From positions 16,306,001 to 16,370,000 of the forward strand of contig OZ281499.1 of assembly GCA_965637545.1 (NCBI GenBank): a stretch of DNA of 64,000 nt. The letters run 5' to 3'. This document shows, in pieces, positions 1-64,000 of the stretch. The notes below the pieces were generated by a model. It did no database searches and had not been told where the DNA came from. It saw only the letters and a list, made by a program, of their open reading frames with translations. The DNA is from Phallusia mammillata. Lineage: Eukaryota. A program made the position numbers and the translations under genes. The stretch's first letter is position 1; each line of letters opens with the position of its first letter.

Positions 1-2826
1 ATTGCAATTGAACGATCTGTGTAAACATTTCTTATGTGGCTGATGGGTATACAAATTGTGAGATCAAGCAGTTGCATGTTGGAAAACGTTGTCATGTGTT
101 TTGAAGTCGTTTGCTTTGCGACTGTCTGATTGTCGTTCCGCTCTGATAACCCCGTTGCAGTTGTACTTCAACTGCAAACATACCGTATCACGTTGTGTCT
201 CATGGCACAATCGAACCTCAGTGTGCCATTACACGCTTGTGAAAAATCAACAAATCAATACACAATAAAACGCTGTGGTAATCTTCTAGTTTTCACTCAC
301 ATACTAGACATGCGATTGGTTGGTGAGACTGTAGTTTGTTACAAGGCGTTTTGAAACAGATGAATTCAAGTGGACATTTTTGGAACGCAATAGTAAATAG
401 CTATGGTATTTGTACAACCACTATTGTGCTATACATGCAATATTATTGGTAAAATACAGTGCACTGTAAAGTAGTTAAAAAGTACCTTCCACTATTTTAA
501 ACTGTAGGTAAAATCTATAGCGCCCATGCCCAAGTTCTGTTTACTTTGTGGGATATTTGAAAAGATTATGAATTATGATACCCCGCAAGTCCTACTAAGC
601 GCATGTGCACATACACAGACCTATTGAATTAGAAGGCACGCTCTTTGCGACTTCACATAATCTTTGGAATTAACTTTTAGCGCGACGAGTCAAACTGGTT
701 TGACCCCTAGTACAGTTTATAGCATGTGATGCTTTATAGGTTAGGTAATGCGAAAATGTCACCATGTGTAGTAGCGCATAAACGTTTATTTCTCCCGGTA
801 TGAAAATCCACTTCACAGGCCGTGTAGTACGTTTAAAAGCTGATTGTTTGTATAAATGCTCCCTAAATGTGTAGCAAAGGTAAATCAGACCAATTGTCCC
901 CTCAATTTGCTACATAGGTCAACTCTTTGTGTAACGTTTCGTGGAAACTTTGATGTCAAACATTGGAGTGACTTACATGACGCCAAGATTTAACCAGCAG
1001 TGCGCACTAAACCAACTTATATGTCTTAGTTTTTTGTTACTAGTTTTGTGCAAAGTTAAATCTTTGGAACCCCATAAACGGCGCTGTTGATAAGTTTGTT
1101 AGCGAATATAACGGCCTAAATAAACGTAAAAGCGCCATGTTTTAGTATTCAAACGTTTCGGCAATAGCTCGTGCCATCACCGTTTGAATAATAAAACATG
1201 ACACTTTTACGTCTATTTATATTCGAATACGCCAGTTGTTTATCTCTCGCTTCTACGGTGCACATACACAGGGAAAATGGATGAAAATGCCCATATTTAC
1301 GTTTCTTTGGTCCACACAACGTTAACAATGTGCCAATCTGGATGTGGCCGTACTGGAAAAGATTGCGTGTAATTTGTGCGTAAGTGGACGAATCACTTTC
1401 GTTGTCACTACAGTGGGCGTTGTACGCATTCTTTGACCACAGGGCTTTATTTGGTTAGCTACCTTTCCCAGTGAACCGGGCGTCCCTTATGTGCTTTGTG
1501 CAGTTATAAATTGACGTGCTGTGCGGTATATATTTATCACATACCTTTGTCATGTTTTAAAACCTCATAAATTTAAGGGGTATCAGTTTTTATTGTGTTT
1601 CTCAAACAGTAAAAAGGTTACTGCTTTGCTGTGATTTGGTGTAGCTGTTTTTATGGTAATTATTGGGTGTGTGACTGTTGAGTCTTGTAGGTAATAACTA
1701 TTTTTCCCAGGTCCACTTTATTTCCTTTAAACTTTCTGTTAAGTTTGTTTGACATTGGACAATGCTTTACTCATGTGGAGCTTGAAATCTGAAATGGTTC
1801 TAAAACGAGCTTGCTGTTCTTATATAGTGCCAGGCCTTGGTAAACAAACGTCTCCAAACCTAAGAGCCCAGCCTTTTTTCTCCTGTGGTTAATGGTGTGT
1901 GGTTTCAACTTTGGATCCAATGTTTGTTTTCCGCTTTTGTAAATTCCATCAATAGTTGCTCCAAGTCTGTGTCAAGTTTTCATTTGTAGCAGCAATAATA
2001 ATTGGATGTGTGAAAAAAGAGGTCATTTTATGACAGCAACCCTAACCCCAAAGATGCTACCTAATATGGAATAAACGTCCAGGCAAAATCACATGAAGTG
2101 GTTAATTATTGCTTACTTGTGGGCATTCATTTAAAACCAACAGCTGTATTGTGTTTTTAAAATGTTGAGGCAATTTGGTGACAGTTTGTTTTAAGGTGTG
2201 CTTTACCAAATAAAGGACTAGAAAATTGTTTTGGGACATAAATTGTGCCTCATATTGGCATCACAAGTAATCGAAACAATTTCCTTTATTGCTTTTCCTT
2301 TCACACACACATAGCAGTGAAGTTTGTATTCATACCTGACTGTGGTCTGCATGATTTTTCATGTGGTTACTGCCTTATCTTAGTAATTCATTAACAAACA
2401 TGACAAATGTTTCAAATCTCATTTGTTTCTAATTTGTTGACAATATGATGGTGACCAAATTTGCATACATGTTGTTCAGGCCCAAAACTAATACACTAAC
2501 CCATGTTTTTATTTGCTTTGGTTTGATTTTTAGTAACATAACAAACTAAAGCATCATTTCTTGTTTTGGTGATTAAGAAGTTTAAGTTATGTAAACTTTC
2601 AGAAACAGTTGTATAATTTTTGCGACAAAGCATTGTAGTTAGTTTAAGTGTTTCATTACATTTTACATATGTAACCATTGTAAACCTTCCGAAAAGTTTT
2701 GGTACTTGTGTTGTATCCCTAAATCTACCACTACAATTTTTGTGCCAAATGGATGATTTTTTTTGTTTTGTGTCAAGCATGCATGAAATATAACCCACTA
2801 TAACACAGTAACTTGTGTTTATTCAG

Positions 2827-5548
2827 GCTGGATCTGACCGAGAATGTATAGGATGCTGTCCATTCTCGCAGCGCCTGTTTATGATTTTGTGGCTGAAAGG
2901 AGTAGTGTTCAATGTTACAACAGTTGACAAAGCAACGTAAGTAATGCGTTTTTCTATGAAACTTGATTTGAATTCATTTTCTACTCCCAGCAACAGGTTT
3001 AACTTTTTCCGTTATGAATATGCCGATCTTTAACAGCTAAATACAAATACGAGTTGCCACGAATAAAACGCTACACCTTTCATTTCATGTGATAACCTTG
3101 TTCTCACCATTGTCTTTTTTTATAGAACAATTCATAATTTCAATTATAAGACATTTTGTTTCAAGCAACAACATTTGCAACAAACAAGGGTTTACTCATA
3201 ACAAAAAATGTTTTTACCATAGCACCAGGCTCATTGAAGGCTTCATGCCAAATCAACTTCAGGGCTGATTCCCGTATCTTAGCTGATAGAATGTTTTTAA
3301 TTTGCACAAACTGAATTGGAAGAGATGGGCTTGTTGTCAATATTTAGGCTTATGTATTATTAACATGCTTTTAGTGGTTTTAAAACGGGAGAGTGAATTT
3401 GGATTACCAAATCATGTTCTAGTGACGTCAAAGTTTTACATCTTTTCTAACCTTTTAGCAAAATTTTGATATGTTAACACAGTATTTTGATATCTACTTA
3501 AAAATATTTTTTTTGTGTGATTTTATGTAATAGAAAGCCAAAACAGTTAAAAGACGTTGCGCCAGGAACAAATCCTCCATTTCTGCTGTTTAATGGTGAA
3601 GAGCTAACAGACATTCAAAAGTGTGAGGATTACATTGAAGCTGAACTTTACCCTCCACGCTACCCAAAGCTTGCATGCAAACACCAACAGAGCAAAACAA
3701 CTGGAAATGATGTCTTTGCTAAATTTTCAGCCTTCATTAAGTTCAGAGGCAATGTTAATGATCCAAAAAGAAAGGGTAAGTTATAGATGAACAAGTATCC
3801 AAAAGTTAAAATGAAGTACAAAGATGCATAAGTTTTGCTCATTTCTCCACGGATAGAATGGACAATTAAATAGTTGAAAGTTTAAAAGACAATTTACTAA
3901 TTATCTGTCAAATATTTTGAATGTCAAAACAATGAACCTGCGACTTGTTCCAAGTACTGATAAAAAGTAGGATGCATTGAACTTGCCTAAAGGTTTTGCT
4001 ACATTTGGCCAAAAGGTCAAAGTTGTGGCTGGCCTAAAGGCTCTACCTAGTAGTTGTTTCAAATGGATGCAAATAAACTTGTTTATGACACTTGTACCAT
4101 GTATATTCTGCACAAAACCATCAAGGCAACACGGCTTGTGTTTTGTGGAAATAGCAATAAGGTGAATTCTTTTTATTTGATTTGTTGGTTGTGAAACTTG
4201 AATATTAATATTATACATTCTAAACTACAAAACAATTTAAAAAATCAACATTTGAAAGCAAACTTATTAAAGGGCATTAATCTGCTAAACTGTTGTGGTC
4301 AACTAAAACTTTGATGGATTACTGTTAAAATGTATACTACAAAAAATAATACACAGATAAAAATAGTGTGACATTAAGATTCAAATTTATTTATGAAGCC
4401 TAACAAGCAATTACATACAAACTGCCAATACCGGTTTGTACACAGGCAGCTATTCCAATCACAACTGGCTGATTTGCAAACTAGCTTATTAGCCCCTGGG
4501 GAGTGTAGCCTGACAAAGAATGTGAGGGTTGTTAAAAAGCCAAGTTCTAATTTGGTGTCGCAGTAATGCAGTCTGGCCACAATGAAATCCCCTACTAACA
4601 GTGACAAAAGTATCGACTGATGCTTTTGTTGTGACTTGTGATAGCAGCATCTAAACTGAAGCGCTTTTTGCCCCATAAGTGTATGTTGTTTGTGTGTATG
4701 TAGTAAATAGTAGGATTATGTAATTTATAAAAAATTCCATCCTTTTTATGTAGATCTTGAAAATAAATTGAACGTATCGCTTCGAAAGTTTAACGCCTAC
4801 CTGAATGAACCTCTTGATGATGAAATTGATGAGGATGATGACAGTGATGAAGCTCAGATCTCTAAGAGAAAATTTATCGATGGAAATACAATGACCATTG
4901 CTGACTGTGTCATGTTACCCAAACTACACATTTTGAGGGTATGATAGATATTCTATTAGACTTGGCATGTGATTCTCAACCCCTAAGTGTACTTACATTA
5001 ATAAACAGTTCTTGTCTGGTTGTTGCCATCTTTTGATAAACAAACATGTTTGTCTTATATGTTGTAGTTTTCATAACTCGGTAAAATTTGTCATAAATAA
5101 TAAAATTTGCAAGCATTAAAAATGCTGCGCCCCTTATCTAGTACAGTGCAATATGACCAGCAAAACGAACTATAAAACAATCCTAAATAAAGGATCAGTT
5201 GTTCAGTTTCCCTTTTATGGCTGGCTAAGTGAAAAAGGTACTAGACTTAAACAACAAGCCATTGCTTCTATCATCATGCCAAGATTTGGAACTGAGTAAC
5301 TTACTGCTTTACAAGCAACCTTACCATGTTAATAAAACATCAAGCTTTTGCCCTTTTACATAAGTTGTCTCACATGTGTATTTTAGGTTGCCTGCAAAGG
5401 AATGTTAAATTATGAGATACCAGAAGAATTCACAGGCATCCATCGCTATTTGGCCAATGCTGACAATGCGGATGAATTTCTTCAGACCTGTGCCTCTGAT
5501 GATGAAATAATCTGGGCCTATGGTGGAAGACGCAAGCCCAAAAAGTAA
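2827..5548 (+). CDS. CLIC: Chloride intracellular channel (CLIC, GST-omega fold), 5'-partial; 4 exons found
   Basis: Exons 2827-2936, 3534-3775, 4754-4938, 5387-5548, all GT-AG, total 699 nt, in frame, TAA at 5546-5548. Translation [59 protein letters not shown]...PPRYPKL...FAKFSAFIK...acidic loop...[22 protein letters not shown]...[12 protein letters not shown] matches the CLIC motifs. The short first exon (usually ending ELFVK) was not found in 1-2826 and is probably upstream of the window. Confidence 0.96.
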
Positions 5549-5953
5549 AATAGGATCATGTAATGTTTGCATGCTTGAGGTGATTAAGTAAGCATTTTAA
5601 ATCACCGGAATATGAAAGTTGAACACCTGTATTTTTTGCTGTTTCTGCATGTCTATTTTATTTTGTCAAAAATTTGAAATGTATTATTATCCGTGCAAAA
5701 GTTTGGACCTGGCCCCTACAGTTTCATTTCAACTCATGAAGACCTGTTTTGTATTAATATTTTATGTCATTATGCTGATTGGTGTTATTATATTACCTTT
5801 CATCAAGAACTTATTGATTCATTTCAATCTAAACTTTCTGCATTTTCTTATTTAATTTTTCTCCAAACACCAACCAAATTATATTATGTTGTGTCAAAAC
5901 AGGTCGCATTTAAATTTTTAGGTCATTTATGGCACTAAAATTCCTCCCAAGTA

Positions 5954-5959
5954 AATAAA
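5954..5959 (+). other. Possible polyadenylation signal of the CLIC gene
   Basis: AATAAA ~400 nt after the stop codon. The motif is common in AT-rich DNA and there is no transcript evidence. Confidence 0.3.
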
Positions 5960-7731
5960 AAAAAAACAGTCAGCAGTCCTTTTAAACACTTTGCTTGTTA
6001 TGTTTTAATGATTTTATAAGCACAACTTATGTCCTACTTTTTCAGTCCTTATGATTTCCTGGTGTTAAGTGTTGAAAACTTGGTGGCTAAAATCATGGGT
6101 TATTACCTATTTTACAGCGGAATCCCTTTATTGCTGAGAAGCATTATGTCAATCCCATTGTATGTAAAGTGTACATATCTTGTATATAGCTGCAACCTGT
6201 AATGCTAATATGCTATGCCCTCATATTTTTGCATGACCCTGATCACTACTGTAATTGGCTTCTGTTACAATATTTGCAGTTTTACTATTTGTGTATTAAT
6301 CATTCAGCAATTGATCAGTAGTACGTGTTTTATGAACGTGGGGGCTTACAACTGGTTTATGAACGAGATTTGTGCATTCAACTGTCGACTCTTTGAAAAA
6401 GTAAAAGCCAGAAGTTTTCTATAAAATACTTGGCCAGCAGGGGTAACCTTTTACCCTACCATTATGATTTTGGAAGCAAGTCACAGTTGACCGTTTACAG
6501 CTCGTTCAAAACTCGTTTTAAGCCTTCAATTCAGGTTCTGGTGAACAAACCAGCCGTGGCGTTGAGTTTTGATCACGATTCTGTAACAAACATGATTTTT
6601 TGCATCAATCTGCTCTTGTGCGCCATCTTGTGTTGATTATTTTTGTAGTGGCGGAACGACTGAACGAGTGTAAAACAACTGTATATTTGCGTGAATTGCT
6701 ATCATATCAAGTCTTAGTCATCTTGTGTTGCTGTAGTGTGCCCTTTTGACAAAAGTAATTGTTTTCAGTAAAATGATTATCCAATTTTGCCAGTATTACC
6801 ATAAACCAGCAAACTTTGTCAACAAATCGCATCTGACCGCAAAAATAGTGTTAAAACAAAATTATTTTTTTTGAACGTTGAATCCAAAAAAAACTATTCT
6901 AAATTTGCAAAATCATCTGATAGATTCAAATTGTAAACGATTTGTTCGTGAAAAATTGACGGTAATATAAAATTTACCGTTTAAAATTCCTTTATTTGCA
7001 AGCCAGCCTATGTTGACTGTTGGGTGGTTGGTGTTTCGTTATATATAAGTGTGTATTTTTGAGCTTTGTTGTTGCTCATTCGGCCTGTTCGATCATGTTT
7101 CATTGTCACTGACAAACAAGGGCTGCACCCTTTTTGAAATAAAAACAAAACTCTTATATACCTACAAAATTCTATAAAAATGGACCTTCAAACAGAAATG
7201 TGAATACCGTTTAAAAAAATTGCAAGTGATTCGCATTTACACCTGGCCCAATTAATTTGTTTTGATCTGTATTTTGGCTTAAACCTACGAATGATATTTT
7301 GCATGTTTAGCCTTCTCGGTAACCCCCACATGAATGCCCAATGTGAATTGTGCAGCAATGCAACCCGCTTCGTACATGTAGCCACTGCTAAACGAAATAT
7401 ATTCGGTACCACGCAATTAAAACTTGTCACACATCGTCCAACAACTAACGTGTGTTCAATTCTGTTTTGACAAGACGAGAAGTACAAAGTTATGAACAGT
7501 TACCATACCAGAAAAGAGTGCAACAATATAGGAAGCCCAGTTATGTTCGATCTAAAGATGTCCAATTTACCACAAGAAACAACAATTTTTAATCAAATGC
7601 TCTCAATGCTGTTGGAACAAACTCAACCTGACAAATGGATGATTCCATCCATACATAAAAAAGTATTGTCTTCGACCCTAAGCAGTAATAATTTACTGAA
7701 CAATAATAAACTAAATAGGTACTAAAGTATC

Positions 7732-7797
7732 TACGTACCTCCTAAAATGTTCCGGCGTACTACTAGTGGTACGCGTACCACAGTTAAAGAACCACTG
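7732..7797 (-). mobile_element. Single terminus of a hAT-Charlie-type MITE (remnant)
   Basis: Minus strand reads cagtggttctttaactgtggtacgcgtaccactagtagtacgc, a typical Charlie-type end. No partner TIR or TSD was found. Confidence 0.5.
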
Positions 7798-8864
7798 GTC
7801 GAATTTTATTCGATTTTGAATGTAACAAAGGCCTAACCTGCGTCTGTATCCTTCCTTCAAACATCTATCTGCCAATGGCTAATGCAAACGGATTTTTTGT
7901 CTAAAGGTAAAACTAAATTTACGTCATCTGTGCTGTCCAGCGACCAAAATAGTTAAAACGCTTTCACCGGAGACAAACAACTGTAGAGAAAAAAGTTTGA
8001 CCCTGACCGGACAGAAATTACACACAACACTTGAAGTTAATCATGACCAACAAAAATGTGTTAATTTGACGGCCTAATGCCAGCCATTACACAACTGTTT
8101 TTAAACTATATTAACTATATTCTATAATCTAATCGCAGCTTTAACATTGTTGCTCAGAAATATACACTGCATCAGTCAGCAACACACCGAGAACATTAAT
8201 TGCTTTATCACTTGTGACGTTACAGTTAGATTGTTACGCTTGCATGAAAAAAAAAACCACAATGGTTGGTGGTCGTCATCAGCAAACTTTGTGTTTTTAT
8301 GAAGACAGGACGGTTTTGTCAGAATGGCAATTCTGAATAAAATTAACTTGAAATACATTTTGCTAAAACGCCTTTTTCTTTTGTATAACAGACCAGTCAC
8401 AAGTAGTTGTCTTGTCCAAGCTTGGTAGCCTCAAAGATGTCCAACTATCAAACTTTAAGTTCAATACAAGGCATCAATGAAATAACACACCTCGTCGTTC
8501 ATGCTAAGTAGGCTGTTTAAATGTGGGGAAATATCGCTAATTTGTGCCTGTCACATAAGTTATGATAGTCTTTATGTAAAGTCTATGGTGACACAACGTT
8601 TGTAGTAACGGTGTAGCTGCAGAGCTTTAACGTCTAAACGTTGCGCAGCGCAGCTATTTCCAGCTTGGTGAGTATTTTCGCGCAAATGTGCTTCTACGAT
8701 TTTGCGACTTAAACTCAACTCATTTTGCTTTGGGCCTAAAAATAAAAAACGTTGATATTTTTACAGGGGAAGTCCTTTTTTACAATTTAAGCAAAGAACG
8801 AAGAACCAGGACAAAGCGACTATTTGCGATAGAGCTACTGAGTCCTGTGTTAATAGTTCTACTT

Positions 8865-8948
8865 CACTGTTTGCAACTATTAGTGGGTTAAAGGAGGGCC
8901 AGTAACATTCACTATTTGCAACGTGGGGGTTAAAGGAGGGCCAGTAAC
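8865..8948. repeat. Imperfect tandem duplication (~44 bp unit)
   Basis: gggttaaaggagggccagtaac occurs twice (8885-8906, 8927-8948), each preceded by act(g/a)tttgcaac. Confidence 0.85.
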
Positions 8949-9133
8949 CTAATTAAAATCCGATGAGCGGTCATCCTAAAAAAAACTTTTAGCCTACTGG
9001 ACTGGTCTAAACTGATCTGACTCATGGCTCCATAAACTGGGCAACGTTAATTTTATCATGATGACGTAGATTACTTGTATTCTATGATGATGATATAAAA
9101 CAGTCTTTCAAATTATTCAAGTATATCGTAGTG

Positions 9134-12100
9134 ATGATTGAGGAGTGTTTTGAAGTTGAACAGTTACACAAGCAGCAGAACAATGGAAAAGATTTTGATT
9201 CTGAAAATTTGACTGATTTCCTACCCAATGATGCAGATTCAAAACCTGTGAGATATATAACTTACTTCTGCCCGAGTGATATTATCTGTAATTGCATTGT
9301 ATCTGTCATTAAGTCAGTTTTTACAACTATCAGTTAACGTAGTTTAACCTTCCTTAGCACACTAACTCTACGAAAAAATGACATGTTAGTTTATGACAAA
9401 TTTTACAGTAGAGTAGAAACCTTTAACTTTATACCAAGGTTTATTGTGAAGGGAAAGGATAAACGGGGCTGCAACAAATCTGGATAAATTCATAATGTGA
9501 AGGGGCACAACGTCAGAAATGTTAAACTTTTGTTCTATAAATTAAGTGTTTCTAGCCTTCACTAAATTATTTTTGCAGAAGCTCACCCGTTGGGCCACCT
9601 TTTCAGTTGTGGTTGCCTCATTTTGTGGATGTTTGCCTTATGGATATGCCCTTGGTTCAGTTAACTCTGCTGCTGTTCCCATAAAGTCATTTATTGGAAG
9701 CCAGTATATGGTAAATGTGATAAAATCAACCATTACTCGTGTTTATTAAAATCTACAGTATTTTAAAATGGCAGCTGTGCATTTCCTATTAATGGTATAT
9801 TGGTTAATATATTACATGGTGTTAATATAACTTTATCATAAAAATAACTCAATATCATTTAATATGAACAAATTGAGATATGTAAAGCATTTCTTAAAAA
9901 AAACTTTTTACAGATACGGTACAATACAACTGCAAGTCAATCTGAAATTGACACCATTTTTGTTTTTATTGTTGCCTCTTTTCCAGTTGGTGGTATATGT
10001 GGGTGCTTTTTGGTCCCGCCCATGGTTAATCAATTTGGAAAGCTGGTAAGTGCAATTGACTGGTTGGTGTATTTTTTCAAGTTTTACCACTTCCATTTAT
10101 TTCCATGTTATTGTAACTTTTTGTTCTAAATCTCCTTTATTGTGTTTCATACAGCGCTCAATGGCATATCTTCATGCATGCACAACTATTGCTGCCATTC
10201 TAATGGGTTTAAGTGAAGTTATGATGTCATATGAAATTATCATCATTGGAAGATTTGTTGTAGGTTGTGTTACTTCTTCTGCCGGTACAGGTGAGTGTGG
10301 TACAGTGTTTTTTTTAAGGTGTTTTGGGGGACCGAAACGGTCGGTTTCTCAAAATTTGCCAGTAGCCTAATAAATAATTCGTTTAAGCAAATATGGCTAT
10401 TTTTTGGTATTTAAATGAAACACTTGCAGTCTCTTAAAACTACTTAGCGGTCACCCAAACCAAACCTTAAAAAAAACCTGAGTGTGGATATAAATCTGAA
10501 ATATTAATACATATTTCCCACTCAATCGATTTTGGTCTTTTGTGAAACAAATTGCAAGTTTTTCCTTACTGAACCTTCCCAAAACAGCCATTTAGCGGTA
10601 CATGTTGCCTGACTTTTTTGCGACAACCATTATTTGTTTTGTTTGTAAGCAAACTAATGCACTTCATACAGTTTTAAAATTGTTTGACCTTCTTTTTGAG
10701 GTATCTCTCCAATGTATTCAGTGGAAGTTGTGCCAAAGGAGTGGAGAGGGACGTTTGGTGGACTCGTTTCATTTTTTATAAGTTTTGGGGTTTTTGTCTC
10801 AAACACACTTGGCTTATCACAAGTAAGGCTGTGAAATATAGAAACTAAAAATTGAGCATATAAGAATATTCATGGCATACAAGAATGTGTAATTGTTGGT
10901 ACATGCTTTTGTTTTTGCTCTGCTCGAGTGGTGGATTTCTTTGACCAAAAAGGCAAAAATGAATGGCCATAGTTCATTTTTACCGATCCTGTAGTTGCCA
11001 GAAGATATATGCCCTGCAAGTATCTAGTGCAGGGGTGGGCAAACTTTTCAGTGCAAGGGCCACATTCAAAAGTTTATAATCTTATGGGGCCGCATAGTAT
11101 TTCACCAACGGACGCCAATTGCTTGCTTGTTTTTTGTTTTAAAATAACTGATGGAAAGAATTTGGCGTCAACAGTGCAAAGTGGGCTGTAATTGAAAACG
11201 TGAATCGCTTTTACTTTTATCGAACGAAGAAATTGTGTTAAGTGACGATTTGCATAATAAAGTGGCAGAAACAACAGGCCAAAGTACGTAAAAAGTATCT
11301 GTGTTTCGTTTCAAAGTATGGTACAGGTACAGATACTGCACATGGTATAGGTATCGGCAAGTCGCACCCCCGGGATTTTTTAAACTCTACGCCTGTGCTA
11401 ATAATACTATTCAACGTTACTCGGAAACTTTCTCTTTAAAATTTACTAACATTTGGCGGGCCGCATAAACTCCTTTGCCGGGCCGCATGCGGCCCGCGGG
11501 CCGTAGTTTGCCCACCCCTGATCTTGTGTAAAGACCTAGAAAGAAATGGCCATTTGGTATAAACCATACAAGCTTCATGCTGTACCTTAAGATGCAATGA
11601 TGTCATGTTAACAAACTTACTTTTCATGCTTATATCATTGCCTACATATAAAACTAGTATATTCATGTTTCTCCGAGTCAACTCAAACTGAGTTAGACCC
11701 CAACCCATGTTGTTTAATGAAAAATGAGTCTTTGTTGTTGGTACTTAACTGCTTGTGAAGATGCGTCCACGAACCTCAGTATTGCCCTTATTGTATGGTA
11801 ACATTTCAAAATGCCACGCTGAGTAGGGAACTTATTGGCAGGCTGGCAACCATCGCCGATGCAACTTTAAAACCCCTATCTTAAACGATAATGAAACACA
11901 ATTATTTTGTTGTGGTAACCACTGTTAACCTAGTAGCAAAAACATATGTAAACATGCCAAATGCGTTTTACCGGACGACTTCCGCGTGAGAATCCGGTTG
12001 ATTCTGCCCAATATTCGGTTTCGTCTGAACCCAAAATTAAGCCGATTCCGTACATGTCTGGCTTGAACTAACATAACCTCCTGTTATCAAATACGAACCA

Positions 12101-15100
12101 CATATTTAGATGCGAATTTAAAAGATTTGAAGTTCTACTGTTAAGATCTGTGTGTATCGTGTCTGATATATAACGTCAATTAATAACAAATAACAGAACG
12201 TTCCTTTTAGTATTATTCCACCATTATCAAGCATTCATTTATTTCTCTGTTGCATTTTAGGTGTTAGGAAACCCCGATCATTGGCCGGTTTTACTGGCCC
12301 TGATAGGTTTCCCAGGACTTCTATATTTGATATGCTGCACGTTTCTGGCGAACAGTCCGAGGTTATTGCACAAGCATGCGTTTGTGCTTGCAGCTTGCAA
12401 TCATGGTGTTAGATCGGTTATGTTTCAAATTTTGTTCCTGCATGTATTCTGCTCTGAATTTTCATGCCACAACTTTTAGGGTGTGGTGTTGCACGGTGTT
12501 TTTTTGCATTTTTGGAACACTAATCGCTTTAAGGTTCATATGGGAACATCCACAACGGTTTCGTAAACACTAAACAATTGAAATTCAAAGAGCTGCAAAG
12601 CGTTTTAAAACCTTCATTGCTTTTCCCAATAAAATATTTGATTTCTTTTATGTGCGATAGGTCACTTGCACTTTTTTCCTATTTACTATTGTACAGATTT
12701 CTCCTAAATGTACCATCTCTCCCTGACCAGTGTTTCAGGATGAGAATCACTGGTTTTGTTTCGATTGTGTTTACAATTTAAAATCCTATTTTTTACTAAT
12801 CAAAAGTGTATGATGTAGTAGTTTTAGTTTCTTTTCAGCATGGCTTACTTGATTTGGGTGTTAATTTTTCCGCGCCTATGCCATCAAAGAGCAAAATAGC
12901 ACGCTTGGCGATGTGCCTCTTAGTTCTTCTTTTTATTTGCTTGGTAGACTTGATGCTAATTTGTGAACAATCACGTTTTGTATAGAGGTGTGGCAATCGA
13001 CCTGATGGACAAAAGTTTATAAAAAAGACACTTGAAAGCTAAACTTCGTGGAAATGTTTAATTTCATTTTGCAATATTAGGACTTTGTATCTGACGAAAG
13101 GTGACACTTTCGGCGCCGAAGAGCTGCTTAAAAAGCTTCGTAACTCGGACGATGTCGGTGACGAAATGGAAATTCTGGCAAAGGAAAAACGTGAACAGGA
13201 ATCAACATCACTTATGACTGTGCTGGAGGTTAATTACTGCTTTTATTTCACAAAACAAATCAAAATAATATCTGTAAACAAGTAGCAATTTACGTTTTAA
13301 CATATCATGCATACGTGTCAGCATGCATTTTTTATTGCCTTGATGTAAAATGGAGCATGTAGCTTTATGTAATGCATCATTTAGTGTAGAATTATTACAT
13401 TGGCCCTAATGATCAGCCTTTTTACGTGTTGCCGATTTGGGCATTATGTTACGTAATAGTACGCATACTACACTTTATTTTCGATGCATAATTCCTCAGT
13501 TTGCACCTACCACTTAAGTGCACAAAATCCGCTCAGATTCAAGTTGCGAACGTTACTTTGATACTATTGTGCATTCATGCTTTCATTAATCACCTATGCA
13601 TTTTTGCAGCTGTTTCGGTCAGGTACGTTACGTCACCAAGTCGTGGCCACTTTGGTTGTTTCTTTGAGTCAACAGTTGTCGGGACTTAACGGGGTGGTGA
13701 TCTACATGAACCAGCTTTTTGGACTTGCTGGAGTACCTGAAAATGTTGTTCCATTTTGCTCCATCGCCAGTACTGCGCTTTTGTCCTTTTCAACTCTTGG
13801 AACGGTAGGTATGAACTTAACGGGTATTGCTGCATAACACACAACTAAACGATGTGTTATGCAGCACTCATTCCACCCGCTATTTGTGCTAGTCGGTGAC
13901 AAACACCGAGACCAAACAACCTTCCCTTACATACCAGCTTTTTTTGTTTGTGCGCTGACTAACTTGTTTTTTTTTTTCAACACGTTCAAAACGTGCTGAA
14001 CATTTTAAATCTTTCCTTTTTCCAGGTGTAACGTTACATTTCTTAAGTCACAAATTCACACTACAATTTAATTTCCGTTTCAAACCACCATTTGTTAACG
14101 AAGTTACTGTAGGAAGTGCATCAACTCCTTATCCCAGCTTTTTTAATTTTTCCACTTGTAGTGTTGGAAAAGCTACTAACACCGATACTTAGGCCTACTT
14201 CAGTCGCACATTAAACTAATTTTCGATGGTGGCTCAAAGAAGCTCTACCTATAGTGTTTGTCGAGTAGGTTACCAGGCATGAAAATTGAACTATGCATTA
14301 TTTAACGTTTGAACTGTACCCATGTTTGTGCAGGTTCGGCTTCTTGATAGACTAGGACGAAAACCACTACTTAAATACGGTTTCATGGGACAAGCTTCTT
14401 CACTCATACTGTTGACTATCACAGCTGAAATAAAAACAGAAGCTACTTGGCTTCCCTACCTCTCTCTTATATTTGCTTCAGGTACAAAACCGTAAAAATC
14501 AATTACTCGCAGTATTCTTTACATTGACCTCCTTGCGCTTATTAAAATGCCGTTTTTGGCAGGTTTTTGTCCAATAATATGTCCCGAAACTAGTAATAAA
14601 CTCCTCTTTTCAGGTCTACGACGTCTACTGTAACTAATCCTTAAGTATGCAATTTGGTTTTAAAAAGTTCATAACCCACACTCCACATAACAAAACAAAT
14701 GAGGTCTATGTTGTGTATATGTTGGGTTTATTCCAGTTTATTTCTAGTATTTCTCGTCTCATTTGCCGTTGGACCAGGACCAGTGACTCTTCTGCTGGTA
14801 TCAGAAATCTTTCCACAACGATCCCGTCCTGCCGCTATCACTTTGTCATGTGTTAGTATTTTCTTTGGCTTCGCCGTTACAGTTATTGTCTGGCCTTACA
14901 TGCAGGTAGGTCTAAAATCATTTAATTTGATCTGGGCTATTTATATGAGTTGGCTCTGTGTTAAGAGCTTGCTAGCTTAGAAAGGTTTTGCAATACAAAA
15001 TGGTTTTCGTACCTTTGGTTTTGTTTCGCAAGTAAAATCGGCAAATACAAAACCTTGTGGGCACGCAATACACTATTACGTTTTTGGTATAACTTATAAA

Positions 15101-15606
15101 ACACTAATAATCAAACTTATTGTGGCCCTTATTGTAAACACTTAACAAAAGAGTTCAATAAAGTCCGGCATTTATTGTTAATTTTTAAAACCTTTGGGGA
15201 ATGTAATGGTCCTCCAAAAAACGTAAAAAGTGACCTGTTATCTTCTACACCTAAGCAAAGTAATTATGATTTTTGCCCAATGTCATTATAACGTCTATTT
15301 GGTCCATTAGATTTTTGCCCAATGTCATTATAACGTCTATTTGGTCCAAAGAGATCCATATAGTTATAATTGACATTTTTTGTGCAGTCGTCTATGGGTG
15401 GATATGCGTATTTGCCGTTCGCGTTCATAGCAGTCAGTTGTGCGGTGTTTGTGCATCTCTGTGTGCCCGAAACCAAAGGAAAAACCTTCGTAGAGACTGA
15501 ACGTGCATTTCATTCTATGCAAATCGATCACAAATGGTGCAAAGGCAAAACCGAACCTGTCGAAATCAATGCAAATTCTCCGATGCACGCAGACACAAGT
15601 GTTTAA
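9134..15606 (+). CDS. Divergent facilitative sugar transporter, SLC2A/GLUT (sugar porter, MFS) family; 11 exons, 534 aa
   Basis: Exons 9134-9247, 9579-9710, 9914-10045, 10155-10290, 10701-10822, 12261-12361, 13081-13228, 13610-13804, 14334-14481, 14748-14905, 15388-15606 total 1605 nt in frame. Motifs: PYGYALGSVN, N-glycosylation site NTT in loop 1, GRFVVG, PMYSVEVVPKEWRG, SPR, QQLSGLNG, DRLGRKPL, GPGP, EIFPQRSRPAA, VPETKGKT. The start ATG at 9134 is the least certain element. Confidence 0.93.
11030..11520. mobile_element. hAT (Charlie-like) MITE, 491 bp, in SLC2A intron 5
   Basis: Perfect 16-bp TIRs caggggtgggcaaact (11030-11045) and agtttgcccacccctg (11505-11520). 8-bp TSD atctagtg / atcttgtg with one mismatch, resembling the Charlie NTCTAGAN target. 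GGCCCGC-rich subterminal motifs. Confidence 0.9.
15268..15348. repeat. Exact tandem duplication, 39-bp core, period 42, SLC2A intron 10
   Basis: gatttttgcccaatgtcattataacgtctatttggtcca at 15268-15306 and 15310-15348. Confidence 0.95.
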
Positions 15607-16325
15607 CTGTTTTTCTAAAATTGGGTGCAATTCTCAGACATTGTCGGGTACTCTTGTCCTACTGTCATCTTTGTTTATCTATATTTTTTTGTTTGTAGTA
15701 TACATCAAGTGGGCAATTTTTAAGTTGTCCAACCCTTTGTTACGCGAAAAAGCCCATGGAGCCATTTTGTGTCCAAATTGATGCACTTTAAATTATTGCA
15801 TTATCACGCTTAAATGTTTGAACCCAAAAGTTTCATTTAATTTAGTCAATCAAATTCGCGTCAAAGCCCATCAGTTTATAAAAAAACAGAGAGTTTATGT
15901 GTTTTTCCCTTTACCTGCTGTATTATTTTGGACACATTATGGCGTCCATGAAGCTGTATCGCGTAAAATGGCTTGGATAACTTGTGTTATATAGACTTTG
16001 GTAGAGATTGATCTCAAAATTCAGTAAAACGTAGCAAATAACGTTGTTTTATGAAAATGAAGTGAACATGTAAAATAATTTAGTTACACTTGATTCACAC
16101 AACGGCCTTATCGAGTTATTAAGTTGAACTACTTGTTGATTGCCCACAAACTTAAAATGTCTATGTTTTCCAACCTTGATTTAATGGCAAATGACTAAAA
16201 ACTGGCAGTTATTCACGTGCTATATCCATTGAAGTGATTTCTAAACAGTTGTTTTTTAATAACCTAAAGGCAACATTCTTTAAAAGCAGTCGTGTTAGTC
16301 GAAATGTTACAACTTATAACCTCAT

Positions 16326-16356
16326 TTGGCCCGCGGGCCCAGATTGCACATCCCTG
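16326..16356. mobile_element. hAT MITE right-end remnant
   Basis: ggcccgcgggcc...ttgcacatccctg followed by gtttaggc, the same 8-mer that flanks the element ending at 21540. No left end was found. Confidence 0.5.
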
Positions 16357-18928
16357 GTTTAGGCTACTGAAAATATGTTCATAAACTACTTGTTTATCAC
16401 CGTAAAATCCTTTGCTGTCATACTGTTTATAGTTGCAATAGAAACTTTAGTTTAATTGCAGTTCTTTGAAGCTCTATTTTTTATGCACAAATTCCAGCAA
16501 TACCACAGCACTTCAAAATACTCAGCGTTTTCTATACACCACTGTCGAAAAATCCTTGAATCCATTTGCTTAAACTATGAATCCCCTTTCTCATGGTATC
16601 GTATAAAAATGAAAACCTATATACTTACACACTACATAGCCGATATTTTTATACAATGTCATTATACACCAGAGCAGGTATGATAACCTCTTGCTTCGTT
16701 GATATTTATTCTGCGGTAAATTAATGTATTTTTGCCCGACTGAAAAAAGTTCATTAGGTTGCAATTTTTTTGCGCTGGCGCGTATTATGCAAAAATCTTA
16801 TGTTAAAATGTAAAACCCACAGCCTGTGTTGTGTGCTTTATGGCTGGAGAATGTGGAATTTAATCTAAACGCAATTTTTTGTCATGTGCCTTTAATACGT
16901 TTCAACCGCTAGTTCTAAATACGTTTAACCGGATAAAATCTTCGACCCTTCTAATGTAGTCAAGATAAAAGTTCAAAAATAAATGTAGAATCGTCGGTAC
17001 ATCCTATATTTCGTATACTCTATGTTCGACTGCGTCATTTGAGACTGATTGTCTGAAATTTTAACCGTTATTTGTTGGTAAATATGCCTATTGTCGAAAA
17101 TTCTAGAAATATCAACTTGTTCATTGTAATCTTTCTGTGTCTTCGTAAACACTGTAGTTCTTTGAAGGGTCTAATTTGAAATGTATCCTCAAAAAATCGT
17201 ATTTTTTAGCTGACCTTTGTAAGAGACAATGTTATGCTTATCTGAAAAAGCTCGTTAGATAACCGCCCGTTATTGCATTCAAGTATACATTATTTTTTTT
17301 TGACAACTAACAGATTTTGTACATTAAACACTGTTACTACAAATGAAGTGCTATTTTCCGCTGATGTAGCCTATATACTTTTTTATTTATTTACAGAAAT
17401 CCTGTTTACCATACAATGTTATTTTATGGTTACTATGTGCGTTATATTCCGTGTGTATATTATCAAAAATTGGTTTGATGTCAATAAAAAGAAATAAACC
17501 ACCTTGTGAATGCTAAGTTATATAAAGTATAATGTTGGTAAAAACTTGTTTTGAAATGTAAACTCAAAACGATAAATATATATCCTGCATGCGTTATCAA
17601 GTGACGGTGTAACAAACACATGGCATATAAACACAATCCACCAACTACAAAGCTAATCACCAAGGTCTGTGCAGGGCTGTTCATTACAGCGAATTCAACA
17701 ATACAACAACTGATACCCTAGTTAAGGTGTGCCCTAGCCATTGATCCCGGACTTATATCAACTCGAGCCTGAGCGATACAGAAAAAACAAGAAAAAGTTG
17801 TTTTGTAACACCTTTTTAAGGAATTGAACCCCAAGGTGCACCACGACAGTTGCTTCGCATTGGTTATAAATGGTAGGCCTAAATGAAAGGGGGAATATGG
17901 TTAACCTGAGTCATTTTTTGTTTGTTTGCTTGATGAATAAAAACAGCGACAATAGCACTAAAACAATCGCCAAGCGGGAAATAGCTGCGTAACGTTAAAA
18001 CATTATAACGCGCAAAAAAGTGTAGGGCACCATTGGTGAAAATTGTAGCCCAAAATTGCACAATGCATTAAAACTGTCAAATACAATTCACAGTTCAATC
18101 ACAGAGCAATTTGGTATCTGTATTGGCTACATCCTAATAAGGAAACAAAGCGAAAATGAGCTGTCGTGCATTCATAATAAACCGACTTTGCCGAATAGTT
18201 TCCCTTGGGAACCAAACGGAGTTTAAATTTTTGAATTGCAACGTGGCGCAGGCGTTAAAGGCACTTTTCAATCAACTACTTGTGTGATTGTTTATTTGAT
18301 GCACATAAAAGCAGCTAAAATTCCAGCAATTGGCAAAACCCTTATAGGAACAGGCGTTCCCATATCCGTCCACTTTAGCAGATATTTTTTAGTCAATAAT
18401 CACAGTCTGTAAGAGCTAACGCATCCTGTTTTATAAAGCAATAGTCAGTATCTGAGCCTATTTTTTGTAACTATAACTGCCTAAAATTAAAGTTATGTAA
18501 CGCAACTAATCAGCATTTTTTGTAGTCGGTGATAACCGCTATATATTGTAATACATTTGTTCAATGAATCTTGTACTTCATCAAAGCATTTTAGTGGTGG
18601 TGCTTCATCAAGTATTTTAGTCTTGTTGGGAACTGCTAGTGAAAAGATTTAGTTCAGACTTGAGAAAGTTTTAAACAATTACGTTATAAAGGATTTTGTG
18701 GTCATTAGGGGATTTCTGCTTTGGTGAAAACATTGAAACGCGTATTTCATACATATTGTGTTAAGGTTGACAATATTCTGCTTACCTAAGACTGTATGTG
18801 GTTCCTTAATGTCAGCTACGACATATAATTACGTTAATAGTAGATGCACCGCACTGAATAAAGCTATACATGACAGTCTTAAACATACTTTAACATTTCT
18901 ACTTACAACTGTACTCTGCAGCATCAAG

Positions 18929-21900
18929 ATGTTGCTCTGCAATTATCGTGGAGTAGTTGTTTGTCTTCTGCTTCTGTGTTGTTGGGAAACAAATGGATTT
19001 GGGTACTTAGACAAGGAATTTTCGGAATTTGACATGGAGATTGACGACGACAGTTTTGACGATAATGAAATGGTGAGATTTAAATGTCCGGTGTCCTAAA
19101 TCAAGCCATTTACCTGTTATGTCAAAATGGTAATGAATTCGATTGTCAACATCTAACAGTGCTTGATTTAAGCTAATTTCAATGGAAACCAGAAAACTGA
19201 GTTTTAAACCAAGTTTTTCAGAACATTAATATTAACAAAAACGAGGTAGTTCTTATGTTTCAAATTTTATCTAAAAAGTGGCTACCTAAACATGAACTCC
19301 CAAAGCGTTTGGCGTGCCATGCAAAAATCACATTGCTTGCTAAGCTGCTTGCTAAGGTAGCATGAACTCCACAACAGTTAAAGCTTCAGTTTAGTAATTT
19401 GATTTGGTTCATGGAAGTTAACAAAGGATTCAAATTTTACTCAGGAAAGAAAATTGGGTATGGAGTCCGAAGATAATCTTCATCAAGAAGAAGACATACT
19501 GCCGCTCAATGATTTAATAGATGATGAGGAAAGAGTCTTAGCCGCGATTGACTCTCAAGATGTAGAGGAGCATTTTCTGGACAAAGATGCTGATGATGTT
19601 GAAAGGGGGGAATCAGGTGCTAGCGATGAACATCTTATGGGGAGTAAAGTTACTGAGGATAACTTTCTGGAAAATATGTTGATGGACATCTTGCGTAATT
19701 ACGATGTGAATGGAATAAGTAAGTCCTTTAATGGCGACTATGTTGAATGCAAAAAAACAAACAAAACTACAAAAATACGACACTTAGATTGTTTATATTC
19801 GTAACAAAGTGATACAAATCTTTTCACAGGAAATATGAATTAACCAATTTTGCTGTGTTGGCAACTCAACAAGTTTGAAACTGCAACACTTTGTTCCATT
19901 GTTTTTTTTTTTGTACTGTAATGACAAAGATCAACATATAACAGTTACAGGATTTATAATTGTAATTAAAACACATTCTTTGTTTCGGCAGCCACCCATC
20001 GTACCAGCTGCCCAGTGTTCGTTAAACCAACGTTGCACGCGAAAATCAACTGCGGCAAGGTCACAACTATGTTCGGCAAGATCAAGTGGTGTCACGTACA
20101 ATGCAACACAGGATACAAGTAATTTGCCCCTTGCCTTACAATTACACATGTGAATTTTCGCTATGTGGTGTTTTAAATGTCCTACATCATCGTACATACA
20201 ACTAGTTTTCATCGTTTTAACATTGGTTGAACTAACGCATTTTGTTGTTTGAGTTTAGACTCAAGCACACGTTTCCGCAATACGAACTTTGTGGAAAATC
20301 TACTAAATATCGTTGGACCTATGAACTTCGAGGGCTAATTGAGGGGACAGAACGCTGTGTTCCAGGTAGGACTTTATCAAGTGAAACGAATTTGTTTCTC
20401 AGGCATCATATAATTTCTGTATGAAACTATTTTCTGAAGTGTCACAATTTTTCTGTAGGATCCAGCTCCCAAAATTTAACAGCTTGCACAACTACGGAAT
20501 GCTTTGGGACAGGTAAGCCACAAACTTTGCAACCGCCATTATTTATTTTTACATTAAACTCTTGTACTTGTTATAATATACAACCTTTATTTGAAAAAGG
20601 AGCAAACAGTTTATTGCTTTTTAGTCATGCACAAAAGCTCAATCCGTTTCGCAGCCAAATTTGTTTAATAGTTTAAATCTAAAATTAACTTGATCTGAGT
20701 TAATATTTAAAATCTTCAAGGTTGCTTTACATCATTTAATTCCTTTCAAGTTTTAAAAATCGTTGATATTGTTTGTCTTTTACCTTTGCAGCTTCGTATT
20801 ACATGAACCGAATCGATTTTGCGGTGAATCCATGCAACGACTTTTACGACTTTGCCTGTGGACGTTGGATCAAAGAAAACCCGATTCCAGCTTTCGAAAA
20901 CAAACTCGACACGATGGCAATTGTTCGCGAAAGGGTTTTTAATAATGTCGCAGGTAACACACAGCTGCTAGGAAAATGGTACGACTACTAACACAAGAAT
21001 CAACAGATCAAAAGTTTGCTAAATACCGATAGATGGCGTAAAAAACGCATTTAAAAAACAGTGAGTCTGGGGTACGTTTAGGGCAGGGGTGTCCAACACG
21101 TGGCACGCGTGCCAAAAGTGGCACGCAGAGCATTTGAAAATTTTCTTCTGCACATTCAGATGGTAAACATGAGGATTTATCAGGCAATTAATATTTTTCT
21201 ACTGATTCTTCTCCAAATTTAGTAAAGATTATCAGTATCAAGGTTACACAAACCCACTGATTAAATTGGTCGTTTTTTGAGCCCCGTTGCAAACTATTTG
21301 TATCTTGTGTCGCATAAACGGAATAAAATGTTTCTGGAGTATCACAAACAAGTTTACTCGCATTTGACGACATATATTTTTCTAATTAATTAGGGTTTTA
21401 CATATTGGCAAAATTTTCGGATTGAGCCCATACCGTTAACACGTTTAAGACATGGTTTGGAAAAAGTACCAAACGTTGGCACGCAAGTATATTTTAAAAC
21501 CAAAATTGGCACGGTGGTGTGTTCGAGTTGGACACCCCTGGTTTAGGCAGTAAAGGAACCAGTTTTTCAGGTTCATCCAGTTGGTATTACTACTATGAAA
21601 TCTCAGTCCAACCCTAATAGCCCTTACCGAGAGCATTTCAAAAATGCTCTCAAATAAGAACTTACATCAGAGAGAAGTTTCTATTTACCGATGGCGTTAA
21701 GACCTCTGGTAATTACTTACGTGAAACAGGTGACTTTAAGGCTGTTTGATTTGAGGAGCCTTTTTATAATAAAAATATCTTTAAAACTAACTTAAAAACT
21801 TTCCTACACTTTCCCTTTCTGAAACTAATTCGTCAATGCTCTTTTTGCCATTTTTTAATATTTAGCAAACTTTGTCTGATATGAGTTATTTTTTCCCTTG

Positions 21901-24900
21901 CCTAGCAAAAAGATTTTTATTTGATCAGTACGATTTCTATTGGATCATATGTTGTTTTCTGCAGCCTTACTAGGTAAACCGTACAAAAAGGGCGAATGTG
22001 CTGCTGTAAAGAAGGCGAAAATTGCGTACAAGGCTTGCATGAACACAGGTAATAAATTTCTTATCCTTATAAAAAGGAACTTAAAGTAAAGACAAGAGGG
22101 GCTACTGACCCAATGGGTTTGTAAAAGGGAGCTGAATATGTTAGAAACTAACGTTCTAGATTGATTGACTAAGCGGTTTGATATCCAATTTGTTCGCAGC
22201 ACTTATCGACAAGCTTGACGACAAACCGCTCAAAAAGCTGCTGAAAGGTTCAAAAATGGGTTGGCCTATTGTCGACAAAACGTGGAAAACCAGTGGTTTG
22301 TTCGTCGAAAAAACGTGGGCAAAAATACGTGGCCTGTACAACAATCAAGTTTTCATGAAGGTGACGGTAGCAAGGAAAAACGGGACCCATGTTATTCAGG
22401 TAACTGTTAAGATTAAGCTTGCAAGAAAGCGGGTACAATATCGAATGTTAATTAAGCATTCAAGTTGGGATTTTTCTCGATTTTGCAACCCTGTTACTTG
22501 CAAGAAGATTTGAGTTGAGCCTGGCGATTGTTAAACAATTGTCCTGATTATACAATATCGAATGTAATCCAAGCATTCAAGTTGGGATTTTGCTTGATTT
22601 TGCAACCATGTTACTTGCAAACATAGTGTGTCGAGCCTGACTACTGATAAATAATTACCCTGTTTTTTTGATCTGATTTGAAAATCGATTGATTTGAAAA
22701 CTATTGTACACACCGAAACTGTAACTTGTGATCAATTTTCAGACATGGAATGGCGGGCTTGCACTTCCCACTTCTTACTACCTGGATGGTCGACACGAAG
22801 CTGTAAGTTTTTTAAAACAATTTGCTTTATAATCTGCCATTACCGCACAAAAAAGGTTAATATAAAATCAGATATTAGTTACAAAGGAAATTTAAATAAG
22901 TATCTAGATCAGACGTATAAGTCGGGCTGGGCTTTTCGGGCCGGGTTCGGTTCAAGGCCGATTTCCGATTTCACACCTTGTGTTCGTAATTTCAAAGAAA
23001 TGAAATTACCCAGCTAAGTACCTAGTTGCTGGACTTAACCTAATGTCCTACAGTCCCAAAATGACCCATTTAAGCCATTGTATATTATTGTCTATTGTGT
23101 ACGTCATTTTTTATTACAGACCTGACAATCAAACTTTTTAGGGCCAAAGCAGGCTCTTCAAAAGCGATTCGGGTTTGGGCCCGCTTACATCTCTGATACA
23201 GACACATATCTTTATAGAAGGTGTTTTCTAAAAAAAGTAATTGTCAAGAAATTGCCACAATTAACATGGTTATAACGCACAAGATAGTAATAGTGCCAGT
23301 TTATTTACCATGTGCCACAATAAGTTTGGCGCGCGGCAGACTTTGGTTGGTAGGCAAGTTTTTGGGCACAGGACTTTCATTAGAAACTACAGGGTATGAT
23401 TTTCTTAATTGCAGAAATTGAAAGCTTATTACGACCTATTTCGCGACATTGCACTTATGCTTGGAGGTGACCCGAAAACCGTGGCAAAAGATGTTAGTTC
23501 TGTAAAAAAGTTCGAAAGGAAGTTGGCGTATCACAAAGTTCATGACAAATATCAACACACGTCAATGACCATCAAAGAAATGCAACTGAAGATTCCTGGA
23601 GTGGTAAGAATTTGTGTTTGTTAATGATCTTGTGTTTTCATTTGGAAACAACAAGACATGATATGATTCAGTTTAATTGCTGGTAAAACGCTTTTTAAGC
23701 CTAACTAAAAAGCGTTTGTATGTTTCTTTTTCTTTGCTTTATGATTCAAAACTAAATTTACATAAGAATATCCAATCCTGTAGTTTTACGTTTTCAATTC
23801 TATATCTGTAGTTTTACGTATGTAACTTTTGTTTTCTTGTCCTTACAATTTAACTATAAAAATGAGTCAATAACACTTGTTATAGAAGGGTCTTAACATT
23901 TCCTGTGGACCAACCTTTCCAATTATTGTGTCATAACAAACATTAAAAGTCTTATTTTTAGATGAATTGGCTAAAAACTTTCAAACTCATGATTCTGTCG
24001 CACCGCATTACGAAATCAACTGTTATTCAAGTGTGGAATGTGAAATTCATGCAAAACCTTCAAGCTCTAATCAAAAGCGGTGGCAAAAGGTACCGAATGC
24101 GTTCAAATTCCCGCACGTTGTACGGCATTTTCTTGTATTTTCATTTGTTTGAAAGGACTGTGCAAAACTACATCATATGGCGACTGGTGAAACACCGAGT
24201 CAAGAATCTGAGTTTGCGATTCCAGAAGCGATACTTGATGTATGAGAAGGCGCTATACGGGACTCGATCTCTTACATCTAGGAGTTATAAATGCTCTTCT
24301 GAGTTAATTCTATCCATGAAGGGAGCTACAAGCAAATTGTACATCGACAAGCACTTTCCAACATCTAAAAAGAAGGCCGTAAGTATTGTTTATGCTCCTA
24401 AAATGTTGGTTAACTTCTAAATGAGTTGCTTACACTATTTTTAAATAGACCCACAAACCACAATGCATACGTATGAAAATAGAAGCAAATATGAAAAAAA
24501 TAAGTACAACTTATTGTCAGTTGGTACAGGTCATTATTTCACTAATGATGACAATAGTTTTGTCGAAACGTTTGAATAATAAAAGTGATATGTTTTTTGC
24601 AACTTTAATGTTTATTTCGCTTTTAATTAAACTGCGTTTAAGTCCGTTTCATGTGCAACTAAATTAGTAAAAAGATTTCCTCATATTTTTAATGTGCCCT
24701 CAAGATCGGTGCTACAGTCAGAATTAGCACTATTCCAAAAAACTAATAACAAAGCAAAAAACTACACGTTCTTACACGTAATATTGAAACTACTCGTTAA
24801 AGCACATACAAATATTAGTAAGTCTGAAAGTAACATTGGTAGATAAATTCTTGACTAGGAATTGTGAGAATTGTTGACTTAAACGAAGCAAAGTTTAACT

Positions 24901-27737
24901 GGTGCGGTATACATATTTTTTACAGGCGACAGAGTTGTTTACTTATATCCGAGACGGATTTATTCAACTTCTCCACACCGAAGTTACTTGGATGGACAAG
25001 AAAACCAAAGATTACGCAATAAGAAAAGCTAATGCAGTCATTTATGATATCGGTTACAATCCGAAAATTTACCAGAACACTACCTATCTCGACAATCAAG
25101 TCTCACACGTGAGTATGGAGTATCCATAGTATCCACAAACCTCCACAAAAAACAAAATCCGGTTTCGGTGGTACTCAATAGATGTTTACAGTTTGCTTTC
25201 ATCAGGGTTTATAATTATAGCCTACAGTTTCGAAAGCCCGTTATAACATATTAATAAATTAAAGGAAATGTAGTTTAGTAATTAAACTATCCACCAAATG
25301 TACAAACAGTTTATCAACTACAAAACGTTTATGTGTTTCAAACTAAGATTGTAGTGTTGATTCCGTTTGTCAAAAAGCTAATAGAGCTCATTTGAAAAGT
25401 GCACCCTATTTCCACTTGGTAAAAGTTTTAACAACGTACATTCCATTGCATTTCTGTTTATAGCTACGAGTCAATGTTGGTGATTACTTTGGCAACACAT
25501 TGCGTGCTTTGACAACCATCGCACAAAACAAGTTTAAGCTGATCGGCCAAAGTTACGACCCAAAATTGGTTCCATTCACCTACAGACCAACCATGGTCAA
25601 CTCATTCTACAGCAACTCATACAACCGCATCAGTAAGTAGTCAGTGGTCCCAGTTGATTTCATTCCAGTTTCAAGTCTTCTGTCGGTAGCTTTTGTTACA
25701 TGTATTTCTTGCCTAGAAAGTGACATCAAAATTAAAAGAAGAGGGTAAACAAAGTTAAATTTTCCTATAGTAAACCAATTTGGTGATCAGGTTAATGAAA
25801 AGTTTTATAAACTGTATAGAACAAACTAATACACATACCTCTCTTGTAAACAGCATATTTTTACAGTGATTCTGGCAGCTATAATGCAATACCCGATGTA
25901 CTGGGGGGATACGTTTCCACGGTAAGTAAAAAATAATGAATTTATTTGATGTCGCCGTTGGACCTGTGGTCTTTAATACCCTAAAGTTTGCCTAAACGGA
26001 AAATACCGTTAAAGTATTGTGCCAGTCAATAATAGTTATACATCAATTTCTTACACCCCTGTTATATATGTATTTGTTTAAAGGGTTTTTCAATACGGCG
26101 CCATGGGCAGCATTGTGGGTCACGAGCTTACGCACGGTTTTGACGACACTGGTCGGCTGTATGGTGTGCACGGAAACAGATACAACTGGTGGTCAGCTGA
26201 GGCTGTCGCTGGGTTTAGAAAGCGATCTGGTTGTTTGGTAAACCAGTACAACAACTTCTATTCAATGGAGGCTGGATTGTATGTAAGTGAAGGCATGTAG
26301 GCGATCTGCAGTTAAATATTTAGTGTAACATAAAATACGTTAAAGTAACTCCTGTTTAAGCAACTAAAAGCGTGTAACTGTGTGATGCTTTTTCCTATTT
26401 TAAATAGTTGCTGTTTTAAAAAATACAAAAAAATTTACTTTTTCAACATGTGCATTCCTTTACTATTTTTGTGATGCACTTGGCAAAATTTGTGTAGCCC
26501 GTGTGGGCATTTGAAGTTCTATTTGGAACTTTTGATGTTTTATTTGGAAAAACATTTGGAGTTGCCACAATGCTTTGCAGCTTAATGGAACCAGAACTTT
26601 GACTGAGAATATTGCGGATAATGGGGGAATCAGAGAGGCCTACGTGGTGCGTATGACTTTGTGTAGTAATCAATACAGCAGTTCGAGTTAATGGCAACTG
26701 TTTAAACATCTGTTTTGTGAAGGCACTTTTCGGTTATTTTTTCATGTGTAGCATTTTTACCCCTAAGCCCCGCTTCTGCTTGTGGGCGAGAAACTAGTTG
26801 TAGAAAAGCTGTTTCAATTTTTTAGCAACTAAAGTGGTTTCATTGTCAGTTTATCTGTCTGTGCTATTTTAAGATTTGTGAAAACCGCGACATCGATTTA
26901 GGCTTAACACAACTTGATTAATCTTGTTTTGTAGGGATATCATATGTGGTTGAAAGCAAACGGACTGACTGGAGAGCAAATTGAACCAACAACTGGTTTT
27001 ACGAACGATCAGATGTTCTTTATCGGGGCTGGTGGTGTACGTGAAGTTGTACAATTTTTAACTGTTTTAGGCGAAGCGGCAGTTGGGGCTAAAACCTAAT
27101 TTTTGTACAAATCCCAAACTAGGCCCACAAATTGTTGAAATTATGACACAAAGTGGTGTCAGGCCTGAATTAAGTTCGTTTTAATGGTAGGTTAAGTTTA
27201 AAACCCGAATTACAAGTCACATATTTTACTAAGTTACTTTACGCTTAAATCAATACTTTACTGATAAAAGTATGAATAATATTTCTTACAAATAAATTTC
27301 CAGTCTATTTTTTGTTTACTGCTTTGATTTTTATTACAGTATCGATGCGGCCATTCAACACATGCGAGCGCTGTACATGAGGTAAATACCGACTCTCACA
27401 GCCCTTCGAGATTCAGGTGAGAATATAACCTAAGGAAAACATCGTGTTACAAGCCAACTTCTGAAATGGTTGTTAAACATTAACTGACGTTATTCTCTTG
27501 ATCGGTTCGTTTGAATGTCTTCTGGCACGATAGCAACCCCAAGTCTTTCTCATTCCGAAGTGCTTGCACATGTTTGTTTAGTGCTTTTGTTGTGCACCTA
27601 AAATTAAAGTACCTATTACCAATATTTATTTTTTTAGGACAGTCGGTTCCTTACAGAACTTTGACAAGTTTGCGGAGGCATTTAACTGCCCATTAGGTTC
27701 TTACATGAATCCGATAAAGAAGTGCATCATTTGGTAG
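18929..27737 (+). CDS. PHEX: PHEX-like M13 zinc endopeptidase, paralog 1 (signal peptide + acidic segment + Sushi-like module + M13 domain); 20 exons, 900 aa
   Basis: Exons 18929-19072, 19445-19718, 19992-20118, 20259-20365, 20459-20512, 20792-20953, 21965-22048, 22200-22399, 22743-22802, 23415-23603, 23962-24089, 24156-24378, 24926-25108, 25464-25632, 25867-25921, 26084-26282, 26581-26646, 26935-27036, 27340-27416, 27638-27737 total 2703 nt in frame. Motifs: CTTTEC, NPCNDFYDFACGRW, VNSFY, HELTH (26121-26135), [17 protein letters not shown], terminal KCIIW*. Family assignment is certain; PHEX subfamily assignment is by eye and the symbol means PHEX-like. Confidence 0.93.
21084..21540. mobile_element. 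hAT (Charlie-like) MITE, 457 bp, in intron 6 of M13 paralog 1
   Basis: Perfect 14-bp TIRs caggggtgtccaac / gttggacacccctg. 8-bp TSD gtttaggg / gtttaggc. Subterminal tggcacgc repeats at both ends. Confidence 0.9.
22434..22639. repeat. Diverged direct repeat, ~90 bp x2 (period 117), intron 8 of paralog 1
   Basis: tacaatatcgaatg...aagcattcaagttgggattt...ttttgcaacc.tgttacttgcaa...gagcctg at 22434-22523 and 22551-22639. Confidence 0.9.
22910..23195 (-). mobile_element. Older copy of the hAT MITE family at 43164-43475, opposite orientation, intron 9 of paralog 1
   Basis: Its reverse complement begins cagagatgtaagcgggccc and ends ccgaacccggcccgaaaagcccagcccgacttatacgtctg, matching both ends of the 43164 copy. 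The TSD is degenerate (atctagat / atacagac). Confidence 0.75.
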
Positions 27738-29682
27738 ATTCTGCGTCAAAAATGATTCACACCCAAGTTTGGCACGTGGTTTTAAAGGTGCTACCAGAAG
27801 AGTTGTACAGCGAGTAAAAAAAGAATAAGAATAGCAGTTTATGTGCATTTATATTTATGTTTGTTTGCAAAGTAGTTAATCAAGCTGAGGAGCATTATTG
27901 TACTGTTGTGTTTGTGTTGCAATTGGGCTTTGTGATCGGATCGTCAAAATTTTTGTTCGCTAATTATCATTGGATTTTACATGTACAGTCACTTTAGTGT
28001 AGTAATGTCCAAACTTTTTCGAGTGCAAGATTTCAGTCAAGGTTTTGCACTTGTCTTGAGATTTACCAAAGTTGGGATTTATCGCTATTTGAACTTGCTT
28101 GACTTTGTTAATTTATGCCCGGTCTTATTTAACGTCAATTTTTTCGTGTACAACATTACACACAGATAAAAAAAAAACACAAAGCGACGTACTGTCGAAG
28201 CTGAGAACCACTGCTTTATTGCAAAATTACATAACCAAAATATTTTGTCACTTATACTAAACAAATAAAAGCTTGTACGCCTGTCTTCTGCTTATTTTGG
28301 CTTCCATACTGTCAAAATAAATGACGGAAAGCAAACCAATAAAACTCCTTCAAATTTCTTCCAATTTATGGGTAAAACGCCGTGTTGGAACGGATGTCAT
28401 ATGATCCATAAGCTTTTTTAAATACCGTTGTGAAACTTTGAATTTCAATGATTTATTTTATTGATTTCCATAATCACGTAAAAATGCATTGTGAAGTGAT
28501 GTTTTTGACAGTCGCATATGTTTTCTGTTGAAAAGTTTCCATGTAATATCCAAGACTCGCAAATATCCAAGCCTAGACCTTATCTGAACTATATGAGATA
28601 AAATTTGGTGAATTTTGATTTGCTTTATTGAGCACTGTTGTTATTTTCGGGTTTAAGAAATACAAAAAGTAATACTTTGCCAAAGTTGAAATTTCATAAT
28701 TTAGTTGTTATTACAGACTTTAAAAGTAAAGTGTCAGAATACTAAATCTATAAAAACGTCCAACATTAAAATGTGTAACATACATGTTACAATTCGCTAC
28801 GCGATGATTTAAAGTTTAGATAAGGGTTTGTTTGAAATCAGAAAGCAGTAAATTACCACATTCATACATTCCCACGCATTGTCTGTGGCCAGCAGAATCC
28901 AAAATAAATCAGGCGTTTATCAATAGTGGGAAATCAGTTGCAATTAATCGTTTACAAAGTCCCATCAAATTCCTTGTACACAGATTACACTCTGTGTTGC
29001 TATTCCAAACGCTTGAAACAGCTCAAATTGCAACGAGGCTGTGTTAAGTATTGTGTAGGAGTTAAATAAGGTTGATCCGCTTCCTTTCCCTGCAAACTGG
29101 CGGGCTGTGGGCAACACCAGCTATTTTGCCAACCCATATGGAAGTCCGAAGCGCCGACGTACTGTTTTACAGTCACGTCTTTTTGAACAGGAGTGACTCG
29201 CTGGAGATGACTGTTACTTATCTAACACCGGCGCTATTGTTTCGCTTGATGCAGGCTTAACGGACTTTTGAAGAAAAGTTTTCTAGATTCACATTATGGT
29301 GCTTGAATGTTTGGCGTTATAGCTGTTATGAACACAATAAGTAACAATATTAGGCAGTGCTTTTTGAGGGATACCAATTTTTGTGAAAGAAAGTTCGATT
29401 TGCATGGTGTAGGCTCTATGGTCAAGCCTAGTACAACCTAGATTGTCAGTTTTTAATGTTTCTTAATAAATAGTTACAAAACGATAAAAAAACGCATAAA
29501 GAAAGATTTTAGGCATGCGCTGTTAGCTGTATAGAATATTAGTTTTCAAAATTGCGCTTTTATAGTAACAGATCACATTGCGAAAAGACGAATCGTGTAT
29601 TATCACTATTAATACAAACCCATGAAAGCTACCTCTGTTACATAAAAGATAAAGAAGTGCTTATTTGTTCAACAGGGGCGTC

Positions 29683-32600
29683 ATGTTTTTGCTCAAGTTA
29701 GGTGGGCTGTGTTTTGTCGTTTTTCTTGTGTATTGTCGCAATGCAAAAGCCATTGACGCTCCTATCTCAGTTGATTTTGACTTAGAAGTCGAAGATGACA
29801 GCACCATCGACGAAGAAGCGGTAAGTAGACCTCCTGTGTGTTTCCTTATTTCCTTTGAGTCAACTCCTTGGATTTTCCTTACTTGAATGCGCTGTCCAAC
29901 TGGGTAATTTCGATTTTCGCAACCAGCATTTTCTTTTCGGTTTCGACGATTTTTAAATTCGGTGATTTCCGTTTAACTGCGTTGTCAATTGGGCCGCTCT
30001 CTTGAGGAAAAGGAAACTTTTCTGAGACAGCATACAAAAGTACCATATTTGCTGAAACAATTAGCTTATGTTTTAACCGGTTTGCGTAAGTAATCCAACG
30101 TAAGATAATATAGGTTTTTATGATCGCATCAAGTATTCAATCATGTAGTTACTGTAAAATGAAACACAGCCGTTTAAAATTGTCCACAAGTTTAAAACTT
30201 TAAGTTCAAGATGGCCTGATATTGCTGTATCGGGACCCTATACTCGATGCTATGTTCGGTAACAGTTCTCGTCCAATTCTTCTACGAAAACCAAATAGTT
30301 TGCCGAATCAGCAGTTTAACGAAGATTCGGTTTTGTACGAGTAATTGGTTATGCTGCGTTTAAAATCTATTGCTTTTGATATAATAGTAGAAGTGAATCA
30401 CACGTCTAGTACACTTTGCTTTAGTATCTTGGCGCGCACAACCAAAATATTACCGCAAGTTTGGTACTTTCAGCACGTTTACGTTAACTTACGTTAAACC
30501 CGCTCCAATTATATTGTTTGGGCCGATTGATGTTGTCTGAGTTTTGGCAAATTGGCGCACAGACATTCAAATGTAATAAGTAGCGAAAAGCAAAACATAT
30601 TGGATCCTTTAACGTTGGCCAGGAAAACCCATACTCACTCAAAACCGTTTGATATTTTTAATTACAATCGTGTTTTTAATTTAAATTACAATCGTTACAA
30701 TTACGCTAGTACAATATGGACAAGCACTGCCCAAAAAGTATAGGTACATGATGTAGTTTACACTGGGATCGGATAAAAATAGGTATCGGGCCAACCCTAC
30801 TGACAGCACTGGCAAAATACAACATATTTATGCCATTTTTATGCAGGAAAGGGAAATGGCTTCAATATCTGATGAAAATCTCAAAGAAGCAAAATCAGAT
30901 CTAAAACTTGATTCAAAAGCTCAAAAAGAAGAGCAAGATGTCTTCCGATTAGATGGTATGCAGGATCTCGAAGATCGAATCCTCGAAGAGTTGGACTCTT
31001 TAACTGATGAGGATGATCAAGAAGTAGAAGAAGCTATGGAGGATGTTCAGGAAAATGAGATGGAAGACCTTGAAGAATATGATGATCAACATTTTATGAA
31101 GAAGAGAGACACAAGAGTTTTCTTCATGGAGAATTTATTGAGGGATATCTTGGCAAATTATGATGTGGAGGACGATGGTATGTTTTATAATGCATTCAAT
31201 ATTTTAAATTTCGGTTTTAACTTGTTTTAAAAACAACACGATTCCTCTAATTTTTAAAGCCAATGCTCTTTTTATGTCCATTGGATTATCGGAACTCGAA
31301 ACAAATACGATTTTAAACGGATAGTTAAAATTACTTAGTTTAAAATACTCACTTGTAAAAATTCATATACTTTGTGGTTAGCTGGAAAATTTTGGTTTGT
31401 CACCATACCGAATTTCGGGTTTCGCGTTTCAGATAGTGAAAGTGCAAGAATGAAGAGAAAATGTTCGACGTTTGTCAAACCAACCACAAATGCGAAAACT
31501 ACGTGTGGCAGAACGACAACAATGTTTGGAAAAATTAAGTGGTGCCATATTCAGTGCAATACAGGATACAAGTAAGGCTTCATAACTGAAAGGATTTGTG
31601 ATACAGGCTGTTGGCTTTTGCTGCTAAGTGTTTATAATATATGATTTACATACATGTATGAAAACAATTTATCTTGTGTTTGTTTGCATGCACCACTAGC
31701 TGTATAGTAACAGAATTGAATCCAATTATTATAGAGATAAACTGTTTTGGTCAGTTACTTTACGCTTTTTGCGAACCAGAAAGGTGTCAAGCATTTGTTT
31801 GGGGTTGTGATTCAACTAGTTTTGTTTTGCATTTCTAAAATACAGCCTTTAACTCGTAAACCTTTGCTCCCATGTATCAAATGCTAACTAATAGCTTTAT
31901 CGCCGTTCACAGTTTTGTCGCCATTTTTAGGCGCTCGTTGTGCACTAGAACAGGGGTCGGCAACCTTTTTTGCACCGCGGACCGTTTTTGAAAGTGAAAT
32001 TTTATCGCGGACCGGTCTTCAAAAAACTACAAATATTTAGCAATAAAAACACCTAAATTAGTTTATCATTCCCGGGATACATGGACAAAATGTTTTAAAC
32101 CGTTCCACAGGAAAAGTTATACGGCCCGGTAACGAACTCCTCGCGGATCGGTACCGGGCCGCGGACCGGCGGTTGCCGACCACTGCACTAGAACGCAAAA
32201 AGTCAACATGCTATTGTTTGGTCTCAAGTTGCAGTATAAGTTAATGCGAGTAACACAATAAAACCAGTGTCTTGGCAAATGGTGTGGAGCGACAGGACTC
32301 TTTTGTATCATACAAAACACCTTTTAAAAGCAAAATTCGTGATTTGTTTTGGCTGATAACGCACTTGTGTGATTTACGCAAATACGTAAAGCCTTGATCT
32401 TAAAAGCCAAACAATTTAGAAACTACTGTCGATATTGCAGCCCTTGCTTACATTGCAAAATACAGGTCTCATTTGCAATATATATGCTAGATACGTGTTG
32501 TTTAGGTGTTGTGTTTAGCAAGGTAAACATACAATATCTATATATTCTGTTGGTTTTCTTCACTTTTTGATGGTGGCAATGACTCATACCATGGTTTCCA

Positions 32601-35600
32601 ACATCGATTGTCCCAACACACTATAAGCATCTTTTGCCCAATGGGTGTCAAATATGTACGCAGCGAGACAAAGCTGTTTGTGACTCAAAATTTCTCATGT
32701 AGCTTATAATAGATTTAATAAGCATTTCATTTGTGTCTTAAAACTGACGTCATAGTTTGCGACAAATGTTATAAATATATTTTGCTTGTGTTTATCAATT
32801 TGGTAGCTCCACATTTTGTGCGTGGATGCTAATTTCGTGACTTGTTAACGATTTAATATGTGATTATTTAATAATGCAATGACTTAGCGCACAATAAACG
32901 CTTAAATTAACTTGTGATTCAATGGGTTATTCATCTATTATACCAAAATCATTATTTTCTTATTGTTCGTTTCCCTAGACATTTGTTTTCAGACATTTTG
33001 AGATTCAAGTGGTATTGGGGAGTTTGACCCCTGTTCCAAACAGATACATTTGTTTAGCTATAGGTTCGGCGACCCTTTTTTAAACTGTAGCTGGTATTTT
33101 CTGCTTTGTTGTAGATGAGCCTACATATTTGGGTGTTTTCTTAACGTGCTATCAAAATAGATGCTGCCATTTGTTGTGACTAGTTGTATAGTTTCAACTC
33201 ATATATGTGTTTGTTTTTAGATTGAAACACGCCTACCCGCAATACGAACTGTGCGGGAAAGCCACAAAATATAGATGGACTTACGAACTTCGAGGGCTAC
33301 AATCCGGCACAGAACGATGCATTGCTGGTTTGTGTGACTTCTAGCTGGTTTGTGTGACTTCTAGTCGTTGCTTTTTCGGAATTTATTACATAAAAAAGTT
33401 TTTACTTAAATTAGCCCCCCTATAGACATTTTATTGTCAGAATATAAATTAGTGTTTCAATTTTTGTAACAACAACATTTTATCCATGCAAACTCGTAGG
33501 AACTGGAACCACCACCAACGCATCTAGCAATGTCTGCACAACAAAGGAGTGCTTTTCCACAGGTAAACAAACAAAAATGTAAGCAATTTTTCAGTATGTT
33601 TGTTAAACAACTATATTAACTTTCAGCCGCGTATTACATGAACAAATTCGATTTTTCTGTCAATCCTTGCAACAACTTTTTCGACTTTGTTTGTGGACGT
33701 TGGTTGAAAGAAAATCCGATTCCTCCTTCCAAAAGTCATTTCCTTACCTACACAACAATTCGAGACCGTGTGATTTACGACATTGCTGGTAAAAAAATCA
33801 GTTATTGTGTAAAATTTTGCTGGTGTTTAATGTTTTTTGCTTTTAAAGTGATTTGGTGTCCTTACAGTTTACGTCTAATGACAAAATTGATTGTTATGGT
33901 TATAAAAAACAATGTTGAGGTCTTATATAAAATATTACTTATACTTCTTGCAGATTTACTTAATCTTCCAAACAAGTTGACAGATTGTTCCGCTGTGCAA
34001 AAAGCTAAAGTTGCATACAAAGCTTGCATGAATACAGGTAAGGATTGCCAAAGAATGTGCCGAACATTGCTTAATACCAACACGTTTCTAATAGTTTAAA
34101 TCTATCTACGTTCTTGCTGAAACAGTATTTTCTCATAGGGCAACTTATACGTCTCCCTAGGTAGCGTACTAACCAGGACCGAAAACGTTGGTTGGCTAAA
34201 GAACCAGTATCAAGGGAGCAAATACTGTTTCAATAACATGAATAGCATTAACAACCTATTTTGTTCCTTTAGCTTAATCCTATCAAATTTGTGGATAACA
34301 TTTACACATTCAAAAATGGGGTTTCTTTACATTTTAGCATTGATTAATCTGCTTGACGCGAATCCATTGATGAAGTTTTTGGAGAAAAAGTTGGCTTGGC
34401 CTATAATTGACCCAACGTGGGATCCAAACACGTTGTTTGTCGATAAAACTGTTGCCGAGCTTCGTGGTTTATACAACAACCAAGTTCTCCTGAAAGTAGT
34501 GGTGCGAAAACAGAACGGAGTCCATGTGTTACAGGTATATTCTAGTTGTATAATATTTCCAAATTTTACAAATGTATTTTTGCTAAGTTATATTTGAGTA
34601 AAAAAGTATTTGCTGAATTACAAGTATTTTTGGCTAAATTATGTTTGAACAAATCTCTGTACTGATAAAGTACCAAAATCGTCTATAGGTGATATCATAT
34701 ACTACTTCAAAAAAGATAGATCAATGTTTGCAAATATCTGTAGTACACAAATGTAGATTGTAGTGAAAAATCTCGAGGACAGATTGTGACCCTGTTTATG
34801 TAAATCCGTTACATCCGGCATTGCACAACACATTGTTGCACCCCGTTCGGCGTTCTACTTTCCCTTCCTGATGCGTAACTGACATGCTGTTGCTCTAAGA
34901 ATCCACAATTCAAAATCATTAATCATTTACTTTGCCTTTGTTTGACTACATTCAACATACGCTGTAGAAACTGACTGTAAAACCGGTCTAGGTTGCAAAA
35001 TTTAAGAAAATATTCTTATAAGGTAAAACATCAACATTGACAAATTATTTTGTAGACTTGGAAAGGAAAGATGGCACTTCCATTTGCTTACTACCTGGAA
35101 GAACGTTATGCTGATGTGAGTTCTTTGTATTTCTTCGTTAGATGTACCGAAAAAGCAAATTCATTTCAAAAGTTAGTTTCATGCACACAAAAATTTAGGG
35201 TCATTTTGGTTGGCAATGGCTTTGCTAATTCATTACCACTACACAGCAAAACTATTTTGAAGAAATGGAACAAAACTTTACACATAAAATCCTCCATATC
35301 AGGAGTCTGATCGTTTCTGGAGCCCTTATTTTGGAATATATGATTTTTTCCCCATCTGGTGCTCTGAACTATAGTACAATTTTTCTATTCCAAACTAATT
35401 AAACATCTTTCGTTTAGAAACTGAGCGCTTATTACGATTTAATGCGAGATACAGCTCTTATGCTGGGCGGCGACAGAGAAACTGTCGATCGGGATGTTCG
35501 TGACGTAAAAATATTTGAAAAGAAGTTGGCCTATCATAAAGCTTACGACTGGGACTATTACACTTCCATGACTCTCAAACAAATGCAAGACGAAATTCCC

Positions 35601-38600
35601 GGGGAAGTAAGCATTTGTTTGTTTTTTGCCGGACAAATTGCCAAGTTTTAATGTCTGCCTTGTGATAGACATTTTTCTGTTTGTATATTCGTAAAAACCT
35701 ATTGTCGTTTTATGAAGTTGGAGAGTAATTTAACGGTTACTTTTTAACAAATCGAACATTTTCAGCATAGCATTTGTAAACTGGCGCAAAACATTGGTTT
35801 AGATACCAAACAGCATTGGTTTTTATTCTCAGGTTATAACAAAGCATAACGTTTTTTTATGTTACCACTAAAACTAAACTGTCGATGCGAACATTTCTTT
35901 TTAGTTGAACTGGCTGACAACTTTCAAGCTTATGATCTTGTCTCATCCCATTAGCGAATCAACCGTTGTGCAAGTATGGAATGTAAATTATCTCAAAAAT
36001 CTTCAGGTATTGATCAAGGAAGCTGGAAAAAGGTAAACCATTTTTCAAAAAAACAAAAAAATCCATTTTTAAAGGTTGGTTTGTTAAAGCTTATAATATT
36101 ACTTACAGCTCCTGATTAACTAATACAAAATAGCCTCATTAAAAATAATACAAATCCACTGTAGTATTTAGCCATTGTGGTACACAGATGGCCCGATTTT
36201 GGTAATAAAAGCGAACAAGGATTTTGTTGTTTAACGTAAGAAACTAGGAAAATCTACTAACACCATACCTCACAGCAGACCCACATTTAGCTAATTTTCG
36301 ATAGTTGTCGTAAAGAGCACTTTATCTCTAACAATGCTCATGGTTAGGGCTATTGTGGTTGTGATAAGGTATTAGCGTTCAAAATTAAATAAAACTAGCA
36401 ATAGGACTTAGTTTCTATAATGATTTTTTTAAACCTACTTCATATCCGCAAAATAAAAAATTCAGCTCTTCGCGCCACTTACCGAAAATTACCTAAATGT
36501 GGGTCTGTCGTGAGGTATGGTGTTCTAGCAGCTCTACCAAGAAACTATATGCTTGTGATTTTAACCGTTGTATACAAGGGTGTTGCCTTGAGCTTTTGTT
36601 GCAAAATTACCTAATGAAAGTAAAAGTTAAAATGTGGATCTGCGGTCTTGTGCATTTGCGGTATACCAGCATTCTTACAAATAAGCACATGTATATAATT
36701 GTACTTGAAACTCAAACGAATTCATTAACTTTACAGGACAGTGCAGAACTACATGATGTGGCGTATAGTGAAACACAGAATCAAGAACCTGAGCTTAAGG
36801 TTTCAGAAAAGATACTTGCGGTACGAAGAAGCGATGGTGGGTAAAAGATCGCTTCCAACACGAAAGTACAAGTGCGCTGACAACATGATTTACACGATGA
36901 AGGGAGCTACTAGCAAACTCTTTATCGACAAATACTTTTCGCCAGCCAAAAAGAAGGCGGTAAGTTACACACAGTGTTAGAAAACTTTTGTACTCTCTTA
37001 CGGATGATCTTCAGAATTAAGTTTCAAAGTTAAGTACGATGAATCATAGTCGCCAGGCCTATATTATAGGAGTTGTACCGAGTCAGCTGGTCTCTTCAGT
37101 TCATGTTCATCTTAAGTATGATGAAGAAGTGTTTTCTTACCGCCTAATCATACCAGCTGGATTGTGTTTTATATATAGTTTTGACATGGTCAGTAATTGG
37201 CCAGTACGACATTGGTTAAGCACTGATTGCGTGTTTATGTCTTTACAGCTGTAAAATCAATGTTACTGTCAGAATTATAGAAAATGGCAAGAAAACGTTG
37301 CAGAGTAGCCTACTTTGGCTATTCGACTTTTGTCTAATAACTAACGCTGTTTTACGTGGTAATTTACAAACTTTAGGTTGGGCAGAAAATAGTTCTTGAA
37401 CCTCCCAATTAACTAAAAAGAACATTTTTGTCCTCCTAAATAAGTTTGAATCGAAAACATCCCGGGTATACAAAAGAAGTTACCAAGGTATACAAAAAAG
37501 TGAGCTCGGTTATATTAACACACCAAGGGTCTCTACCAAGTGATCTACACAAAATGGATTCGCATACTATTTAATCGCATACATTATACTGATCCATTTA
37601 CCAACGCTATATTGCCGCTAGACATTTGATCTCGCTTCGCCCCCGTTTCCTTATCACTCTGCCCTACGCGTTCAACATCCTTCTTATCGTAACAATCAGT
37701 TGGTGAACTCTGTTGACAGGACCAATATTTTGAAAAGCATGTGGTCAGAAAGCACAACACACTTCCAAAATTTGCTTTCGCTAAAAGCAATGCGATCAAA
37801 GCCTTGTTGGCAACAAAAGAAATTATTGTTTGAATTACGCGCAACAAACAACCCCTCAGAAGTAAATTCGATTTTTGGGTAAGTTAAAGCCCACAAAAGT
37901 TAAAATCTGTTCATACTCAAATTTAAAAAGGCATTAGTTTAAAAAAAAACATATTTGCAGTAGACTTTGATACACAAGTAAAAATAATATAGTCTAATAT
38001 GGATTGCAAGTGGTTTCGAATTGAGCCGTACCTGAAAGTAAAAGCACAAAACCAGGCCCAAGGCAATTGAAGTAGGCCCCAATCAATTCGGTTCTATTCA
38101 AACTTGAATGAAAAAGCTCACCTAGATTTACAACTCGAAAACTTATGTAAAATATAATATTATTCTTTGCGTTTAAAGTCAATTGTGACAACAGCTTGAC
38201 GATGTGTGTTACTTCACAGGCGCTCAGATTGTTTAACTTCATCCGAAAAGGTTTTATTCACCTTCTGGACTCCGAAGTTACATGGATGGACAAGGCCACA
38301 AAGGATTACGCAAAACGCAAAGCCCTCGCAATTACGGCTGATATTGGTTACAACCCAAAACTTTACAAAAACACAACTTACCTTGATGAACAAGTATCTC
38401 ACGTAAGTTGAATGCATAAGCATATACCTTGCACAAAACTGGTTACTGATGTGTACTGCATCAGTGGTCGGCAACCGCCGGTCAGCGGCCCGGTGCCGGT
38501 CTGCGAGGAGTTTGTTACCTGGCCATATATATTTTCAGGCTAAATACTTTAAAACATTTTGCCCATGTATTCCGGGGATAATAAACTAATTTCGTCGTTT

Positions 38601-41600
38601 TGCTGAATATTTTTAGCTTTTTGAACGCCGGACCGCGATAATTTTTCAGGTTAAAAAACGGTCCTTTTTTTAAAAAAAGGGTTGCCGATCCCTGTACTAC
38701 ATTATCAAAGAAATATTTGCGTTTTGAATGCCCAGACCGGTTCCAAATCCTAAAATAACGCCTGGCCTTTGCATAGTAGGGCTGCTACGTTTAGTAATGG
38801 TTTGCGGTAAAAGACATAATGAAACTTCCATTCGTAAAATAGTAGGTTACCCCCTAAAAATCATGATACAGCATAGCTTCAGTAAAGACAAAAAACGCAA
38901 CCTTGGTAGGCTATACTCGACGTATCTGGTCAGGCAAATAGGTCAAATATTACAGATTTAAGTACGTATATAAATAGTCAAGAAATGTTAAATATATTCA
39001 AATTCTATGCTTTTGCGTTAACGTTCTCAATTATTTCTACAGTTGAAAGTAGAAAAGTGGGATTACTTCGGTAACACACTTCGTATACTGACAAGCATCG
39101 CACAGGATAAATTTAAACTCATTGGAAAACCTTATAATGCTTCCATTGATGCTTTTACCACAAGGCCATCGATGGTGAATGCCTTCTACAGTCCAACACA
39201 CAACAGAATCAGTAAGTTAACTACACAGATATATGTAAATTTTGCAATTCATTTGGTAGGTCATTTGAAATGCACCTTATTGAGTTTAATTTTACATTGG
39301 TCTTTACTGCGTCCTAAGTGTAATGAAGGTACATGGTCTGGGCGACTGGCAATTAACTGTTTCAAACATTTAATGGAATTTATCTATTTTCAATCACGAC
39401 CCGCTCAACGTTTTCAGTTCTTGATGTGTATGAAAATGTTTTAGTACGCTTGAAACATATAGCTTGAGCATATGTAAATTAGGTTTTGAATATTTATATT
39501 TCTTTCTTTGTGTAGCTCTTCCCGCTGGTGAGATGCAATATCCGTTTTACTGGGGTGACAAGTTTCCAAGGTGAAGAAATAATCAGCTACTGTCGTTTGC
39601 ACTTAATCTCTTTACATGCTATTAAAAATATACTTTCAAAATACTTTTCAAAATTTTATTTAACTTCATGTAAAAACAAGTACATTAAAATCAAAATTAT
39701 AACCTCCCAGTTCATTCCTTTGGTGGATGAAGACTAAATAGCCTTATATCTATTGATTTAAGTTCAAAAAACGTCATTTTGTCCTTTAGCATCTTTAGTA
39801 TCTGTAAGCAAGTGTAAACAATTCATTATTATGAAAAACAACTGTAACATTTTTATTGCATAGAACGTTTAAGTCAAACAGGCCAGACTTAAATTAAACA
39901 GGCGAGACTTAACCAGTCTTTACGGTCGATGCTTGTACAGATTCAAACCATTTTCACATCAACGCGTTTTTTTAGTATGTTTCAGTTTGGTGCCATTGGA
40001 ACCATTCTAGGGCACGAGTTAACTCATGGCTTCGATAACACTGGTCGTCAGTACGATTTGTATGGACATCTGAACAATTGGTGGAGTGCAGCCTCTTTGG
40101 CGCAGTTTAAACAGAGGACATCTTGTATGGTGCATCAGTACAGTAACTTCTTCTCTGAGTCAGCCGGCATGAACGTAAGTGTATAGCTGCTAATGGCTTG
40201 AGATAAAGTGGTTGAAGGCTTATTTATCATGATAAGCTCCAATCCTTTGTATGTCGCACCCTAAACAGTACAGGACATAAATGAATAAGTTATAAGTTAG
40301 CTGAACAATAACAAAAATAACTTTAAGAAGTAAAGTCAAAACATGTTTGCCAAAATCACCAAATTGTTTTTCAGCTAAACGGAGCTCAAGAACTAGGAGA
40401 AAATATTGCTGACAACGGTGGCATTAGAGAGTCATTCAAGGTATCTTGTTTATTCTATACTGCGTGAATTTGTTATGTGATATAACATTTATGTCCTTTA
40501 CACTTATGTCTTTGTTTCAGGGTTATCATCTTTGGCTGAAATCAAAAGGCCTAACCGGAGAGCAAATTGAACCGACGACCGGATTTACAAATGATCAAAT
40601 GTTTTTTGTCGGTTTTGCGAACGTAAGTAGCGTACTCGGTGATACAGTTTTTTGAAGTTTATATAGGTACTATCTCAAAATGTACTAAATAAGGACAGTA
40701 CTTGCAGGATTCGGTGACATCAAAAATTGAACAACAAAAATACATCTAAGATAAACTCTTGGGTTCATTTGTTTACTGTCGAAAACGGGTTTCGTTCCAA
40801 AATATGTAGCATGTTGATAAAAAGCTGGCAAAATAAACGTTAAAAGTGTCGTAAACGCAATCCACTTTGACAAGTAATTTTTTGAGTTTTTACCTGTGTT
40901 TTTTAAAAATATCATACAATGATTTCTTTTCGAACATTTCCTCAAAAATATGTTACCAGGTTCGATGCGGGAAAGCGACACATGCTGGCGCTGTTCATTC
41001 TATCGTAAAAGACGTGCACAGTCCAGGTCGATTCAGGTGAGGCTAAAGATATAATCTGCCATTAAACCTAATGAGTAACTACATTGTCTAAAAGTGCTGT
41101 GAACACAACGTGCTTGATTTAGTGGTTTGCCGAAAACTTCAATTTACTTTTTTAGTTATATTGTCAAAAACGCAACTTTACCGACACCTTTAACATTACA
41201 AAAACACAGCTTAGTTATTTGTCCTTTTGTTGATAATCATCCTGACTAAAAAGTAAAGGCAAAGAGGTGTGAATTAATCCCACAACTAAAGAATAATCCA
41301 CTACCTTCTTAAAAACTTATTTGATTTTAAAATCCTTTCTGGACATCTTTGCAGCACAATAATAAATCAGTGTTTTTACTGAAAAACTTATTTTTTTTAT
41401 TGTTATTTCTAGTCTTTAAAGCCATGAATGTAGAGAAAATGTGTTTCTGAACTTCACAACTGAACATATAAGTACGTAACTAACCAATACATTACACTTA
41501 CAGGGTAATAGGTTCTTTGCAGAATTTCGCCCAGTTCTCCAAAACTTTCAACTGCCCGTCTGGTTCCTACATGAACCCCGTAAAGAAGTGTATTATTTGG

Positions 41601-41603
41601 TAA
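29683..41603 (+). CDS. PHEX: PHEX-like M13 zinc endopeptidase, paralog 2 (signal peptide + acidic segment + furin site + Sushi-like module + M13 domain); 20 exons, 923 aa
   Basis: Exons 29683-29820, 30847-31177, 31433-31571, 33221-33327, 33500-33562, 33627-33788, 33954-34037, 34338-34534, 35056-35115, 35418-35606, 35905-36032, 36737-36959, 38220-38402, 39043-39211, 39516-39570, 39976-40174, 40375-40440, 40521-40622, 40960-41036, 41504-41603 total 2772 nt in frame. 15 of 20 exons have the same length as in paralog 1. Motifs: [37 protein letters not shown] (HELTH 40013-40027), [31 protein letters not shown]. The symbol means PHEX-like. Confidence 0.94.
31951..32185 (+). mobile_element. hAT (Charlie-like) MITE, 235 bp, intron 3 of paralog 2
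   Basis: 15-bp TIRs caggggtcggcaacc / ggttgccgaccactg (one mismatch). Perfect 8-bp TSD cactagaa (31943-31950, 32186-32193). Confidence 0.93.
33324..33363 (+). repeat. Exact 20-bp tandem duplication spanning the exon 4 splice donor of paralog 2
   Basis: gctggtttgtgtgacttcta x2. GT donors at 33328 and 33348. Confidence 0.95.
38462..38694 (-). mobile_element. Second copy of the 31951 MITE family, inverted, intron 13 of paralog 2
   Basis: TIRs cagtggtcggcaacc / ggttgccgatccctg. TSD tactgcat / tactacat. Its reverse complement aligns end to end with 31951-32185 (shared aaattagttt.t.at.ccc, atacatgg.caaaatgttttaaa, aactcctcgc). Confidence 0.9.
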
Positions 41604-43163
41604 CATGGTGCAAGTGAAATATTATAGGGTTTTTGTTTTCCAAATCACATTTGCACGTGTACTATGATTGAAATGACTTTGTGTCATTCCCACGCACAAT
41701 ATAGCATATTATTTGCCTGTATGCAACCCCTAAATAGTAAAACGGAAATATACAAGTTTTTTGCCTATCGACAATCTACCTTCTTTGAATGTAACAGAAT
41801 CCTAATATCTGTTTTTCATTTTCTTTGATCACCAATACACGAAATGGGTTTGCTTTAAACTGAAATTGAACTTTTGGAATTTTGTTTGCACCTTTAAGAT
41901 CTTGTCTCCTAAGAAATAGCGCCAATAGCCTCAAACCAATTTGTATGGGGGGTAAACACGGAATTCTATGTTTGCAAGCAATCGTAGCAAATGTGGTTTG
42001 TACAATTTTGAAAAAGGCTAGAGGTCAAATAAATTAAATGATATCCCGACCGTTTTTTTTCCAAATTTCCTAAAAAAACACCAGTAAATACAATATGGTA
42101 ATAGTCTTTTTTAGTTACTTTGTTGATAAAAGACGTTTTTTTTAAAAAAATGTTTTTTTTAAAATGTTGTTTTAAACCAATTTAACTTTGCTTGTATTCA
42201 TCATAGTATTTGCCGTGGAAAGCTTTACCACTGAACAAATTAATATGTACCCTGAGTTTCAAAAATGTATTTCTTTGTGTCGCCAAGGAACTATTTGCAT
42301 TCGTATTTAATTATTTATCTTGCCACTTGGGAATTTTGTCATCATGCAATTTATTGTTAAAATGGCTTCGTGCAATTTATTTGTTAAATTTGCTTTGAAA
42401 CCTTGTTCTTCATTTTTAAAGATAATTTATTACTTAGGATAAATCGTGTTGTTATGAAGTATGTGAAATCTATTTACTATGGCATTGTTATTTTTATTTT
42501 CTGTGTGTTTTTGAGACAACAAAATGATTTAAGCGTCCAAGAAATCGAGAAAATACAAAGATTCAACGGTATATTATCGCCCATATTTGGTTTCTTTGAA
42601 GTACAAGAGAATGCTTATCAACATTGTCACGTTTACTGATGATGCACTTGAATCATCAATCTTTATTGTTATGCCTCTTATTGGTTCTGCTGCAATAACG
42701 GACCGTTAGTATCCAAACGAAACTTGTATTAAAATATTAAAAGAATGAAAGCGATGCCAAAAGCAACACAGATATATCAGATGAAACACATAGCTTGTTC
42801 AACACCAACTGCCCGCTTCCAAGACTTGCTGGGCCACATCTCTTTTATAATTCGCTACAGCGACGTAACATAGATTAGTATGATGTCAGAGAACGATACC
42901 AAAATAAAAACGTAACAGTATTTTAAACAAAAACAGCCGACCACACCTCACGTCAAGCTTGACCCCAACTGAGTCTTTGTACATTCGTTGGGCCATGCAT
43001 GCTGTAAAAATGACTTGTAATGCAGGTTTTGGCAATAAACGAGATATCTAAGTTATTAAACCTGTAACACAAGGTGTATTTTTTTCTAAAAGTCATGTTT
43101 ATAACGCAGGCCTCATATAATCGTTAAACTTATGTTTCCTGTTCGGTAACACCGACTCCACAC

Positions 43164-43475
43164 CAGAGTTGCAAGCGGGCCCGAAATCTGAGCCCGAACC
43201 TTTGATTGACAGGCCTATCCACGAAAGCCTTGCAACAAAGGATGAGAAAGAAAAAAGAGAAAGACAACAAACACAATGAACAATAGTAGACAATGGGGTA
43301 AACAATACGTTTCAGAGTAGAGTGGTCATTAGGTCAAAGCCAGAGACTTGTTACTTAGCTGAGCGATTTTATTTAAAAACACGGAACGTAAAGTCAGGCC
43401 CGTTTTAAGCCCGTTATCTCACAAATACCTAAGCCCGAACCCGGCCCGAAAAGTCCGGCCCGACTTGCAACTCTG
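43164..43475 (+). mobile_element. hAT MITE, 312 bp
   Basis: TIRs cagagttgcaag / cttgcaactctg. Perfect 8-bp TSD ctccacac (43156-43163, 43476-43483). GCCCGA subterminal repeats. Confidence 0.93.
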
Positions 43476-45765
43476 CTCCACACACCGCACACCACAATAA
43501 CACTAAACTTAGTTTGCCTTCAAACCGCAGCAAATATTATCACCCACCGCAACACCTGTGTCAGAGTAAACAGTTGTAGCAGACTGCGAAGGATTGACGG
43601 GAAAAAAAGGAGTAAAGATCCTTTGTTTCATAACATTTTTTTGTAAAAGGGTAATAGTTTGGATTTTTACTCAGTGTTCACAAACCTTACAACTATCGGT
43701 ACCTGCAAACATTAATACATTTTTGCCCAAGTGCGTCTGTTATTTTTGATAATTGTGTGACAAAAATGGTAATGATAAAAGTATTTAGAATAACTGATGA
43801 CTACATATAAAATACGACACTTTTTTCTTAAATAACATTTTTTCACAGCTTTAAGCTACTAATTTTGTGCACAAGTTGTTATCTTTAAAAAATATTTTAC
43901 CTGCGAATTTTTGAGTTTAAGTTCTTTTTGAAAGTTAATGTTTTACTTTACTTAAAGCACATAGCTTAATAGAGAATCTAAGTGAATCACAAAACACCAC
44001 AAAGCAAGATATAGTTTAGGAAATTAGTTATAAGTTCTTTAAAATTCATTGGGCCATAAGGAAAAAAAATTATGAGTAACCCCCCTTGAAAAACTCTCAA
44101 CTATATACGTTTGCTTCATATGTTCAAAACACCCTCTTACTTGGGTGATATCAGCCCCTGTCATAATCATAAGAAAACAAGGGTATCAGGTATGTAATGG
44201 GTTCACAATGCACGAAGCGAAAGAGCTAATATTTGTTGCTTAGATACGAACCTGTCTTATCAGTGTACATTATGAGTTGATGCCGCTTTGCTCAGTGGTA
44301 AGCAATTATTGCTTCAGTTTCTTTAAAAGCTGTTTTTCAGTTTAGCACATTTTTATTATGTAGACATTTTTTACAGCTGTTGAAATGAAATGTGTTGGAC
44401 TGCGTTTAGTGGCAAGATGCCTTGTAAGCATTGTTTTAGTCCGATTTTTTACAATATAAAGGCAACCGAAGGGACAAAATGAAAAACGGATATAAACCTA
44501 TTCTGTAAACATACTCTAACTTATGTAATGTATGATGTCAAAAAAGATTGTTTAGACAATTTGCTTTCTGTTTTCTTTACGGGGACTAGAACATCTTTGT
44601 TTTGCCTTTTTAATGAATGTCTGTCAGCTGGCTTTAACCATTTAACGCAAATTGAAACTGGGGAGCACAGGTCATGTGACTAAGCATAAAATCGAATCAG
44701 GAAATTTAATCAGTGGCCACGGAATTCAGGGGAAAGGAATTCAGATTTTTAAATCAAATTATGTTTGTTTACCTTGTGTAAAGGCATTTTACTGGAATGT
44801 TTCGTTGATGGAACCAAAATTCATCAGCAACCTTTTAAAAAAATTCAGCATTTTTTTTCTTTTGTTCTGGGTGTTCATGTATTTAACACAGATTACTTGT
44901 CAGAATCATTTGTCTAAATTTAGTTTCGCGTTTGCCCAAAATAGGCCAGATCAATAAAAACGTGGCGTAATCACGTTCGCATTAATGATATCATTTTCTA
45001 CTTACTTAAAGTAGGTAATTAACGGAAATTTACTTTCGTTTATTTCTGATGTGACTTAAATCACGTACCACATTCTGCTATACACTGCAATTGGAAGTAT
45101 TGAGACCATTAGACCCTATTCCGATTAGTTAATGCAAAAAACAATAATGTTTTTTCCCAACCCCTTATTTCAGGATAAAATATAATTTAATCCCCTTGAG
45201 GTTAATATTTGTCGATTTTCCTGTCATTTTGCACATGGGAAATCTGGCATATGGCTGAGGTTTTTATAATACAATCTTCAATTTTGTAAAGATAAATTGA
45301 TTTAACAATTAAAGTCCCCCGTGAATTTCGGTTTATCCGCTGACTCATTCTAATTTAGTTTTGCGGACAGGCTATGAAATATTTTAACCAATCTGGAATG
45401 AAAAACTCCATATAATTAAAGCTTACTACGTGCGCTATGTAGTGTTGCCTAAACGCGAATTAAGCTATAAAAGTCTTCCACAAAACTGATAGGAGTAGAA
45501 GAGGTAAAATATGTATTGTATGTAGAACTGGAATTCCAACACGTTTCAGGCGAGACAATTCTTATGTTTACTTAAACCACTTTGCACTCCGGAGGACAGA
45601 ACGTCTTTGTGCAGTAAATTGTTTCGCTTTTGAAGCATAAACATGCATTACCTAAGCAGGTTATCTAATGAGCTTCGTGCATTTAACTATTGAAACGTTG
45701 CATCATGAAGAAACAGCTTTGCATCGTGAAGAAACTTTTTGCAGTCAATTGTAGCATTTTCGTGT

Positions 45766-45935
45766 TAACTTGCGTTGGTCGTCAAAGAAACAACATGCTC
45801 ATAGTTCACACGAAAAGAAAAAAATAATTTTAAAATACCAGGCAGAATTATTAACTCGTGTTGGTCGTAAAAGAAACAAAATGTTTATAGTTTACCCGAA
45901 ACGAAAAAAATAATAAATATAGAATCTCAGGCAGA
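45766..45935. repeat. Diverged tandem duplication, ~85 bp x2
   Basis: ttaact..gttggtcgt.aaagaaacaa.atg.t.atagtt.ac.cgaaa.gaaaaaaataat...caggcaga begins at 45766 and 45851. Confidence 0.85.
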
Positions 45936-47161
45936 TAAGTTAAGAGAATGGTGTGAAAGGCTCTTAAAATCTTACATGAGAACACCCTCATATTTTGTTA
46001 GAAGTTTTAACACCAATTCAACAGATACAGTAGATAGTTAGGATTGCATTTGAAATCATTATATTTGTAATGTTTGAATACGTTTTGAACTTTGCTTTGC
46101 AACATATAATGAAAATTAGGAGATATATGGCCCAAAGCGTCTACATCTACAACATAAGCCATTATATACGTACAACTATAGAGAAAAAACAGGCGTTACA
46201 AAAGGAGAGATTTCAGTATATTGGCGATAAATTAAGTGAGCTGCATTACATAGGGAGTTAAAGGTTTTAAAACCAGAGGACATTTTTGTGGTTTGTGTGT
46301 TTGTTTACAAAATGCTTGCGATAAGGCCCAAAGTTTTGACCTTATCGATTCCGGTAATAAGGGAATGTTTCATACGCAAGCTGTAGGAATTTCAAGCCAA
46401 TTAGGTTTTGATGCTTGAAATAATACAAAGTGTGTTGTTGTTTTACGACTAGTGTTATGAAAGTATTTATTTATTCCAAAATAATTTTCTGTTTAGTAAC
46501 GTTTGCAAGTGCTGCGCCACCAAATAAGCCGTTTTGTTTCGTTAAGTATCAGTTTAGAATCGCTTTTGATTTAACTCATAGTTTTTAGGTTTTTATACAT
46601 GTGCATTTATTTTACTCACATAGAATCTTTTAATTTCACATTAAAACTCTAAGAAGTAGTCATATAATTACTTTAAACAGTAGAACCGAAACCCTATAAA
46701 AAGGCAGCCACAAGCTTAAACTTAGTAGGTCTTGCTTGAATGTAACAACAAAATGCAGCCACAAACTAAAGTATGTTAGCACACACTCTGCTATTAACCG
46801 CAACACAACCCCATATAAGACTGTAACCTTGTTAGCCAATGTGCCAAATAAAGAACCAGTAAAAGATACACCACTGTGCAAATCAAACATTAACTATGAC
46901 AGGCACTCGGGCTAAGGGTAAACAAGGATGCTTGCGTTGTAAACCAAGATTTGCTAACGTATGGCAGAAGTAAGGGAAGTAGGGTGAAATATTTGACGAG
47001 TTCATAACACACAGTTAATTTCCTTCGCCAGGTTATATGGGAAAAAAGGAAAAAACTACTAAACGAAAAACGTCAAATTTAAATCATATGGTATGTCCTT
47101 GGTCTGATTTTCTTAACCAAGTACTCACACAGGTTTCTTTTAAAAGTAAGTATTAAAAGTA

Positions 47162-47346
47162 CATTAAACCTCGGTTTAACCGGACCTGTTTGGACCCAAT
47201 AAATTGTCCGTACTAGGCAAAGACCGGAATTTTCCGATGTCGATTAGTTCAAGCCTTACTACATTACAAATCATTTGTATCTCGAGTTTTGTCCAAATTA
47301 GGCAAAAATCGGGATGAACCGAATCAGGTTTAACCGAGGTTTACTG
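47162..47346. mobile_element. Tc1/mariner (pogo/Tigger-like) MITE, 185 bp
   Basis: 20-bp TIRs cattaaacctcggtttaacc / ggtttaaccgaggtttactg (18/20 match), with TA on both flanks (47160-47161, 47347-47348). Confidence 0.85.
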
Positions 47347-48161
47347 TATTGCAAACATTAAAAAGGGCTTAGTTTGCGGCACCTTTCCGTTCATATAAAG
47401 CCACTGATTACCAACTGTTTTTAACATATGACAATATATTTTGAAAGTTGAAATCAAACGTAGAGCCTAATACAATCACGAACTTCTTTATGCCAGAGTC
47501 ATCAGAGTTTTTCTTGGCGACAAATTAAAACCACTCGGGATTTCAGGCATTTTTTTGTCGTAGACAGATTAGCGATTTGCCTTTTTCCCGTTACTCGCAT
47601 AAGTTGCGCGATAATTTTCCATTCGCCTATTTGAGTGGAAACGATCGGGCCATGAGGCACAATTCGTAGTAGCAACTGTAATACGTATTACATTCTTTCA
47701 GCATTATTAAAACAGTTTGCTGTGTTTGCAAGTTTACAAGGCTACTATAAAAGTTTATGTGAAAATGAATCAGAAAGAAAAACTATCTTTTATGTTTACT
47801 TTCAGAGCCTAGAACTTTCAGGAAACATAACTGCGCTAACGGCTAGTTTATAACGTCACAAAAAGTTTTAGTCACCTGACAAAAGCTTTGTCTTTTCTCA
47901 GTCACAAAAATGTAGTGCAAGATAGCAGCAACTTGAAATCTAGTTTGAACGTAGCGAAAACTTAATAGTGATTAAACTAACTTGTTTTCTTGTCAAGCAG
48001 GTAATCCATTTTTAAGTGGTGCCCTCTTTAGAACGTCTGTCAACGTTGAAATAAGGCTACACGAAAATCAGAACAGTATTGTGGTGCAGCTGCTGAGTCA
48101 AGTCCAAAACACAGATCGCATTTCGCTGAAAGCCGCTGGTTGAATGTCCAATGACAAGTAA

Positions 48162-48304
48162 ATGTCGAAACAAAACACAATTGCAGTGACGACGTGCGTT
48201 TGGCTGCTGATTCTATCAAGTCAACTTTTACTGGTTTCTTCAACAGCTATCAGAAAACGAAACCTACAACGAAGCTTCGTGGACAAAGCCTCACATTCCA
48301 TAAG
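48162..48304 (+). CDS. Probable first coding exon of an unidentified secreted or single-pass protein (3'-partial)
   Basis: Translates MSKQNTIAVTTCVWLLILSSQLLLVSSTAIRKRNLQRSFVDKASHSI(R/S): a signal-peptide-like n/h/c organisation followed by RKR. It ends at a good donor AAG|gtatgc (48305). Upstream there is a strong acceptor ctaac-ttgttttcttgtc-aagcag| ending at 48000. The unspliced ORF is 52 aa, below the ORF-track cutoff. No convincing second exon was found in the window. Confidence 0.6.
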
Positions 48305-49591
48305 GTATGCAAACATTTGAACAACATTTAGGCTCTTGGGTCGTATTTCTACTATGCCAGCGTGAATTTGTTGTCGGTCTTTGTAGGGAATGTTCAAGCC
48401 TTAGGGAAGGCCTTTGTACAACGTGTGTTTAACCAAGCGTGACAAAAACACTTTAGGCTCAGCACACGTGTTATAAAATTACCTTACTACGTCACTTTTC
48501 GCTTTAATCTAATTCAGAATGGCTAAGTCGACACTTTCAATCCTTCAAAACAGCTAAGCTACACAGGTTAGGTAGAAGTTCTCTGAAAAACGTTTCTTGG
48601 AGTCCAGCTGATATAAAATGATTGACGATGCATTTGACACGAACGGGACTGCGTGGATACAGTCTTCAGAACTGTGATTCATTACACACTATCGGGTTAC
48701 GTTTCCAATTTAAAACTAATATACTGTTGAGTATATTTGATGGCGTATTATTTGTGGGTTATGGTCAATTCCGCACGGACCTATTACTCGTGTGTATATC
48801 ACTATGTGGTTTATGTACGACTAGAAAATTAAATTTGCCACGTTTGATATTGTACTATAGACGTACGATACATACAACGCATTGCAGTGTTTTTGTGGCA
48901 AATGACATGCCATTATACATCGGTACGACTTTGCAACTATGTGTCAGTGTCAAACGAATTTCTTTGTATCCCAACACATTCAGATGCCCGGAACAATTTA
49001 ACTCAGTCGTACCACAATAGCTCGATATCTAACGCGATTTTACAACCTTTGTACGGTTGAGCGAAAACATCTTAATGCTTCACACCCCTTGACTGACAAT
49101 CACAACAATACAAGCCAAAAAAACCACTTTACCTAGTATCTTTTAGACGTGCAAAAAATGGAAAATAGTTATTTTTGGACGAGTTATGCAGTTTAACTAT
49201 TTTGCGTGAATAGATCAAATAGGTGTGCACAAACACATTGAAGTTCTATCGTTTTTAAGCAGGGTGTATTCGTTGTCTGATATATTTTTGTGTCGACCAT
49301 GGTGTATATTCGATGTCTACCATACACAGGGTCAAATCGATACAAGTTCATTTCTGAATAAGTGCCAGATTTAAGAGCGTCACACCCTTTTATGACTCTT
49401 CGTTAAAGCTCACGTGACTCTAAAACACAAGACGTCACTGCTCTATTAAATCCTCGTGATGTCATTAATGAACTCTCAATGTCAAATCTAACACGTATGT
49501 TGATCAGTCAAGTGTTCAATTTGTGCTGCAACTGATATTGTGATTTGAATTTAATGAGTATTAACGAAGCCGTATATGGGTTTTGTTTCTA

Positions 49592-49742
49592 TGACGTCAC
49601 GAGTACTGCTTTTGTTCAAAATGGCGATAAAGTGTATTTTAATAAGGAGTTCCTAGCACGTTCTTGCGCTGTTAAGACTTTTCAGAGGGCTTTCGTATTT
49701 GAACAGATGACGTCACCCGTGTGTTACATCAGTGTGACGTCA
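49592..49742. promoter_or_regulatory. Homotypic CRE (TGACGTCA) cluster, candidate enhancer
   Basis: Three perfect palindromes at 49592-49599, 49708-49715 and 49735-49742. Nearby variants AGACGTCA (49430-49437) and TGATGTCA (49457-49464), and E-box CACGTG (49411-49416). Confidence 0.55.
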
Positions 49743-52700
49743 TGAGGATCACCTTTTATGGCACTTTGTCTCTTGACAAGGCCGGTTGGTGTTTGCCTCG
49801 CCGGCCGCAGTTTCTACAATGAAGCCAGGACAGTATGTATTTAGGTTTGTGGCTTTTCGATACTTTGGCCCTTATAATCAGCATCACATGCAGTATGTCA
49901 CGTAGCTCTTGCTATCCCATGTGCACTTGCCCTAATATTTCTGCTGAAAGCTAGCACATAACGACGTCCCGTACCATTAACACGCATTGAGACGACACCA
50001 CCTATTTGGTTTTAAAGTCCAACCCCAGAGTGTCAGACTGTTCGGTATCATTTTCGCTTTTTCGTTCCCATCCAAGCTAAACTTAAATCTGCTTAAAGTT
50101 TAGGGTTAGGCCTGGTTTTCGCTCGAGTTTTTTTGGTTCGGTTTTAATCCGATGAGAGACTGGTTAACGCAAGGCTTTGCGGGTGGTCGGTACTCCAGCA
50201 ATTTCAAGTGAAAGATAAACCGCATTAGAATAACTCCACAGCGTATCCCGCTGCATTACATATATATATACGCTGTCAAGCGAAGCTAATGGAACATTGC
50301 GTTCCATTCTATAGGCGCGAATTTGAACATTTTTAAAATTGCGTTTGCAAACGATAGTGATTTTAATTTTTTCAGATTTAACTATTTTTATGTACACACA
50401 AATTGAAACATGTTGCACAGATCTTGTTTTTTTACACTGTACCATATATGTCTTACTTTTAAACGAGTCCTGCAACGTAAAACACTTAGTCAAATTGCAT
50501 AGACTTGGGTAAAAATGAACGCGCCCTTGCAACGCAAGAACTACACACGAAATGTAGACACTGCAATATACCAAAACAGAACGCAATCCCCATGTAGCAA
50601 AGAAGCCGTAAATGTAGAGAATGTTGGCAACTGTAGGCTATAGCCGCAGTCTCAGCGAGTTGTCTTAACCCTGACCTAGCGTGAGCGCAATTGTGTGTAG
50701 GCATCACTGTGGTTAAAGAGCAATCTGGGCACGTTGTTAACACGAACTTGCCATATTTGTAAACCTGTCGAATAGAGTTACCTAAACTTCCCAAGCGCGA
50801 CGACTGGTTGACATTTCTGACGGTTTTTGACTCAACGTATGCTCAATGTTGAATGTGACTAGAACATGGGAAAGTCAATTGGTTAACATTGGAAGTTTAA
50901 CGTTTCTCCTTCTTCAAGTTTTGTACATAGGTAAAGTTTCGTTCATACTGATGTCAATGTCACAAATCTACTAGAACGCCTTTGACGATATCCTGCGGCC
51001 TAGTTATCGTACGGTGCATAGACAGTTTGTGTAGGGGTTAAATTTATTGTTGCATATGCTGTCGTTTTTTCTCGGACCCAGATCATCGTCACATGAGCTT
51101 TATATTCATAGGCACCCCTTTATCGTTGACGAACCCAGTACAGCCTTACACCGGATGGTTAAGTGTAAATATATGTCATAGGAGAATGAAAGGTTTATTG
51201 CCGATCAGAGTGCGAGTGAGTTACTGTTCTTTCGATATAGTCAGCCCACTTTTAACCGGAAAAACAAATCGTGACAGTTGGTACCTCCAGTCCTTTGCGG
51301 TATCGTACTTTGATCCAGTTAAATTTGAAATCAAGCGTCAAAAATAAACATGAAGTCAGAACCAGCTACGCCAAATCCCTGCGTAATTCAGATACTTACG
51401 ATTTTGATTGATACGCAAATGTTATTTCGCGTATGGAACACACACGCAGCTGTGGGGATTTATACACCCGGATTACGCGCTAAGTCGACTGTGGTCTTTT
51501 GTGCTTACTCTTCGCCATTTCTGCCTATCTGGTGTCAATTAACTGCCTGTTTTGGGCGAAGGTTGCATTTTTCTAGTAGTTCAAAGGCGTTTGCGGTTCT
51601 CCAGCAAATACGACCCACAATACACGACTTGTTTATAACAAAAATATAGCAAGCTAATATTGAGTTGAATCAAGTTTTTGTGCAAGTAGACTAGTGATTT
51701 TAACTTGGGAAAATGTTTGCAACCATTTTTAACATGATTATTATAAAAAAGTTTGTTGCCTTAAAAGGTACCGCCAATCTAAAGGTCAATGGTTTAGCTG
51801 CAATGCAAAGTTGATCTCGGATATGCGACCGGTTTAGTGGATTGAGTTGCTTGCCGTGTTATCCATACCAATTGCATTGAAACAAAATCCCAAAGAGATG
51901 AATCTCAAAAACCTTAGGCCGCTTTTGTGCGTTTTGCTTTGTAACATAGCTGTGATTGACTGCCTTTAATTTGTTTGCAAAAAGGCCTTAACTTTACGAA
52001 AACCTTATTCCGATTGCTTTTAAAACAAAGTCCTGTATGGTACAATTGCATCTGCATTTAAGCCATTTGAAAACAATTTACGGGTATCTGCTTGGGAAAC
52101 CTTTGCAATCCGCTTTGTAGAAGCAAAGTCATGCATGTGTAATGCTAATACCATTTTGACGAAATCCTTGCACTAAACAGATTGGCGGGCTGAAAGTCTG
52201 GTGGATTATTCGTTACATCTCCGTAGAGTTTGATCTCTTATGTCGTTTTGCGTGTGGTAAGGTAATACGTTCCTATACGGTATCAAAAACACGCGTATTA
52301 AAACTGCAAAAAAACTTGCTACATGGCGAGCGACTTTGGTCGGATCAGGCACACACAACAATTTACAATTATTGATTTTCTATTTGAATAAAGACCCAAA
52401 TTTGTTTCTTGTTGCAAAGCGTGTTTTGTTCAACATTTTTTCGGACTTGTATCTTTATGTTTTTAAACAAATGCCAAAATCAAACTTGCTTTGCTGCATA
52501 AACACAGTACACTAAAACAAAAACAATTTCTCATAATCGCAGCATTTGCAAGAGAGTTGCTAAGTTTGTGTGTGGTTTTGTGGCCTATTAAGTTTTGACA
52601 CTCGGTTCTCCGCGAGAGGTTAAGCCTATTTATTTCCTCAAAACGTTTTGCCGCTTTCGCCCACCTTTTACCGCAGTGCGAATGAAACCTAGTCAGGACG

Positions 52701-55700
52701 CCTTTAACCTTCATCACGGATCAGTTCCCACTAGAATCACTTGTTCCCTAACGAAATACCTCCCATGGTAAGTGACTTGGTGCTTTTAGTTTTTGAACGT
52801 GTTTTCTGGGGTTTCTGGGACAAGACAATAGCAACTGACAAGTCTGCACGTACACCGGAAGACAACGAAAGGCTTAGATTGGGTTTTTTGTTTAGGAATT
52901 AGGATAAAATGGATTCTTGAGTCGACTGGACCCTGGGAAAGCTGTAGTTATGCCCAGTGACCTTTGAAAAGACGCTTCGCGCGAAGACTAACTTACCTAC
53001 AAAAATAACTTAAATTAAAAAAAAAAACGGAAGCGTTAATGTTTTATTACATTTTCATTTTTGAATTTACTTATTCCTCATTGTCAAGTTAAACAAAAAA
53101 AACTGGCTTTAAACCTCTTAGGTACATGGTGTATCCTCATATTTACTCAAGTATTTGACATCTCTGGCCTATAACTAGCATTTGGTTGCATTACCAGTGC
53201 AGACAATACTTTACGAGGCGTGTATACTGAATAAATCCTCCCTTTCGACTTTTGTTGACCCAAGGAAACGCAGATTAAACACCCCTCCCGCCGCCGTCAA
53301 AGTCCTCAATCCACGAGTGGCTGAAACCAAGCACTCAAAATGATTAGTTCCCGCAAAACTTTGACGTTTATTGCAACCGAGCGTGAACACTAACCACTAA
53401 TGGCGACGATAATCAAACATCTGGAAAAGGTCCAAAGTATACCCCGGTTTGAAATTGCGTCCATTTGAGTGGGAACACGCTACGAAATTGCTCTCAATGG
53501 TCAACATTGTGTGGTAAACCGCCTTTGAACATGGCAAACATTGCCTGTCAAGTCGTAATGAGATCGTCAGTTTGGCGAAATCACTATTGGGTTGTATGAT
53601 CTAGCCCAGATTGTGTATGAAGCGAAATGTGAAGAATGTAATCATTAATCCCTGCGGTCGTTATATCTTTTGTTCCTTTTTCTTTTTCGCCTTTGAACCT
53701 GGGTTTATTTTATGCAGACAATAATCCTTTCTGAAAACGTCTGCAATATCGTTCCTGGATCGAAATTGTAAACATGAAGGAAAATTAAATTGGTCTGCGG
53801 TCTTTTTTCATGATGCTTGTCAAATTAAACATGGTGCGTGTTGGGCGTGAGGCTCAAAAAATTGAACACAGACTCTTAAAGGTGTCAACAGAGCTTTAAA
53901 TCGTTTTGCAGGTTTCCAAATAAAAAAATTCAACATCAATAAAATTCGATTGGCTATAAATGTGGTATTTTGTTACGAAGGTTTCAAGTTTAGTACGCAA
54001 CAACACAACCATCCCTTCAAACACAAATAAAAATCACAATTCTAAACAGTTAACGTGTTTTTTTAACATAAAGAAATCGTATTTGATGTTCAAAATATGT
54101 TGATAAAGGTAAATGCCAAAAATAGTTGCAGAGAACTTGTGGCGATCGGCAGTTAGCAATCCGTCTTTTATATGCTATCTTTAAAACCGCGTAGTTATGG
54201 TTAGATGCCGATTGCCAGGTGGCCACAAACGGCTTGAAAATGGCATTGCGTTGACGGTCAATTAGAAATCTGTCTAACGACGAGACAAAACGAAATTTCT
54301 GCGTATCAACTCAAAAACGTGACTTTAATGGCCACCATGCCGCTTCTACACTACATTCCTTGCATTTTTACGCCACGGTAGGCGTATCCAGTAACAAAAA
54401 GTGTCCTGAATGATCCATTCAATAAATATATTGAACTGGTTTAGTATTACGTTACACCGTAAACGCATTCGGGTCCCTTCAAAATCCTATTCATAGAATG
54501 CCAGTGTGTGTTAAAGGGCGGTTGCCCTACACCGGAACATGTAGCCAAATGTATATCAACCAGCTTCCTGGACAACGTTTCATAAACGTTTATTAATTCC
54601 GTGTTGATAGATCCTGGCTAAGCTTCGACGGTTGAATTGCTTTCTTTAGCTCGTCTTTCCGTCAATAGTGTTTATTACATTTTCCACGCACCATTAAGCG
54701 CAGTTCGTTTTAAATTGTTAAAAACCAGATAATGGTTTTCGTTGTTTACAAAATTCATGTACTCATAAACGCTCACTCAATTTTTTTGCAAGTAGTTGTT
54801 AGCGTTTTTGCATGAGTATTGCAACAATTTCCACGATGACTTCGTGCATTTCGCATTGGCGTTGGCGAAATGGCTCGCAACGGAATTTTTACCCGATACA
54901 AAAACGTTTTATGCACATTAAAAACGACCAAATAAAACTATAGGCCATTTTTCTTCGTTTTCATTTTTCTCAAAACTTACGAAAATGAAACAAATTTAGC
55001 CAATATTTTCTATCGTATTTCGAACACCACATCAATTTCCGTTAAAAAGGTAAATTTCCATTTATTTTAATGTTTCCTTAGTTAGTTTTTACAGTTGCGT
55101 CAAATACATCATTCAACAAGAGATAATTGACTTTAGTCGAGGCTCAAAATGTTCAATGTTTCGCATTAGGTTTTTGGTTTCGCTTAACGGCAACATTAGT
55201 CATGCACCAATATTTTGACCCAACAGCACGTTACTGCATACTGCTTGCTTGATTTTGAGATTGAGTTTCGAGTAAGAAACTTAAAGACCTTGTTTCCAGC
55301 AACCCAAATGAGGTTAGCTAAGGATCGTTAGGCGCAAGTCCACATCAAATTAGGAGGTGATTTTAGCTGCTAATTGCGCATCGGTAAAGTTTTGTGCTAC
55401 CTACGACTTCTAAAAAAAGTGTGTCACCTACTTTTGATGGATGTAGTGGAAAATTTGAGAGATCCGCCCCTTAAGCATGCCATTACATTCGCTGAATGTG
55501 ATACAAGACTTGACAAACTGGATATTTCCGAGCTAGACTCACTCTTATTTACTCGTTTACACTTAGTATTATTCCGAAAAAAAACATCAAATACGAGTTT
55601 GCGTGTTTCATTTTTTACCAACAGGTGGCCAACTCCGAAACGGTGACTGCAGGTTTGCCAACAGCACTGTTTGACTTTTAATTTGGATCATTTGAATGAA

Positions 55701-58700
55701 CTGTAAGCATGCACGAATATGACACATGAAAGAGATATTGGCCCACAAATGAAAATCAGATGTCTATTTTAACAGTGTGCAACGCGACTGAGCCATAGAC
55801 AAGTGGCAATGTAAAAGGAACGTAGGGATACCTTAGTTAAACTCAAGTGTGTTATGGTTTTCTCTAACAGTCAACGTCAAATTACCATTCATTTTAAAGC
55901 ATTTTGCGGTGATTTCAACTTTACCTAATACTTTGACAATAGAGTGCTTAACCAACACCAAATTACACACTACGTAACAAAGAATCCATATGAAGGCTGC
56001 AGAAACAGGCAGAACAGGTTAATGTAGTACTAAGGTCGGACGGAGGCACTATATGTTGCGTCTGTTCAGTCTACGTTTTGCGTAACTGTTGGTGATTGGC
56101 TGTCTGGGCAACACACCTCTTGGGGCGTACCACATATTGTATATAGTTCCCAAGTTTACGATTTAGTACAGTCTTAGGACAACGATGCTTGGTTCGGTAT
56201 ATGTATTTTGTTTTAATGCCCTAGCTTCCAAAACCCGATTGAAATATGTAAATTTTAGACACGATTTGAATGGGTAACGATGCATAGGTTTATCGAATTA
56301 AATTGGCTTTTTCATATTTTCTGACCTTTTTATCCATAGTTTTTACTTTCCGAGAAATGGAACTTGCGTCTTTTACGTGGAAATTTGCGGAATTTTGAAT
56401 TGACGTAGGGACCATCTCTTGCTTTGGGCCAAGCGGTGTGTGTGCGTACACATGTGGTCACAACGAATCATCAATCTAATTGAAGTTTTTCAAGTACTTT
56501 CTGTGTCAAAAACAGTATGTTGTATACCAATACTAAAAAACATGGCGTTAAAACCAATTGAACGAAGGTTTACTTTTTATGGAATGCAAAACTGTTGTAA
56601 AAGTTATTTGATGACACGCCAAACTTTTGTCTTTTCGTTACATTCCTAAAACTGTTGTTAACATAACAAACAGTCTAAACTTTGGCAAATGTTGCAATGT
56701 TTGTTCTGTTTTTCGTAATTCCAAAAAAGTGCCATCGATGTCCACCCGCGTAAAATAGTTCAAAATACCACAGACATTACAAGTCTGCATGGGGCGAGTC
56801 GAGGGTTGTGACCATCAACAAAAAATTGTCTAAACAACGTGTTGACGTCTGCGAAAATCAGGCGCTCTGTGTGGATAGGTGTTGACTGTTGACCCGTTGA
56901 TAGATTTGGTTCCATTTCCGGCTTTTGGGCCAATTTGGGTCCAAAGAATGATAAGAATCCATTAAGACGACTTTGCAACTGATAAAGTGTGAAAAATTGT
57001 TGAAGTTGTTTGTCGTTTGATGAGTCACTGATAAAACAATGACTCGCCACTTACTGTCCAAAGTCCCGGATGCAGTTAAAAGCTTCGAGATTTAATTTTA
57101 TCGGCTTTAAGTGCATTTCGGACTGCAAGCTGTCTCCGTAATTGACTTTCGTCTCTAAATCAAATGGTTTTACCAAAGTAATCAATCATTCATTTCAATT
57201 AGTGTTTGTTGATTTCGTTTTTACCCTCGGTGGCCAAAATAAACGTTTTAACAGGGTTAGATAGAATGAATCACCCTTAACTTGCTTGCTCCATTCTTTG
57301 CCTCGCATGAGTGTTGTGCATTTCAGTTCCAGTAATGAATATTTATTGTTTGTTAGTACAACAATTTTTGAAACCCTAAAACTGTTTGTTCGGTAAAATT
57401 TTCAGTCCCCAATTTATTTTCTATGTTAAACAGCAGATATGGCTGAATTACTTCCTATTTTGCATTCGGTCTTTTCGCAACGAAAATGTAATAAAAAAAA
57501 AACAACGTAAATACCAGAAAGTTAGTGTCGAAAAACGTTTCCACGAAACTCTAACGAAAAGCTGATTTTACCAAGTTAGGATCGAACGAAAGTGTGCCCT
57601 TGTTTTGTGAAGATTTAGACGTAGGTCGTTGGTTTGAATACGAGACACTCACAAATGATTGACACATTCCCTTGGCGTTAGAGCTGGCTCGCGTGAATTT
57701 GTTTGCTTAGTATTAATCCAGTTTGCTGGTCAGCTCTATAGCCGACTTAGCTGGGCTTAAAGTCTGGATATGCGCAGAAGTAGACCTCAAACGCGTTTGT
57801 TGACTTTGGCGGCTGCGTCAACACGTTTTCGCCGAACACGCGATTTTTTAGCGCCGATGTTCAGTGGCCTTTAGCCTTCAAACGGCTTTGGTTTAATCTT
57901 ACGTTTGTGGAAGATTTAAACTTTAAAGAACTTTTCCCAGTCTACATATTGTTTAGACCAGACTTTTAAACTCAAAACACATCATGCCGTTTAGTCGTTG
58001 GTAATATAACTTTTCCATTATAATTTTATATCAATGTGTGAAGATGTATTTGTTGCATCCTATCACGGCAAACATGATTCTAAACGCAGTTTCACTTTGG
58101 AAACATGTTTTCATGGTGCTGAATTGCAATGACTTATGTACTACTGAATCATTTGCTTTTTCGATTTACAAAGCACAAGCAAGACCACAATTTAAACTTC
58201 TGGTATCAACGACAAGTCACACTATGTTACGTGTTTGCAATATAAGAGGATTCGTCATCGAAGTACAGCAGATTTGTGCATTGAAACAAGAATTAAAATG
58301 ACACAAACTTGACTCGTGTCAGCGACAGCACGCGTCCTGTGGTTAGAAAACGTTAAGACTCGTGGCGCGGTACAGGCCACGTCAATGCCATGTGCGCAAT
58401 TCTTTTCATTGGTACTTTGTCACATCAGCACGCTTATCTAAGTTTTTTTCATGAACAATTTTATATGTACGTTTTAAATGTGATCAGACTGACCCCTGCA
58501 CTTTTTGTCTACGTTTTGGTTCATACTTGATTGTATTGCACCAAGTTTTGTAATTTGCATTTTTATCCTCAAATTTTTTCCAACCTGCAAACGTGTAGAA
58601 CAAAAGGTATATTTTTCTAATGTACATTTTTGGACTTAACCTGTTTGTCGGAGTTGCCGCGGTAGTCACATGTTCTTTTACTTCGTCACATGGCCATCAA

Positions 58701-59012
58701 ACCGTAACGTGTGGTAGTTGTGGTTGCTGAAGTGTTCGACTGCGGTTTCCAGTAAAACTGAAAACTTAACGCAACCACTAAAAGCACTGATTACGACGTC
58801 AGAACATGACCGTGGACCAACTAAATCAAGGTTATGAAGTTTGTATACGCGAAAAACATAACTTTGGAGTCATTCTCTACTTTTGACGTTTTCTCAATCC
58901 AGCTCGTTTTTTTGCTCTTTATAGTGATAACATGAAGCATAATTCCCCTTTGATTGTGGGATTTTCTTTAAATTGCTTTATGAATGGAACACCACATACG
59001 GATTTGTTTATA

Positions 59013-59111
59013 AGTTTAATGGTGAAAATAACGGTCCAGACGTAAAAACGTTTGAGAAATAAAGCATGCTGATTTTACGTCTATTTGGGCCGTTATTTTC
59101 ACCATTAAACT
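59013..59111. repeat. Near-perfect 99-bp foldback (inverted repeat)
   Basis: Left arm agtttaatggtgaaaataacggtccagacgtaaaa (59013-59047) pairs with right arm ttttacgtctatttgggccgttattttcaccattaaact (59073-59111) around a 25-nt spacer, with one mismatch and one small bulge. Confidence 0.9.
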
Positions 59112-62100
59112 ATACGAATGTATTTTGAAAATAAAAGACAGAAAAGTAGAATTAACACTTAACCACATCTCTTCCTAACTCCCAGTTCCGCTTCGGCATA
59201 GTGGATGTTGTAATTGAACCAACGATTTCCACCAGGACGTCAAACTTCCCTTATTCCCTTCTGTTGCCGCAGGAACAGAAGGGAGTGTGGTGATTGATTG
59301 GGTTTCGCTAATCCGCCTAATTACCAAACTAAGTGCTTTGCTTCCAGGCAATTTGTCACAGAAAAAGACCAAATATGGCTGTGAAAGCCATGACGTAGTA
59401 ATCACATGTCTTTGTACCTATTTATATTTTTGATAAAAATCACCTCATGAAACACATTTGTGTGTCAAAAAATGATGACAAAGATTATGAAATTAATGAC
59501 GCAATAGCAACGTAACAAGTACTTGCCTACAAAGACGATCGAGAGTCATGATGATGTCAATTTCTCAAGTCCTAAATATAGTTTTTCGTGTATAGTTTTT
59601 TTGAATGTATCTTAAATTATGAGATACAAAAAGTGTAGAATCACATTTTAACGGTGACACGCAAAATGCTTAGTCATGCCGAAGACCATTGTGTCAGGCA
59701 TTCATCGTCAGAAATGCTCTGGATATATTTGGACAACTTTATCTGTTATTGTCAGTGCACAAATATAGGGATTGAAAGAAAATACTCATCTTTTTTAACA
59801 TTCTTTCATGGGGAAAACAGGTGCACAGATCAATTTTTCATCAGGCAGTTTAACCTCAAAGCAATGTTAACTATCCTCGCAACGAACACACGCGGTATGT
59901 GCAGCCCCAAAACCTGGTTTGAGTTGGCACGTGAAACAACTTAAGCTGTCTGTTCATAGCAAACTTTAGCACTCAACGCCAAAATCGTATTTGTGCAGTT
60001 GGCTCTTGACTTGAGCCGCGATGACGGATCCACCTACTTGAGTGTTTGTTGATCAATGGCTTTGAGCACTCAACGGAAGCCCATCCGTCCTTCCTAGGGC
60101 CATTAGAGGACCCTGAAGGCTCGCCTGCTCCAAGGCGTTGTAATTGATGATGGTGGATCTTGACTGAAAATGCCAGCAGCTTTTCGTTGATGGATAATAA
60201 CTTGTTTGTTGTGCTTGCTAATCAGTTGTTAGTCACGGCTTGTAGGTTTGCAAGATTCCGATAAAAGATAAATGTGTTTTTACCTCCAAACGCTTTGAAG
60301 TTGTTTTGCACAGAATTGGGGCAAATACCGGTTGCAATTTGCAAAACCCTTTGCAATCAACATGTTTGTCAAGTTCACTGTACCCTTTGTGGCCAAATAC
60401 GAAACTCCATTTAATTGCCCATTAACAGACTCAACGATTTTGTACAACGAAAAACAAACATTTCGATCCATTCTTTAAATACGGGCCAACCAAAACAGTT
60501 CGATCAGTTGGCTATATAAAGTAGTTAAAGACAACATTATTTTTTACAACTTGAAATTTACTTTCGTTTGCAACCGCTTATATGACTTTCACTTAAGTGT
60601 GTTAATGGTTGTACAAACTCCCGAGGGTGGTTTTATTACTTTTAAATGGTGCAAACGACGCCTGTAAATCACATCGTTTTTGCCAAGTCTTTTTCAGGTG
60701 TGTTTGAAGCGTAAAGTCAATCGTCCACCGACTTGAATAAAGTTTAGTTTTTTAGCTTGGCAACAAGACCAAGAGTTTTTTGTTTTCTATTTACAATCAT
60801 GTTTTTCCTCTTTCTTAGTTTAAATAACTTAAGTTTTTTGGATCTTTTGATTGCAAAATCCATCAGGACCATAAGCACTGAAACAATCTCCAAGCCAGAT
60901 AGTTGCGCAGCATTAAAGATAACCTGACGTCGCAACCTATAACTAATTTCCGGTAAATGTAAGTCATGAATTAGTTGGTAACAGTAAAGTCCTGCAACAC
61001 ACGTAAGTCCTCACCTTTACCACGAAATCGCACAACACTACTCGCACAAAGTTATTCAACGTACCTTTCTATTGAATTTGCGGTTGGAAATAGTACTTAG
61101 GTAAACTACTTGAAGTTATAAAAGTTTTGCCATGCGTATTTGTTCTAATGTGTTCAACCGTTTTTAGCAGCAAAATAAACTCTAAATAGGTAAATCAATG
61201 CTTATGTCCGTCCATGGAACTATACATAAACATTGATTAGAAATTTCGCCTTGATAAGTAATTAATTTGGTTTGTTGAATTGTAAATTTTGCAATGAAAC
61301 GGTGCATCACCTTCGGAAAACACTGACACGAAAAAGTTGCTTGACGTGGTATCAGCTTCAAAAATCGCTTAGCCTGTACTAAACCGGACTATAGGAAGGA
61401 TACAAAGGCATATTAATACATTACGAAACCGCACAAAGCGGACACGTTAGGTGCGTCTTACTGATGAAAGGAGAGCAGTAGAAACCTGTACCGCGCCCGG
61501 AAAAAATCCTTTAGGCGGGAATATACTTGTATATTGTGATATCACACTACCCGAATTCCAGAAGGATGATGAAATCCCGTATCACAACCGCGACAGGCAG
61601 TGTAGTGGAACGACTATGATGCTTTCGCCGCCCAAGGAGTCTTTGGAGACCTGAAATTACCGTTCGTAGTAACAACACGCGCCTACTATCATCACATACT
61701 CGGCAATTAGGCGAGATCTCAAGGTTGAATTACAGAGGATTGCCAGACGGCCTTTAGACTTTGTGATCTTTTCTGAATGGCTGCACTTGACCGTTCAAAG
61801 TACGAACTGCCTTGGACGTGACTTTTGCATTCCCAGGACTCGAAGCAGCTTTCTTTGGCGACGGGTCAAGAAAGCTTATACCGTGCTTGAAATGAGTTGT
61901 ATGTGGAGTAGCATAAGACGAATGTGTCTCAAAAAACCATAAACTTCCTTTTGATTTAGCTTGTTGATAGTCTTGACATGACGTCACGTGTGACGAAAGA
62001 ATCGAAACGTACTAAATCATAAAACAAACAGAAGATCCTACTAAACCAGAAGTTTGGCTTTAAATGTGTCCAAATTCAGAATCTGGTTGGAATTGGTGTA

Positions 62101-64000
62101 CTGTAACTATAGTCGTTACATGTGCACAAATCATCATTTAATCTCATTTTATGAACCTGAAAGATCTGACAACATTGCGAAAGAATATACTTAACTTACT
62201 TTTCATGTAGGTTGCTTCCCCACTTTCTCTATTATTGTCTCTTTTCCAGTTTGCCACAAACATGCGGATATATATTGAGATAACAGTTTTCCGCACCTTC
62301 AAACTCCGCATCTTAAAACAGCATCGACGGTTTTGTCCATTTCAAAAATTAAGTCTTTATCAATTTCAAAGGGACAGTTAAGCTCGAATGCGAACCAGAC
62401 GACACTTTTCTGTTGTTGTTTGCTGTGACAAAGGTGTTCGGAATCATGATCGGGCGATTTCTATTTACCACAACATGTCACAAGTTTTTGCGTGGTGGCA
62501 TACAACACCAACGCGCTGACTTTATCGTCATTCCCAACGCCCTCTAGGCCCGGAAACATTGGCCGTGAGATCTACGTATTAAGTAAAAATATAACATCTT
62601 GCCTTAAAACGTGAAACAATGTCGTAAAAATGTGGATTCAATTTTGAACATATAATCGATATATAATTGGTTGAATTACTTCGGTCTGTACAGATTTTAT
62701 GTGTCCCTGGGCAATCCATAAAAAAAGTCGTTTGTTGTTTTAAAGTGGTTTAGACGCACCTTAAGGTACACCCACCCTTGTTTAAATCCGTTTGATGTAT
62801 ATTAAGTCGAGTTATAATACTTTTGTGAGATCAAAATTGAAACTATAGATAGATGAGAGCTAAAAGAGTTACGAAAAAACAGCAGATCCGCTATCGATCT
62901 GTACGCTTTTGTTGATACTCAAAGTCTCGCTTTGGTTTGGCCTGGAATTTACCAAAATGGGTCGCGATAGCAGAGGAATAGGATGAAATGAAAGTTCGAA
63001 AGCATAGCAGCAGTAGCTCCTTGGTCAAATAAGATTGTAATCCATTTGTGATACGCCAAACTTGATAATACTGTAAGTCCCATTCCAGGCAAAGTGAATG
63101 AATTACTTCATTACTTTGTCATTTATTGTCGTAAAACTGTTATTGATCTATTTCGAGGCTTTTTTCACACTATTAGTATCTTTGCGGATGTTTGCCTAAA
63201 TACGTGGACCCTAGAACCTATACCCACACTTCGCTTCCCAACAAATATTTTACAGCCGCGAGCAAACAATGTCACGCAGCTTGTTCCAGTCAATTTCTAC
63301 AGCAAACATTGCAAAACCCTTGCAAATATCGGGGTTAACCGCCTCTTTTTGCAGGGGCGGAAAATAGTTATTAGCGCATTAACAAAACGTGCTCCTCTTG
63401 TGAATTTAACACCCGTCGTTAGAAACTTGTTTGTAGTTTAAAGGGGTCAAACGGTCATGTCTTTTAACGCTTTTTGCAAACCTGTAGTGGATAGTATAGT
63501 TTGCAATACGATCGCTCACAAAAACTGTTTTATTTAGTTATTTAAAAAATGTAATATATCTAAACTTAGCTAAACGTAGTCAACCTTCTAAACCCCCAAA
63601 ATCTAGGTAAAGTGTATTAAATTACCACTCTTCTCTCTGAATCGTAAGCAATTCCCTTCAGAATTTATCTGTAGGTTCATTGTTAGTTTCACAGGCCCCG
63701 AAAGGGTTTCAAATTTCCAATTAAAATTGCACATTTTATTTCCCATCAGCGTCATGTATTATTTCACCATTTCAGTGAGTTGTTTTCGCGTTTTCAATTC
63801 TGCACCCTGACGTCTGCAATGAGGAACTGTGGTTTGTGGGCGACCTGGCGAGCAAATATTTAAACTAGGTAATCGACCTTCCCACAATCTGCTTTGAGTA
63901 AACCCTAGATACCGCAGTTTCATTAAGGCATAACCATGTTGTCGCGCAGTTTGTACAAAACAACATCGACCGCGTTACGCAATCTTCTCATGTTGCAAAA

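What the first reader, a model, noticed from the sequence alone, without database searches (positions are those of the whole stretch)
18929..41603. Tandem PHEX-like endopeptidases rebuilt as secreted proteins with a novel N-terminal architecture
Sequence: both genes encode signal peptide, acidic segment, six-Cys module, then a complete M13 domain with all catalytic residues (HELTH, ENIAD, H-S-P, final R). Paralog 2 reads [41 protein letters not shown] and FANVRC. Established (recalled): human PHEX has [41 protein letters not shown] and YAHVRC, whereas neprilysin/ECE have PAGILQ and AQVWC. PHEX is a type II membrane enzyme that prefers acidic P1' residues and degrades acidic mineralisation inhibitors (osteopontin, ASARM peptides). 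Inference: an apparently bone-less invertebrate has duplicated a PHEX-type enzyme, released it from the membrane and fused it to its own polyacidic segment and an interaction module. This could be an undescribed extracellular system for acidic matrix proteins, mineral or metal handling, or defence.
Basis: partly seen in the sequence, partly recalled or inferred. Interest (0 to 1): 0.88.

Follow-up and report, generated by a model that had tools for sequence, protein, structure and literature searches.

The report
Tandem secreted PHEX-type peptidases of a tunicate
Two neighbouring genes of a sea-squirt-like animal encode intact PHEX-type zinc peptidases that carry a signal peptide, a long acidic stretch and a small Sushi-like cysteine module instead of the usual membrane anchor. 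The layout is real and shared by other tunicates, but it is already in public gene models and PHEX-like genes in Ciona were reported in 2008.

Summary
Window 18929-27737 (G1, 900 aa) and 29683-41603 (G2, 923 aa) are two same-strand, 20-exon M13 metallopeptidase genes. Each encodes a short N-terminal hydrophobic leader, a 26-37% Asp+Glu segment, a six-Cys module on two exons, the canonical CxxxxC mini-exon, and a complete Peptidase_M13_N + Peptidase_M13 ectodomain with all catalytic motifs.

PHEX affinity is supported:
- In an ML tree the tunicate proteins join vertebrate PHEX (94/88), and amphioxus joins next (100/99).
- An AU test rejects a neprilysin/MMEL1 placement (p = 0.007).
- Three PHEX-only sequence signatures are present.
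- ECE, ECEL1 and KEL could not be sampled.

The "novel architecture" claim is overstated. NCBI models from Ciona intestinalis (926 and 840 aa, also in tandem), Styela clava and Clavelina lepadiformis have the same layout. Bland et al. 2008 already placed two Ciona genes with PHEX. I found no paper that describes the N-terminal layout.

The Cys module is probably CCP/Sushi-like, but this is not proven. G2 is the conservative copy. G1 has changed substrate-pocket residues but keeps the catalytic ones.

Verdict: a lineage-specific pair within a tunicate-wide, uncharacterised secreted PHEX-clade subfamily. Interest is moderate.

The parts
18929..27737 (+). Gene G1: 20-exon PHEX-clade M13 peptidase, 900 aa; the divergent copy
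   Evidence: Spliced model with GT-AG junctions and phases identical to G2. It aligns end to end with tunicate proteins P0074, P0075, P0077 and P0078.
29683..41603 (+). Gene G2: 20-exon PHEX-clade M13 peptidase, 923 aa; the conservative copy
   Evidence: It is 52% identical over its full length to Ciona intestinalis P0074.
18929..19072 (+). G1 exon 1: signal-peptide-like leader plus the first conserved acidic island
   Evidence: Hydrophobic run of 12 residues at positions 8-19. The donor at 19072 and acceptor at 19445 are in phase 0, as in G2.
29683..29820 (+). G2 exon 1: signal-peptide-like leader (an A-K-A site before I-D) plus the first acidic island
   Evidence: Hydrophobic run of 13 residues at positions 6-18. 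There is a stop codon just upstream in frame, and the first ATG is at 29683.
19445..19718 (+). G1 exon 2: polyacidic segment ending in a conserved amphipathic helix island
   Evidence: 33% Asp+Glu, net charge -31. The helix island is conserved across tunicates.
30847..31177 (+). G2 exon 2: polyacidic segment with a KKR site before the helix island
   Evidence: 37% Asp+Glu, net charge -36, dibasic sites at residues 131 and 162.
19992..20365 (+). G1 six-Cys module on two exons (19992-20118 and 20259-20365), flanked by phase-1 introns and split by a phase-2 intron
   Evidence: It is 75% identical to the G2 module, the best-conserved part of the protein.
31433..33327 (+). G2 six-Cys module on two exons (31433-31571 and 33221-33327); an RMKR site sits immediately before the first Cys
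20459..20512 (+). G1 mini-exon (phase 1-1) encoding an N-glycosylation sequon and the canonical M13 CxxxxC start
   Evidence: Found in the former 'intron 4' and matches the ICxTPEC segment of the tunicate orthologs.
33500..33562 (+). G2 mini-exon (phase 1-1), same content as in G1
39516..39570 (+). G2 exon with the PHEX-type AGEMQ motif (Glu at the position of neprilysin Ile558) and the FYWG one-residue insertion
25867..25921 (+). The same exon in G1, changed to L-A-A-I-M-Q (Ile restored, Pro and Gly lost)
39976..40174 (+). G2 zinc-binding exon (HELTH)
   Evidence: Pfam Peptidase_M13 E = 7.7e-18. Best PDB matches are ECE-1 and neprilysin.
26084..26282 (+). G1 zinc-binding exon (HELTH)
   Evidence: Pfam Peptidase_M13 E = 2.1e-16.
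40375..40440 (+). G2 exon with ENIAD (third zinc ligand Glu)
26581..26646 (+). G1 exon with ENIAD
40960..41036 (+). G2 exon starting V-R-C (Arg at the position of neprilysin Trp693) and holding HSPGRFR
27340..27416 (+). G1 exon starting Y-R-C and holding HSPSRFR
18900..18928 (+). Pyrimidine-rich tract ending in CAG, 7 nt before the G1 ATG (acceptor-like)
   Evidence: Read directly. The same spacing is seen in G2.
29660..29682 (+). Pyrimidine-rich tract ending in CAG, 7 nt before the G2 ATG (acceptor-like)
   Evidence: Read directly.

Best explanation
The window comes from a tunicate that is not Ciona, Styela or Clavelina. It carries two tandem paralogs of a tunicate-wide subfamily of PHEX-clade M13 zinc endopeptidases.

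Shown:
- Both genes are intact 20-exon genes and both show far fewer non-synonymous than synonymous differences (purifying selection).
- Both keep every catalytic element: the HExxH and ENxAD zinc ligands, the substrate-aligning N-A/S-F-Y motif, and the HSP...R transition-state residues.
- Their ectodomains group with vertebrate PHEX.
- The membrane anchor of ordinary M13 enzymes is replaced by a short leader, followed by a roughly 120-145-residue acidic segment with three conserved islands, then a 71-residue six-Cys module.

Inferred:
- The leader is a cleaved signal peptide, so the proteins are soluble and secreted.
- The acidic segment is disordered.
- The module is a CCP/Sushi-like binding domain, inserted as a phase 1-1 exon cassette, that directs the enzyme to a partner or matrix.
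- G2 keeps the PHEX-type pocket (Glu at neprilysin position 558, Arg at 693), so it probably keeps PHEX-like subsite preferences.
- G1 has changed the pocket (Ile at 558, Tyr-Arg at 692-693, Ser in the NAF motif), so it probably cleaves different substrates.

The two copies are each other's closest relatives. This means either a duplication separate from the one in Ciona or old gene conversion.
For: Gene models and junction phases.

Pfam M13_N and M13 in single exons.

Full-length alignment to Ciona, Styela and Clavelina proteins with the same layout.

Careful ML tree: tunicates + vertebrate PHEX 94/88, plus amphioxus 100/99, G1+G2 100/100.

AU tests: tunicates with NEP/MMEL1 rejected at p = 0.007; G1 with the Ciona upstream-type lineage rejected at p = 2e-10.

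Bit scores of the Ciona savignyi relative P0001: 480-524 to PHEX, 355 to neprilysin, 348 to ECE-1.

Signature columns.

Leader length and position against true anchors, and the acidic composition.

Selection: pN 0.17-0.22 against a saturated pS of about 0.75; the module is 75% identical between the copies.

AlphaFold2 of Ciona P0074: the ectodomain has pLDDT above 90 from about residue 255, and residues 1-250 are below 50.

Sushi lead: atlas feature scores 0.91-0.92, with Sushi or Sushi_2 families in about 96 of 100 hits for two different orthologs; weak CD46 and E-selectin profile hits; CCP proteins among the top, non-significant, Foldseek hits.

The same tandem layout in Ciona.

Published placement of two Ciona genes with PHEX: PMC2259306.
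Against: - No signal-peptide predictor was available, so cleavage is inferred from length, position and small residues at -3/-1.
- ECE, ECEL1 and KEL sequences could not be fetched, so my tree does not test those placements; only bit scores and the 2008 paper do.
- Support for the tunicate + PHEX branch is good but not maximal (94/88), and the tunicate stem is long (0.60).
- Pfam Sushi does not hit the module, and the AlphaFold2 model of the module is unreliable (pLDDT 53).
- There are no expression data for this species.
- Specificity is inferred from two pocket positions only. I recalled which neprilysin residues form the pocket; I checked only the numbering.
Confidence: 0.8

Rival explanations
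1. The hydrophobic N-terminus is an uncleaved signal anchor. On this reading the proteins are still type II membrane enzymes, with a long acidic stalk and a Cys module between the membrane and the catalytic domain.
For: All classical M13 enzymes are type II. Ciona P0077 has an 18-residue run. G1 has an in-frame upstream ATG at 18809 that would add about 40 residues.
Against: The runs are 11-14 residues in five of the six tunicate proteins and start at residue 6-9 with no cytoplasmic tail. Small residues at -3/-1 (AKA, CQA, VVA, VQA, SNA, TNG) are followed at once by acidic residues. True anchors in the same alignment are 20-27 residues long and start at residue 22-75. G2 cannot be extended upstream because of a stop codon, and both genes have an acceptor-like CAG 7 nt before the chosen ATG.
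Confidence: 0.1
2. The genes are not PHEX orthologs. They would be a fast-evolving tunicate branch of another M13 group (ECE, ECEL1 or KEL-like) that converged on the PHEX motifs.
For: ECE, ECEL1 and KEL are absent from my tree. The single catalytic exon scores slightly higher to ECE-1 than to neprilysin in the PDB. The tunicate stem branch is long.
Against: Over the whole domain, ECE-1 scores 348 bits against 480-524 for PHEX. No ECE appears among the best 120 hits of the relative P0001. Three independent signatures, including an insertion, are shared with PHEX and amphioxus only. Bland et al. 2008, with all groups in the tree, placed Ciona Cin3 and Cin4 with PHEX and another Ciona gene with ECE.
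Confidence: 0.06
3. G1 is a decaying or non-enzymatic copy (a binding protein or pseudo-enzyme) rather than an active peptidase with a new specificity.
For: G1 has the longer branch (0.37 against 0.16). It has changes in conserved substrate-contact motifs: NSFY, LAAIMQ, GAGGYRC.
Against: All 20 exons are open with canonical junctions. The zinc ligands, catalytic Glu, HSP...R and the C-terminal CxxW are intact. pN is far below pS in both M13 halves.
Confidence: 0.07

Closest known systems
Tunicate 'PHEX' / 'PHEX-like' gene models (Ciona intestinalis P0074 926 aa and P0077 840 aa; Styela clava P0075; Clavelina lepadiformis P0078; Ciona savignyi P0001, P0079); Cin3/Cin4 of Bland et al. 2008
   Same: The same order of parts: leader, acidic segment with the same conserved islands, six-Cys module, CxxxxC, M13 ectodomain. 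They are 48-52% identical over the full length. Intron positions are conserved in the N-terminal part. Ciona has the same tandem, same-strand layout.
   Different: They are from different species. G1 and G2 are sisters and do not pair one-to-one with the two Ciona lineages. The N-terminal layout of these models is not discussed in any paper I could find.
Vertebrate PHEX (phosphate-regulating endopeptidase, X-linked)
   Same: Sister group in the tree. The ectodomain is 35-39% identical. Shared signatures: AGE(L/M)Q, FxWG and VRC. All catalytic residues are shared.
   Different: PHEX is a type II membrane protein with a 20-21-residue anchor and has no acidic segment or Cys module. Its known substrates (ASARM peptides, PMC3579870) belong to vertebrate mineralised tissue.
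Amphioxus PHEX-like protein (P0160)
   Same: It joins the PHEX + tunicate clade (100/99) and carries the same three signatures.
   Different: It keeps a classical 23-residue anchor at residues 75-97 and has no acidic or Cys module. The secreted layout therefore arose in tunicates.
Soluble M13 enzymes: mammalian SEP/NL1/MMEL1 and Drosophila NEP2
   Same: These are M13 ectodomains released from the membrane (PMC2259306).
   Different: They belong to other M13 clades, lack the PHEX signatures (for MMEL1 and the Drosophila row), and have no acidic segment or Cys module.
CCP / Sushi modules, especially six-Cys forms such as selectin CCPs and the Sushi_2 domain of beta2-glycoprotein I
   Same: About 70 residues, beta-rich in the model. 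The Cys spacing and a Trp between the last two Cys fit the CCP pattern. It is a phase 1-1 exon cassette. Language-model features point to Sushi.
   Different: There is no Pfam Sushi or Sushi_2 hit even at E = 10, no significant structural or profile match, and the disulfide pattern is unknown.

Membership tests
Peptidase family M13 (neprilysin family) | Peptidase_M13_N plus Peptidase_M13 domains | tested here: met
   Pfam hits from single exons: M13_N E = 9e-15; M13 E = 8e-18 (G2) and 2e-16 (G1). The models align over the whole ectodomain with 50 other M13 proteins.
Peptidase family M13 (neprilysin family) | Zinc ligands HExxH and ExxxD (ENIAD), the substrate-aligning N-A-F/Y motif, the HSP...R residues, and the C-terminal CxxW | tested here: met
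   All are present in G2. In G1 all are present except that NAFY reads NSFY.
PHEX clade of M13 | Groups with vertebrate PHEX in a phylogeny of M13 ectodomains | tested here: met
   UFBoot 94 / SH-aLRT 88, and 100/99 with amphioxus. AU rejects NEP/MMEL1. Caveat: ECE, ECEL1 and KEL are not in my tree; those placements are covered only by bit scores and by PMC2259306.
PHEX clade of M13 | PHEX-specific sequence signatures (Glu for neprilysin Ile558, Arg for Trp693, one extra residue after the FF motif) | tested here: met
   G2 has all three. G1 keeps the Arg and the insertion but has Ile at 558.
PHEX clade of M13 | Type II membrane topology | tested here: not met
   There is a short leader at the extreme N-terminus instead of a 20-27-residue anchor behind a cytoplasmic tail. 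This was a heuristic test only.
PHEX clade of M13 | Preference for acidic P1' residues; cleavage of ASARM-type peptides | not testable with these tools
   This is a biochemical property (Campos et al. 2003, as cited in PMC2259306; PMC3579870).
CCP / Sushi domain | Match to the Sushi or Sushi_2 sequence profile | tested here: not met
   No Pfam hit for the module exons or for four orthologous N-termini at E up to 10. PDB profile hits to CD46 (E = 0.26) and E-selectin (E = 3.2) are not significant.
CCP / Sushi domain | Small beta-sandwich fold with four framework Cys and a conserved Trp | tested here: inconclusive
   The Cys/Trp spacing fits. The AlphaFold2 model is beta-rich but has pLDDT 53. 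Foldseek gives no hit below E = 2. Atlas features score 0.91-0.92, mostly to Sushi clusters.
Secreted protein with cleavable signal peptide | n-, h- and c-regions with small residues at -3/-1 | tested here: met
   Hydrophobic run of 12-13 residues in G1 and G2, with TNG and AKA before the acidic segment. The same pattern is seen in four orthologs. No dedicated predictor was available.

The most novel reading that the evidence does not exclude
Tunicates turned the ancestral chordate PHEX into a self-contained secreted system. The acidic N-terminal segment would act in cis as a pseudo-substrate, pro-region or cation- and matrix-binding tail for an enzyme whose pocket favours acidic residues. The Sushi-like module would target it to a partner. 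That would make this an early, pre-bone form of the PHEX / acidic-protein relationship, with G1 and G2 as a specificity-diverged pair.
Probability: 0.12. Interest if true: 0.8.

Novelty: new variant of a known kind. Interest (0 to 1): 0.42.

Why it matters
PHEX is a disease gene whose natural substrates and origin are still debated, and it is usually discussed only in relation to bone.

- PHEX-type pocket signatures are already present in amphioxus and tunicates, so the enzyme type predates mineralised skeletons. This was known in outline since 2008.
- Tunicates alone exchanged the membrane anchor for a signal peptide, a conserved acidic segment and a probable Sushi-like module. This has not been described in print as far as I could find.
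- The G1/G2 pair is a natural experiment. G2 keeps the PHEX pocket, and G1 has reverted the Glu to Ile and changed neighbouring residues. Comparing them could show which residues set the acidic P1' preference.

No function has been shown, and the gene models are already public, so the value is as a lead rather than a discovery.

Tried and rejected
- **Module search.** A search limited to the Cys module of P0074 returned only P0074 itself. It missed even the known orthologs, so the blank says nothing.
- **Module structure.** AlphaFold2 of the helix-plus-module region gave pLDDT 53. Foldseek against the PDB gave no match below E = 2, so I make no fold claim.
- **Full-length model.** The model of P0074 gave no confident contact between the N-terminal parts and the catalytic domain (pLDDT below 50 up to residue 250), so nothing can be said about docking or auto-inhibition.
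- **Missing groups.** I could not obtain ECE, ECEL1 or KEL sequences.
- **Other copies and RNAs.** There is no third M13 copy or fragment elsewhere in the window and no Rfam family in the window.
- **ASARM-like idea.** I rejected the idea that the acidic segment is ASARM-like: it has only 12 Ser+Thr in 122-143 residues.
- **Furin site.** A furin site as a general activation step is not supported. RMKR is present only in G2; the orthologs and G1 have at most single or dibasic residues there.
- **Shared duplication with Ciona.** At the sequence level this is rejected, although the gene order is the same.
Full report
**What is there**

The window is AT-rich eukaryotic DNA (GC 0.34-0.40) with short exons. 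Comparing stop-to-stop reading frames of 18.5-29.6 kb with those of 29.6-42 kb gave 18 collinear conserved blocks on the + strand. For each gap I listed GT/AG pairs and kept the pair with the same phase and the best joined peptide in both copies. Every junction came out canonical and identical in phase between the copies.

Exon 1 was joined in the same way. Aligning the first models with tunicate proteins showed a missing segment. I found it as a small phase 1-1 exon in the former intron 4 (G1 20459-20512, G2 33500-33562).

The final models are:
- G1: 18929-27737, 20 exons, 900 aa.
- G2: 29683-41603, 20 exons, 923 aa.

Neither has an internal stop. No further M13 copy lies in the window.

**Domain content**

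Single exons already hit Pfam Peptidase_M13_N and Peptidase_M13. The catalytic exon matches ECE-1 and neprilysin chains in the PDB. Both proteins have HELTH, ENIAD, HSPxRFR and a C-terminal CIIW. G2 has VNAFY and G1 has VNSFY.

**Relatives, and whose genome this is**

An exhaustive search with a G1 exon pair found Ciona savignyi P0001 as the nearest representative. Searching with P0001 returned these proteins:
- Ciona intestinalis 'PHEX' (P0074, 926 aa) and 'PHEX-like' (P0077, 840 aa).
- Styela clava 'PHEX-like' (P0075, 884 aa).
- Clavelina lepadiformis 'PHEX-like' (P0078, 920 aa).
- About a hundred vertebrate PHEX proteins at 480-524 bits.
- Only after those, a hemichordate and a horseshoe-crab neprilysin-like protein at about 400 bits.

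G2 is 52% identical to P0074 over its full length and 48% identical to the Styela and Clavelina proteins. The window is therefore from another tunicate.

All four full-length NCBI models have the same order of parts as G1 and G2: a leader, an acidic segment with the same three conserved islands (one just after the leader, one I/S-P/S-D/E-x-x-L motif, one amphipathic helix), the six-Cys module, the CxxxxC motif, and the ectodomain.

Exon ends of P0074 on its own genomic locus fall at the same places as in G2 in the N-terminal part, including the split inside the module. In Ciona the 840-aa gene lies directly upstream of the 926-aa gene on the same strand. That is the same tandem layout as here.

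**Is it PHEX-type?**

A careful ML tree was built with these settings:
- 55 rows and 739 columns.
- Model LG+C20+F+G4.

The groupings were:

| Grouping | Support (UFBoot / SH-aLRT) |
|---|---|
| Eight secreted-type tunicate proteins | 100/100 |
| Those plus a third Ciona savignyi protein (P0048) | 100/99 |
| That set plus 14 vertebrate PHEX | 94/88 |
| All of these plus the amphioxus PHEX-like protein | 100/99 |

The rest of the tree holds neprilysin, MMEL1, and hemichordate, echinoderm, mollusc, arthropod, priapulid and nemertean M13 proteins. Forcing the tunicates to join neprilysin/MMEL1 costs 59 log-likelihood units (AU p = 0.007).

I could not fetch ECE, ECEL1 or KEL sequences, so my tree does not test those placements. 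As partial cover, P0001 scores 348 bits to ECE-1 and 355 to neprilysin in the PDB, against about 500 to PHEX. In addition, Bland et al. 2008, with all groups present, placed two Ciona genes (Cin3, Cin4) with PHEX and others with ECE and NEP (PMC2259306).

Three alignment features are shared only by vertebrate PHEX, amphioxus and the tunicates:
- Glu in A-G-E-L/M-Q where all others have Ile.
- One extra residue giving F-x-W-G.
- Arg in V-R-C where all but two other rows have Trp. The two exceptions are a mussel and a partial, frame-shifted whale model.

By the numbering checked against the 541-VNAFY-545 motif, these are neprilysin positions 558 and 693. I recall both as S1' pocket residues; I did not verify that here.

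**The two copies**

G1 and G2 are sisters (100/100). Holding G1 with the Ciona upstream-type lineage is rejected (p = 2e-10). So either the duplication here is separate from the one in Ciona, or old gene conversion erased the signal. The shared gene order keeps the second option open.

| Region | Identity, G1 vs G2 | pN |
|---|---|---|
| Acidic segment | 40% | 0.385 |
| Six-Cys module | 75% | 0.17 |
| M13 ectodomain (N-terminal / C-terminal half) | 64.3% / 63.7% | 0.21 / 0.22 |
| Overall | 60% | 0.244 |

Synonymous sites are saturated in these regions (pS 0.72-0.79), so the duplication is old and both copies are under constraint.

G2 has the shorter branch and keeps all PHEX signatures. G1 reads L-A-A-I-M-Q, G-A-G-G-Y-R-C and N-S-F-Y. 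Its pocket has changed but its catalytic residues have not.

**The N-terminus**

The uncharged hydrophobic run is 12 residues in G1 (positions 8-19) and 13 in G2 (positions 6-18). It is 11-18 residues in the four orthologs, always starting at residue 6-9. In each case it is followed by small residues at -3/-1 and then by acidic residues. In amphioxus, vertebrate PHEX, neprilysin, hemichordate and mollusc proteins the run is 20-27 residues and starts at residue 22-75. This is the pattern of a cleaved signal peptide, but no dedicated predictor was available.

G2 cannot start further upstream, because a stop codon precedes the ATG at 29683. G1 has an upstream in-frame ATG at 18809. However, both genes have a pyrimidine tract ending in CAG exactly 7 nt before the chosen ATG. 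That would fit a 5' intron or a spliced-leader acceptor.

The acidic segment is 33-37% Asp+Glu here (26-34% in the orthologs), Ser-poor, and predicted disordered in the Ciona ortholog (pLDDT below 50). An RMKR site directly before the module and a KKR site before the helix island exist in G2 only. Orthologs have KR at the second place in two of four cases. Convertase cleavage is therefore possible for some members but is not a shared feature.

**The six-Cys module**

The spacing is C-x13-C-x12-C-x3-C-x15-C-x21-C in both copies, and the orthologs differ by at most one residue in the first gap. The module has a G-Y-K/H-L motif after the fourth Cys and an invariant Y/H-R-W between the fifth and sixth. 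It is encoded by two exons that together form a phase 1-1 cassette.

Evidence for a CCP/Sushi assignment is mixed:
- Pfam finds nothing.
- The AlphaFold2 model is beta-rich but unreliable.
- Foldseek gives no significant hit, though complement regulators, CD25, E-selectin SCRs, C1s CCP and a GABA-B CCP are among the top rows.
- A profile search of the PDB gives CD46 at E = 0.26 and E-selectin at E = 3.2.
- Atlas language-model features give 0.91-0.92 for two different orthologs trimmed to the module, with Sushi or Sushi_2 clusters making up about 96 of 100 hits. The tool rates this as a lead whose shared-feature count (165-173) is near its same-family range.

I read the module as probably CCP/Sushi-like (about 0.7), and do not treat this as established.

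**How it most likely works**

A secreted, soluble zinc endopeptidase of PHEX type acts on extracellular peptides or proteins. It carries a conserved binding module next to the catalytic domain and a long acidic, motif-bearing tail. G2 likely keeps PHEX-like subsite preferences, and G1 likely has a shifted specificity. The genes, motifs, clade and conservation are shown. Secretion, the module's fold and role, and the specificity are inferred.

**What is known already**

- PHEX-like genes in Ciona: Bland et al. 2008.
- A PHEX-like gene in sea urchin: Square et al. 2016.
- Soluble M13 enzymes in other clades.
- PHEX preference for acidic P1' residues and ASARM as a substrate.

Four literature searches for PHEX together with Ciona, ascidian or tunicate found no description of the signal-peptide / acidic / Cys-module layout. 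The 2008 paper does not mention a signal peptide.

**Verdict**

The PHEX affinity and the loss of the anchor are supported. The claim of a newly built architecture in this animal is not, because it is a tunicate-wide subfamily already present in public annotation. The first-stage notes on this stretch about the furin site, the Sushi-like module and the G1 pocket agree with what I tested.

Noticed in passing
window 18900-18928 and 29660-29682: Both genes have a pyrimidine-rich tract ending in CAG exactly 7 nt upstream of the start codon. It looks like an acceptor site for a 5' UTR intron or for spliced-leader trans-splicing, which is common in tunicates.
   Followed up: partly
window 18809-18928: There is an in-frame ATG 120 nt upstream of the G1 start, in the same open frame. 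It would add 40 residues. It lies upstream of the acceptor-like CAG and has no counterpart in G2 or the orthologs.
   Followed up: partly
window 24090-24155: G1 intron 10 is only 66 nt, in frame and free of stops, so retaining it would insert 22 residues into the M13_N domain. The G2 intron at the same place is 704 nt.
   Followed up: no
L001 1-20759 (Ciona intestinalis AP043578.1): The 840-aa PHEX-like gene lies directly upstream of the 926-aa gene on the same strand. This gene order mirrors G1-G2, although the tree does not pair G1 with the 840-aa lineage.
   Followed up: yes
protein P0048 (Ciona savignyi, 689 aa, N-terminally truncated model): This is a third tunicate member of the PHEX clade. 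It carries the AGELQ and VRC signatures, sits on a long branch and is sister to the secreted-type group. It might be the copy that kept the membrane anchor, but its N-terminus is missing.
   Followed up: partly
protein P0185 (Glandiceps talaboti) search: A hemichordate neprilysin-like protein scores as high to vertebrate PHEX (about 620 bits) as to vertebrate neprilysin (about 600). Best-hit names such as 'MMEL1' or 'PHEX-like' are therefore unreliable for invertebrate M13 proteins.
   Followed up: no
G2 residue 325 / G1 residue 301 (window exons 33954-34037 and 21965-22048): G1 and G2 have an extra Cys in the M13_N domain, in the T/G-D/E-C motif. Among the aligned tunicates only Clavelina shares it. 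It leaves an odd number of Cys in the ectodomain.
   Followed up: no
window 1-64000: No Rfam family reaches its gathering score anywhere in the window, and there is no long open frame outside the two genes.
   Followed up: yes

What the first reader, a model, noticed from the sequence alone, without database searches (positions are those of the whole stretch)
19445..31464. Polyacidic pro-segment with conserved helical islands, and a furin site only in paralog 2
Sequence: exon 2 is 29/91 D+E in paralog 1 and 41/110 D+E in paralog 2. The segments are otherwise divergent but share islands: EFDMEIDDDS / [21 protein letters not shown] / [12 protein letters not shown] and FLENMLMDILRNYDV / [15 protein letters not shown]. 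Paralog 2 has KKR (31099-31107) and R-M-K-R (31447-31458) just before the Cys module; paralog 1 has TTHRTS there. Established: R-X-K-R is the furin consensus, and M13 enzymes generally lack inhibitory propeptides. Inference: the acidic segment resembles PHEX-type acidic substrates in charge (not a Ser-rich ASARM homolog) and may act as an electrostatic auto-inhibitor, a built-in substrate or a Ca2+/mineral-targeting tag. It would be removable in paralog 2 and retained in paralog 1.
Basis: partly seen in the sequence, partly recalled or inferred. Interest (0 to 1): 0.7.

Follow-up and report, generated by a model that had tools for sequence, protein, structure and literature searches.

The report
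Acidic tail on secreted tunicate PHEX enzymes
Two neighbouring sea-squirt genes encode secreted relatives of the bone enzyme PHEX, in which the usual membrane anchor is replaced by a signal peptide and a long, disordered, very acidic tail attached to an unusually basic enzyme body. This layout is shared by other sea squirts and may be a built-in charge mask, though nothing yet shows that the tail is cut off.

Summary
Exon 2 has 29/91 D+E in paralog 1 and 41/110 in paralog 2. KKR lies at 31099-31107 and RMKR at 31447-31458, and paralog 1 has TTHRTS there.

- **Expression:** transcript contigs from two studies splice paralog 2 exactly as read. Paralog 1 was not tested.
- **Identity:** both genes are intact, 20-exon tunicate co-orthologues of vertebrate PHEX.
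- **Shared layout:** signal peptide, acidic segment, 6-Cys module and M13 domain also occur in Ciona (two tandem genes), Styela and Clavelina. The layout is tunicate-wide and is absent from 94-96 other M13 proteins sampled.
- **New here:** the tunicate catalytic domains are exceptionally basic (net +28 to +45, Clavelina +5) against -39 to +16 elsewhere. They also keep PHEX-type pocket residues, including Arg where neprilysin has Trp693.
- **Structure:** AlphaFold2 calls the acidic segment disordered and shows no confident docking.
- **Conservation:** between species the segment keeps little beyond its composition, a short motif after the signal peptide, and an amphipathic helix before the Cys module.
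- **Furin motif:** R-x-K-R occurs only in paralog 2 among the six proteins.

My best reading, at modest confidence, is a tethered polyanion that masks a basic, acid-seeking peptidase. Removal as a pro-segment is unproven. The scan has not noted this on other DNA.

The parts
18929..27737 (+). Paralog 1: 20-exon gene for an 899-aa secreted PHEX-like M13 peptidase
   Evidence: Spliced model with GT..AG at every intron and no stop codon. It carries HELTH and ENIADNGG. The active-site neighbourhood is derived (LAAIMQ, GGYRC). It has the long branch in the tree (0.42). No RNA check was done.
18929..19072 (+). Paralog 1 exon 1: signal peptide plus island 1 (EFDMEIDDDS)
   Evidence: 48 codons, phase 0, the same length as exon 1 of Ciona PHEX. 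The motif FDMEI lies at residues 34-38.
19445..19718 (+). Paralog 1 exon 2: polyacidic segment with islands 2 and 3
   Evidence: 91 codons plus 1 base, 29 D+E and 7 K+R. At 274 nt it is not a multiple of 3, so it cannot be skipped in frame. The highest helical hydrophobic moment is at NFLENMLMDILRNY.
19992..20365 (+). Paralog 1 exons 3-4 (19992-20118, 20259-20365): linker TTHRTS and the 6-Cys module
   Evidence: It is 64-77% identical to paralog 2. No Pfam family was found.
29683..41603 (+). Paralog 2: 20-exon gene for a 923-aa secreted PHEX-like M13 peptidase
   Evidence: Model. Exons 1-9 are confirmed by transcript contigs in 4 runs from 2 studies. It keeps PAGEMQ and VRC and has the short branch in the tree (0.17).
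29683..29820 (+). Paralog 2 exon 1: signal peptide (…NAKA|ID) plus island 1 ([10 protein letters not shown])
   Evidence: The contigs begin at 29674/5, which is 8-9 nt before the ATG, and there is no upstream in-frame ATG.
30847..31177 (+). Paralog 2 exon 2: polyacidic segment with islands 2 and 3
   Evidence: 110 codons plus 1 base, 41 D+E and 13 K+R. Both flanking joints are seen in RNA contigs. Variants V106E and E111D occur in two runs.
31099..31107 (+). KKR dibasic site, six residues before the island 3 helix
   Evidence: The same alignment column is basic in all six tunicate proteins and is [KR]R in three of them: paralog 2 KKR, Ciona SKR and Clavelina EKR.
31433..31571 (+). Paralog 2 exon 3: linker [10 protein letters not shown] and the first half of the Cys module
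31447..31458 (+). R-M-K-R, the minimal furin motif, followed by K-C
   Evidence: No variant is seen there in four RNA runs. R-x-[KR]-R is absent at this place in paralog 1, both Ciona genes, Styela and Clavelina.
33221..33327 (+). Paralog 2 exon 4: second half of the Cys module ([18 protein letters not shown]…)

Best explanation
**Shown**
- The window carries two tandem, intact genes for secreted tunicate co-orthologues of vertebrate PHEX.
- The type II membrane anchor of other M13 enzymes is replaced by four parts in order: a cleavable signal peptide; a constitutive, exon-encoded polyacidic segment predicted to be disordered (net -31 and -36); a basic 6-Cys beta-rich module; and an exceptionally basic catalytic domain (net +45 and +29).
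- The catalytic domain keeps the PHEX-type pocket residues, with Arg where neprilysin has Trp693 and, in paralog 2, Glu where neprilysin has Ile558.

**Inferred**
- The acidic segment acts as a tethered polyanion. It neutralises and competitively masks the basic enzyme, which seeks acidic substrates, during secretion and perhaps afterwards.
- This would resemble the acidic propiece of eosinophil proMBP, or an acidic auto-inhibitory tail.
- The short motif just after the signal peptide (aromatic-D-x-E-hydrophobic) and the amphipathic helix before the Cys module would be the specific contact points.
- In some family members the tail may be shed by proprotein convertases at basic sites. Paralog 2 has KKR before the helix and RMKR before the Cys module. 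Paralog 1 lacks such sites and would keep the tail or lose it some other way.
For: - **Gene models and expression:** searches give the models, and RNA joints confirm paralog 2.
- **Orthology:** the tunicate clade is sister to vertebrate PHEX with 100/98 support.
- **Shared layout:** the same architecture occurs in Ciona intestinalis (926 aa and 840 aa, in tandem), Styela and Clavelina. The same exon layout occurs in Ciona.
- **Rarity:** among 96 full-length M13 proteins, only the tunicate ones have an extension over 150 aa that is net negative and has its hydrophobic stretch at residues 1-11.
- **Charge segregation:** tails are -15 to -38, Cys modules +4 to +11, and M13 domains +28 to +45 (Clavelina +5). 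The 94 non-tunicate M13 domains range from -39 to +16 with a median of -9.
- **Pocket residues:** PAGE[LM]Q, an extra residue in FW-G, and VRC are shared with vertebrate PHEX.
- **Known biology:** PHEX prefers acidic P1' residues and binds or cleaves acidic ASARM peptides (PMC2259306, PMC3579870, PMC4026222).
- **Disorder:** AlphaFold2 of the Ciona orthologue gives pLDDT below 50 for residues 1-170, with helices only at islands 2 and 3.
- **Island 1:** the motif lies at residues 30-34 in all six proteins, with a shuffle chance of 0.3-1.1% each.
- **Precedent:** proMBP is an acidic propiece that neutralises a basic domain (PMC11483036).
Against: - No experiment or proteomic datum shows binding, inhibition or cleavage.
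- AlphaFold2 finds no confident docking of any part of the tail. The N-terminal piece modelled alone was unusable, with mean pLDDT 52.
- Tail and domain charges do not compensate across the six proteins. Mature net charge runs from -7 to +31, and r is about 0.2 with n = 6.
- The Ciona 840-aa protein has a +41 domain with a tail of only -15.
- Apart from two short islands, the sequence is hardly conserved between species (z -0.4 to 3.9). That fits any role that depends only on composition.
- R-x-K-R is present in one of six proteins, so convertase removal at that place cannot be the general mechanism.
- Lys at P1', a disulfide Cys at P2' and acidic residues at P7-P10 are, from my own knowledge of furin specificity, unfavourable.
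Confidence: 0.38

Rival explanations
1. Passive spacer. When the tunicate lineage swapped the membrane anchor for a signal peptide, it acquired a disordered acidic stalk. The stalk only keeps a very basic secreted protein soluble and non-sticky, or simply drifts. It does not regulate activity and is not processed.
For: - Length varies from 63 to 149 residues.
- Cross-species similarity is barely above composition.
- AlphaFold2 predicts disorder.
- Charge-preserving polymorphisms V106E and E111D occur.
- Tail and domain charges show no compensation.
Against: - Island 1 and the island 3 helix are conserved in position across four tunicate lineages.
- The exon is constitutive and retained in all six genes.
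- A high D+E fraction (0.26-0.37) is maintained despite rapid sequence turnover.
Confidence: 0.3
2. Targeting tag. The polyacidic segment binds Ca2+, mineral or a cationic matrix component of the tunic or blood and so positions the enzyme.
For: - The segment has high D+E density.
- Vertebrate PHEX acts in mineralising matrix on acidic mineral-binding peptides (PMC3579870).
- Some ascidians form calcareous spicules (my own knowledge).
Against: - Ser is scarce and S-x-E sites are few, so the segment does not look like a phosphoprotein.
- The architecture occurs in Ciona, Styela and Clavelina, which to my knowledge are not known for spicules.
- No Pfam or known Ca-binding motif was found.
Confidence: 0.12
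3. Granin-like sorting or prohormone-like precursor. The acidic region aggregates in the regulated secretory pathway. Dibasic sites flanking island 3 release a roughly 30-residue amphipathic peptide with a function of its own.
For: - [KR]R lies 6-8 residues before the helix in paralog 2, Ciona PHEX and Clavelina.
- Basic residues follow the helix (RMKR, PRK, KKRK).
Against: - Three of the six proteins lack dibasic sites.
- The helix sequence itself is poorly conserved.
- No peptide family matches.
- No tissue data are available.
Confidence: 0.07
4. This rival concerns only the furin part of the finding. RMKR in paralog 2 is a chance elaboration of a linker that is basic in all homologues, with K/R at position -3 from the first Cys in every protein. 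It is not cleaved.
For: - The linkers read HRTSC, PKTSC, PRKSC, QKGTC, PRKC and MKRKC.
- The motif is unique to one recent paralog.
- P1' is Lys, P2' is a Cys of a disulfide-rich domain, and the upstream residues are acidic.
Against: - R-x-K-R is the canonical minimal furin motif.
- In the Ciona model the equivalent linker is poorly ordered, with pLDDT below 50 to residue 170 and 60 for residues 171-180.
- The motif is invariant in four RNA runs.
Confidence: 0.5

Closest known systems
Vertebrate PHEX (M13 family, MEROPS M13.091)
   Same: - It is the sister clade in the tree and 36-39% identical.
- It shares PAGE[LM]Q, the FW-G insertion and Arg at the neprilysin Trp693 position.
- PHEX domains are also the most basic of the non-tunicate M13 proteins sampled.
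   Different: - Vertebrate PHEX is a type II membrane protein with a short cytosolic tail and no acidic segment or Cys module.
- Its catalytic domain has a net charge of -3 to +16, against +28 to +45 here.
- Its acidic partners (ASARM peptides of SIBLING proteins) are separate proteins, not part of the same chain.
Neprilysin-2 / SEP / NL1 (MMEL1), the M13 enzyme with a furin-like site
   Same: It is an M13 ectoenzyme that a furin-like convertase site near the N-terminus of the ectodomain turns into a soluble secreted form (PMC4131500).
   Different: - There the site lies in a 23-residue, alternatively spliced, in-frame exon and releases the enzyme from its membrane anchor.
- Here the protein is already soluble.
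- The acidic exon cannot be skipped in frame (274 and 331 nt).
- Cleavage here would remove an acidic tail rather than an anchor.
Charge-neutralising acidic propieces (eosinophil proMBP-1; anionic propieces of defensins and frog antimicrobial peptides)
   Same: An N-terminal acidic segment follows the signal peptide and precedes a strongly basic mature domain. It is proposed to neutralise that domain during transport (PMC11483036).
   Different: - Those mature parts are small cytotoxic proteins, not an enzyme of about 670 residues.
- Their removal is documented, whereas here it is not.
- Net charges are not balanced in several tunicate members.
Soluble insect M13 enzymes (Drosophila NEP2, Nepl15)
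   Same: They are M13 members secreted through a signal peptide rather than held by an anchor (PMC2259306, PMC7822871).
   Different: - In the sequences sampled they have no long acidic extension and no Cys module.
- They are not in the PHEX clade.

Membership tests
Peptidase family M13 (neprilysin family) | Peptidase_M13_N and Peptidase_M13 domains with HExxH and the ENxADxGG zinc-ligand motif | tested here: met
   PF05649 matches exon 6 at E = 1.4e-10. HELTH and ENIADNGG are in both full models. The Ciona orthologue model superposes on neprilysin and ECE-1 with TM about 0.9.
PHEX orthology group | Groups with vertebrate PHEX to the exclusion of NEP, MMEL1 and ECE | tested here: met
   IQ-TREE with LG+C20 places the tunicate clade (100/100) as sister to vertebrate PHEX (100/98). 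This agrees with Cin3/Cin4 in PMC2259306.
PHEX orthology group | PHEX-specific pocket residues (Glu for NEP Ile558, Arg for NEP Trp693) | tested here: met
   Paralog 2 and the other tunicates have PAGE[LM]Q and VRC. Paralog 1 keeps the Arg but has LAAIMQ. The residue numbering comes from my own knowledge of human neprilysin.
PHEX orthology group | Type II membrane topology | tested here: not met
   The only hydrophobic stretch lies at residues 1-22, is short and is followed by small residues, for example AKA|I. No signal-peptide predictor was available.
PHEX orthology group | Strict preference for Asp/Glu at P1' | not testable with these tools
   This needs an enzyme assay.
Furin / proprotein convertase substrate | R-x-[KR]-R motif in an exposed, flexible stretch of a secretory protein | tested here: inconclusive
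   The motif is present in paralog 2 only. The equivalent linker in the Ciona model is poorly ordered. However, P1' is Lys and P2' is Cys. No cleavage-site predictor was available.
Furin / proprotein convertase substrate | Site conserved among orthologues | tested here: not met
   R-x-[KR]-R is absent at that place in the five other tunicate proteins.
Protease pro-segment (zymogen) | The segment is removed on maturation and inhibits or chaperones the catalytic domain | not testable with these tools
   AlphaFold2 gives no confident contact (pLDDT below 50). That is weak negative evidence only.
ASARM motif (SIBLING proteins) | Ser/Asp-rich stretch with clustered S-x-E phosphorylation sites | tested here: not met
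   There are 8-9 Ser in 122-143 residues and only 2-4 S-x-[DE] sites.
Sushi/CCP domain (for the adjacent Cys module) | Match to PF00084 and a four-Cys pattern | tested here: not met
   No Pfam family matches at E <= 1 for four tunicate Cys modules or for the window exons. The module has six Cys. Its fold was not identified, because the isolated model was too poor.

The most novel reading that the evidence does not exclude
Tunicate PHEX is the first M13 peptidase with a zymogen-like, cis-acting polyanionic auto-inhibitor. The acidic tail would occupy the basic, Asp/Glu-directed substrate chamber as a tethered pseudo-substrate or self-substrate and would be shed by convertases or by the enzyme itself. 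That would suggest the PHEX-acidic-peptide relationship of vertebrate bone (PHEX with ASARM) began as an intramolecular interaction in the chordate ancestor.
Probability: 0.2. Interest if true: 0.75.

Novelty: new variant of a known kind. Interest (0 to 1): 0.5.

Why it matters
PHEX is a disease gene (X-linked hypophosphataemia), and its physiological substrates and its origin before bone are still debated.

The nearest invertebrate relatives of vertebrates have soluble PHEX orthologues. In these, a hyper-basic catalytic domain is fused to a polyacidic tail. This gives a concrete and testable hint that the ancestral enzyme handled polyanionic sequences.

It would also be the first case of built-in regulation by an N-terminal segment in a family that is regarded as lacking propeptides.

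I found no paper that describes the N-terminal architecture of tunicate PHEX. The one phylogenetic study that includes these genes singles out the N-terminal region as highly variable and removed large uninformative insertions from its alignment (PMC2259306).

Tried and rejected
- **Gene-model artefact:** rejected for paralog 2 by the RNA joints.
- **Family matches:** no Pfam family matches the acidic exon or the Cys module.
- **Word search with the Ciona N-terminus** (residues 1-262) found only itself. The N-terminus is too divergent for sequence searches.
- **More tunicate N-termini:** I tried tunicate DNA held in JGI and ENA 'metagenome' contigs (L002-L008). The stored stretches stop at exon 4 or later, and an upstream ORF look-up found nothing.
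- **AlphaFold2 of the helix plus Cys module alone:** mean pLDDT 52, so it was not used for fold search.
- **Charge compensation** between tail and domain across species: no correlation (r about 0.2, n = 6).
- **Ciona orthology of the two paralogs:** I considered paralog 1 and paralog 2 as orthologues of the Ciona 840-aa and 926-aa genes, because the tandem order is the same. The tree instead joins paralog 1 and paralog 2 at 100/100, so this is an independent duplication or gene conversion.
- **The window's own proteins** are not in the protein collections.


Full report
**1. The observation**

The window has GC of about 0.36 and no N. It carries two tandem genes on the + strand.

The first three exons of paralog 1 are 18929-19072, 19445-19718 and 19992-20118. 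Those of paralog 2 are 29683-29820, 30847-31177 and 31433-31571. All have GT..AG borders.

- Exon 2 translates to 91 codons with 29 D+E in paralog 1.
- Exon 2 translates to 110 codons with 41 D+E in paralog 2.
- KKR lies at 31099-31107 and RMKR at 31447-31458, followed by K-C.
- Paralog 1 reads TTHRTS-C at the homologous place.

The two acidic segments resemble each other far beyond what composition gives (z = 13.5 over 500 shuffles).

**2. Expression and gene models**

Eight runs of the same organism (name coded), which the run-finder guessed to be RNA rather than having them on record as RNA, held 16-19% of the words of a 6.5-kb stretch of paralog 2. That is about the exon share.

I laid four of these runs, from two studies, on 29400-35399. 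Single contigs of 1.1-3.3 kb join 29820|30847, 31177|31433, 31571|33221 and the next six introns, all GT..AG. The contigs start 8-9 nt before the ATG at 29683. No exon-2-skipping joint was seen.

Exon 2 is 274 nt in paralog 1 and 331 nt in paralog 2, so it could not be skipped in frame.

Two runs carry V106E and E111D in the acidic exon, which are charge-keeping changes.

Using the Ciona protein as a guide, I built full 20-exon models of 899 aa (18929-27737) and 923 aa (29683-41603). Neither has stops or non-canonical introns, and both carry HELTH and ENIADNGG.

Paralog 1 was not checked against RNA.

**3. What the genes are**

An exhaustive HMMER search with an M13 exon pair found Ciona savignyi as the best hit. 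A word search with that protein then returned four full-length tunicate proteins, which NCBI names PHEX or PHEX-like:

- Ciona intestinalis, 926 aa
- Ciona intestinalis, 840 aa
- Styela clava, 884 aa
- Clavelina lepadiformis, 920 aa

After these came vertebrate PHEX at 36-39% identity, and only then MMEL1 and neprilysin at 32-34%.

A maximum-likelihood tree (LG+C20) shows three things:

- The tunicate clade (100/100) is sister to vertebrate PHEX (100/98).
- The two window paralogs are each other's closest relatives (100/100).
- Paralog 1 has the longer branch (0.42 against 0.17).

Bland et al. 2008 had already placed two Ciona genes with PHEX, after noting the N-terminal region as highly variable and removing large uninformative insertions from their alignment (PMC2259306).

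The tunicate proteins share several PHEX signatures with vertebrate PHEX:

- PAGE[LM]Q, where other M13 enzymes have PAGILQ.
- An extra residue in PF[FY]W-G.
- VRC, where others have VWC. This puts Arg at the position of neprilysin Trp693 and Glu at Ile558, both S1' pocket positions (the numbering is from my own knowledge).

Paralog 1 has diverged in this region (LAAIMQ, GGYRC).

**4. The architecture is tunicate-wide**

All six proteins have the same order of parts:

- a short N-terminal hydrophobic stretch followed by small residues, which reads as a signal peptide;
- a segment of 63-149 residues with 26-37% D+E;
- a module with six Cys (consensus CS.F…C…LG…WC…C..GY…P.YELCG..TKYRWTY.L.G…E.C);
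- the M13 start, C.T.EC.

In Ciona the 840-aa gene lies directly upstream of the 926-aa gene on the same strand. The exon layout there matches the window: exon 1 covers residues 1-48, one acidic exon covers residues 49-164, and the next exon starts a few residues before the first Cys.

The others have a more hydrophobic stretch at residues 20-99, which fits a type II anchor.

**5. What is conserved in the acidic segment**

Between species, the similarity of the segments is only weakly above composition (z -0.4 to 3.9). A search with the Ciona N-terminus found only itself.

Two features are conserved in position.

- **Island 1.** A motif [FYHA]-D-x-E-[IVFY] lies at residues 30-34, a few residues after the predicted signal-peptide cut, in all six proteins. 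The shuffle chance is 0.3-1.1% per protein, though the pattern was chosen post hoc.
- **Island 3.** An amphipathic helix lies 10-25 residues before the first Cys ([74 protein letters not shown]). It gives the highest or near-highest helical moment in the segment.

The column six to eight residues before that helix is basic in all six proteins. It is dibasic in three: paralog 2 KKR, Ciona SKR and Clavelina EKR.

The linker before the first Cys always has K/R at position -3. R-x-K-R, however, exists only in paralog 2.

**6. Structure prediction**

AlphaFold2 of the 926-aa Ciona orthologue, run with a 78-row alignment, gave these results:

| Region | pLDDT and structure |
|---|---|
| M13 domain | above 90 |
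| Cys module | 60-90, beta-rich |
| Residues 1-170 | below 50; low-confidence helices at 69-79 (island 2) and 139-156 (island 3) |

The segment is therefore predicted to be disordered with transient helices, and no confident docking is seen. The tool does not return coordinates, so I could not inspect contacts.

The helix plus Cys module modelled alone was unusable. Foldseek on the full model returns neprilysin and ECE-1 with TM about 0.9.

**7. A new observation: charge segregation**

| Part | Net charge |
|---|---|
| Catalytic domain, window paralog 1 | +45 |
| Catalytic domain, window paralog 2 | +29 |
| Catalytic domain, Ciona 926-aa | +28 |
| Catalytic domain, Ciona 840-aa | +41 |
| Catalytic domain, Styela | +34 to +35 |
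| Catalytic domain, C. savignyi | +32 |
| Catalytic domain, Clavelina | +5 |
| 94 non-tunicate M13 proteins | -39 to +16 (median -9) |
| Cys modules | +4 to +11 |
| Acidic segments | -15 to -38 |

The most basic of the non-tunicate proteins are themselves PHEX.

Each protein is therefore a block polyampholyte: a polyanionic tail tethered to a polycationic enzyme whose pocket residues suggest PHEX-like preference for acidic substrates. PHEX is reported to prefer acidic P1' residues and to bind and cleave ASARM peptides (PMC2259306, PMC3579870, PMC4026222).

**8. Mechanism**

The best-supported reading is that the tail acts as a tethered polyanion that neutralises or competitively masks the basic enzyme. 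This would be comparable to the acidic propiece of proMBP-1 (PMC11483036). Islands 1 and 3 would be the specific contacts, and basic sites would allow optional shedding.

This is inference, and several results count against it:

- Charges are not balanced across the six proteins.
- AlphaFold2 sees no docking.
- The furin motif is not conserved and sits in an unfavourable context (P1' Lys, P2' Cys, acidic P7-P10; my own knowledge).

The rivals are a passive solubility spacer, a Ca2+/mineral/matrix tag, and a granin- or prohormone-like precursor. RMKR may well be a lineage-specific elaboration of an always-basic linker and may never be cut.

**9. Comparison with known systems and novelty**

The nearest M13 precedent for a furin-type site is neprilysin-2/SEP. 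There an alternatively spliced 23-residue exon carries the site and releases the ectodomain from its anchor (PMC4131500). Here the protein is already soluble and the acidic exon is constitutive.

Soluble insect M13 enzymes lack such a tail. I found no paper on the N-terminus of tunicate PHEX.

I rate this a new variant of a known kind, of moderate interest. The architecture is real, expressed, lineage-wide and unusual for the family, but its function is untested.

**10. Limits**

- The window's own spliced proteins could not be submitted for structure prediction.
- No signal-peptide or convertase-site predictor was available.
- Only six proteins from five species could be compared.

Noticed in passing
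window 31940-32190 (intron 3 of paralog 2): An element of about 240 bp has terminal inverted repeats (GGGGTCGGCAACC … GGTTGCCGACC). Many unrelated transcript contigs pile up on it (summed depth up to 284) and run on into unlike sequence. It looks like a MITE-type repeat present in many transcripts.
   Followed up: no
window 25464-27036 (paralog 1 exons 14-18): Paralog 1 has a derived active-site neighbourhood. It reads VNSFY…MILAAIMQYPMYW and FFIGAGGYRCG, where paralog 2 and the other tunicates keep VNAFY…[12 protein letters not shown] and [11 protein letters not shown]. It also has the long branch in the tree. This fits a changed specificity or relaxed constraint.
   Followed up: partly
window 24090-24155 against 36033-36736: The homologous intron is only 66 nt in paralog 1 and remains open in frame with the flanking exons. 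In paralog 2 it is 704 nt.
   Followed up: no
L001 (Ciona intestinalis AP043578.1, 8872578-8903336): Ciona has the same tandem order as the window. The shorter-tailed copy without dibasic sites lies upstream, and the long-tailed copy with KR sites lies downstream. Yet the tree joins the two window paralogs at 100/100. This points to independent duplication or gene conversion between tandem copies.
   Followed up: partly
L002-L008 (JGI samples 3300027611, 3300001689, 3300001539; ENA ERZ25067576): Contigs filed as metagenomes carry an intron-rich PHEX-like gene that is 50-84% identical per exon to paralog 2. This is tunicate host DNA inside 'metagenome' assemblies.
   Followed up: partly
window 31025 and 31041: Two runs of one study carry non-synonymous variants in the acidic exon, V106E and E111D. 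Both keep or increase the negative charge.
   Followed up: partly
window 18809-18928: An in-frame ATG lies about 40 codons upstream of the modelled paralog 1 start. Using it would bury the hydrophobic stretch. Homology with paralog 2 and the other tunicates favours the ATG at 18929, but the 5' end of paralog 1 has no RNA support here.
   Followed up: no
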